A stretch of DNA of 63,053 bases, filler included, from Bonamia ostreae (lineage: Eukaryota): assembly GCA_040357525.1 (NCBI GenBank). It is 51 parts of 51 records of this genome, joined end to end, with 100 filler letters (N's around TTAATTAATTAA, not from the genome) between each part and the next. Parts side by side here need not be neighbours in the genome. Positions count along the whole stretch, not along the records: positions 4,980 to 6,123 come from JBDODL010002547.1; positions 6,224 to 7,367 come from JBDODL010002548.1; positions 7,468 to 8,611 come from JBDODL010002549.1; positions 8,712 to 9,854 come from JBDODL010002550.1; positions 9,955 to 11,097 come from JBDODL010002551.1; positions 11,198 to 12,339 come from JBDODL010002552.1; positions 12,440 to 13,581 come from JBDODL010002553.1; positions 13,682 to 14,823 come from JBDODL010002554.1; 43 more parts are not named here. One strand, written 5' to 3'. The notes below the pieces were generated by a model. It was not told the origin of the DNA, ran no database searches, and saw only the letters and a program-made list of their open reading frames with translations. Numbering within the stretch: position 1 is the first letter of the stretch; each line of letters opens with the position of its first letter. The position numbers and the translations under genes are program-made. Shown in pieces: positions 1 to 63,053 of this stretch.

Positions 1-1145
1 ACAGCAGTTTTCATGACAAAACATTTCATTTCATGTCATGATATTTGACCATGTAAACTTCATCTAAGAGTTTAACCCCAATTTAAAACAATAATTAAAA
101 CATTCACTTTGCTCGTGACTTTTGAATGGGGAGTGATACATCTTTCATATGTCAAGTATCCATCTTTCTGACAAGAGCTTTCTTTTGGTACCAAAGGCTT
201 TTACTTAACCTTGAATTTGGATAAGAAAAGATAGTCTAGGCGATATCTTCTGAGGCGTTTAAGATAGGACTTTCATATTTTGTTTAAATATTTATCATTG
301 CAATACCTTATATTCTATACCATGAATCATAATTCCTTGTGACCTTGTATAACAGTTATGCCATGACCCTATGAAGCTAGGTTATGGTCATAATATGGGT
401 TCGTATTATATTAGCATAGAAGAAATAAATGTTCCCTCTGCTGGACTTTATTTTGCCTTTGTGCAAAGTCTTTGTTGACACATAACTTATTTGTTTCATA
501 CTAATTAAATATGGAACGATTTCAAGGCCAAAGCGTAATATTAGAATTTCCGTAGAACATCTTGCTGATTAAAACACAATAGAAATATAGCGTAAAGTAG
601 AAAAATCAGACTTGCATTTCTTATTTCATTGTGTTTGTCGATAGTACACTTTTCTCGATGAACCTTTTTCTAAATTTGCATTAATTCAAATTTAAAGGAA
701 TTCGAGAGGTGAAGCATTATAAGATCTACTTGAAAGTATTCGGGAGGTCACAAAATTTTATAGCAAAGAAAGCCAATTTGCATAAAAGTACAAGTTTGTT
801 TTAAACATGAACCCTGGGCCAGAATAGGATTGCAATATGGCTTTAAGTATCAGGTAGGAATATACATGTAGCTTTTTATATATAAAAAGGTATCAAAACC
901 CCTAATATATTCATTTGCCACTTTAATTTACAAAAATCACGCAAATCAAGAATGAGTTTTGTTAAAACCACAACTTGTGGGACCGGGATTGGGCAACAAA
1001 AAGAATTTCAAAATTTAAAGAGGCCTCTACTGGAAAGATGCATTGGGACGAATTAAAAGGATCATTATTCCAATGAATATTTTCAAGTTACATAGTGAAA
1101 AATATTCTTTAAATATATACTCAACAAAAAATACAGAGCTACATT

Positions 1146-1245
1146 NNNNNNNNNNNNNNNNNNNNNNNNNNNNNNNNNNNNNNNNNNNNTTAATTAATTA
1201 ANNNNNNNNNNNNNNNNNNNNNNNNNNNNNNNNNNNNNNNNNNNN
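1146..1245. other. Artificial contig linker N44-TTAATTAATTAA-N44 (first of 50 identical copies, one every ~1.24 kb)
   Basis: Identical 100-nt block with stops in all six frames recurs between contigs whose length falls steadily from 1145 to 1131 bp; a standard pseudomolecule spacer. Confidence 0.99.
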
Positions 1246-4200
1246 ATTCCAAACGACAAAAAGCTTGTAACAGTTAAAAGGAAACTAAAGTGCCAAAAAG
1301 TAACATATACATATATATTATCTAATAGAAAATAAAAAAAAATATCATGTTTAAATAAAATGATATGTGGAAAACACGAAAAACTGCTTGTGCTCAGAAT
1401 TAATTTGTAAAATGAAAAACAAAAATGCTTTGAAGGAAACTTTTACTAGTAAATTTAACTTACATGTATATAAAAACAAACATGACACATTTTCATTACA
1501 CAATATGAAAGGAAATTATATATGTATATTGCACCCAAAAATCCAATACAATTTGAAGAGATAAAATATCAGGACGTTTGACTTGTCATACTTTGCTACA
1601 ATTACAAATATTGATTGATCATCATACGGACTATTATCATTCTCTGCAATGTCGATGATAGCATTTGAAGCATCGTGATAAATGTCCACTCACCATAGGT
1701 TGCCATTTCCGCATTTTGTTTGTTTAAAATCGATAAAAATTTAAAAAAGGAATGCTACTCTACGAATCTGAATCAAGTACACTTTAGATGCGGAAAACAT
1801 GTACTGTCAAGTCCATCACTATCATCAGAAATAATCTCTAAGGGCCAAATCTTAACAAGGTAAATATTTCATAATTGAGAGGGTAGTTATTCAACAATGT
1901 GGGTCAAAGTTTGATCCAACATCCGTTGTAAAATTACCCCTAGGGTCGTTTTTGAATGGGGTCACTATGATATCGAACATCGATCGATTTCATAATTCCT
2001 ATAAACAATACAATAGAGAGATAATCATTACTGCAGCTTGATATCGTAGGCCTTGAAAAAATAGTCCCCGGTCAATTCATAAGACTTGGTCGTTCAATGG
2101 TACGAGTACATCATGCTTATTGATATCATGAAAACCGAATGTATAACGAAATTTGGCTACACGGTTTGGTGCTTTGTCAAAGGTCTTTGATCATGCATAA
2201 TATAAGTTAGTGATAACTTCTTTTTAACTGTTTCGAAGTTATCCAAACAGAACTGAAATCATATCTTGCACAGAAATGCATGCTTAATTCACAATTACAT
2301 GTTAGAATCCCCCAGCGGATCTGTATTTGGTATTATTTTTTTTTTTTTTTTTTTACCTGTCAATGATATTGCATAAAGCTAGTCAAAGTTNNNNNNNNNN
2401 NNNNNNNNNNNNNNNNNNNNNNNNNNNNNNNNNNTTAATTAATTAANNNNNNNNNNNNNNNNNNNNNNNNNNNNNNNNNNNNNNNNNNNNGATATCGATT
2501 AAGACAATGTATACAGTAGGTTATTAGCAAAATTCTTGAGAGAAAGAACTACACCATTTTAAGCTTTTTTTTCTCAATTCAATTAAGTTGTCGATCAAAT
2601 CACCATAAGGTATTTGTTCCAACCTGCACATATTTTCTGCCTCGTTTCAAAAGAACACGTTGTAGATTTAGATAGAGCTAGCTACAGATTGAAATTGCCA
2701 AAAGATTTTTTTTTTTAAATATTTCTAACCTTTTTCCTACGTATGTAAATGTATACATATGTATGTGGAATCACCAATTACATGTACATAGAAAAGTAAT
2801 AAATGATAAGTACGAAACTATCGCTCTTACATAGATAATGAGAATATGTCGTTGATAACACGTTTTGTTTTTCTTTTTATCTGGCAATGTTATCAATGCG
2901 TTCGAATAGCATGTCGTTATTTGACTAATCTTATCTTACCTGTTTTTTCATATCACCTTTTCTTTTCTTGCATTTTACGGAATCAATATTTCTATTTTCA
3001 AACTATATGAATGCGATATATGAAAAACAAACAAAACCTTTTGTCGTACACAACTAATAAAACGTGTATGGGTATTTTTCCCTAATAAATGATGCGATCG
3101 ATATTTAGTAGGACATCATTTGAAGTGGGATAAACAACATGATACATTGATGTGCATTTCGTTTCATCTATATTATAGGGAAATGTAAGAACATCAAGAC
3201 CTTGAATCAACCTTATATACTAGATAGATAGAATGATGGATGAATGAATGTATAAATTATCTTATTGACCTACACAGTAGGATCATTGCACAGCTCTCCA
3301 AAGCGTTTGTCAGAGTTAGAGAACAAATGGGTCTCTTATCATTTGAGGAAAACGAAACTTAAAATTTATTTAATGGCTGGCGTGACTAGAATCGAAAAAC
3401 ACTGTGTCATTCTTAAATCCTTAACTGCATCATGTGTAAAATCGTTTTTATCACTTTATCACTTTTTCAATAAAAATATATCGTCAAATTGAACAACATA
3501 CAGTTTTCCTATTGAATTTGTTATGGAATCATTGATTATTTGTTTGTCTACAATGGAGTTATTTTTTTAAAACATTCATACACACTGATCGGCCTTTTAA
3601 AATGCCGCTTCAACCAATTGGTTGGCTATATATAANNNNNNNNNNNNNNNNNNNNNNNNNNNNNNNNNNNNNNNNNNNNTTAATTAATTAANNNNNNNNN
3701 NNNNNNNNNNNNNNNNNNNNNNNNNNNNNNNNNNNTTAGACTATGGAATGCTCCATTTTTATGTTTAATATAAGGCGCACGGTGGTCAATAGAGTTTGCT
3801 CAATCTTCCTATGTACATGAACCCACCTCTGTTGTGTCGAGGAGTTCATAATTATCCTACTTTTAATTATGTATTTTTCATAAAAATTATGAAACCAATC
3901 ACCTTTCAATACCATTCTATACATATCTTAGCATGAAAAAAAGTTAAATGGTGGAGATGAACATATGTCTTCTTAGATGGTAGAAAATGAGGACTTCACA
4001 CTTATGCAATATTTAGAAATCCAACTTTAAATATAAAAATGTGCGTTATTGGGGTGAATATTTATGTTAAAAGTAAAATTATAAAGTTAACATTAATAAA
4101 TATAAATTTATTGTAAAAATCAACCCAGACTGGTTTTGCCATTTTTAGTTTTAATTTTTGTTTATCTATTATTATTATTATATGTATGATATTTCGATTC

Positions 4201-5299
4201 GCATCTGTATTCCTGTATACTTGAAAAGCGCATACATGACATATTTTAGCTTTCGCTTGGAAATTATGTGAAATGATGTTCAGTGTTCCAATTGGATTTC
4301 ACGAGAAGATAAAAGTTTCATTTACACCCTTGGTGATATTTGTAAAAGAACATTGATCACACTATATATCAGATTATTTCATACTTTGCTAATATAAAAC
4401 ATTGGCACAGGAAAACATGAAGATGTAAAAATGAAATAATTAGTATTCTATATTTGTACTATACAGTTTAGTAGACATTGCACTTCACATAAAAGTGTAA
4501 TTAGTGTGAAAATGCACACGGGTATGAAAATAAACTTACAAACATGTATTCAGATAAAATTATTTTTTTTTTTGAATTTCTATCATTAGATTGTTCCAAA
4601 TTCAACCCTGTCCATTTAAAACTATTCAAATTTTGTTGACTATTTAGAAACACATTTGAATCGTTTGACGAATTCTAAAGCACATTTTCAAAAATAAGAA
4701 TGTGCACATTTTCAAGAATGCATGTAAACAAATCATACATAGAGGTGATTCTTACCTGTTCGGTGTATCTTGCAAGCGATACGCACAGTTTTCAAGTTTT
4801 ATTTTAAAGGAATAATATTTCTGTAATCATAAATATCAACCAATAGAAGTATGATACCCATACATTGCCATATATGGTANNNNNNNNNNNNNNNNNNNNN
4901 NNNNNNNNNNNNNNNNNNNNNNNTTAATTAATTAANNNNNNNNNNNNNNNNNNNNNNNNNNNNNNNNNNNNNNNNNNNNTATAAGTTAGTCGAAAAAATA
5001 ATTAGTCAAAAAAATTTAATTTATCAGAAAAAAATTTTGTCTAAAAAAGTTTAATTTATCAGAATAAATTTCGCAAAAAAAGTTTAATTTATAAGATAAA
5101 ATTTCGTCGAAAAAATAAAAAATTTAAATGACTAAAAATATTTCGTCAAAAAAATTGAATTTACAATATTTCGTCGAACAATAAAAAGTTAATTTAAATG
5201 ACTAAAAAAATTACGTCAAAAAAAGTTTTTCAGAAAAAATTTAATTTTGTCGAAAAAATAAAAAATGTAATTGACCAAAAAAAATTTAACGTCCAAAAC

Positions 5300-5914
5300 C
5301 TTCGAAATGGAATCAGCGGCTTTAGTCGAAAAGGCAACCACAGCGCCGAAACTCTTCAGACGCACGCCCATCTCGCCATCCGACAATCCGTTCGCGAAAA
5401 CCGCTTTCAGCCCTTTCATTTGGTTCTCGTCCAAATCGGTTATGTTCGCTATGTCCCCGAAAATCAAGTACGCGTCGCCACGCAGAAGAATGTTCTGCGA
5501 TTTTGTGAACCGGGCGAGCTCCGGAAACAACTGCGGCCACCCGTTTCTCGGCAGTTCCAGTTCCGCGATTTCCGAGATGAACGTGATGAGCTGTCTTCGA
5601 ACCAAGTCTTCCGTCTCCTTTTCGAACGCGCCGAGACACAATTTTTTCAGGCCGTTTCTGCCGTCTTCCGGAAGTTTGTTGTAGACCTCGTAGTCGGTCT
5701 TGATCAGGTTTCTGCGCATCACGATGAACGACATTGAGCGCACACTAGAATTCGTCGATTGGGCAGAGACTTGGCCCAAGAGCATCAGCGCTTGGGAGCC
5801 GTTTTCGGTGAAGCTCTTTTCAAGTTGAAGTTCGGCGGGGCTGCGGACGCTTTCGTCGGGAGATTGAATGTTTTCAATAAGCGTCTCAACGAGTCTGAGT
5901 TGGTTTTGCTGCAT
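5300..5914 (-). CDS. Importin-beta family karyopherin (importin-4/5-like), first exon (protist)
   Basis: N-terminal IBN_N/HEAT pattern: SPDESVRSPAELQL, VRSMSFIVMRR, LVRRQLITFISEIA, WPQLFPEL. Probable donor AAG|GTTTTG at 5299. Confidence 0.8.
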
Positions 5915-6247
5915 TGAGAAGCTATTAGGTTTTGCTCGATTTGGCTATTTTTTATTTTGTGCCTTTTCGGGTTTAGGGTTCTCACACGTAAAAAGAAATT
6001 GCTTTTCTGATTCGATAGTTTTTTTAATTTGATTTATATGAAAATATTTTAAAATGTTTTAGCCATTTTTGTGTAGCTGTCGTTTTGTTCTTTCGTTTCT
6101 ACTAAAAATGTTGTTTCATTAATNNNNNNNNNNNNNNNNNNNNNNNNNNNNNNNNNNNNNNNNNNNNTTAATTAATTAANNNNNNNNNNNNNNNNNNNNN
6201 NNNNNNNNNNNNNNNNNNNNNNNATAAAAAAAATTGTAATGTTAAAG

Positions 6248-6482
6248 GAACGTTAAAGGAGAGAAAACAATAGTTTTCTTTGCAGCTAGAAACATAAAGC
6301 GTGGAGAAGAACTTTCTTTCGATTACAATTACGAAACTTTAGGAGAAAACATCTCCATCTGCCATTGCGGCAGTGAAAACTGTCGCGGAAGCATTTCCTC
6401 AATCGACAACAACAAGAATATTTTTACAAAAAACACCAATTTTAAAATTTTTTTCTCGCGCGATAAATTAAGACGTTTTTGA
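6248..6482 (+). CDS. SET-domain histone lysine methyltransferase, last exon (SET C-terminus + post-SET); absent from ORF track
   Basis: Manual translation: NVKGEKTIVFFAARNIKRGEELSFDYNY...CHCGSENCRGSI, i.e. the GEELxxDY and CxCx4C motifs; preceded by acceptor TAAAG. Confidence 0.9.
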
Positions 6483-6722
6483 TAATTTTTATTTATTGCA
6501 AAAATGGCAAATCTCAAATTTAATAAAAATGCAATAAAAAGTTATGAAAAGAGGTTCAAAATCAGAATTTATGAAGAAAACGATACAAATTTGTTTAAAT
6601 GAAAGAAAACTGAAAAAATCTTTTCTTTCAACTGATTTTTCGAAAGCTTTCAACTATTTTCTGAATTTCGAAAAACAACTCAAAAAATCAAATTTTAGAG
6701 AAAAAATTCAAAAATTGTTGAA

Positions 6723-7305
6723 TTAATTTTTTAATAAATGAACTTTAATTTTCATAAACAAAATTTTGAAAAAAACAAAACAAAAATTTATATTTCGAAA
6801 ATCAAGGAAAATCTCGTTATTTTCAAAACCAACACATTTTCTGAAACAAGTCGTTTCATCAATAAGTTCCATTTTCTCAATTTCGTTTATTAAAACGATC
6901 GTCCATTTGTTGCGATAACATTTCAAATGAAATTTTTTATTTTTAAAATTTTGGCAGTTTACTAAAATTTCATCATCTTCAATGAAATTCAAAGGAATTA
7001 ATTTTTTGTTATTTGAAATTTCGAAAAATCGAGGAATTTGAGATTTTTTACATCCGTTTTGTTGTTTCTTTTAATAAAAAAATTACAAAAAACTTTGCAG
7101 TAAACAAATGGCGAATAATTATGAATCAAAGTATTGAAAATTCTCCATTTTGAGTTTTTGCAAATGATCTGAAATAAAGTTGGTTTATTATTTTCCAAAC
7201 AAAAAGTTGTCAACCTTTTTCCGTTTAATTGATATTTGTTATGAATAGACGAATAAACGAATAAATATTTTTTTATTGAGTTTGTTGTGCATGTTTTGGG
7301 GATGT
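6723..7305 (-). CDS. Multi-exon protist gene of unknown function (partial)
   Basis: ORFs 6998-7213 and 6723-6992 join in frame after removing a 26-nt GTTTTT...AAAAG intron at 7068-7093. Confidence 0.55.
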
Positions 7306-7467
7306 CTTAATTTTTGTAAATTTTAATTTTCGATTTTATCAAATTGTTACGATTTTTGTAAATTTTANNNNNNNNNNNNNNNNNNNNNNNNNNNNNNNNN
7401 NNNNNNNNNNNTTAATTAATTAANNNNNNNNNNNNNNNNNNNNNNNNNNNNNNNNNNNNNNNNNNNN

Positions 7468-7590
7468 CAACAAAAAATCGTTTTTTAGAATTGAAACAAC
7501 AAAAAATCGTTTTTTAGAATTGAAACAACAAAAAATCGTTTTTTGGAATTGAAACAACAAAAAATCGTTTTATAGAATTGAATCAACAAA
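7468..7590. repeat. 29-bp tandem repeat, ~4 copies
   Basis: Unit CAACAAAAAATCGTTTTTTAGAATTGAAA repeated head to tail. Confidence 0.95.
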
Positions 7591-8304
7591 AATTCACTGT
7601 TATTTATCAAATAATCAAGAATTCTCGGCGTGAAATATGATATAATCATCGAAGCTTTTACAAAGATAGATCAAATTTAAAACCTCCCGCTCTTTTTATT
7701 GAATGAAGACTTTCCAAAATAATCTCAAAATTTTCAAAACGTTTCTCCGTTTCAAACAACATGACGTACTCGCCGCTGACCTGATAAGCAGCAACTGGTA
7801 CCAATACGTTTTTAGAAACGGCTGAGATTATATCGAGATAAAACACTTTAAAATAAGTTAAAGTTTATTATTTGAACAAATTGGTCGCGACAAAAACTCG
7901 CCGGTTTGACGATAAGAAAATCAGCTCCTTCTAATTCGTCTCGTTTCGAGGCTTTCAAAGCAAGATTTGTGGCCATTGAAGGAAGTTGGTACGTTTTTCT
8001 ATTCTTCAGAACGATTTTGTTGCAAATCTCTATTTTGGCAATGTTTTTACTTTCGCTGTTGTTACCAGAATTTTTTGTAGACGATATTGACTTTGCAACG
8101 CCCGATTTGCAAGCGGATCGGAACGGGCCGTAGAGATTCGAAGCGAATTTGGCTGAGTAGCTCATAATTGCGATAGGTTGAAGGTTTTTTTGGTTCAAAG
8201 TTTGTCTGATTTTCAAGATTCTGTTGTCCATCATGTCGGAAGGGGCTATTATGTCTGCGCCGCTTTTTGCGTACAATAAAGATATTTCTGATAATCGGGC
8301 GATG
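7590..8304 (-). CDS. ALAD: Delta-aminolevulinate dehydratase (porphobilinogen synthase), C-terminal exons (protist)
   Basis: GADIIAPSDMMD, IMSYSAKFAS-LYGPFR, EGADFLIVKPA, AYQVSGEY, KRAGASMIISYF. Introns 7846-7897 and 7655-7683 restore the frame. True 3' end uncertain. Confidence 0.95.
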
Positions 8305-8711
8305 CTTTAATTTGTTTTTTTGGATTTGCCAATGATTTATTTTTCAGACATTTTTGTTTTTTTTTGTGGATGAAGACATTTTTATTGGATTTGTCAATGA
8401 ACTATTTTTAAGACATTTTTGTTTTTTTTTGTTGATGAAGACATTTTCGTTTTTTTTTTGATTTGCCAATAAACTATTTTGATAAATTTTTGTTTTTTTT
8501 TTTGATGAAGACATTTTAGTTTTTTTTTGGATTTGTAAATTAACTATTTTTAATACAATTTTTTTTTTTTTTTAGGATTAAGAAAATTTTATTTTTTTGG
8601 TTTTTTAAATTNNNNNNNNNNNNNNNNNNNNNNNNNNNNNNNNNNNNNNNNNNNNTTAATTAATTAANNNNNNNNNNNNNNNNNNNNNNNNNNNNNNNNN
8701 NNNNNNNNNNN

Positions 8712-9170
8712 AACGGTTTTTTAAGGATTTTTGTAAACGATTTTGTAAAAGATTTAAAACGATTCAAATTTTCAATGTTATCGCTATTACAAAAAGGTGA
8801 TTTGCAGATATAAACGATTCCATCGCCGCCACAACAAATCAGAAAATCGACCGAATTAATAACAATCCAACGCATTTCGAAGGCGAAAGTGAAATTGTGT
8901 TTTAATACCATTTTCAAAATCGGTTTTTGGGCAAAATCAGCAAAATCCCAAAATTGAATTGTGTTTGAGCCAAAATGTCGCTTTTTGTTAAATTTTTGAA
9001 AATCGAATTTTCTTATTTGATAGAACAAAGAGAACCTTTGAAATAGAAACAAACTCTTCTTGGACATTTGTTGATATGGCCAGAACATTGATCAATGGAC
9101 TCCAGGCCATGCTCATCACATGTCCGGATGGATTTATATAAATATCGTCTTTTTCTTTTTGCTTAAAGAG
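8712..9170 (-). CDS. WD40-repeat protein fragment, possibly TFIIIC subunit GTF3C2/Tfc6-like
   Basis: Spliced reading YINPSGHVMSMAWSPLINVLAIST...SNTIQFWDF...LICCGGDGIVYI resembles WD40 blades; the TFIIIC assignment is tentative. Confidence 0.45.
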
Positions 9171-9954
9171 CTTAAAGATTTTTATTTTAATAATACTTTT
9201 GCGGAAAATGGCGGCAAATTAAAATTTTTGTTATTTTTATTTAATTCAAGCAGTTTATAATCAGATTTTTCCATTTTTTACGAATATATGGAATTCGATT
9301 AATTGGGTTTAAGCTCGAAGCTTTTAATGTACAATATTTTTAATGATATTTTAATGTCTATTGTTGTAAAATATTTGAGTTATTTTCATTCGACAATTTT
9401 TAAAACTTTTTATAAAGCTCTTCGTGAACACTTTTTCGACGTTTGATATTATCTTTAATAATTGTTTCTGAAAGTTTATCATAAATGGAATAAGTGGCTT
9501 CTGATATTGCTTTATTAAGTATCTCAAACATTCTTTCTTCCTTTGAAAATTACGAATTTAAACCGAAATATTTTTAAATTTTTTAGTTTTCGTTTTCTTC
9601 AAAATAAGAATAAAAATAAAGAATAAAAAAGCAATTCCGTTAAAAATAAATAGGTTTCTTAAATTGCTTTTCTTCAATAACAAATTTTCTCTTTTTAATA
9701 AATCCATTTTTAAAGATTTTTTGGATTTCTCAAATTCTGAAATACAAAAACTTTGATGAATTGGATTTTTTAATGTGTGGCGTTCTCAAAACAATTGCAA
9801 AAATAAATTAAAACGTTTTTTAAAGAGATGTTTAAAAACAATTAAAAAATAAAANNNNNNNNNNNNNNNNNNNNNNNNNNNNNNNNNNNNNNNNNNNNTT
9901 AATTAATTAANNNNNNNNNNNNNNNNNNNNNNNNNNNNNNNNNNNNNNNNNNNN

Positions 9955-10435
9955 AAAAACGGGGAAACGGGAAGACTTAATAGATATGGCAGGAGACAAT
10001 TTTGCTGAAGATGTCAGAAAGAAGGACAGCAAAGGCGACGAGAAGGCGAAAGAAAATGAAATTGATCTCCTCGACATTGAATTGGAAGGCGGCGATTTTA
10101 CAGAGCGTTTTCAAGAGAAAGATGGAGTTGATAAGAACGATGGCAGAGCGTCTGCTTCGAACAGTTTAGATTTGATCGATTCTTTGTCGCCTTCTTTTGA
10201 CAAATTGCAAATCGAAGGCGATCCCAAAAAAGCGGCAAAAAATCTTTTCGAAACAGAAAATTACAAAACAAAAAGTTCGGAAAAAGACGTTTTGGCAAAA
10301 TCTCAAAACATTGCGGATGAAAAATTGAAGCAGATGATTCCCGGAAGTGATTTAGTTGATCTAGAAGGGCTAATGAAAAGGGGAAGCAAAGGCACTTTTC
10401 GCTCAAAAGACAAAAAGAGAATGAATCAAATGTGA
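9955..10435 (+). CDS. Charged low-complexity C-terminal exon, unknown protein (protist)
   Basis: Long open frame running from the contig edge with coding-like composition. Confidence 0.5.
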
Positions 10436-10880
10436 TAAATAGCCCTTTTATTAATCAAAATTTATTACTTTTTGATGCGATCGAATATTTTCAACTTTGT
10501 ATTTTTTCATAAGTTTCGGCGCGTTCCGATTCTAATCTTTTCAATGCGATATTTGTTGTATATTTTGATATTTGTGAGGATATTCCGTTTTTTTTTAATT
10601 TTCTTTAAAGTTTTCTTCTAAATCAATTTTGGCTCAATCTTTTGTGATTGTACAATATCAATTTTTTCCAAAATGCACTTCGATTTTATGGCAATTTATC
10701 ATGCGAATCTTGGTGCATTCCGGAATGATTTTTTTTAACTTTAATAATCTTGTCAATTACGAAGTAAAATTTTTTGTTGTCATCTTTTTGTACAAAATAT
10801 CGTTTTTGTTATCATTAAAATCTATTTAGATATTATTTTTTAGTGATTTTATTAAAAAAGAGTTTGATATTTACTAAAAC

Positions 10881-11055
10881 TCAAAATATATTTTCCCCGA
10901 ATCCGGTAATAGAACAACTGAGTTTCCACAACTTTTGCATGTTCTCTTTCCCAATGTTATTTTCTGGATCGGCATCTTTTGCTGGTTTTGACAATGTCGT
11001 TTCGTTCAAATACAAGTTTTTATTTCTGTCAAAATCTTCGGACAAAGCAGCGTAA
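10881..11055 (-). CDS. Probable last exon of a retinol-dehydrogenase-like short-chain dehydrogenase
   Basis: After acceptor TAAAG: YAALSEDF...LYLNETTLSKPAKDADP...MQKLWKLSCSITG, matching the C-terminal pattern of RDH/WWOX-like SDRs. Confidence 0.55.
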
Positions 11056-12859
11056 CTTTAAATTTTGTAATTTTTAACTAAAATAATTTTGCAATTTNNN
11101 NNNNNNNNNNNNNNNNNNNNNNNNNNNNNNNNNNNNNNNNNTTAATTAATTAANNNNNNNNNNNNNNNNNNNNNNNNNNNNNNNNNNNNNNNNNNNNAAT
11201 ATCATCCATGGTTCGACACGATGATATGAATAAAGTTATCCACTAGATTCATACCAGACAGAAGACTGCGCATGAGCCGGGGGAAAGTAGTATGTGCTGT
11301 CATGAGCCAAAATGGCATAACCTGGAATTGATAAAATTCATTTCCCGTTTTAAATGCTGTTTGTGGTTTTGAAGACTCTGTTAACCTAAATTAACTTGTT
11401 AGTAACCCTTTGTCAAATCAATTTTAGAAAATAACTTATGCCCATAAAGTTTTGAAAACATCTCGTCAGAGTCTGGCATTGGTTCAGAATTAAAAAAAAA
11501 TCTGGCTGTTAAACAGTCTGAAGTCAGCACAAAAGCGGGAATATAACAACTAGTGAGCAAACTGGAAACTCAGAAGGTACAATGATATTCCTTTTTAACG
11601 TCTCACTTACCTATCTGTTGAGCTGTCGTCGATCTTGCATAAATTTCTCCGTTTCTTACCTGAACAGCTTTTTCACTGACCATCCTTCTTTCGTGTTTAA
11701 TTTATATGAACAATAAACTATGGAAAATAAAACATAACTCCATTTCGAGTCATAATAGTTGGGTATAAATTTATTAACTCTACAATTGAACAAAAACACA
11801 TTGATTCTCAATTTCCTAAATTCCCATTTGCATATAAAGGACTGTAACTAACATTAGCTTACATGATTTGTGTATAATGAATAAATTCATCTATGGATAA
11901 CAATGTTCTATTTCCGTACATCTACATCATATTCCACATGTAATATACAGTGTAGTACCTTGCTGACATTATATGTGTAATGAGACGGAGATAGTAATTT
12001 TAGAGGATTTTATTTCCAGCATAGCATATAACATCCCAAATAATCTCTCTTCTGATCTTTATTTCAGACAGGTAACTTCACGAAGACTTGTCGACGTCAT
12101 TCTCTAAAGTTAGTTTCACTAAATGTGACATTCGATCAGACAATAAAGTAAGTTTAACTAGCGCAGGCCAGGTTTTACCTGTCTTGAATATTTATTGAAG
12201 ATCATACTGGAGAGACCGCTTCAACTGAAGAGTTACTTTTTATATTAATCTTGTCTTTGATTTATTTTGCATTTTTGAATATATTTAACGGGTACAACTT
12301 TCAACATGATTGTTGATCTTATTAATCCCAACGTCATTTNNNNNNNNNNNNNNNNNNNNNNNNNNNNNNNNNNNNNNNNNNNNTTAATTAATTAANNNNN
12401 NNNNNNNNNNNNNNNNNNNNNNNNNNNNNNNNNNNNNNNTACAATGGTGATCAAATTCTCAAGGTTTGAAAGTTATCCTTTAAGTAAATAAAACTCTTAC
12501 ATGTTCTGCCATTAAAAAATAAATAATCAAATAAAATTCGCATGCGCTATGAATTTTGGCAGCACGGTGTTAAAATACAGTGTGGTTAATTTGATGCTGT
12601 GATTTGGACGATTTCAAACGGAATATGTGCTTCAAAAGTAGACCTAGTTAACTATATTGTTGCAAAACTAATGAAAAGTTGAAACCAATGAGGTAACCTC
12701 CATTATCAACTATTGCTAGATTCTATTTTACACCCTGGTTATATGCTCAATACATTTACTTTCCACTGGCTTTCTTTATTGTGACGTTTGACTTCTTCAA
12801 ACTTCACTAGAAATTGTTGTTGTATGTTGTTTTTCGTATCGTCGATAATTTTGTACTCA

Positions 12860-13105
12860 TTTTGATACGTCACCAACTTTATACCTGTGCTTAGCGCCGT
12901 AGCAGTGCAGGGCTTTTGACGTACCAACGCCTGTCGCGACATATAACCTCTCCTCGTAAGGTCATATCCGAAAGATCAGAGACTCTCATCTTTAAATGNN
13001 NNNNNNNNTTAGGGTTAACGCGTCATTGACACGAGCGGTCCTAGGACTCACGGCATCCCGATAGCGAAGTGAACGTTCTACCACTGAGCTATCATGATCG
13101 GTACT
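12860..13105 (-). mobile_element. tRNA-derived SINE (bivalve type), degenerate
   Basis: Minus strand begins with a tRNA-like head with A box TAGCTCAGTGG and a decayed B box; body resembles a common oyster SINE (from memory, unverified). Confidence 0.65.
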
Positions 13106-13826
13106 ACACCTTAAATCCATTAACGTTTGGTTTTGCTTTCTACCAAAATCATACTAGAGATGTTTACATAAAGTATCAAAGTTTCATACTTATATCAATA
13201 TCAAATCAAATTTCGAATACCTTTTTCCATGCGTAAATCAAAATGTATTACTGCGTTATTCAAAAGTCTCAAAGGTTTTTCCAAAATTCAGTTAAATATT
13301 TCTTCAAACTAAATTCAGGGTTTCAAATTTGTTGCGATAATTAGTAGCTAAAATGTTTCAAAGCATTAGTGTAAATTATATAACTGTATCTATTGATATC
13401 GAATAAAAAATTGCAAGTGTACATGTAAAACTTATACGGTACATATAATGTAGCATAATGTTTGAACATATTTGTCCACTCCTAGGCATTCTTCAGAGAG
13501 GACAGGTTTTCTCCCTCTGTATTTCAGATTTACATCACTCAAGGGTAAGAAAGTGATGATGTTGTTACATGTATATTATGGNNNNNNNNNNNNNNNNNNN
13601 NNNNNNNNNNNNNNNNNNNNNNNNNTTAATTAATTAANNNNNNNNNNNNNNNNNNNNNNNNNNNNNNNNNNNNNNNNNNNNAAAAATGGCGCTTTAACAA
13701 TATGGCAGTCACTCTTCAAAAGTCAAAGACTTTCAGACGATCTGAGTAAACTTCAATGTTACAAAACATGAAAATTCTTATCTGAAAATAGAATTTTAGA
13801 TTTCATGTAAAAACGGCAAAGTAAAA

Positions 13827-14528
13827 ATGAATCCTGAAAATAAAAGAGATCTAATGGCGTTCATGGGATCAGATGGCCAAGATGGCCTGGAATTTCTGGT
13901 CTTTGAGGCCATCTACCCCACCACTGCGCGCCTAGGCATCAACATCCACAAATTCGATCCGAACAAACTCTTCTTCATCGAATTGAAGTTGTTCAAAGTA
14001 AGATGCAGCGAGCATAAAAACACGGCGGAAGACGAAGAAAAACCGATCATGTCGTCGATGATAACAGCAAAAGGCCTCCTCAAGTCAGCTTTCGACTTTA
14101 TTTTCCCGAATAACGTCGTCTTGCAACCAGGCCGGTATCGCTGGAATATCTCATGTGTTTCTCTGTGCGCCTTGATCCTCAGATCGACGGAAAACCGCAT
14201 TGAAGCAAGCGGATTTTTTCTTAAAAAGGACAGGTCGAACAAAACTCCCGTCGATTTGTACAACGGAGAGCCGTTTTTCTCGCTGATAATGGAAGCGAGA
14301 TCGCTCCAGCAAAAGAGTTTCAACGCGAAGCTGCGGCGGTCGCTCGATTTGAAGCACAGCCAAACTGACAACTGCGACACGTATGTGTTTGAGGAGTACG
14401 TGATGGAGAGAATTAAAGATTTTGACGAAGAGTTTGAGGAGATTATCATGAATTTGAAGAAGATGTGCAAAGTTTTGTTGAATAGAAAGCTATTTATCGA
14501 ATTGGGGTTCTTGCTATTGTCTCATTAA
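13827..14528 (+). CDS. Uncharacterised ~233-aa protein (protist)
   Basis: Long ATG ORF, GC-elevated relative to flanks, with the same exon skew pattern as other protist genes; family not recognised. Confidence 0.65.
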   Translation: MNPENKRDLMAFMGSDGQDGLEFLVFEAIYPTTARLGINIHKFDPNKLFFIELKLFKVRCSEHKNTAEDEEKPIMSSMITAKGLLKSAFDFIFPNNVVLQPGRYRWNISCVSLCALILRSTENRIEASGFFLKKDRSNKTPVDLYNGEPFFSLIMEARSLQQKSFNAKLRRSLDLKHSQTDNCDTYVFEEYVMERIKDFDEEFEEIIMNLKKMCKVLLNRKLFIELGFLLLSH

Positions 14529-14599
14529 ATAAATTGTAATTTTTCAAATCGAAAAACTTTCCAAAACAATATTTTTAACTTTTTTTGTTTTAAAATCGA

Positions 14600-14823
14600 A
14601 TATTTTTACAAATCTTAAATTTAAAACACCGGCACGTTTACATAAAATTTTTAGAGCTTTGTTAACACTAATAGTCCATTCGTTTGTGTCGTTATCGCTG
14701 GAATATACAAATATATCATCAGAGAAATCTTTAATATAGACATATTTATATAAATATTAAACAAAAGGGTCGATAAAGGGCTTCCTTGTGGAAGACCGTA
14801 TTTAAATGACTTTTTAACATTGT
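14600..14823 (-). mobile_element. Non-LTR retrotransposon (LINE) reverse transcriptase remnant
   Basis: Minus strand gives YGLPQGSPLSTLLFNIYIN (RT motif B') then, after a frameshift, FSDDIFVY (motif C). Confidence 0.8.
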
Positions 14824-15946
14824 NNNNNNNNNNNNNNNNNNNNNNNNNNNNNNNNNNNNNNNNNNNNTTAATTAATTAANNNNNNNNNNNNNNNNNNNNN
14901 NNNNNNNNNNNNNNNNNNNNNNNCAAGTCGAGAACTAGGCACTTGAAATTTTATCTTTTAATCTTAAGAGGACATACTGCGTAGAACACTAAAATGGCTG
15001 TTAAGTACATCTGAAAATTGTTGTTACCAAATATCCTGGCAGCGTGTGACCAGCACAGTAGTACACTCAATCAACATTACTTAATGAAAATACTACGATC
15101 AAACTATCGTTAACTATAGTGAACATTTTGATTAGATATATAGATAAAACGACAATTTACTTATTTTGGAACTTCATTATCATGGCTATTTAGACTAAAC
15201 ACTTACAATGACAAAAGAAATCTTTGATACTTTGATTTATCTAAATAAAGAAAACTTTGGTATTTTGAATCTGTCTAGTGATATATTAGAGGCATATAAA
15301 ATTGACTTGTTTTAAATTTATAGGAGAATTTTATTTTTGTAACTGCCCTGTGACAGGAAAGTTGGATAATTCTAAGTATTAAAGCTATGTTTGAATACAT
15401 AGCATCTGTGTTCAGTACAAGTTTTAAAGCCTCCATTCGGCAATGAATCTAAACACCCCGTCCTTTACGTTTCTAAGGCAACTAAAGGCAGTCATGGATG
15501 AGAGTTTGCAAACTTTTATTTTTCCCTGGAACCCTCTTGCTCTTCTGCTTCTCTTTATAATATGAGAAAGACTATCACCAATTACAATTTAATTTTTAGC
15601 GTTTTTAGTATGTTACTCAGGTGGGTTTTCGGGAATTGGCTACGCTCTTGGCATATGTTGGGGTTTGAACAGAGATGGCAGATTCGTGTCACCAAACTTC
15701 TGAATATATGGGGTGGGTACAACTGAAGGCATCAAGTATAGTAATCTCAGCTGGATATTTAAACTGTATTAACGTCATTTTACATTTTGTAATCAAACAT
15801 TTACTAAAACACTGAAGATCTTCAAAATCACACCAGTTAAACACATCTAACATCCAAACTGTCAAGGGGACAACTGAATTTAAGTTACCGTATCTACACT
15901 GCTTTTCAAAACTTCACAATTGAAAGACTGCAGTGTCCAGGAAATG

Positions 15947-16065
15947 GAAAAAGTTAAGATAACGCCGAGTGATCAATCTAAAAAATCCAACAAAGAATAA
16001 ATATTAAGAGTAAGGCAAATACGAACCATTGGACACACCAGGAGTGGGATCAGGTACTTAGAAGT
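15947..16065. repeat. Dispersed oyster-type repeat (probable 3' tail of a Penelope-like retroelement)
   Basis: Diverged pieces of the same sequence (AAGATAACG..CAGTGATCAATCT...GGTGGGATCAGGT) recur at ~18775-18853, 27326-27346, 34291-34319, 44520-44553 and 53294-53365. Family name from memory. Confidence 0.6.
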
Positions 16066-16789
16066 NNNNNNNNNNNNNNNNNNNNNNNNNNNNNNNNNNN
16101 NNNNNNNNNTTAATTAATTAANNNNNNNNNNNNNNNNNNNNNNNNNNNNNNNNNNNNNNNNNNNNTTTTTTAATTATGATAATTTAACCATTACTGAAAC
16201 GGCTTTATAGACGAACCAACAAACTTTTCTGTTAAGTAACTGTTACGGTCGTTCATAAACATTTTATTTTGATAATTCAATCGATCTCCATTTTGAGCGA
16301 TCTCCTTTAATTTGCAAACAAAAATGCTAGAAATCGTTAAAAATATGAAACAAAAATTGCAAAACAACTGGTTTTGGCAAATTTGGATAAACGAATGATT
16401 TTGTATTGGCAAATTTTTTGTAATAATTATCCAAATTTACTTCATTGTTACAAATTTTATTTAAATCTTGATAATAGCGATAATTTCTATATGGAGACTG
16501 ACGAAGTACCTTCAAACAGTTAATCAAAAAATTTGGTCTAAATTTAAAACAAAAAAAATTGGAAAAAATTAAAATCAAAAAATATTAAAAAAAAATAAAA
16601 AATCAGCTAAAAAAATTTCGAACAAAAAATAAATTCAAAAATTATAAAAAAAACATTGAAATTTTGTGGAAAAGAAACCGGTGGTATAAAAGGAAAATTA
16701 TTGTTATCAAAAGAAATTTTTTTCGTTTCAGAATAATAATTGCAAATTTTACTAAAACTTTGAAAAAAAACTTTTTTAATCGCAAATTT

Positions 16790-17027
16790 GTAAATTTTCT
16801 TGCTTCAACCTTTTTCCCGTCAATTATTAAACTGCTTTCTCTTGACAGCTTCAATACTTTGTCATACTTGAAATTTGTTGTTAAAACGTCTTCTTTGTTA
16901 GAAAATGTGATGAATCCAAATCCTCGCGGATTTCCGGTCTTTTGGTTTCTTGGTATTGTCGCTTCGATTATTTGTTCTTTCACTAAACTTTTAGTTAAAA
17001 ATTTTAAGAAAATTGAAAATTCGGCTT
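16790..17027 (-). CDS. RRM RNA-binding protein (hnRNP A/Musashi-like RRM), internal exons (protist)
   Basis: TGNPRGFGFITF (RNP1) and IIDGKKVEARK; probable in-frame 21-nt intron at 16867-16887. Confidence 0.85.
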
Positions 17028-17459
17028 CTTAAATATTTGTGATTTTTTATATATTCATTATAATTTATTTAATGATTTTTTGAGTTTCGGATTTTTATTT
17101 TTGGTAATTATTAGTGATAGTTTATTTTTATTTTTATATTTTTTTTTTTTAATTTTTTTTTATTTTTTTTTTTAATTTTTTTATTTTTTATAATAATTTA
17201 TCAGTTTTTGGAATTTTGTATATATATTTGAAATTTAATTTTATTTATTTAATTTCTTTATTTTTTGGTTTAACTTAATTTTTTCGTTAAAAAATTTTAA
17301 TTTTTGNNNNNNNNNNNNNNNNNNNNNNNNNNNNNNNNNNNNNNNNNNNNTTAATTAATTAANNNNNNNNNNNNNNNNNNNNNNNNNNNNNNNNNNNNNN
17401 NNNNNNTCGAAAAGCAATTGCAATTTGTTAAAAATTTTGAAATGTAATTTTTTAAAAAC

Positions 17460-18200
17460 TTTGACATCAACCGAATTTTGAATGGCGGTATGTTCCACTT
17501 GTTTGTATCCTTGAAATATTTTTCCCTCTGTGTGTGCTTTTGTCAAAACGTCCCCGTTCCATATTTTCGAAAAAGTACTATCCTTAAAAATAAAAATTCT
17601 GCAAACGTTGTTCGAAGCGACATCCAATCCTTTAATTTGAACCACCCAAATGACATTGTCATAGACGAGAAGATGCTCGAAATCGGTTCCCACCTCGGGA
17701 AACAAACTTATATCTCTGTTTACTTGCTGGTAAACATTTTCCAATCTTTAAAATTTATATAAAAATTTGTTTTGAAACGATAAAATTGATTAAAAACTCT
17801 TTGTAGCTGTCGCATTCCGCAAAAACAATTAAATTGTTCGTATCTTTTAAACTTAATCCAAAAACTGACACATTGCCAACGTAATCCATTTTTAGCGAAT
17901 TTAACTAATTTGATGAAAAACATTGAAAAGTTTTAAATTTTAACAAAATTTTTTAATATTCGGTAATTTAAAACGTCATATTTGTTAACGTCTTTGACAT
18001 ATAAAAGCAGTCCAAGTGATTTCAATTTATCTTTTAACATGATTTCGAAGTCTAGTTCAGTTGCTCTTCTATTTAAGAAATGTTATAATTGGGAAACTCT
18101 GATAATGATTTCGAAACTTCGCTAAGATTTTTTCCAATGTTAAATATTGGAATTATGACGATGTCGTCTTCTTTATCTAAAATCACCTCAGGCAATTTTT
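17460..18200 (-). CDS. Multi-exon protist gene of unknown function (partial)
   Basis: Minus-strand open segments (ENVYQQVNRDISLFPEVG...) end at GTTT-type donors; boundaries approximate. Confidence 0.4.
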
Positions 18201-18312
18201 CTATTTAGTTTTGCAATTTTATAATGAGCAGCAAAGCGCATCGATGGAAATGTTAAAATTTTTAATATTAGAAATGTTAAAAAGAATTAGAAGAGCGAAA
18301 AATTAACAGAAA

Positions 18313-18546
18313 GCAAAAAACAAAAATATCAAAATAATTAGAGAAGAGCGAAAAATAGCAAAAACAAAAATATAAAATAATTAGAGAAGAGCGAAAAATA
18401 GCAAAAAACAAAAATATAAAATAATTAGAGAAGAGCGAAAAATAGCAAAAAACAAAAATATAAAATAATTAGAGAAGAGCGAAAAATAGCAAAAAACAAA
18501 AATATAAAATAATTAGAGAAGAGCGAAAAATAGCAAAAAACAAAAA
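18313..18546. repeat. 43-44-bp tandem repeat, ~5 copies
   Basis: GCAAAAAACAAAAATATAAAATAATTAGAGAAGAGCGAAAAATA starts at 18401, 18445, 18489 and (partial) 18533. Confidence 0.95.
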
Positions 18547-19953
18547 NNNNNNNNNNNNNNNNNNNNNNNNNNNNNNNNNNNNNNNNNNNNTTAATTAATT
18601 AANNNNNNNNNNNNNNNNNNNNNNNNNNNNNNNNNNNNNNNNNNNNTGTTTATTCGTATATACATTTATTCTACCCCGTTACAACAATTCTTCGATCAAA
18701 ATGACTGTAGTGGTATTTATTAATGTTGAATTGGGTTACTTGTACGTATTAAAAATGAAATTCATTTCTTAATGGAAAAGTAAATACAACGAACAGTGAT
18801 CAATCTCTTAATTCCCATAAAAAATAAAGAATTAAAAGTAGGGTAAACACGGAGAACGTCGGTTAAGTTATTTATATTGAATTCATGCAATTGGAGTGCT
18901 TGTCTAAGTTCGTTGCGTTGTCAAGTAAACAATTTACACAACGAACCCATGTTTTCAAGGTGCGTGAAGAATCAAATTCATGACAAATCATAACACGCAA
19001 TTTTTCCTTGGAGTCCAAAGTATTAGGAAGTACTCCATGATTTTCAGCAGTCGTATTTGAATATCGGATTACTTTGTGTATTTGAACAGTTTAAACATTA
19101 CAAAAATAAATCTTTATCGATTAAGAGATTCGTGATAATAAATAAAATTGAATACAGGGGCATATTTTGGGCTTTATCCTGTGTAATATGGGTGTAAATT
19201 TACTATACATCAATGCTTATCAACTGAAATCCCAATATTGTATATAGATATCTAAAAGAAACTCAATATAATTGTATGATTCCAGGAAGTATCTGATATT
19301 ATAAAAATGCTTATATGTGGGATGCAAACTCATATAAAGAATATGTTGATCAAAATAAAGTGATGCCTTTATCTAAAGGCAAACTTATAATGGTCAATTC
19401 AAGGCACAAACCTTTCAATGTAAATGGAAATGGAAGCTTAGAACAGTGTGTGTAAACGTATGGCATGTTAATCTTAATAGTCTTGTGCCTCATGCAATTC
19501 ATCTGTTGAGTAAGATCTGCTTTTAAAGTTCAGTTGTTTTGATTTCAATTGTGAACTTCAATCACATAAAGAAATATCTATGCTGGCAGACGTTTATGAG
19601 TTATTCATAAAATACTTAATCCCTGGCATCTCCAAGATAATCATAAAGGGCACTTTACACGTAAAACTCTTGAAAAAGGATAGGGAGTTCCCCATATTTT
19701 AAAGGGAAGAAAACAGCTTGAAGGATAAATTGAATAGAACAAAACAAAAACACCCAAGATAATCATAAAGGACACTTTCTGGTTCTNNNNNNNNNNNNNN
19801 NNNNNNNNNNNNNNNNNNNNNNNNNNNNNNTTAATTAATTAANNNNNNNNNNNNNNNNNNNNNNNNNNNNNNNNNNNNNNNNNNNNATGGCCTTAAATTC
19901 TTAATAAGCTTTAAATATTTCAAAAATAGATTTTTTAAATTTTTCAAATTTAG

Positions 19954-21002
19954 ACATTTCAAATTTGCCAATGTCGGGTTTAACAGGAGACGGCATTATC
20001 AATCCGCCCTCCGAAAAAATCTGCGATTGGTCGGAAGGGAAAACTTTGTTAAGTCTCCTCGACAACCAAAAAATCACTCGTCCTAAAAACAGCGCGGTGC
20101 GTTTACCAGTTATAAGTCGCTACAATGAAATGGGGACCGTTGTGGCGTTGGGCAAAATAGAATCGGGAGTTTTGTTGGCGGGCGCAAAACTAAAGTTGTC
20201 GCCGAGTGGCAAAGAAGTCGTTTGCGATTCGATTTTTGTCTCCGAGGAGAAGGTCGACGCAGCTCGAAGTGGAGAAAACGTAAATGTTTATCTGAAAAAC
20301 TGCGAGAAAGAAGATATTTTTTGTGGTTTTTAATTAGATAAATCTGGATTAATCGGATCAAAGACAAAAAATCAATTTTTGTAAATTGGACCAAAATAAA
20401 AAAAAAATTAGTAAATTGGACCAAAAATCAAAAAAAATTAATAAATTGGACTAAAAATCAAAAAAATTATTAAATTGGACTAAAAATCAAAAAAAATTAT
20501 TAAATTGGACCAAAAATCAAAAAATAATAAATTGGACCAAAAATAAAAAAAAATTAATAAATTTGACTAAAAATAAAAAAAAATCTAACAAAGGTGACAT
20601 AATATGCGGAATAGACGACATAGCACCAAAATCAAATTTTTTGGAATGTCAGATTTATGTAACAGATTTGTTGAAACACAAACCAGTCATATCTGTCGGT
20701 TACAGTTGCATTTTTCATGCGCACAGCACTACTTCGCAATGTGAATTTTTGCGTCTTGGACAAGTTTTTATTAAAAAATGACGATTTTTATTTTCTTAAA
20801 TTTTAATAAAAAGATTGACCAAAACAAGAAAATGAAGAAAATTCAATTTGCGAAAGAAAAAAGTGCAATTTTTTGCAAACTGAAACTTTCGAAACAAATT
20901 GCAATCGAAAAATATTCCGATTTTGCTCAATTGGGAAGGTTTACGTTAAGAGACGAAGGAAAAACTATTGCGATCGGAAGAGTTTTAAAACTATTAGAAT
21001 AA
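19954..21002 (+). CDS. SUP35: Eukaryotic release factor 3 (eRF3/Sup35/GSPT), last three exons (protist)
   Basis: PMSGLTG, GTVVALGKIESG, ARSGENV, C-terminal FAQLGRFTLRDEGKTIAIGRVLKL. Introns 20326-20593 and 20764-20813; ends in TAA. Confidence 0.92.
20380..20585. repeat. ~30-bp intronic tandem repeat, ~7 copies
   Basis: AAATTGGAC(C/T)AAAAAT(C/A)AAAAAAAATTA units fill the long eRF3 intron. Confidence 0.9.
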
Positions 21003-23606
21003 ACATGTTAAAGTTCAGTCATTTTTNNNNNNNNNNNNNNNNNNNNNNNNNNNNNNNNNNNNNNNNNNNNTTAATTAATTAANNNNNNNNNNNNNNNNNN
21101 NNNNNNNNNNNNNNNNNNNNNNNNNNTGACATGGTCATTCTTTTTCGAGCTTACAAACTGGCCTCGCTCATACCAAGCCATGGGCGTGATGACTGTTGCC
21201 TGGGAAGAACAGTTTGTAATTATTATAGTCCTATAGCCTAAATGTAGTTTTCATTTTTTCTCCAGTTATTCGCTTCCAGTGTCAAAGTCATCGTATGCAT
21301 TCGCCATGTTTCAGAAGTTGCAATGTAGTTGTAAACAGTATCTAAAATGAAAGTACTGACTGGTTTGTTTAATGTTCCTGTCTCATCGATAGATAAACTT
21401 CTTATCAGTTGTTCATCGGTGAACGTATGTTCCTTGTATTTAGAGTTCTCTATCTTTACTTTATAATAGTAACTTTAAATCCAAGCGATATGAATGGTTG
21501 TGAGATCAACCAATGTGCTTGTTTTATATGTCTGATTTATGCTTATTGAAGACATCACGTATAACACTATGATGGGTGGAGTTGCGTTTGAGTTGGCCCA
21601 ACTTTTCCATTAGTTTACAGGCATTTTTCACAACACCGTGTAAAATACAATGACAAACTTTCAACTTGTGTTCCTTTAAACATTCTAGACACACGAGTAT
21701 GTTTAATTTCATATTGAATATGGTGTATATTCAGTAACGATAGAATCAGGACTTCAGCCAAATAATAAAAAGAAATATCTGCTATTTAATTTAAAGTTAC
21801 ATTTTCTATCAATTGACTACTTTATTTTCATGTTCAAACAAAAATAATCAACTTTGTTGACGTGATAACTAAAAGTTGTACAAGCATTTTCCACAATGGT
21901 ATCGACAGAGGTGCAATAGAAACTTGAGTGACGCGACCTCTTGTGGGAGAGCGATTCATTACTTCTAGTTTCAAAAGTTGAAAATGTATGAAATATCAAC
22001 TTTAGTTTCAGATAGTAACAATATTAATAGGAAAACGGAGTACATGTGGATATCGTAGATTTAGATGGAGTGGTGCATGGTTTTTCTGAAATAATTACCT
22101 GATACCAGTATTTCAGAAGATAATCTCTATCTATCGGATGGCGCTCTTTTCCCATAGGGTGTTTCGGACAAGGTCTTTTCTTAGTTTTCAAACAAGCCAC
22201 CTCTTCTTCGGCAAGAAACACATCTTCATTTTCTTCTGTTATATTCAGATCCTTACAAGCAATTCCNNNNNNNNNNNNNNNNNNNNNNNNNNNNNNNNNN
22301 NNNNNNNNNNTTAATTAATTAANNNNNNNNNNNNNNNNNNNNNNNNNNNNNNNNNNNNNNNNNNNNACAAATGCCTAATTACGTACATGCAATCAATGAA
22401 CATTTTGATGACATCAACATCTGCAAAACGTTAAGACAAACTTTACCCGAATAATGCTTTATAAATTCTTTTCAGTTTATGAGATATATAGAAAATACTA
22501 TCGACCCATCTTGGTCCTTTGATTTAAGAGGCTGGTCCCTGGGCCCTTAAACTCGATAACATTGAATAGGTGTGGTCACAATCTATAAATTTGATTCTAC
22601 AACGTTAACAGTATTGTTTAAGTTTTCAAAATACATTTGATATTCATTTTTAGGAACCATCCCTTGCATTCCTGGAACTCCTTTAATGTAAGACAGAATT
22701 TGAGGATGGCTGATTTTTGAAGTTGCATTCTGGCGAATTTATTTTGTATAATTCTTTATAAGATTTTTCATTTACAGAGATAGAAGGCATGGATATTTCT
22801 TAAATCATTCGCTTAGTAATCCCTTATTATGTTATCAATGACTATGTTGCTGACAGCACGTTCAAAAGAAACAACGTTGTTTGAAAAAGTTTAACAAATC
22901 CCTTTTAGTTTATGATATATTTAGAAAGTAATATTTAAGGGACGGGACCCTGCAACTTGATATCGTCGAATGGGTCTGGTCATTATCCACAAAGTTTATC
23001 ATATGTGCCTTTTCACATTATTTTTTGTTTAAATAGATATTGATGAAAATGTGTACAGAATCCAGGAAAAAGATGCGACTTATTTAGCCCTACCGCGCGC
23101 TGGCCTTTTTAAACTGAAGGAACGTTGAATATGACAAGCAACATTTATGAAACGTACCCTAACATCACTGAAAATTTCAAGTAATTATCTAGTATAATTT
23201 CCGAAAACACTCGTGAATAAACTGACACCTAAATTTTAAAAAGAGTAAATGTTTTCCGAAACAAATAACGTAATCAACATCGCAAAAAGTACGTTCAGGT
23301 TGAGTGAACAGTTGTGATCCCTGAAAGGGTGAATATCTATCATTCCTATAAACAATTGACGAAAATCGGTCCACACATTTTCGTGAAATCTCGTAAAGAA
23401 CAAATAATAATACAGCCAAAATGTCTTTCAATGGAAATGGGAGACAATTACAAACTGTAGAATCGATATGATTAATAAAACCCGGAATAAAAACAATATG
23501 TCCACGNNNNNNNNNNNNNNNNNNNNNNNNNNNNNNNNNNNNNNNNNNNNTTAATTAATTAANNNNNNNNNNNNNNNNNNNNNNNNNNNNNNNNNNNNNN
23601 NNNNNN

Positions 23607-23963
23607 AAATTATGAAAATGTTGACCTTCTTCCACGGCTGCCACGACCTCTAGAGAATGACCTGGAGCGACTGCGGTGATTCGAATAGGATCTGGAGCGA
23701 TGACGTCTTCTGCGACGAGGACTTCGATTTCTGCGCGGAGAGGGACTTCTGCTTTTTCGCCTGGGGGAATCGAACGATCTGTTCGAAGGAGATCTTCTTT
23801 CCGGAGAACGGATTTTTTTTCCGTTCGCAGGAGAATTGGAGCGAGAGTCGCCTTTACGAGGACTCAATCGGTCTTCCGATGCGCTTTTTGAGGAGTATCC
23901 TTCGTTCTTTTGGAAAAGTTATTTGACAATTTTAAGTGTTTTTACCTGTTTGTCAGATGCCAT
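23607..23963 (-). CDS. Arg/Ser-rich (SR-like) protein, N-terminal exons
   Basis: ATG at 23963, 39-nt intron 23907-23945, then SPRRKSRSPSPRRNRSPRRRRRHRSRSYS. Confidence 0.7.
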
Positions 23964-24479
23964 TATCGTTTAAAATTAGCCTTAAAATTTAGTTTGTTGA
24001 ATAATTATATATAATTTTGTTAATTTGCTTTTCAAGATTTATTGTGTGTTTATTGTTATTAGTTGAATTTTTATGAACAAATTCTTTTTTCTACTTCATT
24101 TTTATTGGATAGACGTGTTCAACAACAAAAATCAGTTTTGTACATATTCAATAACAACGACAAGTTATTTTGAGGCATCCGATTCATTTTCTGGTGGTGT
24201 TCTGTCTTCGTTTAGCAAAACTTTAAAACAATGTTAATTGAATATGTACATCAAATTATTTTTATATTACTTAATTTTTTAAAAATGGACAACAATTGTT
24301 ATATATTATTACTTAATTATTATCTTATTAAATTATTTCAATTTCCTGTTTTATCATTATTATTTGAGAAATCATTGTCATTTCCTATTTCTTTTTAGAA
24401 TACAAATTTTTTTCATTAAATATTTAATTTTATTAAACTTAATTGTTTTTTAAATCTTCCACAATTCTTGTATATTCTA

Positions 24480-24746
24480 GAGGTAGTAAATATTAAATAG
24501 AAGAAAGCTTAGAGGAGAACCTTGAGAAACTCCTAGATAAAAATATTTTTTTGGCTTTTATTCCATTTAAAATTATTTTTGCAGATCTCTTTTCCGATAA
24601 AAAAACAAAATTTTTTCTTTAAAACTTTTTGAAAATTGGGCAGCCAGTTTATTCCTCGCACATTAATTTAAATCTATTATTAATTGTTCTCTAGAATAGT
24701 TTCCTATGGCGGAAGTCAAACAAATGGGTCTGAACTTTTCAAATTT
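24480..24746 (-). mobile_element. Degraded LINE reverse transcriptase remnant
   Basis: FRPICLTSAIG / KLF*RTINNRF, then RSAKIILNG and LGVSQGSPLSFLLFNIY, with frameshifts and an internal deletion. Confidence 0.8.
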
Positions 24747-26151
24747 NNNNNNNNNNNNNNNNNNNNNNNNNNNNNNNNNNNNNNNNNNNNTTAATTAATT
24801 AANNNNNNNNNNNNNNNNNNNNNNNNNNNNNNNNNNNNNNNNNNNNTAACTAAGTGACTGCGTTTCCTTGGATACAATAGAAAAAAGACAAACAAAACAT
24901 ATTGCTGTTTTGTTTTTGCACTTGGAAGAATGCATTGGCTCTCTATGAAATGTATGATGTTCGCTTATTTTAACTTTTAAATGTATATGTATAATTAATT
25001 AAATTACATAATAATTGCATATAAATTATTACGACTATCGTTAACTAATTAATATATCTTTCTACCTTAAAGGTGTAATCTGAAGTTTAGGGAATGGATC
25101 AATACTCTTCTGTTGAAGAACATGGGAATAAGGGTCTCTATTTACTAATGCCAAGAATCTCGCCATACAGAAAGTATAAATATAGTTAAAGGAAGTGGTT
25201 CATGAGTGAAATATATTTGAGGGAAAATGCAGGAAGCAATCAATCGTTTTTCAGCTCTAATTCTTGTTTTATTTCTTGCATATACACTCTAAAGAAAGAT
25301 AATAAAACTCGTGGAGGTAGATACTATTGCTATTTGATACACAATAGCTACTGCTTGCACTTTTATACGTACATTATAAATTATTTTAATGAAAATGGAA
25401 AAAGTAAGATATTGCAAACTGTCAATTGATGGTCATTAAATAAAACACAACTGCATTACTTTGATGAGTTCAAATATACTTAACTTACAAATGTTTTTCG
25501 TACTGTTTTCTGTTCAATGAACAAGAGCTCATCGCAACTTATTTCTGTTTTAAATGACACAACAACGGATAGTGTGATAATGATGTGTCAGTTGTTAGAC
25601 TTAACAAATGACAAAACAAAGGTTCACACGATTAGCAATTAGAAAACATTTTGTCATACCATTATATAAGATGTCCATATAACTATTCCCTATAATACTA
25701 ATGGCTATATTAAATTCAATATTTAATTTTTCTTCCGAAACGTTGACCACAAAATATAGCAAAATACATCACATTGGGAAGTTCATATAGTGCTTACTTA
25801 TGTATATGAACAATCACATGTTGAACAAAATCATACGTTGTAAAGAATATCAACATAATACGTGTAACTAGATGTCCTGTAAATACAATAGTGCTCGCAC
25901 GTAAGGGCTTAGCTTTGAATTTACTTACCTTTATATTTGTTTGACTAAGAATAAGACACAATAGTTACCATAACGTATCATATGCCNNNNNNNNNNNNNN
26001 NNNNNNNNNNNNNNNNNNNNNNNNNNNNNNTTAATTAATTAANNNNNNNNNNNNNNNNNNNNNNNNNNNNNNNNNNNNNNNNNNNNCGTCATTTATTATA
26101 TACTCGAAACGCTAACCTTTTAACCAAATCATCCTATTATTCTGCAGTAAA

Positions 26152-27225
26152 ATGTCTGGATCCCAGAAAAACAATAAAACGGTTTCCAAAATCGACGCAG
26201 ATAACGAAACACTCATCCTCTTAAAAAACCAACTTGAAAGTTCGAAACTCAAAGCTAAAGATGTTTCAAAACTTTAAAACACGAAGAAACACGACCGCGC
26301 GAGAGAAGTCTTGATACAGATCGAAAAGGAATTCGAGAACCTCAAATCGCTCAGATTGGAAGTCGCCAAAGACGCCAAAGAAATGAGGAGACTCTCGCGC
26401 GAAGTAGACAAATTCAACCGAAAAGGAATCTGCCCCAAAAAACAAAAGACCGTTTTGAACAAAGAACTCGCCGCAGTCCAAGCCGTCGCCAAGAAGACCA
26501 ACGACTACGTCGTCCCCAGCTACGACAGCTTCTTCCTCAACAGTCTCCTCGGCAAGATCAACCTGCGCGTGCTCAACATGGAAGACAAGCTGAACATGAA
26601 GAACCAGTACCATTCCTTCAAGTCCAAAACCGCCATCGTCTCGATCATCCTTCCTCTGCTCCATCTGGTCTTCAACTTTGGCTGGGCCTACAAACTGGCG
26701 CACCAGCTCTGGATCGTCTACCTGTACACTTCCTTGGCGCTTCGCGAGCACATCCTGTGTCTGAACGGCTCCAAAATACAGTCTTGGTGGATCTACCACC
26801 ACTACATCAGCGCGGTGGTCGCGTTCGTGACCATCACGATTCCACCGCACCTCCAGGAGGAGGGGATCTACTACCAGATCTCCAAGCTGATCGTGCTGCA
26901 GGGCTTGGTCATGTTCATGCAGTACTTGTACCAGTCGAAGCGGCAGTACGCGCGCGTGGCGACCGGGAAGGCGAAGCCGTTCGACGTGGCCTTGTCGGAG
27001 ACGCTCGTGGAGGCGCCGAACCGCAGACGGATTCTGCTGGTGCTGGTGCCGATGCTGATCAGCTGCTACGGCTGCGAGATCTACATGGGCGCGAGCATCA
27101 CCTTGTTCGGGGTTCTGCGCGCGGGGTGGAACATCCAGGTTCTGCTCGTAGGGGTCCTGCTGGTCTCGATGGGCGTCGGGAACGGCTTCACGTTGTTCAG
27201 TGTATTGTACAAGAAAAGGATAAAG
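26152..27225 (+). CDS. TMEM120: TMEM120/TMPIT family membrane protein (protist), 3' end at gap
   Basis: N-terminal coiled coil, LGKINLR, SLALREHILCLNGSKIQSWWIYHHYIS, QYLYQSKRQYARVATGK. A 24-nt stop-containing intron 26263-26286 links the ATG at 26152. Confidence 0.92.
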
Positions 27226-27856
27226 NNNNNNNNNNNNNNNNNNNNNNNNNNNNNNNNNNNNNNNNNNNNTTAATTAATTAANNNNNNNNNNNNNNNNNNN
27301 NNNNNNNNNNNNNNNNNNNNNNNNNAGGAGTAAGCTTCCCCTGTCGTATATGCATGCTTATCGTATATATATGGTTAAATCATACTTAGAAGGGTACATG
27401 TATGTCTGACTGTACAATACTCATCCTTCATCCTGTGATCAAATAATAACAAGTGATTCAATCTCATTAAACGTTTCATCTGTGTTTATGTTGCCATTTA
27501 GTATGTAATTTCTGTGGAAACTCCGTGGCTTATATATTTTCACTCTTTCTACCGAAACCTTTAACAGCCTTATGAACATTACGGACATTCATCATGTTCA
27601 TGGTGTAAAATAAATAAATTCTAAGACGTGTACTTACTATCTGAAATGAACTTTACATTGCTGCTCTTTACCAGTATCTTATAGTTTTGCCCTTCTATCT
27701 CTAACGCTAACGGGAAGATCGTTTGTTGCAACTCATTCGGTTTAACCGCGAATTTCTTCACAATTGGTACGTTAAGAGTAAACCCAANNNNNNNNNNTGG
27801 TGAGAAATCCAACAATGGCACCACTGGTATGCCACTGACTGATCATTTCGCACGAA

Positions 27857-28464
27857 ATGGCAAACAAAGATATGTGCATATCTTTGTGTATAACTTTACT
27901 GCAAGAAAATGCGTTTAGAAATAAATATGTTTTTGAATATAATTAATTACTTCTCTCCTCCAGATTATTTTCTCTTACAAAACATGCGTAGATCATCGAA
28001 TGAAATGGTTAGAGTGAGTGATTATTATGGCATTATCATACCATCATATACATTAGATGATTTTAAAACCCGTTTTCGTCTGTCCAGGAACATGTTTGAA
28101 TCAACATGTTTAAAATTATCTACGACTGATGTCTACAACAATATAAATGCTCCTACTCCATACCTTGAAAAAGAACTCCTGAATGTTCTTGTGGTACAAA
28201 GGTAACCTTGAAAACTTTCGTTCTATGGCTGATAGGTTCATCTAAAGGGAGTTTTCATTCTAGTGATACAAGAGTATTATCTTCCTTGAACAGTATTATG
28301 GCAGAGGTAATTAAATGGCCTACATCTCAGAGAGAACTAAATGAAATCAAAGGTTTGGAGAAAAAGACCAGTTTCAAATTGTTTTGGGTGCGTTGGATGG
28401 CTTTTACATTCCGACCAAATCTCCAAAACACCAGCCACATGCATATTTTCGGATCCCGCTCGCG
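27857..28464 (+). mobile_element. PIF/Harbinger transposase (HARBI1-like) relic (host)
   Basis: DDFKTRFRLSRNMFE, FRSMADRF, VIKWP, VLGALDGFYIP spread over several frameshifts. Confidence 0.8.
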
Positions 28465-28670
28465 NNNNNNNNNNNNNNNNNNNNNNNNNNNNNNNNNNNN
28501 NNNNNNNNTTAATTAATTAANNNNNNNNNNNNNNNNNNNNNNNNNNNNNNNNNNNNNNNNNNNNAATTAAAGAGAAAATAACAAACACAAATTACACAAA
28601 ATTAATCAAAAACAAAAAATCGCAATTGCGAGAAAATTTGGTCATTATTAAACAAATTATAATCGGCAAA

Positions 28671-29703
28671 TTAAAATTCGCAAAATTTGAGCAAACTATT
28701 AAAAAGATGCTGAAACAATCTTTGATTATAAAAACTCTGTTTGTCCAAAGCAGTGACAATCTGTGCTTTTTCTCTATTCTTTCTTTTCGTAGAATTAGCT
28801 AATTCCGCGTTCCGCTTTAAAAGCTCATCTTTTGTCATGTTCTTATCCACAGAAGTTCCGTAGACCGCCTCCTGTCGCTGACGATCCAATTTTTGTTGGA
28901 ACTCTTCACTTTCGTCGAACTTGAAGCCTTTCGAACCGGAAGAACGCACGCTCGGCGTAAACTTTTCTTCTCCGCGTTCGACTTTTCCTTTGAATTCTTC
29001 CGCCATGTCGATTAGTCGCTGTGGAATCCGCGACTGTTTGGAGAGTTTGAGAGCTTTCAGTAAGTCGGGCGCGAAGCGAGATTCTTCTGGAGTAATAAAG
29101 GAGATGGAATAGCCGCGATGACCGGCGCGACCGGTTCTTCCGATGCGATGAATGTAATCTTCGTAATGGTTTGGGACTGTGTAGTTTATTACCTTTTTGA
29201 TTTTCAATTTTTCGAGTTTTAATAAATTTTTTTCGATGATGAAATTTGGAATTTGAGAAAATAAATTTTTTTCGATGATGAAATTAGGAATTTGAAGAAA
29301 CTAAGTTAAGATCTTTGACATCCAATCCACGCGCAGCGATTGAAGTAGCGATGAGAATATTTCTTGTTTTATTCTTGAAATCCAAAATCATTGAATCTCT
29401 GTCGCTTTGGTCCATTCCGCCATGCAAAGTCAAAGAATAATATCCCGCTTTTTGCAAATCGGTGAAAAGTTTATCGACTGCTTCTTGGCGGTCAGTGAAA
29501 ATAAGAATTTGTCCTTTGTAATAATTTTCGCCGAGAATTTTTAGCAAAGCGTGAAATTTTTCAAAGTCTTTTAGGATCTTTATTTTTATTTGAATTATTA
29601 GACAATTTTTGACTATTTTTCGGTAAATTTTAATCGATTTTGCAATTTTGGCTAAATATTAACTGTTTTAAAACTTTGACAGTTTGTACAACAGTGTTGC
29701 TGG
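28671..29703 (-). CDS. PRP5: Spliceosomal DEAD-box helicase Prp5/DDX46, C-terminal exons (protist)
   Basis: LHGGMDQSDRD, ATSIAARGLDVK, VINYTVPNHYEDYIHRIGRTGRAG, GSKGFKFDE. Introns 29578-29674 and 29193-29301. Confidence 0.9.
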
Positions 29704-29847
29704 NNNNNNNNNNNNNNNNNNNNNNNNNNNNNNNNNNNNNNNNNNNNTTAATTAATTAANNNNNNNNNNNNNNNNNNNNNNNNNNNNNNNNNNNNNNNNN
29801 NNNAGATTAACATGAGAACTCACACAGTCAAAACACACACACCTACA

Positions 29848-29941
29848 CACACACGCGCACACACATGACTGGGACATAATATTTACAATTATGTCACACA
29901 CGCGCACACACATGACTGGGACATAATATTTACAATTATGT
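29848..29941. repeat. ~47-bp direct duplication next to a CA microsatellite
   Basis: CACACACGCGCACACACATGACTGGGACATAATATTTACAATTATGT occurs twice in tandem. Confidence 0.9.
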
Positions 29942-30125
29942 AGTTCATTTAGGATATAATCGGTAGTTAGTTAACTTAGAAACTGCGGCGTTTTCATTTA
30001 TATGATGAGTTTCCATGTGTAATTCTCTTCTTTGTCGTGGATAGAGAGATTAGAATGGATTTGACTGCATTAGATAACATGAGAAAGAAACTTTCCATTC
30101 TGTTTAGGAATACTGAGCTTACAGT

Positions 30126-30828
30126 TGTAAATTTCAATGCTGAGGTAGGACTTTGCAGGACATCCAGTNNNNNNNNNNCAAACACACAAAGACCTGGAAA
30201 AAAAAATGTTTTCATTTTCTTTTCATTGTCAGCATTGCAAATGTTTTGTTTGTTTGTTTTACGCTACTTGGAAAACATTTAATTCATGTACCGACATCAT
30301 TTTCTTTAAATATAAGATTGATCACCTTTCATAAAGTACCCCAATGTTTGACCTTAGAATGACGCTTAAGGCTGTAAGTCGTGGCAAAGAAACGGTCATT
30401 ACTTAGACTGAACTTCCCAGCCTTGAGTCACCATCAGACCTTTCGACCAGAGTAAACATAACAATGATGACGAAATATACAGTATGTATATGTATACTTG
30501 TTTCCATGCATTGAATATCACCATTGTGAAAAGATAACACAACAGACAATACACAAAGCTTCGTCAGAAACGTCCAGCGAGAAATCCATGGTAACAATTG
30601 ACTATTCTGAAAAAATGGGCAGGTACTGAAATTACCTTCTTCATGTCTCCCTATGGATCCCTTTAAACAGAACTCGACTAAGTTAGTCTTATCTTCATTG
30701 GGGGCACACTGGTAAAGGTTTCTACCGAGTGTGTCATTAGGACATTTCAATTTGACACCAGCCGCCAACCACGAATCCGCATCCTCAGGACATGACTTTA
30801 CGGGATACAACTCCACTGGCATGTCTCC
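30126..30828 (-). CDS. Exons of a Cys-rich bivalve-type extracellular protein (host)
   Basis: VKSCPEDADSW..LKCP..YQCAPNEDKTNLVEFC then GCPAKSYLSIEIY; canonical CAG acceptor and GTAATT/GTAAGC donors. Confidence 0.6.
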
Positions 30829-31042
30829 TGAATTGCATCACTGTAATTAATAGATATCGTAGAATGAAAGAATTATATTGTAGTTAGAATGATTGTACTT
30901 GCGAATACAATTGCTTATTATTATGCGTTGGTGTAAAAATTTNNNNNNNNNNNNNNNNNNNNNNNNNNNNNNNNNNNNNNNNNNNNTTAATTAATTAANN
31001 NNNNNNNNNNNNNNNNNNNNNNNNNNNNNNNNNNNNNNNNNN

Positions 31043-31632
31043 ATCCATGCTACGTTAGGAATGTTAGAACCAGTCTCTTCATACATATCTTTCTTGATAG
31101 TTGGAGATGTTTGGTAAATACTAACTTCTTTAGTTAAAGCTTTTTTCTTACCCTCAGTACCTTTTTGGAACTCAGAACCAACAACGATAACCAAAAGATT
31201 ACTTGTTGCAACTGTCCAAGCAGCAGCAGCATCATTCTTTGCAGTAAAAGTGTTAGCTGTCACTGCACTAACAATACCATATTCTATTTTACCACCTGTC
31301 TTATCTGATACCATGATATAATCGTTTTCACGAATAGCATGTCCATTGTAGGTAAATACATTTGCACTATTTTTAGCTACACCTGTATGTACTTTTCTTA
31401 ATCTACCATCTTCTGACCAGAAAGTAGTATCTGCACCTAACTCTTGCTCCATAGCAAATGTCTCTAGGAACCCTGTTAGATTTTGATTTCCCCATATTTT
31501 TATTAATTCGTGCTTTAGGTCTGGGAAAAATTGATCCGCGAATTTATATTCGTTTTTATAGTTACCTGTGGTAGCTTTAATACCATGATTAGGATCAAAA
31601 ATTCGACCATCAGCAATAGCTGCTAATGCCAT
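31043..31632 (-). CDS. Phage major capsid protein, crAss-like/Flavobacteria-phage type (N-terminal part)
   Basis: FADQFFPDL..IWGNQNLTGFL..ELGADTTFWSEDGRL and VVGSEFQKGT resemble crAss-like MCP motifs; intronless; 17-bp A-rich spacer without Shine-Dalgarno, as in Bacteroidota. Confidence 0.75.
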
Positions 31633-31649
31633 AGTTTTAAATTTTTAGA

Positions 31650-32181
31650 TTAAACATTTCTTATTCCTAGGGAACCAGAATGCTTTTTAATGCTATCTAG
31701 AAAATTTTGTCTGGCTGTTTCTACTTTATCAGGGTCAGTGTTTTTTGTTGTCTCTTGATCACCAGTATTAGCTTTCTTTTTCATCTGTTCTTCTATCACA
31801 GCAGCTTGTACATGTTTTCCATGTGCTGCTAACAAATCGTTATTAAGAACTTGTTCTCCTGCTACGATAGTTCTAGCTAATCTTTTCTGATCTAATAAAC
31901 CATTATCGTCTTTATATCTATTAAGAAAATTCTCAATAGTACCTAATGATTTTTTGTAACCCTCTACATCTTTAACAGAGTAATTAAACTCGCCAAATTC
32001 TAATTTTTCTGGAATTGCATCAGAGATTCCTTCTTCCCAAAACGTCTTACCTTTTTCTGCTTGAGCTTGCATTTCTTGCATCTTAGCTTCAAGTGGTGTA
32101 AGGTATTTCTGTTTGTTCTCCTCATGAAATTTGCGTGATTTTGCAACCAGCTCTTTCCATTCAATCTCCCTCATTCTAATC
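31650..32181 (-). CDS. Phage gene immediately upstream of MCP (scaffold/structural-like), 5' truncated
   Basis: Co-oriented and tightly spaced with the MCP; helical and charged; NFLNRYKDDNG motif. Confidence 0.6.
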
Positions 32182-33519
32182 NNNNNNNNNNNNNNNNNNN
32201 NNNNNNNNNNNNNNNNNNNNNNNNNTTAATTAATTAANNNNNNNNNNNNNNNNNNNNNNNNNNNNNNNNNNNNNNNNNNNNTTTTGGTGATAAAATAACA
32301 AAGATACGGAACAATATCCGGTTCTAGTAAGTATACAACCATAGTTGTGCTCCTAATTTTGAAATTTAACACGTTTGTTTACGCCGGACTTTGATACTTA
32401 TTTGTGACCACCATACTCTGCTTAAACTTATTGTTATTTCTACATATTTTAGGACAATCTTTTTAGGGATTTGTGAATCAAGCTCTTTGGTATAAAATGT
32501 ATCAAAGAGCACCCAACGTAATGGCATGTGGTATTTGCAAATTAGAGCATTCTCACGACCGTAGAATTTGCAAAATACTGATGTTAAACGAGTGCATTGA
32601 ATTCCCTGTAACATTGATTTAATCATGAGGAACCGGCGTCAGTTATATTATTTTGCATCGACAGAGGTTGTCACAGGAAAATATGATCCAACACAAATTG
32701 CTAAACATAACAACAATCGAACTTTTTTTTATAAAATAGAGGCAAGCAGTTTAAAAGAGATTCACATGATCATGAAATATAATACATGACATGAAAGAAA
32801 AGGTAAATGTCTTCACTTTTTTGCGGTTGGCAGAATTTCTAAAATGAAAGACAGGAAAGACAAAGTAAAGTTCTCTGGGTCAATGGATGGTAACAAAACA
32901 GACCCTTTATTTGCGGAGATGATGGGGAAACTGAAGTATTTCTTGAAAAATACTATTTAAGAACATGAGGGCTGTCACTGTTAAAAATAACGGATTAAGT
33001 TGTAGTCAGTTCTTACCTAACCATGTACAACGGTAGATAGCTACATGCAACTACATAACATTGATACGTATAAAGTATAAATTAGATGCATATGAACTGA
33101 AATTCAAAGCTCTTTTTAATTTTAATGAAAGAGGTCAGTGTGCTGTGCACAAGATGGGACAATGTAAGTTTTTAAATTACATATCATGGAACATTCACAA
33201 AGTTATGTGTAAAGACAGATTTGTCCATGAACTATTCATTGGTTCAATTACAATTTGAAACTTTTACAAAGACCAATTGGCACTGCTGTTTTTTAACCGC
33301 TTAATTTTTTAACGGCCGTTGTATTTCAACTTAATCTAATTTTGAAAGTTTTGAAAGATATTTTCAATTTTCAATTGATTTTCAATTCCTCTATTCATTA
33401 TTTTTGACTAGGAATATGTNNNNNNNNNNNNNNNNNNNNNNNNNNNNNNNNNNNNNNNNNNNNTTAATTAATTAANNNNNNNNNNNNNNNNNNNNNNNNN
33501 NNNNNNNNNNNNNNNNNNN

Positions 33520-34657
33520 TACACAATTTCTTTTTCCGCTAGTATATCTTGCTAATTGACTTTAGGACTATTTGAAGTTAATTATCCACTGTAAACCGAA
33601 TTCTCAACCGTGGAGACGATGCTGGAAATTCTAAGTGAAACACACTTGCGAGGAATTTGTTTTTCTGGTGATGGAAGATCTCCTTTGGGCAACATATAGT
33701 TTTAAACTCCCGTAGGACACAACTTTTCCTATCTGTAATAGCTCAGCACCGATTGCAGTATTCGATGTTTTGTATACAAAATAAACTTATCAGTTGAGAT
33801 TGGTAATATTAATAAGGGGTGGTTTAAAGGGCATTATTTAGAAACTCATAGGCCTTTTACTGTTCAGATCCCCATTTAATTGGTTTCTTGCCTGAAGGAT
33901 GGTTAAGAACTTTACTAAGGCTGGATATCCTTTAACTAAGTTTCTAGTATAGTTCACAAGTCTGAAAAACTAATTAACCTCCTACGTATTTGCTGTTGTC
34001 TTCCATCTCTTCACCACAAATAGCATTCTATAGGTTTGAATATTATTCCGTTCTGATGGAAACGTTCACACACGGCCTTTGTGTAGCTCATATGATCGTA
34101 AAACAATCAGCACAATTTGCTAATTCTGTTCGCACAACATTGCACGTACATACTTATATGGAACGCCGCATAAACCAAAAGTCAAGTGGGTGAATTGGTA
34201 TAAGCCATACTTCGTTATAAAGGCCGTCTTTTTGAATGGTCATTTTTCTTCACTGGAGCTTCGCCAGTAAGCAATATTGTCTTTAAGCATAGAGAAGTTA
34301 TGAGATTGATCATTGTTCGNNNNNNNNNNTTTCATTAATTTTCCACAAGCATATCTTAGCATTCCGCCATCAGTGGCAGAGGTTTGGCATTCACTTTCCG
34401 GTAATCTATCACACACCTTACCTTTCCATTCGTATGAGTAATGAAGCCCACTCGACAGCCAGCATACGCGACAGCTGTACTTTTTCTTCAACGACAAACT
34501 ATAATGATGTCTTCCGCATACGCTTGTACAGTGTTAATAGACTATTCTACCTCTTTGAACGTTCAAATTCATTCTATGAGACAATATCTGTAAATTCAAA
34601 CAATACGGCTTCAATTTCATTTTCTCATCTACAGTGAATTCTGAAATGAGGTTATTA
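33520..34657 (-). mobile_element. Ty3/Gypsy LTR retrotransposon pol relic (RT-RNase H), host
   Basis: GKVRCVIDYRKVN, KTAFITKYGLYQF..FGLC, KWGSEQ*KAYEFLK, DKFILYT..SNTAIGAELLQ; many stops and frameshifts. Confidence 0.85.
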
Positions 34658-34810
34658 NNNNNNNNNNNNNNNNNNNNNNNNNNNNNNNNNNNNNNNNNNN
34701 NTTAATTAATTAANNNNNNNNNNNNNNNNNNNNNNNNNNNNNNNNNNNNNNNNNNNNAAATCCATTTTTTGGTCTTTTTTCAAATCCATTTTTTTGTCTT
34801 TTTTTTGAAT

Positions 34811-35895
34811 TCAATTTTTTTTATTTTCTAAACCTGACGAAGCGTTTTCTGTTGTGTATTCCGAATCAGAGTATTCCGTGTACTCGCTGTAATACTCCGA
34901 ATATTCGTACTCGCTTTCGTCGGATTCGGTTTCAGACTTTTCGTTTTTCGTGACCGGTTTTTCCAAGATTTTCGCATCCGAAGCTTCCACTTCGACTGTT
35001 TTTGCGGCGGACTGCGCGATGGGCTTCGAAGAAGTTTTTTTCTGTTGCTCGAGTTGCCGCTCCAATTCTTCTCGTTTTTTGCGTTCTTCTTCGAACATTT
35101 TCTCGAGAGCTGCGATTCTTTCGTTTTCCGATTCTGTCGCTTTTTTTGGAGGCTCTTTTTTCTGAGGCGCTTTTTTAGTGTTTTCTGATTCGAGATTCAG
35201 TTTCGCCGGTTTTTTCGGTTTAGAGGGTTTGAGGTTGGTTTTTTTAATGGGAATTTCAGATAAATTGGTATTGTTTTCGACATTCTTCTTTAGTGGTATA
35301 ACTTCGTCTGGATTTTTGAAGGTGTAGAAAGTTCTTCTTTCGAGTAGTTCAGTCTCTTCTTTGAAGCCACTGATGTAGCCGTGCTTCAATAGGTTTTGTC
35401 CCATCTCCATGGCCTGTTTTTTCTTGACTTTTTTGACGGACGAGATTTCTTGAATCAAATCTTTGGTCAAAAAGCAGTCCATGTACTCCTTCCCCAGATG
35501 GATTCGGGAAATCATTATGAGACCTTCGTCTTTTCTGATCGCTTCAACCAATTCTTTCGCGTCGTTTTCATCCAAATTCTTAAAAGTTTTAATACAAAAA
35601 TAATTACAAATATGACATTACAACAAAAGAATATATAGAAAAAGTATAAAATTAAAAGCTACAACAAATCCGAAAATGAACCAATGGCTTATTGTCACGA
35701 TGTTTGTCCCTATGTCTTTGCTTAGAATTTTTGTCATTGCGATGTTTTTCTGATGGTTTTTTACTTTTTTTCTCCTTTTTAACGCTTTTGTCTTTTTTAC
35801 TACTTTTATCTTTTTTACTGCTTTTATCATGTCGACTACTTTTATCCTTTTTACTGCTTTTGTCATGTCGACTATTTTTATCTTTTTTACTGCTT
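34811..35895 (-). CDS. DEP-domain protein with K/D/S-rich repeats and a coiled coil (protist, partial)
   Basis: HLGKEYMDCFLTKDLI..QAMEMGQNLLKHGYI..FYTF is a DEP pattern; upstream SSKKDK-repeat exon joins via intron 35579-35681. Confidence 0.8.
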
Positions 35896-35995
35896 NNNNN
35901 NNNNNNNNNNNNNNNNNNNNNNNNNNNNNNNNNNNNNNNTTAATTAATTAANNNNNNNNNNNNNNNNNNNNNNNNNNNNNNNNNNNNNNNNNNNN

Positions 35996-37108
35996 TTTCG
36001 TCGATTGACTCTATTTTTGTCTTTTCGTTGTCTTCGTCTTTAAAATAAATTTTTCGATTTTTGAAAGACAAATCGTCTTCTTAGCATCCTTGGCCGACGC
36101 AGTCGGCGTTTTTGTCGTTCAATGTGATTTGGTATTTAATCGGTTGTTCCGTTTCGATCACCGCTTTGTTCAGGCATTCGAGCAAACTGTTCTGCGCGCT
36201 CAATTCTTTTTTTATCGGTCGATTGCAAAACTTAAAAACCGTTTCGGACCATTACTCCTTCAAACTTGTACAAACTGACGCCATTAAGCTCGACGCAAAT
36301 GTCGTAAATCCCGGAAACGCTGGCAACCCACTCGAACTCCCTCTCGACGTCATCTCCGCTCTTTTCGATGTCCTCCGCCTCTTCACCTCTTTTCCTGACT
36401 TCGCAGCGGAGTTGGTCGTTGGAAGGAATTCGGTTGCCTTCGCGGTCTTTGTGCACTAATTTGATCTTCTGTCGCGTGTTCGGGAGACAGCTTTTGAACT
36501 CGCCGTGCAGCTCCCACAACGGCTTCTTCTCGAACACGACGGTGACGCCGTTGCTGCAAACCGCTTTTCCGTCCAAAGTCGCGTTGATCTCGTAAACACC
36601 GGCCGTGTCTGTGGCGAAGGAGCAAATGTGCGTTCCTTTATCGTCTTTCTGCGGATCGATTGAGATTTTCGTTTCCGGTTTGCGGTCTTCGTCTTTGCTG
36701 GAACGATGCTCCAATTTGTCGAAGGCGAGATTTAAGGAGGAGGTATAGGCCGAAGGAAGCGGTGTTTTGGAGCGGGTGAGCATATTGAGGTGGAATTTGA
36801 GGTGTGTTATCTCTTCGAAGGCTTTGTCTTCGTTGTCTGCTCTTTTCAAAGTCGAGTTTTCTGGACATGGCACTTTTAACCGGAAATAAAAATTTTTAAT
36901 CAAAATTTTTGACTGAAATTTTAAGTTTAAAGTTGGAAAATTGGAAAACCGAATTGAACGTTGTATTCTTTGTCCAACAACAAAGCGTTTTCTTTGCTCC
37001 GAATCGTCACTTTATATTTCCCGGGAACGCGTGGAATCCATTGAACTGTAAATTCGCCATCGTCCCCCATTATCTCCACCTTTTCCTCCTTCATTGGCGC
37101 ATTTATTA
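35996..37108 (-). CDS. Filamin/Ig-like repeat protein (protist, partial)
   Basis: DNGDDGEFTVQWIPRVPGKYKVTI, KDDKGTHICSFATDTAGVYEINATLDG, SAQNS..YQITLNDKN. Introns 36873-36949 and 36206-36239. Confidence 0.75.
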
Positions 37109-37458
37109 AGCTTTCTTTTTCTGTTTTTTCTGANNNNNNNNNNNNNNNNNNNNNNNNNNNNNNNNNNNNNNNNNNNNTTAATTAATTAANNNNNNNNNNN
37201 NNNNNNNNNNNNNNNNNNNNNNNNNNNNNNNNNTATTGTGGTTTAATTTGTGTTGTGAATTGTAAACAGTTTATTATTTTTATTCCTTTTAAGGTTATTG
37301 AATGTTTTGTTTTTGATTGGGTGAGTTTTTTAATATATATATATTGTTTTTTTATTTTTTGATTTATTTTTTTTTTAATTTTTTGTTTTGTTTTTTTTTT
37401 TTTTATTTATTTATATGTGACTATTTTTTTTGTTTTTTGTCAAATTAATTTCAAAATT

Positions 37459-38135
37459 TTATTTTTTTTCGGGATAAATTTTTATTTTTGACAAGTTTTT
37501 GTTTCTGAAAAAATATGTTTTAAACTGACCTTTATTATCGACAATTTTTCTTTTCAATATTTTTTTCGTAATTTCATTTTTGACACCATTTTTATTTACA
37601 GCTTGTTTTTTCTGCTCCGCTTTTTTCTTTTTATCATCATTTTTGTTTTCACCACTTTTCATGAACAGAATTTTGTAGCCATTTGGAAATATAAATCTCG
37701 AAGTGTGCCATTTGTTGTTATCAAAAACGATTTTGCCGATTGAAAGAATTTTGAAGTTTTTTCCGATTTTTATCGGAAATTTTTTCTTTTTCTTCCGGAA
37801 AACGTCGTTATCGCTCGACAAATCAACCAAATCGATTATTTGCGCTTGGTTGTCAGAACCTTTCTTTTTCACATTTTTGTTCTTTTTCGGGACAGGTCCG
37901 GAAGGAGGACGAATGTTTTCCAAAGAAAACGCCATTTTTGGCTTTGAAAAAACGTCTGAAACGACCAGTTCGAGACGAGAGACTATTTTGCTGTCTTTCG
38001 GAAGTTTTTCGTTTATTTTCTTGAACAGATTTAAAAAAGTTTTATCAGAACGCATTTTTTCCCAGTTTCCAAAACCGTGTTTCAAAATTGCTTTTATTAA
38101 TTCAATATCGCTTATTCCGTTTTTCCATTCCTGGG
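37459..38135 (-). CDS. CHD-type chromatin remodeller C-terminal region (SLIDE-like) followed by an FYRN domain
   Basis: W...DIELIKAILKHGFGNWEKMRSD (CHD SLIDE pattern) then KILSIGKIV....WHTSRFIFPNGYK (FYRN). Confidence 0.7.
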
Positions 38136-39713
38136 CTATTTTTTTAAATAAATTTGTTATTTAATTAACATTTATAGTATTTTTAATTTATTATTAATAA
38201 ATTACATTTTTTTGGATTATTTTAGTTGTTTCATTTTTTTTATCTCTTTTATTATAAGATTTTTTTGTTATTTTAGATTTTTAAGATTGTTTTATTTTTG
38301 TATATTTTGTTTTATTTTTATATTTATTATTTATTGATTTAGTTTTTATTATTTTGTTTGCAGATACATTTNNNNNNNNNNNNNNNNNNNNNNNNNNNNN
38401 NNNNNNNNNNNNNNNTTAATTAATTAANNNNNNNNNNNNNNNNNNNNNNNNNNNNNNNNNNNNNNNNNNNNATTGGAATAAACTTATCTTATCTATATTC
38501 TAAAATCACAAATATACATACAATGCTACAATCTGGCTAAATGATGCTCATCATCACAACATATTATCGATTGAATGTTAGGTCATTTGTAACCATGCTT
38601 CCCATTCCAACGACATACGAGGCAGAAAATGATAACGGAAAACTTTTAAGATCATGCATTTATAAGAACACCAGGCTTAGAAAACTTACGTGTATTACGA
38701 GTTAAGATTTAAGGTTCATAATTTAGGTGTGAAAATTTTTAGAATATTTTTATTACTTATCATTTGTTAAAATATTTACGGTTTCCATTTTTGTCCAAAA
38801 ATTGTGTTGACCAACAAAATCCACTTCAAGTCAGGTCTCACAGCTCATTTATTTTTCAACACTTGCATCAGCAACAAAGGTAGCTGGTGTTAGTTGAACA
38901 TGTCTTGATTAATGACGAAACAATATATACGTTAAAGTAAAACAAAATCACGAGTCTTGAGAATTGAAATGACATAAAAATGAATCTGACAACAGTGGCA
39001 ACACGTTATTGCAAAAACCGTTGCATAAAAACACGTATCAAAAACTTCAAATACAAAAATAACGTGGGGTCCACACTTATAGTCACAAAACCAGAAATAT
39101 ATGCAAATAAGAGGGATGTTTGGGGTGATGGAGGGTAAATGCTCCAGCTTAGAGGAGCAAGACAATTACTCTTGAGATTTCAATGATCACAAAGTGAGAA
39201 TCACATGACATGCGATGCCTAACCTCATTCCAGATTAAAAACATAAACTGTGTCAACACTTATTATACATTTCTTAGTGATGATGGGATATATATGATAT
39301 ATATAAATGGATAAACAGACATTTTGATCTAAATTGAACATGAGTTAGGAAATTAGCAATACTTATTCAAGGGTATACAATGATCATATAACACATATTT
39401 ATGCACTACCATTTTAGCAAGTTTCCTAAAACTTGTATGGCGAATTATTGCTGGAGTCGTATTTGTATTCCTTATACTAGAGGTATACAGGAATTGTCTT
39501 TTTGTGAAACATTGTACAGTAGAACAAACTGAAAGCACATATTCAAGGCAGGCATTGGTACAGACATGTCAGAAGCATGTGTCTGATTTTAGCAATAGCC
39601 TGTATCTTNNNNNNNNNNNNNNNNNNNNNNNNNNNNNNNNNNNNNNNNNNNNTTAATTAATTAANNNNNNNNNNNNNNNNNNNNNNNNNNNNNNNNNNNN
39701 NNNNNNNNAAAAA

Positions 39714-40694
39714 TCAATAAAAATTAAATGTCAAAATAGTCAAAACCTGATAAAAAGAGACTTTAAATTCTTTTAACGAAACAGTTCTCGGTTTGTGATA
39801 CGAATCAACGAATCCGTTCCAAATCGATTTTTCACTGTACAAAAAATTGCTTTTCTCGGAATACAAATCGCTTTCAAAATATCTTTTTGTCTCGAGCAAT
39901 TTGTTTTCCGTCAAAACAGCTCTTCGTTTCGGTTTTATCTCCATTTTTTGCTTAAATTTTTTTACAATTTTTCGAAAACTTTTTGTTTTGCACTTTTACT
40001 CTAAACTGATTTTAAAATTATTTTTACACAAAATTTTAAAAAACTTCGTTCAAACTTTGGTCCGCATTTTCATCGATTTCGAATTCTTGAACGATTTTCG
40101 GTTGCTTTTCATTAGCAGCAAAATCATTTTCCAGCGGAATCTTGTTCTGCATTTTCAAATTCTTTTTATACGTTTCTGTTATCGTTTTGTCTCTCACCTT
40201 TTTTTAACAATTTAAATCTTTTTACAAATAAAATTGATTTTTACGAAAAAAATGCTTTTAATGAAAAAATTGCTATTTACAAAAATTATTTTTTGCCAAA
40301 CTTTTTCTTTTAACATTTCTTTTTGAACTTTTTCTCTCCACTGATTTTGCTCTGGAGAAGCCATTTCCTAATTAAGAATTATAAAATTTTACCAAATGTG
40401 TCATCGAAATTAATTTTACAATTGGAATATTTCCGTTTTGAACATTTTCGACCAAATTTTCATTTTTGCGCAGATTGAAAATCAATTCTCGACTTTTGGT
40501 TGTGTACTTTTTCATGTTTTTTCCTCCAAAGTTTTTATAAATTTCCTTTAAATTAAAGTCATTTCTTGTAAAATTTAAATTTAATTATTTAAAACGTTTT
40601 CAACTTTTTCGCCCTTTTCGGTTCCCAAAATGTTAACGAAATGTTCTTTTGTGCGTTTTCTGTAACGGCCGATTTTTTCGATTTCGTTTACGTT
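39714..40694 (-). CDS. TFIIS central-domain protein, probably with SPOC (Bye1/PHF3/DIDO1-like); mostly missed by ORF track
   Basis: Spliced reading KYTTKSRELIFNLRKNENLVENVQNGNIPIVKLISMTHLEMASPE (introns 40546-40595, 40368-40392); later SIWNGFV resembles the SPOC start. Confidence 0.75.
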
Positions 40695-42681
40695 CTTTTT
40701 TATAATTTTTAATTTTCTTTTTCAACAAAATCGACATTATAAAATTTTGTCTTCTACAAAAAACGACATTAAATTTTGTCATTAAAATTTACATTAAATT
40801 TTGTCTTCTACAAAAAACGACATTAAATTTTGTCATTAAAATCGANNNNNNNNNNNNNNNNNNNNNNNNNNNNNNNNNNNNNNNNNNNNTTAATTAATTA
40901 ANNNNNNNNNNNNNNNNNNNNNNNNNNNNNNNNNNNNNNNNNNNNAAAATTAACAGTTTATTTAGTTTACTTAGTTTTAAAAATGTCCTAGTATTGCATG
41001 AAAACCCTTATAGCTGGTAACTTGCAATTCAACAACAATGAAATAAAAATATATGATTTTGCATTAGTACAGCAGTTGTTTTTTCCACATCGTGTTTCAC
41101 ATTAAATTACTTGAAAACTGGGAATATCTATTCAGTGAAATAATGTTGAAATAAGATTTTTGATATTATCTAAATCTAAAGTGATGCATTTACCTGTTAA
41201 ATTATCGAACCATTCTCTCAGATTCTCTTTGGCTTTGTTGTTCCATGGACAATCATAACATCCCTGTCTTTCGGAGCATACAATGTGTACAACATGCATG
41301 CCTTTTCTTACTATTGATTCCTTAAAGTCTGTAGACAAGACACAATCTGGACGATTACCCGGTTCACAGACTTCAATATATGCGAGAAGACTACTCCCGT
41401 CAGCTAGAATGAACAAAAATGAGAATCGTTCCCTTTCTTGTTGCTCTATTCTTGCTATGAAAATGATAGCATGCCTTACAACGTATGGAAACACTTTCTA
41501 GTTCATAATACAATACCTCTTGAGAAATAATAAGTATCAATCTACATACATGTACGTGAATTTTCACTCTAATCCTAGTTTTCATTACTTTTCTTTAAAT
41601 ATAAATTCTACTCATACCAAATCTTTCCTAAATACTGACTTGTTTTCTTTTTTGAAATCGTTATTGCTACTCTTACTAAACTAAATCATACAGAAAAACA
41701 AAAATCTTTATTCAGGAATTCCCATTAAAAGAAATTCAGTGAGAAATCAATCGAAGGGATCTGGATAATTTCTGCAGTGCTTTATTTGAGCACATCTATT
41801 TTTAAATAAATATGTATAGAGACATGATAGCACTTGCATAAGTCCAACCTGAAGATGAACGGTGAAGGTCAACATTGAAATAAGATTTTACACATGTTCA
41901 ATGTGTTTAGGTTCTTTTAAAATAAAATACAATGTATATCGTTTGTGACCTTAGATAGAAATTCTTGTCAACTCCACTTACCATCCATTTCAATCAATCT
42001 TATAATGTTTTGACTTTGATATATTTTATATTATAAATGGTACTCAGTTGAAGTTTTTTTTAATTCTGGTTCTTACTCTTTNNNNNNNNNNNNNNNNNNN
42101 NNNNNNNNNNNNNNNNNNNNNNNNNTTAATTAATTAANNNNNNNNNNNNNNNNNNNNNNNNNNNNNNNNNNNNNNNNNNNNAATTTTTATTAACAAATTT
42201 AATTTGCCAAGCATTTTTACGGAAAAAGTGAAAATTAAAATATCTCTTAAAAATAATTATTTTGAAAAAACTGTAAAAATGAGTTCTCATCAAGTCCAAA
42301 TAGTTTTTAGAACAAATTAAAGATAACGGGCGTGTTTGCAGCATTGATAATTGTTTTAATTATCATTTCTGTTTTGTTCGTTGTAAGGTTAAGAAGAGTA
42401 ACAGGATTAAAGGACAAAATGTTACCTCCAGGGAAAGTACTAGAAACGGTGTAATTAAATGTAACAATTTATTTTTGCAAAAATACAAACTTCGCCTTTT
42501 AAAATTTTCCGAAAACAAAAATTGCAAACGTCGTTTTTTAAATGAGAATTGTAAAATTAAAATTTCAAAATTTAGAATTTGCCATTTTTAAATTTAAACA
42601 TTAAAAATTTACGAAGATTTAAAACATTGAAATAAAAATATTTTTTCAAAATTATACTCATTTTATTAACATTTATAAAAA

Positions 42682-43282
42682 ATGCGCCAATTAACAGAAG
42701 ACGAACTCGAAAAATTGTTTGAAAAGCTCTCAAAATAGTTTTCGCTAAAAACTCAAAATTTTTAAAGTATCGGCAAAAAAGTTCGAAACTTGGTCGAAGA
42801 TAATTCAAATGTGATTAGACTGCACAAAGAAAAAGTTTTTTATGTTCCAAAATCGAATCTTCGCGATGCCGAAAACGTAGAAAAAAAGAAGCTTTTTACA
42901 ACCGGAGTTTGTTTGGGCAAATTTACGAAAACTAAAAAATTTCGTTTGAATATTACAGCTTTACGTTTTTAAACTAAATCAAAATTTTTCCAAAATTTTA
43001 ATTTTTGGAAATTTTATAAAATGAGACAAAATTTTATAAAATTAAGCGATTTTAGCTGAATTTGCGAAACATAAAATTTGGATTAAACAATCATCGGAAA
43101 TGTCGTTCATGTATGGCAACAACGTGTTGAAAGCTGGAATTGGAAGGATGACCGAAAACACTCCAAAATATCAAGGCGTTGTCATGCTCACGATGAACAA
43201 CGTTCCTATTGGTTTCGGTGTCACTGCTCATTCGACCGAAGAATGTCGAGATTTAGATTCCAGTGCAATAACTGTTTTCAAT
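42682..43282 (+). CDS. NIP7: 60S ribosome biogenesis factor NIP7, first three exons (protist)
   Basis: MRQLTEDELEKLFEKLSKYIG, GVCLGKFTKTKKFRLNITAL, EMSFMYGNNVLKAGIGRMTENTPKYQGVV. Introns 42738-42767 and 42965-43046. Confidence 0.95.
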
Positions 43283-45439
43283 GTTTTTTTCGCTTATTTT
43301 TGTTTTTTATAGCTTTTNNNNNNNNNNNNNNNNNNNNNNNNNNNNNNNNNNNNNNNNNNNNTTAATTAATTAANNNNNNNNNNNNNNNNNNNNNNNNNNN
43401 NNNNNNNNNNNNNNNNNAGATTTCTCTGATCGATGTCACTTTGTCGATGGAGAAGATAGAAAAAACGGCTCAACAAGACTGTATATGATGTAGATGTTGT
43501 TGACATATGTTGGTTTTTTCTCTTGAAAGGTTTATGATTGTGAAAAAAAGTTTTCAGATTTTGTACACATCCCTCGCGTTTTGAAGAATATACATCCTTT
43601 TTAGCTTTGCTGGGGAAGTAGCCTACGTTTTTACATGTTGTCTTTAATAACTGATGGTGAATTTCAACTTCTGTGTTTCGCTATCGCTTTTCCGCTTTCG
43701 TATTTTGCTGTTGTGCAGCCCTTAGATCGTTCGAATATCATTTTGTGTTTAGTCTGATTATGGTGGTGGTCTTTGTAACAGTTGGAACATGTATGTCCAG
43801 TAGTGCAGCGAGACTCCTAAACTATTTATACTTATATTACATTGACATGTATGTTTTACGGAGTAGTATAGAAATATTACCTTAACACATCTTAAGACTT
43901 TGATACCCATGTGGAATTGTTTTCTTTTAGTTAATTGATTTTCTCTGATGTTCTCCCTTTTGGTCAAACAATGATATTTCCTATATGACAACGCAACCCT
44001 ATATTTTAGTGTCATTTCTTGTAGAACCAATACAATGTGGTGCAATGCTTCTCTTTGTTCCCCGCTGTAGCAATAGATTTTAAGGTCAACGTTCAAGGTT
44101 AAAAGTCACCAACTATGGAACGCGATTCATCGGCTTGAATTCAATGAGGTATTATGTCATCCACACGAGATATATGCGCACAAGACAATATGTCGTTTGC
44201 ACGAGACTCACTTACTTGACGGCCAGATTTTTGCCTTTCATCATGGAGAGGGTAGTGATCGGGAACGTCATGAAAGACCTTGGGATTATTTAAGAGAAAG
44301 TACAATAGAAATTCATTTTTGTCATATTCCTGTCATTTTTGAAATCGTGTATATATTTACTTTGTTTTACGTGCTAATACATCAACTAAGTACTATTTTC
44401 AGCACTCGTCTTTGAGATGTTTGTTCCTTTTCCTCGCTGGGGACGTAATTTGTGTTCAATTCAATGTCCACATCTTCAAAACTTTCTTCATTTTCCAAAG
44501 TAGGCGAAAGGGTTCCACTATATGAGAATATGTCTGTTCGTTATCTTCACCTTNNNNNNNNNNNNNNNNNNNNNNNNNNNNNNNNNNNNNNNNNNNNTTA
44601 ATTAATTAANNNNNNNNNNNNNNNNNNNNNNNNNNNNNNNNNNNNNNNNNNNNTAAAGGTAAATATTATATTCAACAGTCACCCCTGGGATATTTCAAAG
44701 GGAATTTCTGAAAGCCACTCACTATCAGAGATGCAACACAGCTTAGTCTCTGTCATTTAGCATCGATTAGTCCTTCCTTTCAAAAATGTTTACTGGTAAT
44801 TAGAAAATTTTTTGGAAATGGTTATTTCATCATTTATGATTCTCATAACAAACGTTTCACATATGCATGCAGACCTATGCATGTCCCTAATGACCGTAGA
44901 TTTGAGGTTTCTGTATCGTGCCAATATTTACAGGACACCTTACGTTTGTCGACAATCATACTCGGACACACAGTTGCGAAGCAAACACCCTTCCGACCGG
45001 TCTATGAAAAAATGTCTACTATTGCAAATAAGTTAACTTTGTACTAGGTACTCACTGTCGCTCTCCGTCCTTCTATTAGTTTGAATTTGATGCAACTCGG
45101 TTGAATTGTTTTCTTTTTTCGAAAACGGTTAATAACAGGAAATTATCCACAGTATTCTTACGAAATTGTTACTTTAAACAATGTATCAAATATATATTAC
45201 ATGTAAAATAGATATTCATTTTGACAGTTTATAGAAAATACTAAATGTACAGTGCACGTACATTGATTATAACACATTTAATTTTTCATCATTAGAGTAC
45301 CGGTACTTAAAGGGAAAAATCAAACAGGAAAATGAAAAATATTAACACTGATATAATATTTCACGGGATGAAAACAAGCACACTTATAGAAATGAAGCTG
45401 GTGATATAGAAGCATTTATTCATGAACCTTTCGGCTTAA

Positions 45440-45630
45440 AAAAAACACATACGGGCCATAATAAAATTTGAACTTGTCATGGTAAAGCAATATCCATATT
45501 TCAAATAAATATATCTGCACGTATCATAAAAAAGTGCAGAAAACGTACTTCCGGAATGACAGACAGATGGACGGATGAACGAAGTGCAAACTTAAAGTCC
45601 CCCTAGGCTCCGACGGTAGTGGACTAAAAA
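45440..45630 (+). mobile_element. Non-autonomous Helentron/HINE-like element, 3' end (host)
   Basis: GACAGACAGATGGACGGA microsatellite followed by subterminal hairpin AGTCCCCCTA...TAGTGGACT and an A tract, as in bivalve HINEs. Confidence 0.55.
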
Positions 45631-46030
45631 TTGAGAGTTAAGAAAATGTCATTACATGTTTATTTCGAAATTTCTTTGCACTGATTTGACAAATATGAAT
45701 ATTTTTCATAAAGTAATGTCATTATGATGGAATGGTCTAAATTTTTTCGTTGAATTACATTTTTCACTGTAGATCATTTCGTTGATCCNNNNNNNNNNNN
45801 NNNNNNNNNNNNNNNNNNNNNNNNNNNNNNNNTTAATTAATTAANNNNNNNNNNNNNNNNNNNNNNNNNNNNNNNNNNNNNNNNNNNNAAAGATTTTATT
45901 AAGTTGACCAAAAATACAAATAATGGATTAAGTTATTTATACAAGTCTATTTGCCGTAGAAAATGGCATATATTATGACTATCAAAAAAATAAGTCCGTA
46001 CATGATGTTCTGCTTTTTCTCTTGAGAAAG

Positions 46031-46915
46031 TTACTCGGGACTTTTCTTAAAGGGCATTTTCTTTGCACTTGAAAAGGCCATTTCGTTCCCCAACCGGGCG
46101 CCAATTAGTGTTTCCAGGTTGTCTTTGGCGGTTTGTTTGCGCCTTCTGAAAGACCAGCTTTTCGTGGGAGGCAAAGTTTCGGCTTCTTTTTGGCAAATGC
46201 TCTTCGCCGCCAAATCAGCGGCGACCATATTCTTTTGCTCATCCGATTTTGTTTGTTCGTTAATTGGTTCGACATTTGGTTGGGCGATGTTTTGGTTTTC
46301 TGTAGCTCGGTTTGCCACTGCTTCCGAGTCGTTTTTTCCGTTTTTTAGTTCAACTTCCGATTCTTTTTGTTCAACGTCCATTTCGGGAATTGGTTCAGTT
46401 TCTTCGACAACATTTGTTTTTTCGGCGGTTTCGACATTTTCGATACTTATTTCTGGCTCTGTGTTTGTTGTTTCTTCGGAGCGCTTGCTTTCTACGATAA
46501 CTTTATTCGAGCCATTTTTGCTCAAATTATCGTTTGTTTCGGGTTTTAGATCGATTTTGCCGCTCGATTTTTTTGTTTGCTCTTTCAGCAAATCAGTCTG
46601 CAAATTTTTTTGGAAGTCCTTTGCAGAACTTACGCTTTTGTGGGAGGGCGAAGAGTTTTTTGATAGGATGTGATTTGTGCTCATACTCTTTTCAAGCAAA
46701 AAAGACGATTTTTTCTCCTCCAGTTTGTCAAGCGGGGCGTTTTCTTTGTCGGAATGTGACTTTTGGTGGTTGCCAGTGCTTTTGGCCGATTTTGAGTTTT
46801 CTCTTTTCTAATAATTTTAAAGGGGAACTAGGATCTTTGGAAAGTATTCGAATTTTAGGGCCAGATGCGATTCGATGTTTTTGTATCGCTTTGAAAACGT
46901 ACTGGCCAACGAGAA
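46031..46915 (-). CDS. Low-complexity E/K/S/N-rich C-terminal exon, unknown protein (protist)
   Basis: Open frame of ~290 codons; no recognised domain. Confidence 0.55.
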
Positions 46916-47217
46916 TTTATAGAAGCGAAAGTTTTCTTGTCTTTTGGAATAGTCTTCGTATTTTAGTTTTAAGCTTCCCACACAAACTAGATTTTTGATC
47001 AATTTTAATTCGGTTTTTAAATCNNNNNNNNNNNNNNNNNNNNNNNNNNNNNNNNNNNNNNNNNNNNTTAATTAATTAANNNNNNNNNNNNNNNNNNNNN
47101 NNNNNNNNNNNNNNNNNNNNNNNCCCTGCAATAAATAATTGTTTTCTTTGAATTTCTCCCATTCCTTTTACTGTGCTTTGTAAGCAAGTTTATCTTTTCC
47201 CCTAAATCATTTGACGT

Positions 47218-47786
47218 CTACTTAACAAATTCAATGAAAATATATTTTACAATATCATTTTTCACTGTCGGGGTTGATGTGGCTTTAAGTGCCATTAATG
47301 GTGTGTTTGGGAAAATGCTCCGCAACTCGTGAATCTCTCTATATTCTGTCCTAAATTCTTTTCCCCACTCGGAAATGCAATGGGTCTCGTCTATACATAG
47401 TAAAGTACAATTTTTCTGCCATATGTCGCTTAGAAAATATCTTTCCAAAAAGGTTTTAATGCCATCTCTGGAGAAGACAGGATTAAATTGTATTTACCAC
47501 TCTCCACATCTAAAATAAATAATCCATTACGTATTAATATAATTAACATTAAAACTTAGTGCTTTAAGCGGCGATATTATTAAACAAACCGACTTTTCAT
47601 CTGAGCCTTTTTCTTAACATTGTTGGCATGGTCATACATAAAGTCTTCCCAAATCCCGTCGGCAGAAAACACAAGATTATGACATTTCAATACTAATGAC
47701 ACAGATTGTAATTGTTCTTCTTTTGCGTCGAAAATAATGTCGAAACTAGACTTGATTCCTTCAAACTTACTTCTCAAAGCGTCCAT
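47218..47786 (-). pseudogene. RecQ-like SF2 helicase relic, likely AcademH transposon-borne (host)
   Basis: LPTGFGKTL (motif I, frameshifted from the ATG), IISPLKAL (Ia), IDETHCISEWGKEFRTEY (II). Confidence 0.75.
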
Positions 47787-47851
47787 GTTTGATAAAAATC
47801 ATGTGCGGGTTGCAAGGACTGTAAATCTACATCCGGGTAAATCTAATTAAG

Positions 47852-48079
47852 ATGGAGTCAAATTGTGCGAATTGCAATGAACCATTTAGAAAAAAGACGG
47901 GTGATAAAGGTCATTATAGATATTCTTTGGAAAATAAAATTCCAAACACGGAATTATGTGCACGGGAAGTACTAACGCAAGTATCAGATATTCAAGTGAT
48001 GACCCCCGTGGGTAAAAAAAGACAGGGAAGATTCTTATGCTCTGTGTGTTGGAGTTCAATTGTGGAAAGTCATAGATAG
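47852..48079 (+). pseudogene. Divergently transcribed Cys-finger ORF, putative transposase N-terminus
   Basis: CANC...CSVC pair; starts 65 bp from the helicase ATG, head to head. Confidence 0.4.
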
Positions 48080-49646
48080 CAGAATTTATTAAATGAAGTT
48101 TGGAGCCGGAATGTTGGAGGTAATTATCCTAAGCATATATTTAATCTAATTAAAAAAATTCTTTTGTTGATTGTATTTTAAATTGATATTAAATCTTCGA
48201 ACTTACTGAAAATTTCATTAATCTTAAGACTTTGAAATCAATTACGATTATATTATTNNNNNNNNNNNNNNNNNNNNNNNNNNNNNNNNNNNNNNNNNNN
48301 NTTAATTAATTAANNNNNNNNNNNNNNNNNNNNNNNNNNNNNNNNNNNNNNNNNNNNTCCATAATTTGATGTTTGGAATACTTGCTTTCTTTTATGTTGC
48401 AAAACTTGAGGTATGTACGTTATATTCAAAAAGAATTTCATTTGTATGTTAATCATACATTTATTAGTTTTTATTCATATTTTATAATCGTTATAATAAT
48501 TCATAGGGCTTAGAAATGATGACATACTGACGTTATTATTGTATCGCGCAGCGATAACAATCGTTTCTTTTGGGTTGCTTTAAAGCATTCGATATCTGAG
48601 AATACTCCGGTCCTTATATTTACCATTCTAAATTTAAATATCGGATTCCCAGTAGTTTTTAAATCTAAAAATAGTGCAACAAAGTCCATGAATATGCATA
48701 AGTATATAAATATCTGGTTATTTCACCATTCCATCGTAGATAATATCCGAGGAAAATACCGAGATATAACATCCATACGTCTGCATAAAACTTACGTTTG
48801 CATGTATACATCACAACAATTAAGGAACAAGTGTTTGGGATGTATAAATTGTAATCGTTATTAAAATTCAAAAACATGCAATCAGAGTATATTAGAATGT
48901 AATGGTATGATTCTCATCTCCAAGATTACTTTTCCTTAGTTTGCACATGGGTATTGGCACATCGAGTTGTTTGTAAAGGTTCAACAAAGCAACGGACATT
49001 TCCACCTAGATATGTACTTTCGCGTATCTGACGTTTCATTCTTCATTATAGGGTTATTCATAGCTTATCTATTTTCACTTTCTGGTAATCTGAACAAATT
49101 CCTACTCCAAAAGATTTTTGAAAACTTTATTTTTTTTTTAATCTAGCAACCATACTAACAAGTAAACATCCAGACAAAATTGACGCTGTCATGGTGATGC
49201 GCTGAATGACTGCGAAATCCAAGTACTTAAAGACGTCTATAAATGACACCATACGCGGAATAAATCAAGAGAAATTATTATAATGATCACTGCCTGCTTT
49301 TTACATTCTGCTATAAATAAATCCATAATTACCGTTAGTTTGTAATAAGCAAAACATACCTGCATGAGTATATCACGAAAATCACATTTTTGTAGATAAT
49401 TCGAACAGAAAACGTTGAACATGAGATAAAAACCTAGCACCTTGGTACAAAGAGAAATTGTGATATTGTGTATCATCATCTAATGGATATGNNNNNNNNN
49501 NNNNNNNNNNNNNNNNNNNNNNNNNNNNNNNNNNNTTAATTAATTAANNNNNNNNNNNNNNNNNNNNNNNNNNNNNNNNNNNNNNNNNNNNGTTTTCGTT
49601 TCACGGTTTCAATATTGTTATTAATCGACATTAAAGTTCAAATAAA

Positions 49647-49997
49647 ATGTTTTCCAACTATTCTCGAAGATTTTCTGTCAAATCAATTATTACCAAAAAA
49701 GAAAGTCCAACAAGTAAAAGTCCTGTAAACAACAAGAAAAGCTTTAAAAACAATTTTAAACCGATTGAAAAATATGAAGCTCCTAAAGAACCGTATTATA
49801 AGGAGATTTTGTATTCCAAAGAGAGGTCAAGACCGCCCCCAAAATCATTTTTAGATTTTCTGACGCGATTTAGCGCTGAAGCTTTTTCGTTTTTTATGGC
49901 CGGGATTCTTTTGGCAAACACAATCGCTCTTTTTTCAACCATTAATAACCACAAAAGAGAGATTAACATTTGGAAAGAAAGACTTAAAAAGCTCAAA
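49647..49997 (+). CDS. First exon of a single-TM protein with a mitochondrial-presequence-like N-terminus (protist)
   Basis: MFSNYSRRFSVKSII, hydrophobic AFSFFMAGILLANTIALF, probable donor AAA|GTTTTA at 49998. Confidence 0.5.
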
Positions 49998-50825
49998 GTT
50001 TTAACCATTTTTTCTTTTTTAATTTTTATTCGCTTATCCAAAACTACCATTTCCACTAAATTTTTGAAGACCTTAATTTTTTGGAATATATGTAACAAGC
50101 TTTTCTTGTACAATTATATCGTAAAACCTTAACAGAAAGATGGAGACCGAGTAAGAGAATTACAAGTTTCAGAGAGAAACCAAATAAGAAAAATCTTAAT
50201 TTCGAAACAGACGAATTTACAGAACAAAAACGAAATTTTGTCTAAAATAAGTCAAATTTACAAAAGTTTGCAAAACAAAATTTACAGACAACGACCAAAT
50301 ATTGGTTGAACACAACGAAGACAAAAGAGTTGACATTTACGAAAATGAAAGAAAAGTCGAAAGAATCCGAAAAATTGAAGAAAAAGTTTTCAAATAAGAA
50401 AATTTAAAAATTTATTACTTTTCTTGAACCGCTTTATTCTCGACTTTCATTATAGTTTGTTTCCAAGTCTTTGAGGCCATTTTTCATTTCAGTTTCTTCA
50501 CTTTTTTCGTTATCTCTAATTTCGTCATTTTGTTCAGAGCTTTTTGCTTCGGATTTTGTTTTTTCGTATATTTTGCTAAAATTTGTGTCGCTTCTTGTTT
50601 CGTTTTTTCTGTCTTTTTTGTCGATCTCTTGATACTCTGAAACATCTTCTTCTGTGTCAGCACTTATTTCAAGATCATTTATTTCAACATTTAAATTTCT
50701 TTCTGTCAAATCAATTTTTTCTTCGNNNNNNNNNNNNNNNNNNNNNNNNNNNNNNNNNNNNNNNNNNNNTTAATTAATTAANNNNNNNNNNNNNNNNNNN
50801 NNNNNNNNNNNNNNNNNNNNNNNNN

Positions 50826-51803
50826 AAACTGATCTCAACTTGATTTTTCCGGTTAATCCCGCTAAAAACAGCCGAAACCGTTCTCACTCTCAACTCGTCT
50901 CCAATCTCCAACAATCCGAATTCACTCGCCAATCTCTCATCGGAAGACGCCATCACGAAATTCAACAACAAAGCCGACGCCGAAATTCCTTCCAGTTCGC
51001 CAAAATTCCCGCTCAGACCCGTCAAAGCGATATCCAACAACAAATCTCGTTTTTTTCCGTTGCGGAAAACAGAAATCCAAAGCGCGTCTTCGTGCGCGAA
51101 AAGACTGCAAAGCGCGGAGAAAGCAGTCGTTTTGATCGCCGGCGTCATTTCTTGCAAAGAGCAAACGGCAAAAACGAATTCAAGATTATTGTCGGTGAAC
51201 AAAAATTTTGAAATGGACTGGTCGAAAGTGGATAACAACCGGAGCAAAGCAAATAAAGGAAAAAGAATTTTTTTGTCGCAAAATCGCGAATCGTCTTTTT
51301 CCAAAATTTGCGATTTTTTGGAAAAATGATTTTGCGAGAAAAGATATTTTTCGAAGAAAGATTTTGTTTTTTGGGTGAAAATTTGGTTGTCTAAATTTTA
51401 AAATTGCAAAATTTTTTAAAGGCTAATTTTAGTCGAACAAATTTGATTTTTAATATTCCAGATTTAGTCAAATGGTAATTTTTAATTTTAGCAAACATTG
51501 AGAATGTTCGTTTTTTCCGATTTTTGTCGAGTTTCGATTAAATTTAGTCGATAAAGTTTTAATGTTTTGGTCCAGATTTTGCAGAAAATCGATTTCGTCT
51601 TTCGTCAAGAAAATCGATTTGTTGTTTAAAATGAGATTTATGTAGAGTAAAGTGTTTTGGTCGTATTTTCGTGTGATCAGAAATTTTTTTTGGTTAAAGT
51701 TTAAAGTGTTTTTGGATTTTTCAGGATTTTGTGGTTTTGCCGATAATTTCAAATTTGTTATATCGTTTTTCGGTCGATTTTCAAATTTTGAAATATTGTT
51801 CAT
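50826..51803 (-). CDS. PUL-domain (PLAA/Doa1 C-terminal-like) protein fragment (protist)
   Basis: ILFPLFALLRLL matches the PUL FPxxDxxRL region; ARM-like helices follow (SASALLLNF). Confidence 0.55.
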
Positions 51804-52059
51804 TCTATCGTTTGTTGAGTTTTGGCTAATTTAATTGAATTTTTGTGAAAATGATTTTTCTGATTATCATCGCATTAAGCGCTGACCGATGAAAATAAAT
51901 GTTTAACATTAAATTTTATGACTTTCAAAAATAAGTTTGTTTCGACTTACAAAAATTTTNNNNNNNNNNNNNNNNNNNNNNNNNNNNNNNNNNNNNNNNN
52001 NNNTTAATTAATTAANNNNNNNNNNNNNNNNNNNNNNNNNNNNNNNNNNNNNNNNNNNN

Positions 52060-52377
52060 TATAACATCACTGTCATGAATGACACAATCACAATTCCTGC
52101 AAACATTGCGATGACTGATTTTGCGGGAAACATTAAGATGACACTTATCATAGAATGCGCTCAGTCGCACGGAGACAGCATTTCTATTCCATACTACTAT
52201 TTCTACTCTGTCACTCCGTTGGCTGGCTACAAGGAAGTAGGAGGCATCGTGAACCCTACCTTGTTCGCAAAGGTGGATATGACCAATGTTGCTGATGCTG
52301 TATTTGCGGCAAAAGCTGCAGCAAGTGGCATTCACCCAACTACAAACATCCCGCTAATAGATGGAGGTGGCGCATAA
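52060..52377 (+). CDS. Phage structural/tail protein, C-terminal part
   Basis: Intronless; ends LIDGGGA; its stop overlaps the next start (TAATG). Confidence 0.6.
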   Translation, partial: YNITVMNDTITIPANIAMTDFAGNIKMTLIIECAQSHGDSISIPYYYFYSVTPLAGYKEVGGIVNPTLFAKVDMTNVADAVFAAKAAASGIHPTTNIPLIDGGGA

Positions 52378-53193
52378 TGGCTACGGTTATTCAGAACAGA
52401 CGAGACACAGCGGCAAATTGGACGAGCAAAAACCCAACTCTTGCAAGCGGAGAGATCGGTGTTGTGTTTGGCGCGTCTCCATCTGATCCCAACAAGTGCA
52501 TGTTNNNNNNNNNNTGGAACAGCGTGGAACGACTTACAATACCAAGAAACAACTAACGATACAGCGGAACAGGTTAGGGATAAACTACAACCCTTGGGCG
52601 GTGTTGACCGCCTAGATGCTTCTGCAATCAAAAACCTTCCTTCTCCAAGCACAGGAGTAAACGAGTTCACACCGCTTACGGACACACCTTCTACGTACAC
52701 TGGCGAAGCAGGAAAAATCCTTACCGTTAACGCGAACAGCAACGGGATTGCATTCACAGACGCACCAGACTTGAGCCACATTGATACGCTTAACTTTAGA
52801 CATTCATTTGGAGTTAGAGCAACAAACAAAACGGGGCAAACACTCAACGCCAACACGTTCGTCATGCTGTCTCCGAAAACAAACGGACGTTATAACATGG
52901 CTCCTATCACAATTTCAACAAATTATAAGGGCGAAATGTTCGGGCTTGTGGAAACTCAAACATTAGACGATGCAGAAAATACTGTAAATCTAATTGATAA
53001 TCTACAAACTGGGGTAACAAGCGTTGCAGAGGGTACGCCAGCCTACATAGGCTTTGAATCGTTTGGTTCTGATACTATTTCCATAGCAAAAAAAGATGAT
53101 ATAGATATGGTGTTTGGACGTTGCGGTGTATTTGGTGGAACTAATAGTATCGGGGAGTATATGGCGAGCTTTGATAGCTTCCAAGTGCAAGCT
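52377..53193 (+). CDS. Phage tail fibre with Mtd_N (major tropism determinant N-terminal-like) domain; true start is 52377, not 52441
   Basis: MATVIQNRRDTAANWTSKNPTLASGEIG...GTAWNDLQY; the internal 10-N gap shifts the frame. FTPLTDTPSTYTGEAGKILTVN is a common tail-fibre motif. Confidence 0.8.
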
Positions 53194-53433
53194 NNNNNNN
53201 NNNNNNNNNNNNNNNNNNNNNNNNNNNNNNNNNNNNNTTAATTAATTAANNNNNNNNNNNNNNNNNNNNNNNNNNNNNNNNNNNNNNNNNNNNACCGGTC
53301 GACAAGTAATGCTTACTCTACCTAGGCACATGATTCCATCTCTGAAATATACGGGGTCCTTGGTTGTTTCTAATTTAGTGCTAGGGTTATTGCTAGGGTA
53401 GGATTTATTTATGAGATTGATTACTGTTATGTG

Positions 53434-54299
53434 TCATTGTTCTTCTACAATAGAGTGGATCAAACTTAAAATTTCATACATAAATTTGGCATCGCTGCCT
53501 TGGAAAACCCTTATAAATGTATCCACAGCCACATCCAAATAATAATCTAGAAACTTTTTCCTTGCGTCATCTCTAAAGTTTTGAAAGTGGGAGTTTGTAT
53601 CGGTGGTTTGCTTCATTCTTTCTTGCTGCTTCTCTATCTTCACCTTAACTATTTGTTTATAGATTTCCTCTGCCTTTCCTTTCAAGTAGGTGGTTGCAAA
53701 ACCACGGTTTTCCTTAATTTTAAGAACGAAATCAAGAATTTTTAGCACTTCCGATTTTCGAGCAGGATTATCAAAATCTTTAGAGTATCCAATGTTGATG
53801 TATCGACTGTCGACCGCATTCAAGAGGGTTTCTAGGGTATTCCCTGGTCTTAATGAACGTAGGTATTGTTCGATAGTTATCTCATCCAGTACTTCAAGTC
53901 TGTATTTATCTGTGAATACAATGATTAAGTGTTTCATAAAATGTTCTCCAAAAAGTTTTTGGTATCGCAACATGATTTCCTCTTCAAGTTTAGTTATTCT
54001 CTCTGGTCGAAGAATCAATAAAAAAGCATGCGGTCCCGGACTGGTAATAGTAAAAGATTTTAAGACCTCTGCCAAAACTTCATATTCAGATAGGGTTGTG
54101 TCAGCCAGACCTGGTGTATCAATAACAACAATTTTATGACCAAATCTCCTAGTCGACTGGTATGATGTCTTTTTAGTGACAGATTCTCCACCAGATTTCG
54201 ATTTAAACCCCGCTCTTCCCAAAATTGTATTCCCAGTTGCGCTTTTTCCAACTCCAGTTTTCCCAATAAGAACGATGCGTATCTCGTCGTCTTCAAGTC
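53434..54299 (-). CDS. GIMAP: GIMAP/AIG1 family GTPase, last exon (host)
   Basis: RIVLIGKTGVGKSATGNTILG, VIDTPGL, SPGPHAFLL, IIVFT. Confidence 0.92.
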
Positions 54300-55841
54300 C
54301 TTCAAATAAAAATCATGACAATAAAAGTGTTGTTGAACTTCCCCAATAGATTCCGCTATATTGAAACAATAAATTGAGCCTAGAAACGTGCTTAGAATAA
54401 ACCTGATTAGAAGCAGATGCTGGAATNNNNNNNNNNNNNNNNNNNNNNNNNNNNNNNNNNNNNNNNNNNNTTAATTAATTAANNNNNNNNNNNNNNNNNN
54501 NNNNNNNNNNNNNNNNNNNNNNNNNNCCTGCCTTAACATACCCACGTATAGAATCGAGAGTAGAAGCAAGTGAAAATCACTGCGGAAATTGGGTTAAATA
54601 TTTCCTTTCCAAAAGGTTTTTTACTCTGAAATTCTTTACTTCTTATTTCAATTTTAAATCTTCCAAAATTATCTTTATAAATTTTGTTTTGTTTTAATTC
54701 AAACAATGGTATCATAGTCGTTCGTACCTGTCGATCGGAATTGATTTTGTTTTAAATATCTCAGTGAAACTAACAAGCACAAGAGTTTCCCTGTACTATC
54801 ATATTACTATAATTGTCTTCTATCATGATTAAGCACAGAAATGTAAAGATACTTCAAAAGGAAAAATATTCACTAAATCAATATTATCAAAACAATAAAT
54901 AGAAGAATTTCTACAGCATGTATCTCCTGAATAATTGTAGATTTTTTAAAGCATACATAATTCTCTTCGATGTTGAAAATTTTAAACCAGTGAAACAAAG
55001 CGAAATTCTGCTTTCCATGTAAATGTACATTGCATCCGCATGGTGTGTCTACCTCACTTATGAGTTGTAAAACTAGATGACAGTTATTGTCTAGCGGACC
55101 ACACTGTCTTTTGCGGTGACTTAAGTGTTCTAATTAGGTTCTGTGTCAATGTGAGATGGAATTCAAGATGTCGTCAATTGAATTAAGCCGTCCCATACAG
55201 AAATGAATTAAAATGCAGATATAAAACAGTTTTAAGTGTTTTAAGTGGATACTATCAAATGAAAAATATCCGCAAAAAGAAACGACGTTTCAACCGATAC
55301 CTAGTAGGCGTCCATAGATTTTCATTGGTGCATGTGCTTATTATTACAAGACTATCAAGTTACATTATAAATTTAGAATCAACAAACATGACAATGAGTG
55401 CAATGATGACGGTTACATAAAGGCCGATCCTTTTTATATCGAAAAACAAAGCCTACTTTATATAAACTGAAAAGTCTTGGGAGTACATTTTCCGATAAAT
55501 GAAAGGAGGTTTAAAATGCATCTAATGTAGGATTATGTAGCATACTTTTGAATTGTCGGGGGTATTCAAGAGCTTATCAGATGCGAAAGGGGTTTCTTTT
55601 TTTTGTCAGAAGCAACTCCGAACAGTTTCCTGATATATCAATGATTGCTTGATTGCATANNNNNNNNNNNNNNNNNNNNNNNNNNNNNNNNNNNNNNNNN
55701 NNNTTAATTAATTAANNNNNNNNNNNNNNNNNNNNNNNNNNNNNNNNNNNNNNNNNNNNAAAATTTTCTCTTTAGTTTCGACCAAAAAACATTTTTCAGA
55801 AAATTAAAAACTAAAAAGAAATCAACAACAAAACGATTAAA

Positions 55842-56560
55842 ATGCCATCGGGCAAAAAATGCTTCGACGACGAAAAGCTCGAGAACAATCCAGAAGAAAA
55901 AGCAAAATTCGAAAAGCGATGCGAAAAGTTCCAGCTGAAACGAGAACACACCAAATTCAAAGACATTCTGAGCAAAGCCACTCTGAAAGATCTTTTTAGG
56001 CAATTGCCGTCCTCGCTAAAACGCGGCAGCAGCGACTTGGAGAACATCGTTGCAGACCTCTCTCACGAGGAAATCACCGCTTCGAACAAAAGTTACGTCA
56101 TCCAAGACTTCCGCGACAACTCCATAAGCATCGACCGCGCCCGTCACGCCATTGACGTCGCTGAACACGAAGAAGAGGACAGAGTGTTCAGACTGGTCCA
56201 CGACAAAATAAACGACCGACAGTCTTACAAGAAAATCAAGGACTTCAAAAAACGACTGGAACTGGACGAGAGCGACCGCTATTACGACAACACTCCGTTT
56301 TGCCGCACGAGAGAGGACGTGAGGACGGAGAACCAGCGCATTCACGACGAAGTGGAGAGTCTGAAGGACGAGTTCAGTCGACCGAAAATGGTGACGAGGT
56401 CGGAGAAACTCAAAAACGAATTTTTCAAAGACAACTACCTTTGCGAACCGAAGAAAAGTGTGTACTTGGACGCGGCAGGACTGAGTTTTCTGTATTGGTT
56501 TTGCGCGAATTGCAAAGTTCATTTCCAAAAGGAGAAGCTTTCGTGTCCAATTTGTCGTGT
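55842..56560 (+). CDS. Uncharacterised protein with a C-terminal C4 zinc ribbon (protist)
   Basis: Long ORF ending WFCANCKVHFQKEKLSCPIC, followed by T-rich, probably intronic sequence. Confidence 0.65.
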
Positions 56561-56619
56561 TTTTCTCTTTTTGTTGTTTAGAAAAATTTTGTTTTTCGCA
56601 AAATTACAAATTTTTTTAA

Positions 56620-56892
56620 ATTAAATTTTTAAAAAACCGTTTCAAACTTTCAGCAAAATAAAATTTTAAATTTGACCAAAAAATTTTGTTTTAAAAAGTG
56701 TTTCAAAATTTCCGTAAAATAAAATTTTAAATTTGACCAAAAAATTTTGTTTTAAAAAGTGTTTCAAAATTTCCGTAAAATAAAATTTTAAATTTGACCA
56801 AAAAATTTTGTTTTAAAAAGTGTTTCAAAATTTCCGTAAAATAAAATTTTAAATTTGACCAAAAAATTTTGTTTTAAAAAGTGTTTCAAAAT
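56620..56892. repeat. 61-bp tandem repeat, ~4 copies
   Basis: AAATTTTAAATTTGACCAAAAAATTTTGTTTTAAAAAGTGTTTCAAAATTTCCGTAAAATA recurs at 56661, 56722, 56783, 56844. Confidence 0.95.
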
Positions 56893-57139
56893 NNNNNNNN
56901 NNNNNNNNNNNNNNNNNNNNNNNNNNNNNNNNNNNNTTAATTAATTAANNNNNNNNNNNNNNNNNNNNNNNNNNNNNNNNNNNNNNNNNNNNCTAAATAA
57001 TTTTTGTGAATTTTAAATTTTGATCATTTTTTGCAATTTAGTTCTTTAATCTTTTGTAATTTTTCTTTCCGTTTTAAATCGAATTTCAATGAAAAATAAG
57101 TTTTGTAAACAAAATTTAAAAATTACATAAATTTAAAAC

Positions 57140-58125
57140 TTTGCAACCATTAATTTGTTTATCGAATTGAGTTTGAATATAATTTACGTTATTGTCGAAT
57201 CGCAATTCGAAAATCCAAGTTTTGAGTCTGAACTCGTAATTTGGGATTTTGATCAAAAGCAAAAAATATCTAAATTTACAAAAAAAAAACTTTTCCGGTT
57301 TGTCCCAGTTCGTGCCCGGTTTGTCGGCTTCTGTTATTTTCTTTATTTCTTCTTTTGTCGGGAGCTAATACTTCAAAATAGAAAACGTTGTTTAGCATTC
57401 CGTTGATTTGTGTTTCGTTTAGCATCAAATCATCCATTTCTAACAAAACTAAAAATTGATCAAATTTTGTCGAAAATTAAAATTGATCATTTTACGATCA
57501 ATGTGATCAAAGTTAAATTTAATAGAAACTGTCGGGAAGGACAGACAGATCAGGTAAACTAGACAACATTATTCCAACCGCATTTGATTTTTTTCCTCCG
57601 AGTACACATTTTATCTGCTAAATTTTAAAATTTTTTAGACAGAATTTTGGTAATTTTTGTACAAATTTTTGATCGATTTTGGTCTAAATTTTTGTACAAA
57701 TTTTTGATTGATTTTAAAGATTTAAGATTGTTTTCGACAATTGAAAGTTACAAAAAAATTTCCAATGAACAAAAATCTTAAATTTTGACAAATATAAGAA
57801 ACTCCAGACGTGTCGTCTTCTTTGTCTTTTTTTGTTTTCGATTTTTTGTTTTTCCCTCTCGCGTTTTTCTTTTTAATGCAAAACAAGTTTTCGAAAGCCT
57901 TTTTGTTGATTTTGACTTCTTCCATTTTCGCCCAAATCACTTCTTTTTTGCTTTTCATTTGCAAATAAATTTTGTCGCGTTTAAAAATTTATTTAAAATT
58001 TGTCGCGTTTAAAAGTGTAAAAAATTAATTTGTTTAAAAGGTCAAACTCCAATTCTTCTTTTGAAAGTACAATTTTGTTCCAGAACAAAGGTTTCATCCT
58101 TTTTCTTGGTTTTACCCGCTTTTTG
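57140..58125 (-). CDS. Formin, FH2 domain N-terminal exons (protist)
   Basis: MKPLFWNKI, VIWAKMEEVKINKKAFENLF, SNAVGIMLSSLP, LPTKEEIKKI..WDKPE, KIPNYEFRLKTWIF across several short introns. Confidence 0.88.
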
Positions 58126-58225
58126 NNNNNNNNNNNNNNNNNNNNNNNNNNNNNNNNNNNNNNNNNNNNTTAATTAATTAANNNNNNNNNNNNNNNNNNN
58201 NNNNNNNNNNNNNNNNNNNNNNNNN

Positions 58226-58550
58226 TTTTGCAATTTTCCTGTTTTTTAATTCATTTTTTGACAACTTTTTTTGCAATTTTCCTGTTTTTAATTCATTTTT
58301 TGACAACTTTTTTTGCAATTTTCCTGTTTTTTAATTCATTTTTTGACAACTTTTTTTGCAATTTTCCTGTTTTTAATTCATTTTTTGACAACTTTTTTTG
58401 CAATTTTCCTGTTTTTTAATTCATTTTTTGACAACTTTTTTTGCAATTTTTCTGTTTTTTTGTTTTTTAATTCTTTTTTTGAAAACTTTTTTTGCAATTT
58501 TTTTGTTTTTTTGTTTTTTAATTCTTTTTAAACAACTTTTTTGTTATTTT
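58226..58550. repeat. 42-43-bp intronic tandem repeat, ~7 copies decaying rightwards
   Basis: GCAATTTTCCTGTTTTT(T)AATTCATTTTTTGACAACTTTTTTT at 58230, 58273, 58315, 58358, 58400. Confidence 0.95.
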
Positions 58551-58601
58551 TAATTGTTTTGCTTTGAAATTTCCAACAAAAATTGCTCTGATTACCAAAA
58601 G

Positions 58602-59329
58602 AACACCACCGACGGCCCAACATCGATAACATTTTCAAACGACGTCGAATTGACATTCAAATCATTCGGATGGAAAACTTTTGTAATTGAAAACGGCGAT
58701 TCAGATTTTTGCGAAATCGAAGCCATTCTAAAGAAAGCAATCGACCATAAAAATTCCCCAAAACTTGTTATCGTCAACGACACCATCGGATATGGCACTG
58801 AAGACGCCGTTTACATTTCCAAACTTTCAGGGAACGAACAAATGCCACAGCAAAATATCGAACCGACAATACCAAAAAATCAAAAATTCGAAAAAATTTG
58901 GCAAAACTGGAAAATTTCAAATTTGCGAAGATGTCCTAAAAGTCTACAAAACAGCGTCCGACAGAGCAAATTTGCATCACAAAAAATGGCAAAATTTGAT
59001 GCAAAATTACAAAAAACGATTTCCCAAAAAATCACAAAAATTTTGTCGAATTTTTAAAGATAAAACAAAATCTGAAGAATTTGAGACATTTTTCGATAAC
59101 GTTTTGGAAAATGCCAAAGTTTTGGTCGAGTTTGAAAATAAGCCGACGAGATCGATAAGCGCGGCGATTTTGGAGTTAATGGCCGGTTTTCTGCCGGAGA
59201 CGATAATCGGATCCGCCGATTTGGCAAAGTCTTCTGGACTGATTTTGAGTTTAGCCAAAATGAACGAAAATTTGTTTTCGAAAGAAAATCGCTCCGGTCG
59301 TTTTATTGCGTTCGGAGTAAGAGAACATG
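58602..59329 (+). CDS. TKT: Transketolase, internal exons (protist)
   Basis: TDGPTSITF..FKSFGW..TIGYG, GTNKCH, IIGSADLAKS, GRFIAFGVREH. A 22-nt intron at 58809-58830 joins the two ORFs. Confidence 0.92.
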
Positions 59330-62160
59330 GTTTCCGAAAATTGTAATTTTAAAAATTTNNNNNNNNNNNNNNNNNNNNNNNNNNNNNNNNNNNNNNNNNN
59401 NNTTAATTAATTAANNNNNNNNNNNNNNNNNNNNNNNNNNNNNNNNNNNNNNNNNNNNTAAGGAAAAGGAAGTGTCATGACCTTATTTTCACGGTAGATT
59501 AAAGGGGTGGGTAACACCTGCAGTGAACTACTATAAACACATCTGAACTCAGGCGCGCGGTTGACTCTGTCAGTCAGAGCCTGATATACGCGTGATATTT
59601 TCTCTTTTTTATTTTAGTCCAGTTAACGTAAAAGTAGAATTATTTCATGATATTTTGAGGGTTTGCGACACTTTCTTGTTATGATATGATGTCATAATAC
59701 ACTTACCTCTATCGATAAGGACATACTAACTATTTAGCGACGTTACAAATAAATCTCTTAAATAATGTATAGTATACAGTTCTGCAGTTCTATTACTCAT
59801 TTTAACTCAAAGAAAAAGGCAAAGTACAAGAAACTAGTATTTCTATTTCATTGCTTGCAAGCCACTCGAGTACAGTCAATCATATACAGGTTTAGTAAAC
59901 TAAAAAAACATTCGTTTTCATTTATCATAAAACACTGAAAAACTGTAACATATTGGTTTGTAAAAATGTGACTTCGACCTTCAACACAATATCAATAATG
60001 CCTTGTATAAAAAATTGTATTGTACAACATAAGGGTGATTAACTTCTATTAGGGGTCATGGAATCCCTGAATCTAAGATAAGTTTCAAAGTTACTCGATG
60101 AGCTTGGACTTTCATCATAAGTTTGATTTTCCTGATATTTACTGTTAAAGAGGAATACAAACTGTAGCAATAACAAGGAAATTTGTGTAAGGTTCAATAA
60201 CTCCGTAAAGCGTCATAATTCTAGTAACACGGTAATATGATCAAGTCTCCATAAATTCTTTACTATGAACTATAGTGTTTCGATAAGGCATAAGACATAA
60301 AAAATAATTTAGATAGCGGGGAAATATAAACAAACAGAACATTATCAACAAGACATTCCACAGAAGAAACAAAAAACTCTTCAACATATGGACATAGACG
60401 TTGATTGCATGCACTTGTTTCAGTTTCTTGTGATAGTAATAGTGATATCGTTTGACAGGATACTGTATTCGGTATGTTCACACGAGACAGAGATTCTAGC
60501 ATGTCACGTCTATGGTGCTTTTATTTAAGGGAGTATACTACATAATCTCAATCCCTGACTTTTAAAACATGAATGAAATTATAAAATATCNNNNNNNNNN
60601 NNNNNNNNNNNNNNNNNNNNNNNNNNNNNNNNNNTTAATTAATTAANNNNNNNNNNNNNNNNNNNNNNNNNNNNNNNNNNNNNNNNNNNNGTTCGCGCTC
60701 AGTATAAAAGGGCCTTTACGTCTTCACTCTGCGCATACTAGTTTGGGATATTGATTACTCTACTCTGCTGATCAGGATAAATGGCTTAAAGTGGATATGA
60801 AGGGTCAACAGTGGATGTTTATTCTTTTTAAATACATAATCGCAGGTTTCTCAAGAATTCCATCTTTTCTCCACTATATTTTTTCTATTCATTTTAGGCT
60901 TGACGAGGTCAGAAAACCCTCGGTATCTACATAAATGTCCATTCCAAACACAATACAAAATATATCACCAAGTGTTTTATTCATATAACTTTCAATGAAC
61001 CAGCGCGCCCCCCCGCCCGCGGGGGCGCGCGGTTGAGAGACGCAAAGTGTATGTGGGTATGGAGTTGTGGTTTAGGGTGTGGGGTATGGGGGCNNNNNNN
61101 NNNTTTCTCCATGATTACATCTTTTATTCAATTTATTTTTTCTATTCCTTTTAGGCTTGCAGTGGTCATTAAACCCGCGGTATATTCATAAATGTACATT
61201 CCAAAAACAATTCAAAATTTATCACCAAGTGTTTTTTTAATTTAAATTTAAATGAACCACCCCCCCCCCCTCCCAGATAGAGGACTTTATAAATACACAT
61301 AATTGATATTTGTATATACGTATTTGTTATCACTGTGGCTAATGAGGCATTTGCGACTTCTTATCACATGAAGCAAAATCATAAGACCCATTATCAAATG
61401 TGTATTATAAAATAAACAATAAAATGTAGACGCCTTAGATTGAGTGTCGACGTATATTTTTGCTTTTAATGATTGCAATATATTCCAGCAATATCAATAA
61501 AATTGTTCTTTTTGTAACATAGTATTGATAATAATTATAAAAAAAAAAGAACTACTGATACAGATCAGGGATACCTCATTTGACATGAATTTTTCTTAGC
61601 ATTTCTGCAAATCGAAATTTTACTTCAATTGCTTGATAAAGATATATAACACTTGGTGCTTAAAATGACGTGTTGATATTGTATGAGAATGGGTAACCTC
61701 TGTGAAAATCCATTTCCCGAGTTTTGCGTAGATTGAAAAATCGCAAAATAAGAATCACAAACTATTTCAAAATATAAAATTATGTTATCTAAGCTTATCG
61801 TTAAAATGCAACCAAAGATATTNNNNNNNNNNNNNNNNNNNNNNNNNNNNNNNNNNNNNNNNNNNNTTAATTAATTAANNNNNNNNNNNNNNNNNNNNNN
61901 NNNNNNNNNNNNNNNNNNNNNNATCTTGTTTCATGTTTGTTGAAAGAAGTGTGTATGATTTCAAAGAGTATAAGTATGCAAATTATCAATTCCAATTTCC
62001 AGCATGCAATGATAATGTTCAATTAGGTTTGTATCTATCACATATGTAGGTTCCGATTCATGCTTCGATATAGTAGAATATAGTGGGAATGTTTCAATTA
62101 TATTATGATCAAAAATTACAGGTTCAACCACACATTTTCATCATGCTTTTTTATTTGAAG

Positions 62161-63016
62161 GTCTTGTAGACGGAGAGAAACGCATAATTCTAATTGGGAA
62201 AACAGGCGTTGGAAAAAGTGCAACTGGGAATACTATTTTGGGGGAAAGGGGTTTGAATCAAAATCTGGTGAAGAAGCCGTCACGAAAAAAGCATCATTCC
62301 TTACGGCTGAGAGATTCATTCATAAGATTGTCATAGTTGATACACCAGGTTTGGCAGACACAAACTTAACTGATAATGAAGTTAAAGCAGAGGTCTTAAA
62401 ATCTTTCATCATTACCTCACCGGGACCGCATGCAATTTTATTGCTTGTTCGACCATCGAGACTTTCTCATGATGAAGTAGAAATTCTGTCAAAATACCAA
62501 AAGTTTTTTGGCGAAAATTTCAAGAAACACTTAATCATTGTATTCACAGATAAAGACAGGCTTGAAAAGGATGGGACAACTATCGAAGAATACATAGGTA
62601 CACTAAAACATGGGAGTATCTTAAAAACTCTATTGAATGAAGTTGATAATCGATATATCAACATCGGATACTCTCAAAATTTCAATGATCCTGATCGACT
62701 ATCGGAAGTGAAAGAACTCATTTCTTTAATTCTTGAACTGAAAAGAAGATGTGGTTCTCTAAACACCGAGTTAACAGGAAAGGCAGAGGAAATCTATGAC
62801 CGAATAGTTGAGTTAAAGATAAAGAAGCAGCAACAGAAAATGAGTGAAACAACTTATACAAAATATAAAATAGAAGAATGGAGAGATTATGCTAGGGGAG
62901 AGTTTCTAGAATATTTTCTTGGAGTATCTGTAGATGCATTTGTAAGAACATTCCAAGGCAACTACACCGAATTTACTTATGGTCTTTTAAATACCATATA
63001 CTTATGTGTAGGTTAA
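62161..63016 (+). pseudogene. GIMAP: GIMAP/AIG1 paralogue with a 1-nt frameshift after the P-loop (host)
   Basis: RIILIGKTGVGKSATGNTILG is out of frame with downstream DTPGL/SPGPHA; one base is missing near 62245-62252 relative to the paralogue at 53434-54299. Confidence 0.8.
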
Positions 63017-63053
63017 ATCAAACTAACTATGTATATATCTTCTCCCTCACTAG

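What the first reader, a model, noticed from the sequence alone, without database searches (positions are those of the whole stretch)
5300..56560. Long protist exons flip from C-rich to G-rich near their middle, independent of gene strand
Seen (plus-strand counts in hand-picked 60-nt lines, left vs right part of one exon): importin (-) 5341: C24/G11 vs 5821: C10/G20; TMEM120 (+) 26521: C21/G11 vs 27121: C14/G26; filamin (-) 36301: C24/G11 vs 36721: C5/G28; Zn-ribbon gene (+) 56101: C24/G12 vs 56341: C10/G21. The same trend is visible at 13827-14528, 19954-20325 and 50826-51300. In TMEM120, synonymous codons shift from GTC/CTC/GCC to GTG/CTG/GCG. Introns tend to run T-rich to A-rich. The pattern is reverse-complement symmetric, so plain transcription-strand bias does not explain it. 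Inference: exon-scale fold-back of the pre-mRNA that could help define exons given weak splice signals, or a mutational footprint of exon-centred replication initiation or phased chromatin.
Basis: partly seen in the sequence, partly recalled or inferred. Interest (0 to 1): 0.75.

Follow-up and report, generated by a model that had tools for sequence, protein, structure and literature searches.

The report
C-to-G flip inside Bonamia exons
In the oyster parasite Bonamia ostreae, GC-rich coding blocks run from G-poor to G-rich along each DNA strand even at silent codon positions, a real but small-sample asymmetry that looks like a DNA-level mutational footprint, not an RNA fold-back.

Summary
The window is not one locus. 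It is 51 unrelated ~1.14 kb contigs joined by N spacers: 23 Bonamia ostreae-type and 28 animal-like.

Of 12 automatically called GC-rich islands, 11 are more G-rich on the right than on the left (p=0.007); animal-like islands give 7 of 16. The flip follows the island centre, not the contig centre.

It holds at silent sites. Fourfold sites go from C173/G102 to C122/G177 (OR 2.46, p=1.3e-7), and A/G-ending twofold sites go from A211/G92 to A162/G145 (p=2e-5). All 13 codon families agree.

Limits: GC-poor or short exons show nothing. The unit is a GC island, not an exon: in the ALAD gene the change spans two RNA-confirmed exons.

RNA fold-back is not supported. Best reading is a strand-symmetric mutational bias of the single-stranded-DNA type, possibly resection from breaks in the AT-rich minisatellite spacers.

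The parts
5290..5945 (-). GC island c5: first exon of an importin-5-like gene. Cumulative G-C minimum at about 5669.
   Evidence: Pfam TPR_IPO5 2.2e-14. Fourfold sites C22/G13 to C11/G25, p=0.009. V-shape p=0.0085. In the sense strand the upstream is A-rich and the downstream intron T-rich (T158/A94 in its first 300 nt).
7691..8306 (-). ALAD gene, two exons (7898-8306 and 7691-7845) with a 52-nt GT..AG intron (7846-7897). The C-rich to G-rich change runs across both exons.
   Evidence: Pfam ALAD 2e-38 and 1.3e-13. A spliced contig of run X4 (947 nt) joins 7845 to 7898 and runs on upstream beyond 8306. 60-nt bins.
8307..8611 (-). A-rich 3' part of the intron upstream of ALAD exon A, made of tandem repeats.
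   Evidence: A176/T69 in the last 300 nt. The X4 contig leaves the stretch at 8306. Self-repeats. DNA depth is 80-170 here against 6-8 in the unique part.
13856..14410 (+). GC island c12, an ORF without a Pfam match.
   Evidence: Left-half skew -0.09, right-half +0.09. Fourfold C15/G11 to C8/G18, p=0.09. V-shape p=0.17.
19967..20274 (+). GC island c17: exon of an EF-Tu-like GTPase. The island lies off-centre in its contig.
   Evidence: Pfam GTP_EFTU_D2 3e-6. Skew -0.06 to +0.36. The flip is 30 bp from the island centre and 366 bp from the contig centre. The shift is at codon positions 1+2, not at fourfold sites.
26280..27202 (+). GC island c22: TMEM120 gene, nearly one exon, and the strongest case. 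Flip at about 26854.
   Evidence: Pfam TMEM120A-B 2.1e-59 over profile 18-320 of 324. 100% identical to a record named Bonamia ostreae. Fourfold C39/G14 to C24/G46, p=2e-5. V-shape p=0.0005.
28805..29147 (-). GC island c24: last exon of a DEAD-box helicase.
   Evidence: Pfam Helicase_C. Skew -0.23 to +0.17. Fourfold C14/G5 to C4/G8, p=0.06. V-shape p=0.001, with the flip 28 bp from the island centre and 130 bp from the contig centre.
29193..29300 (-). 108-nt intron of the helicase gene, T-richer 5' half and A-richer 3' half (borders inferred).
   Evidence: A19/T23 then A30/T14. Sequence.
36074..36883 (-). GC island c30: filamin-repeat gene. The flip is carried by amino-acid-determining positions.
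   Evidence: Pfam Filamin 5.4e-5, below cut-off. Skew -0.14 to +0.13. Positions 1+2 C52/G42 to C25/G70; fourfold C18/G12 to C19/G8. V-shape p=0.025.
50849..51169 (-). GC island c42 at the left contig end. The G-rich part continues into the AT-rich right flank.
   Evidence: Skew -0.48, -0.06, right flank +0.30. V-shape p=0.0005, with the flip 49 bp from the island centre and 334 bp from the contig centre. Strand assigned from the longest ORF only.
55844..56548 (+). GC island c46: ORF ending in a Cys-rich motif, without a Pfam match.
   Evidence: Fourfold C16/G9 to C5/G19, p=0.004. V-shape p=0.0175.
34833..35564 (-). GC island c29 (DEP-domain gene with a low-complexity tail): no clear flip in total skew.
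   Evidence: Skew -0.02 to +0.07. V-shape p=1.0. Fourfold C17/G9 to C11/G15, p=0.16.
46076..46788 (-). GC island c38 (low-complexity ORF): no flip.
   Evidence: Skew +0.02 to +0.12. V-shape p=0.72. Fourfold C12/G7 to C16/G10.
6124..6223 (.). Example of the artificial spacer (N44, TTAATTAATTAA, N44) that joins unrelated contigs. There are 50 such spacers in the window.

Best explanation
This is a real, nucleotide-level strand asymmetry of GC-rich coding islands (0.3-0.9 kb) in Bonamia ostreae. Read 5' to 3', each strand is G-poor in its first half and G-rich in its second half. The flip sits near the island centre.

Most likely it is a DNA-level, reverse-complement-symmetric mutational bias of the single-stranded-DNA kind (C>G, A>G and, weakly, C>T on the 3' part of each strand). 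Coding constraint then filters it, so it is strongest at silent sites.

The version I favour is inferred, not shown. DNA breaks recur in the AT-rich minisatellite spacers that bound each island. 5'-3' resection then exposes the top strand to the left of a break and the bottom strand to its right. Each island therefore ends G/T-rich towards the next spacer and begins A/C-rich after the previous one, and the flip is simply the midpoint between two spacers. The co-occurrence with high GC3 would then reflect GC-biased gene conversion from the same events.

Shown: the asymmetry, its codon-position ranking, its symmetry and its link to GC-rich islands. Inferred: that it is mutational, and the break-and-resection mechanism.
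For: - Silent sites carry the largest effect. Fourfold C/G has OR 2.46 (p=1.3e-7) and NNR A/G has OR 2.05 (p=2e-5). Position 2 C/G has OR 1.39 (p=0.025) and position 1 OR 1.26 (p=0.07). This ranking is expected of a nucleotide-level bias, not of protein composition.
- All 8 fourfold families and all 5 NNR families shift the same way. The effect does not depend on the next base (Mantel-Haenszel OR 2.6).
- GC3 stays constant while C is exchanged for G (fourfold S/W p=0.47).
- The flanks carry the same sign: C194/G157 on the left, C685/G800 on the right, p=0.002.
- The flip follows the island centre when the island is off-centre in its contig (c17, c24, c42).
- There is no gradient in 28 animal-like contigs or their ORFs from the same assembly.
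- The gradient gives no predicted RNA stability gain.
- The sign and spectrum agree with what is reported around human meiotic breaks: ssDNA lies left of the break on the forward strand, the flanking 2 kb show strand-asymmetric C>N and A>N, and C>G and A>G peak off-centre (PMC7615360, passages read).
- The spacers are tandem minisatellites with DNA depth 80-170 against 6-8.
- Islands with high GC3 show the gradient and GC-poor exons do not.
Against: - The sample is small: about 23 kb of parasite DNA and 12 islands.
- A fully symmetric DNA process predicts a C-to-T shift at NNY sites as large as the A-to-G shift at NNR sites. The observed OR is only 1.28 (p=0.24).
- Fourfold A/T shows no shift (p=0.56), so plain C>T deamination is not what is seen.
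- The flank statistics are inflated by tandem repeats. At contig level the T-A trend is 16 of 23, p=0.04. Some flanks break the rule (c48 upstream is T-rich; c15 and c17 are A-rich on the right).
- All flanks seen may be transcribed, so DNA-level and RNA-level causes cannot be separated here.
- GC-biased conversion would be expected to make break sites GC-rich, yet the proposed break sites are AT-rich.
Confidence: 0.4

Rival explanations
1. RNA-level selection other than fold-back. In this parasite, exon starts are kept G-poor (A/C-rich) and exon ends G-rich. Intron starts are U-rich and intron ends A-rich. These compositions would serve as signals for a reduced splicing or processing machinery, or as unstructured landing zones. 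The reverse-complement symmetry would then be a coincidence.
For: - The gradient is mainly a rise of G at third positions at the expense of C and A, while pyrimidine transitions barely move (NNY OR 1.28). That looks sense-strand specific.
- 6 of 6 small introns are T-richer in the 5' half and A-richer in the 3' half, and 3' splice sites are preceded by A-rich tracts rather than pyrimidine tracts.
- G/(G+C) falls smoothly with distance from the island's 3' edge (0.60 to 0.37) but stays flat for about 450 nt from the 5' edge.
- Loss of splicing genes early in ascetosporean evolution is reported (PMC11069148, passage read).
Against: - It is strongest in TMEM120, a 923-bp block that is nearly one exon.
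- In ALAD the change spans two exons instead of repeating in each.
- GC-poor exons of the same genome lack it.
- The flip scales with island length rather than lying at a fixed distance from splice sites (by sixths).
- No motif or binding factor was identified.
Confidence: 0.22
2. Exon-scale fold-back of the pre-mRNA. The C-rich 5' half pairs with the G-rich 3' half and marks the exon.
For: - The composition is complementary in principle.
- Shuffles that keep the gradient give more cross-half pairs than global shuffles in 6 of 8 islands (for example c30 66 against 38; c42 51 against 29).
Against: - MFE z-scores against global mononucleotide shuffles are -0.15, -0.60, -0.52, -1.49, -0.15, +0.28, +0.25 and -1.66, none significant.
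- Gradient-keeping shuffles are not more stable than gradient-destroying ones (for example -198 against -201; -303 against -310 kcal/mol).
- Real sequences have no more cross-half pairs than gradient-keeping shuffles. c22 has far fewer (22 against 78).
- The unit is not the exon.
Confidence: 0.06
3. A bidirectional process starting at the island centre: replication initiation or divergent cryptic transcription. The strand leaving the centre 5' to 3' would become G/T-rich, as leading strands and non-template strands do in other organisms.
For: The sign matches. The plus strand goes from C- and A-rich to G- and T-rich across the centre, as at bacterial origins and mammalian skew jumps (recalled knowledge, not from a call).
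Against: - One initiation site every 1-2 kb inside coding sequence is not known for any eukaryote.
- The amplitude at fourfold sites (G/(G+C) 0.35 to 0.59) is far above the replication skews I recall for eukaryotes.
- The one RNA contig laid is an ordinary spliced sense transcript through the island.
- AT-rich spacers would be the more natural origins, and that would give the opposite sign.
Confidence: 0.1
4. No special process. Gene-specific codon and amino-acid heterogeneity in a handful of exons, made to look general by the reader's choice of the best cases.
For: - Only three islands are individually significant at fourfold sites (c22, c46, c5).
- Removing the seven named exons removes significance.
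- c29, c38 and c20 show nothing or the reverse.
- In c30, c17 and c42 the flip sits at replacement positions.
Against: - 11 of 12 automatically called islands share the sign.
- All 13 codon families share the sign.
- Removing the four headline exons leaves OR 1.81, p=0.016.
- The animal-like controls are flat.
Confidence: 0.12

Closest known systems
Strand-asymmetric mutagenesis of resected single-stranded DNA around meiotic double-strand-break hotspots (human germline; PMC7615360, passages read)
   Same: The asymmetry is reverse-complement symmetric and reverses at a centre. Its reach is about 1-2 kb or less. Amino bases (C, A) are lost on the exposed 3' strand, with prominent C>G and A>G. 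Breakpoints are linked to tandem repeats.
   Different: There it is a spectrum of de novo mutations, not an equilibrium base composition. Here the sign requires the breaks to lie in the AT-rich spacers, not in the islands. No hotspot, PRDM9-like factor or meiosis is documented for Bonamia in anything I read. The C>T component is weak here.
GC/AT skew switches at replication origins (bacterial chromosomes; skew jumps in mammalian genomes), recalled and not taken from a call
   Same: On the plus strand, C-rich turns to G-rich and A-rich tends to T-rich. Cumulative skew has a V-shaped minimum.
   Different: The scale is 0.3-0.9 kb instead of 10 kb to Mb. The centre lies in coding sequence. The amplitude at silent sites is much larger. 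There would be one centre per GC island.
Transcription-linked GC skew and R-loop-prone G-rich ends of genes, and C-rich 5' ends of plant and fungal genes, recalled and not taken from a call
   Same: The sense strand is C-rich near the 5' end and G-rich near the 3' end, as seen for the TMEM120 gene, which is nearly a single exon.
   Different: Here a first exon (importin, c5) and a last exon (helicase, c24) each flip internally, so the unit is not the transcription unit.
Gradient of silent-site skew with time spent single-stranded in vertebrate mitochondrial DNA, recalled and not taken from a call
   Same: A position-dependent amino-to-keto shift that is strongest at fourfold sites.
   Different: That is one gradient per genome, tied to strand-displacement replication. 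Here the DNA is nuclear and there are many short mirrored gradients.

Membership tests
Replication-origin skew switch | Sign change of GC skew with a V-shaped minimum of cumulative skew | tested here: met
   The minimum lies within 28-122 bp of the island centre in 8 of 10 contigs. The V-shape beats shuffles at p<0.05 in 6 of 10.
Replication-origin skew switch | T-A skew changes sign together with G-C skew | tested here: inconclusive
   The flanks are A-rich on the left and T-rich on the right (contig-level 16 of 23, p=0.04). There is no A/T shift at fourfold sites (p=0.56).
Replication-origin skew switch | Spacing on the scale of replicons, with the centre at a mapped origin | tested here: not met
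   There is one centre per 0.3-0.9 kb island on contigs of 1.1 kb. Origin activity itself cannot be tested with these tools.
Exon-scale RNA fold-back | Native sequence folds more stably than shuffled sequence | tested here: not met
   z = -1.66 to +0.28 in 8 islands, mean about -0.5.
Exon-scale RNA fold-back | Excess pairing between the 5' and 3' halves beyond what composition gives | tested here: not met
   Cross-half pairs were 60, 38, 53, 22, 42, 69, 50 and 67. Gradient-keeping shuffles gave 69, 40, 36, 78, 37, 66, 51 and 53.
Exon-scale RNA fold-back | Compensatory changes that keep pairs in related sequences | not testable with these tools
   No related Bonamia DNA could be fetched. The contig-collection machine gave no answer.
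Break/resection ssDNA mutational asymmetry | Mirror-image strand asymmetry on the two sides of a centre, within about 1-2 kb | tested here: met
   The sign fits a centre in the spacers, following the geometry stated in PMC7615360.
Break/resection ssDNA mutational asymmetry | Spectrum dominated by changes at C and A on the exposed strand (C>G, A>G, C>T) | tested here: inconclusive
   The compositional shifts fit C>G (OR 2.46) and A>G (OR 2.05), but C>T is weak (OR 1.28). Composition is not a mutation spectrum.
Break/resection ssDNA mutational asymmetry | Centre coincides with a mapped break or recombination hotspot | not testable with these tools
The spacers are cut off by the contig ends.
Codon-composition artefact of amino-acid usage | The gradient disappears at synonymous sites | tested here: not met
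   It is strongest there. Filamin c30 is an exception, with the flip at positions 1+2 only.

The most novel reading that the evidence does not exclude
Every AT-rich minisatellite spacer of the Bonamia genome is a recurrent break and repair site. Resection from these sites has written a mirrored C>G/A>G footprint, and GC-biased conversion, into the coding islands between them. Base composition alone would then give a genome-wide map of break sites and resection lengths in an uncultivable parasite, and would explain why its assemblies shatter into gene-sized pieces.
Probability: 0.2. Interest if true: 0.8.

Novelty: new variant of a known kind. Interest (0 to 1): 0.55.

Why it matters
Local reversals of GC skew are known at replication origins, at promoters and around recombination breaks. 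A reversal inside coding blocks of a few hundred bases, visible at silent codon positions with G/(G+C) moving from 0.35 to 0.59, is not something I found described. The ascetosporean genome paper that I searched has no occurrence of 'skew', and the listings showed nothing of the kind.

If it holds genome-wide, three things follow:
- A strong position-dependent mutational or selective force shapes codon choice in this oyster pathogen. That would affect gene finding, codon models and phylogenomics of a famously fast-evolving group.
- Sequence alone could show where DNA is repeatedly single-stranded.
- The minisatellite spacers that fragment the assembly would be tied to the composition of the genes they separate.

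If it fails the genome-wide test, it is a small-sample curiosity.

Tried and rejected
- **Related DNA.** The contig-collection machine gave no answer three times. No related Bonamia or ascetosporean DNA was obtained, so no cross-species control was possible.
- **Assembly or chimera artefact.** Rejected. The TMEM120 match is continuous over profile positions 18-320 of 324 across the flip. A sequencing artefact could not respect codon degeneracy. The flip follows islands, not contig centres.
- **Shared inverted-repeat family flanking the islands.** Rejected. An all-against-all blastn shows that the flank repeats are mostly contig-specific tandem arrays.
- **Telomeres or gene-sized chromosomes.** No terminal repeats of that kind are at the contig ends.
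- **Next-base context as the cause.** Rejected.
- **Preference for a T before the C.** Not seen. The ORs are 3.3-4.2 after T, 3.5-5.1 after G and 1.9-2.7 after C.
- **RNA runs.** No listed holder is on record as RNA. Run X4, guessed to be RNA, did yield a spliced contig on the one contig laid.
- **Invalid rows in my own scripts.**
  - c22 used the wrong frame; this was corrected.
  - c7_A and c24_up, and c26a, were off-frame. They should be disregarded, and the pooled figures of those two calls include them.
  - timed out after 5 of 10 islands. One search added 3 more, and c29 and c38 were not folded.
- **Papers.**
  - PMC11069148 and PMC7615360: passages only.
  - listings and abstract starts only.
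  - Supplements were not seen and could hold codon or composition tables for B. ostreae.

Full report
**What the window is**

The 63,053 bases are not a continuous locus. Pairs of 44-N runs around the 12-mer TTAATTAATTAA recur every ~1.24 kb. They split the window into 51 contigs of 1131-1145 bp, sorted by length. The finding's span, 5300-56560, therefore covers about 42 unrelated contigs.

Tetranucleotide composition and CpG content divide the contigs cleanly:
- 22 contigs have CpG observed/expected of 1.3 or more and AT-rich flanks full of words such as CGAAA and ATCG.
- Contig 22 (GC 0.51, CpG o/e 1.15) belongs with them. Its protein is 100% identical to a public record named 'hypothetical protein MHBO_003817, partial [Bonamia ostreae]' that sits on a 1139-bp contig.
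- The other 28 contigs have CpG o/e of 0.45-1.12. They include two AIG1/GIMAP GTPase genes whose named relatives are animal GIMAPs, among them oysters and mussels at 37-46% identity.

I call these two groups protist and animal-like. Such fragmentation fits what is reported for this species: assembly N50 1,417 bp, GC 33.3%, low parasite coverage (PMC11069148, passages).

**The genes are real**

Pfam supports the following:
- importin-5 (c5)
- ALAD (c7)
- an EF-Tu-like GTPase (c17)
- TMEM120A/B (c22; 2.1e-59, profile positions 18-320 of 324 in one frame)
- a DEAD-box helicase C-terminus (c24)
- DEP (c29)
- filamin (c30, weak)
- NIP7, SET, RRM, a CHD1-like domain and transketolase

The frame I first used for c22 was wrong and was corrected.

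One gene model was checked against transcripts. A 947-nt contig of run X4 covers 7691-7845 and 7898-8306. It skips 52 nt with GT..AG ends on the minus strand and continues upstream beyond 8306 into sequence that is not on this contig. So 8307-8611 is intron, and X4 holds spliced RNA.

**Checking the observation**

To remove the choice of lines I ran four tests.

1. *Model-free correlation.* Per contig, I correlated local GC content with the local slope of G-C. The mean r is 0.23 (window 150) to 0.35 (window 200) over 23 protist contigs (16-17 positive; p=0.006 to 0.0007). Over 28 animal-like contigs it is about -0.05.
2. *Automatic islands.* In the 12 protist contigs that have a maximal-scoring GC segment of at least 250 bp, 11 of 12 islands have higher GC skew in the right half than in the left. 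The mean difference is 0.21 (Wilcoxon p=0.007; pooled C/G Fisher p=1.3e-9). The same caller on animal-like contigs gives 1 of 4 at the same threshold and 7 of 16 at a lower one.
3. *Where the flip lies.*
   - The global minimum of cumulative G-C falls 28-122 bp from the island centre in 8 of 10 contigs.
   - In the three contigs whose island is off-centre (c17, c24, c42), the minimum lies 30, 28 and 49 bp from the island centre. It lies 366, 130 and 334 bp from the contig centre.
   - The V-shape exceeds label shuffles at p<0.05 in 6 of 10. c12 has p=0.17 and c17 p=0.08; c29 and c38 show none.
4. *Silent sites.* These are treated in the next section.

Because a C-rich-then-G-rich run is its own reverse complement, 'independent of gene strand' carries no information. 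In every gene, on either strand, the mRNA itself runs from C-rich to G-rich.

**Silent sites**

In 13 island-trimmed ORFs, fourfold-degenerate third positions go from C177/G104 in the 5' half to C126/G178 in the 3' half (Fisher p=2.6e-7). G/(G+C) by quintile is 0.35, 0.36, 0.50, 0.58, 0.59.

Re-run on 12 ORFs:

| Site class | 5' half | 3' half | OR | p |
|---|---|---|---|---|
| Fourfold, C vs G | C173/G102 | C122/G177 | 2.46 | 1.3e-7 |
| NNR twofold, A vs G | A211/G92 | A162/G145 | 2.05 | 2e-5 |
| NNY twofold, C vs T | C186/T69 | C167/T79 | 1.28 | 0.24 |
| Fourfold, A vs T | – | – | – | 0.56 |
| Fourfold, GC vs AT (GC3) | – | – | – | 0.47 |
| Position 2, C vs G | – | – | 1.39 | 0.025 |
| Position 1, C vs G | – | – | 1.26 | 0.07 |

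All 8 fourfold families (OR 1.9-5.1) and all 5 NNR families (OR 1.8-4.1) agree. Stratifying by the following base leaves OR 2.6. The effect is largest there.

**Results that limit the claim**

- Individually, only c22 (p=2e-5), c46 (p=0.004) and c5 (p=0.009) are significant at fourfold sites. c24 (0.06) and c12 (0.09) lean the same way.
- The filamin example is carried by codon positions 1+2 (C52/G42 to C25/G70). It has no fourfold shift (C18/G12 to C19/G8). c17 and c42 are similar.
- Dropping the four headline exons leaves OR 1.81 (p=0.016).
- GC-poor or short exons of the same organism (CHD1-like, RRM, NIP7, SET, transketolase and others) show no gradient: pooled fourfold C35/G49 to C39/G41. 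Two rows of that call were off-frame and should be ignored.
- Animal-like ORFs are flat: fourfold OR 0.70, p=0.36. One row was off-frame.

**The unit is a GC island, not an exon**

- In ALAD, exon A is C-rich to neutral and exon B is G-rich in the sense strand. The change spans exon A, the 52-nt intron and exon B, between a long A-rich intron upstream and T-rich DNA downstream.
- Conversely, the first exon of the importin gene and the last exon of the helicase gene each flip internally. So it is not a whole-gene 5'-3' gradient either.
- The strongest case, TMEM120, is a 38-codon exon, a roughly 25-nt intron and a block of more than 310 codons.

**Flanks and introns**

- Pooled flanks carry the same sign as the islands. 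The left flank has C194/G157 and A617/T497. The right flank has C685/G800 and A1863/T2227.
- These flanks are largely contig-specific tandem minisatellites, so base counts are not independent. At contig level, the right-minus-left T-A skew is positive in 16 of 23 contigs (p=0.04).
- Exceptions exist: c48 upstream is T-rich, and c15 and c17 are A-rich on the right.
- Six of six small introns are T-richer in the 5' half and A-richer in the 3' half. The first 300 nt of the importin intron have T158/A94. The last 300 nt of the intron upstream of ALAD exon A have A176/T69. Only the 52-nt ALAD intron (both borders) and the 3' border of that upstream intron are RNA-confirmed.
- In DNA runs the c7 flank repeats have depth 80-170 against 6-8 for the unique part.

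**Testing the fold-back idea**

I folded the sense strand of eight islands. I compared each with global mononucleotide shuffles, which destroy the gradient, and with shuffles inside 30-nt blocks, which keep it.

- z-scores against global shuffles are -0.15, -0.60, -0.52, -1.49, -0.15, +0.28, +0.25 and -1.66.
- Gradient-keeping shuffles are not more stable than gradient-destroying ones.
- Native sequences have no more pairs between their halves than gradient-keeping shuffles.
- c22, the strongest gradient, has only 22 of 286 pairs across its halves, against about 70-78 in shuffles.

The gradient slightly raises predicted cross-half pairing in 6 of 8 islands but buys no stability. Fold-back is not supported.

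**What it most likely is**

The following features point to a nucleotide-level, probably DNA-level bias:
- the ranking of effects, silent above replacement positions
- the agreement of all codon families
- the mirror symmetry
- the weak continuation into the flanks
- the restriction to GC3-rich islands
- the absence of any RNA stability gain

The shifts seen are C to G and A to G towards the 3' part of each strand, and weakly C to T. These are the changes reported for exposed single-stranded DNA next to meiotic breaks in humans. [quoted passage not shown] The flanking 2 kb show strand-asymmetric C>N and A>N, and C>G and A>G peak off-centre (PMC7615360, passages).

With that geometry, the observed sign puts the breaks in the AT-rich minisatellite spacers, and each island's flip lies midway between two spacers. 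High GC3 in the same islands could then come from GC-biased conversion. This is inference. I give a DNA-level mutational cause about 0.4 and the break-and-resection version about 0.2.

Points against:
- the NNY shift is much weaker than its mirror image at NNR sites
- fourfold A/T does not move
- the proposed break sites are AT-rich
- every flank seen may be transcribed

The rivals, with my odds:
- RNA-level selection on G content near splice sites: 0.22
- a bidirectional process starting in the island, such as replication or divergent transcription: 0.1
- small-sample heterogeneity: 0.12
- fold-back: 0.06

**Novelty**

- The ascetosporean comparative-genomics paper has no occurrence of 'skew', 'codon usage' or 'AT-rich' in its main text.
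- Searches for strand asymmetry in exons and introns and for C-ending/G-ending gradients listed nothing of this kind. I saw titles and abstract starts only.
- I could not see supplements.

I file the finding as a new variant of a known kind, a local skew reversal. It is real in this window but unproven genome-wide.

Noticed in passing
whole window; spacers such as 1146-1245 and 6124-6223: The window is a concatenation of 51 length-sorted contigs (1131-1145 bp) joined by N44-TTAATTAATTAA-N44. Any feature that spans a spacer is artificial.
   Followed up: yes
contigs 1-4, 10, 11, 13, 16, 18, 19, 21, 23, 25-28, 32, 34, 36, 37, 39, 40, 43-45, 49-51: 28 of 51 contigs look like animal (probably host oyster) DNA. 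Their CpG o/e is 0.45-1.12 and their composition differs from the protist contigs. Two AIG1/GIMAP genes (53437-54312 minus; 62159-63016 plus) are 77% identical to each other at DNA level, and their named relatives are fish and bivalve GIMAPs. In a record whose neighbouring contig is named Bonamia ostreae, this looks like residual host contamination.
   Followed up: partly
the 28 animal-like contigs: These contigs show a weak trend opposite to the protist one: T-richer left halves and A-richer right halves. The right-minus-left T-A skew is positive in only 5 of 28 (p=0.002). I have no explanation. It could be chance among several tests or an effect of where short contigs end.
   Followed up: no
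protist contigs, e.g. 4980-5300, 7468-7600, 8310-8611, 18312-18546, 20350-20590, 56627-56892, 58226-58560: Contig ends and long introns are contig-specific tandem minisatellites with units of about 30-65 bp, strongly A-rich or T-rich. On c7 their depth in DNA runs is 80-170 against 6-8 for unique sequence. They probably explain why the assembly breaks into gene-sized pieces.
   Followed up: partly
protist contigs generally: CpG is over-represented (observed/expected 1.3-2.25) in a genome of about 30% GC. This is unusual and was not followed up.
   Followed up: no
3' splice sites at 8307/8306, 7846/7845 and 29193/29192 (minus strand) and 20592/20593 (plus strand): Introns end in A-rich tracts (…aaaaag, …acaaag, …ttaaag) instead of a pyrimidine tract, and begin GT followed by T-rich sequence. 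Only the two c7 sites are RNA-confirmed.
   Followed up: partly
52060-53193 (contig 43): This contig has GC 0.45 and CpG o/e 0.95. It carries a 272-codon ORF without any Pfam match and fits neither group well. Its origin is unknown.
   Followed up: no
7822, 7947 and 8378-8384 on contig 7: The RNA contig of run X4 differs from the window by C>T at 7822 and 7947 and by a 6-nt insertion at 8378. DNA runs X2 and X3 carry other single differences. This looks like strain variation among public Bonamia data sets.
   Followed up: no
26269-27225 minus, 5198-5734 plus, 13916-14521 minus, 56019-56603 minus: Long open frames lie antisense to the GC-rich exons. They follow from G/C-ending codons, whose complements cannot start a stop codon, and are not evidence of antisense genes.
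   Followed up: partly
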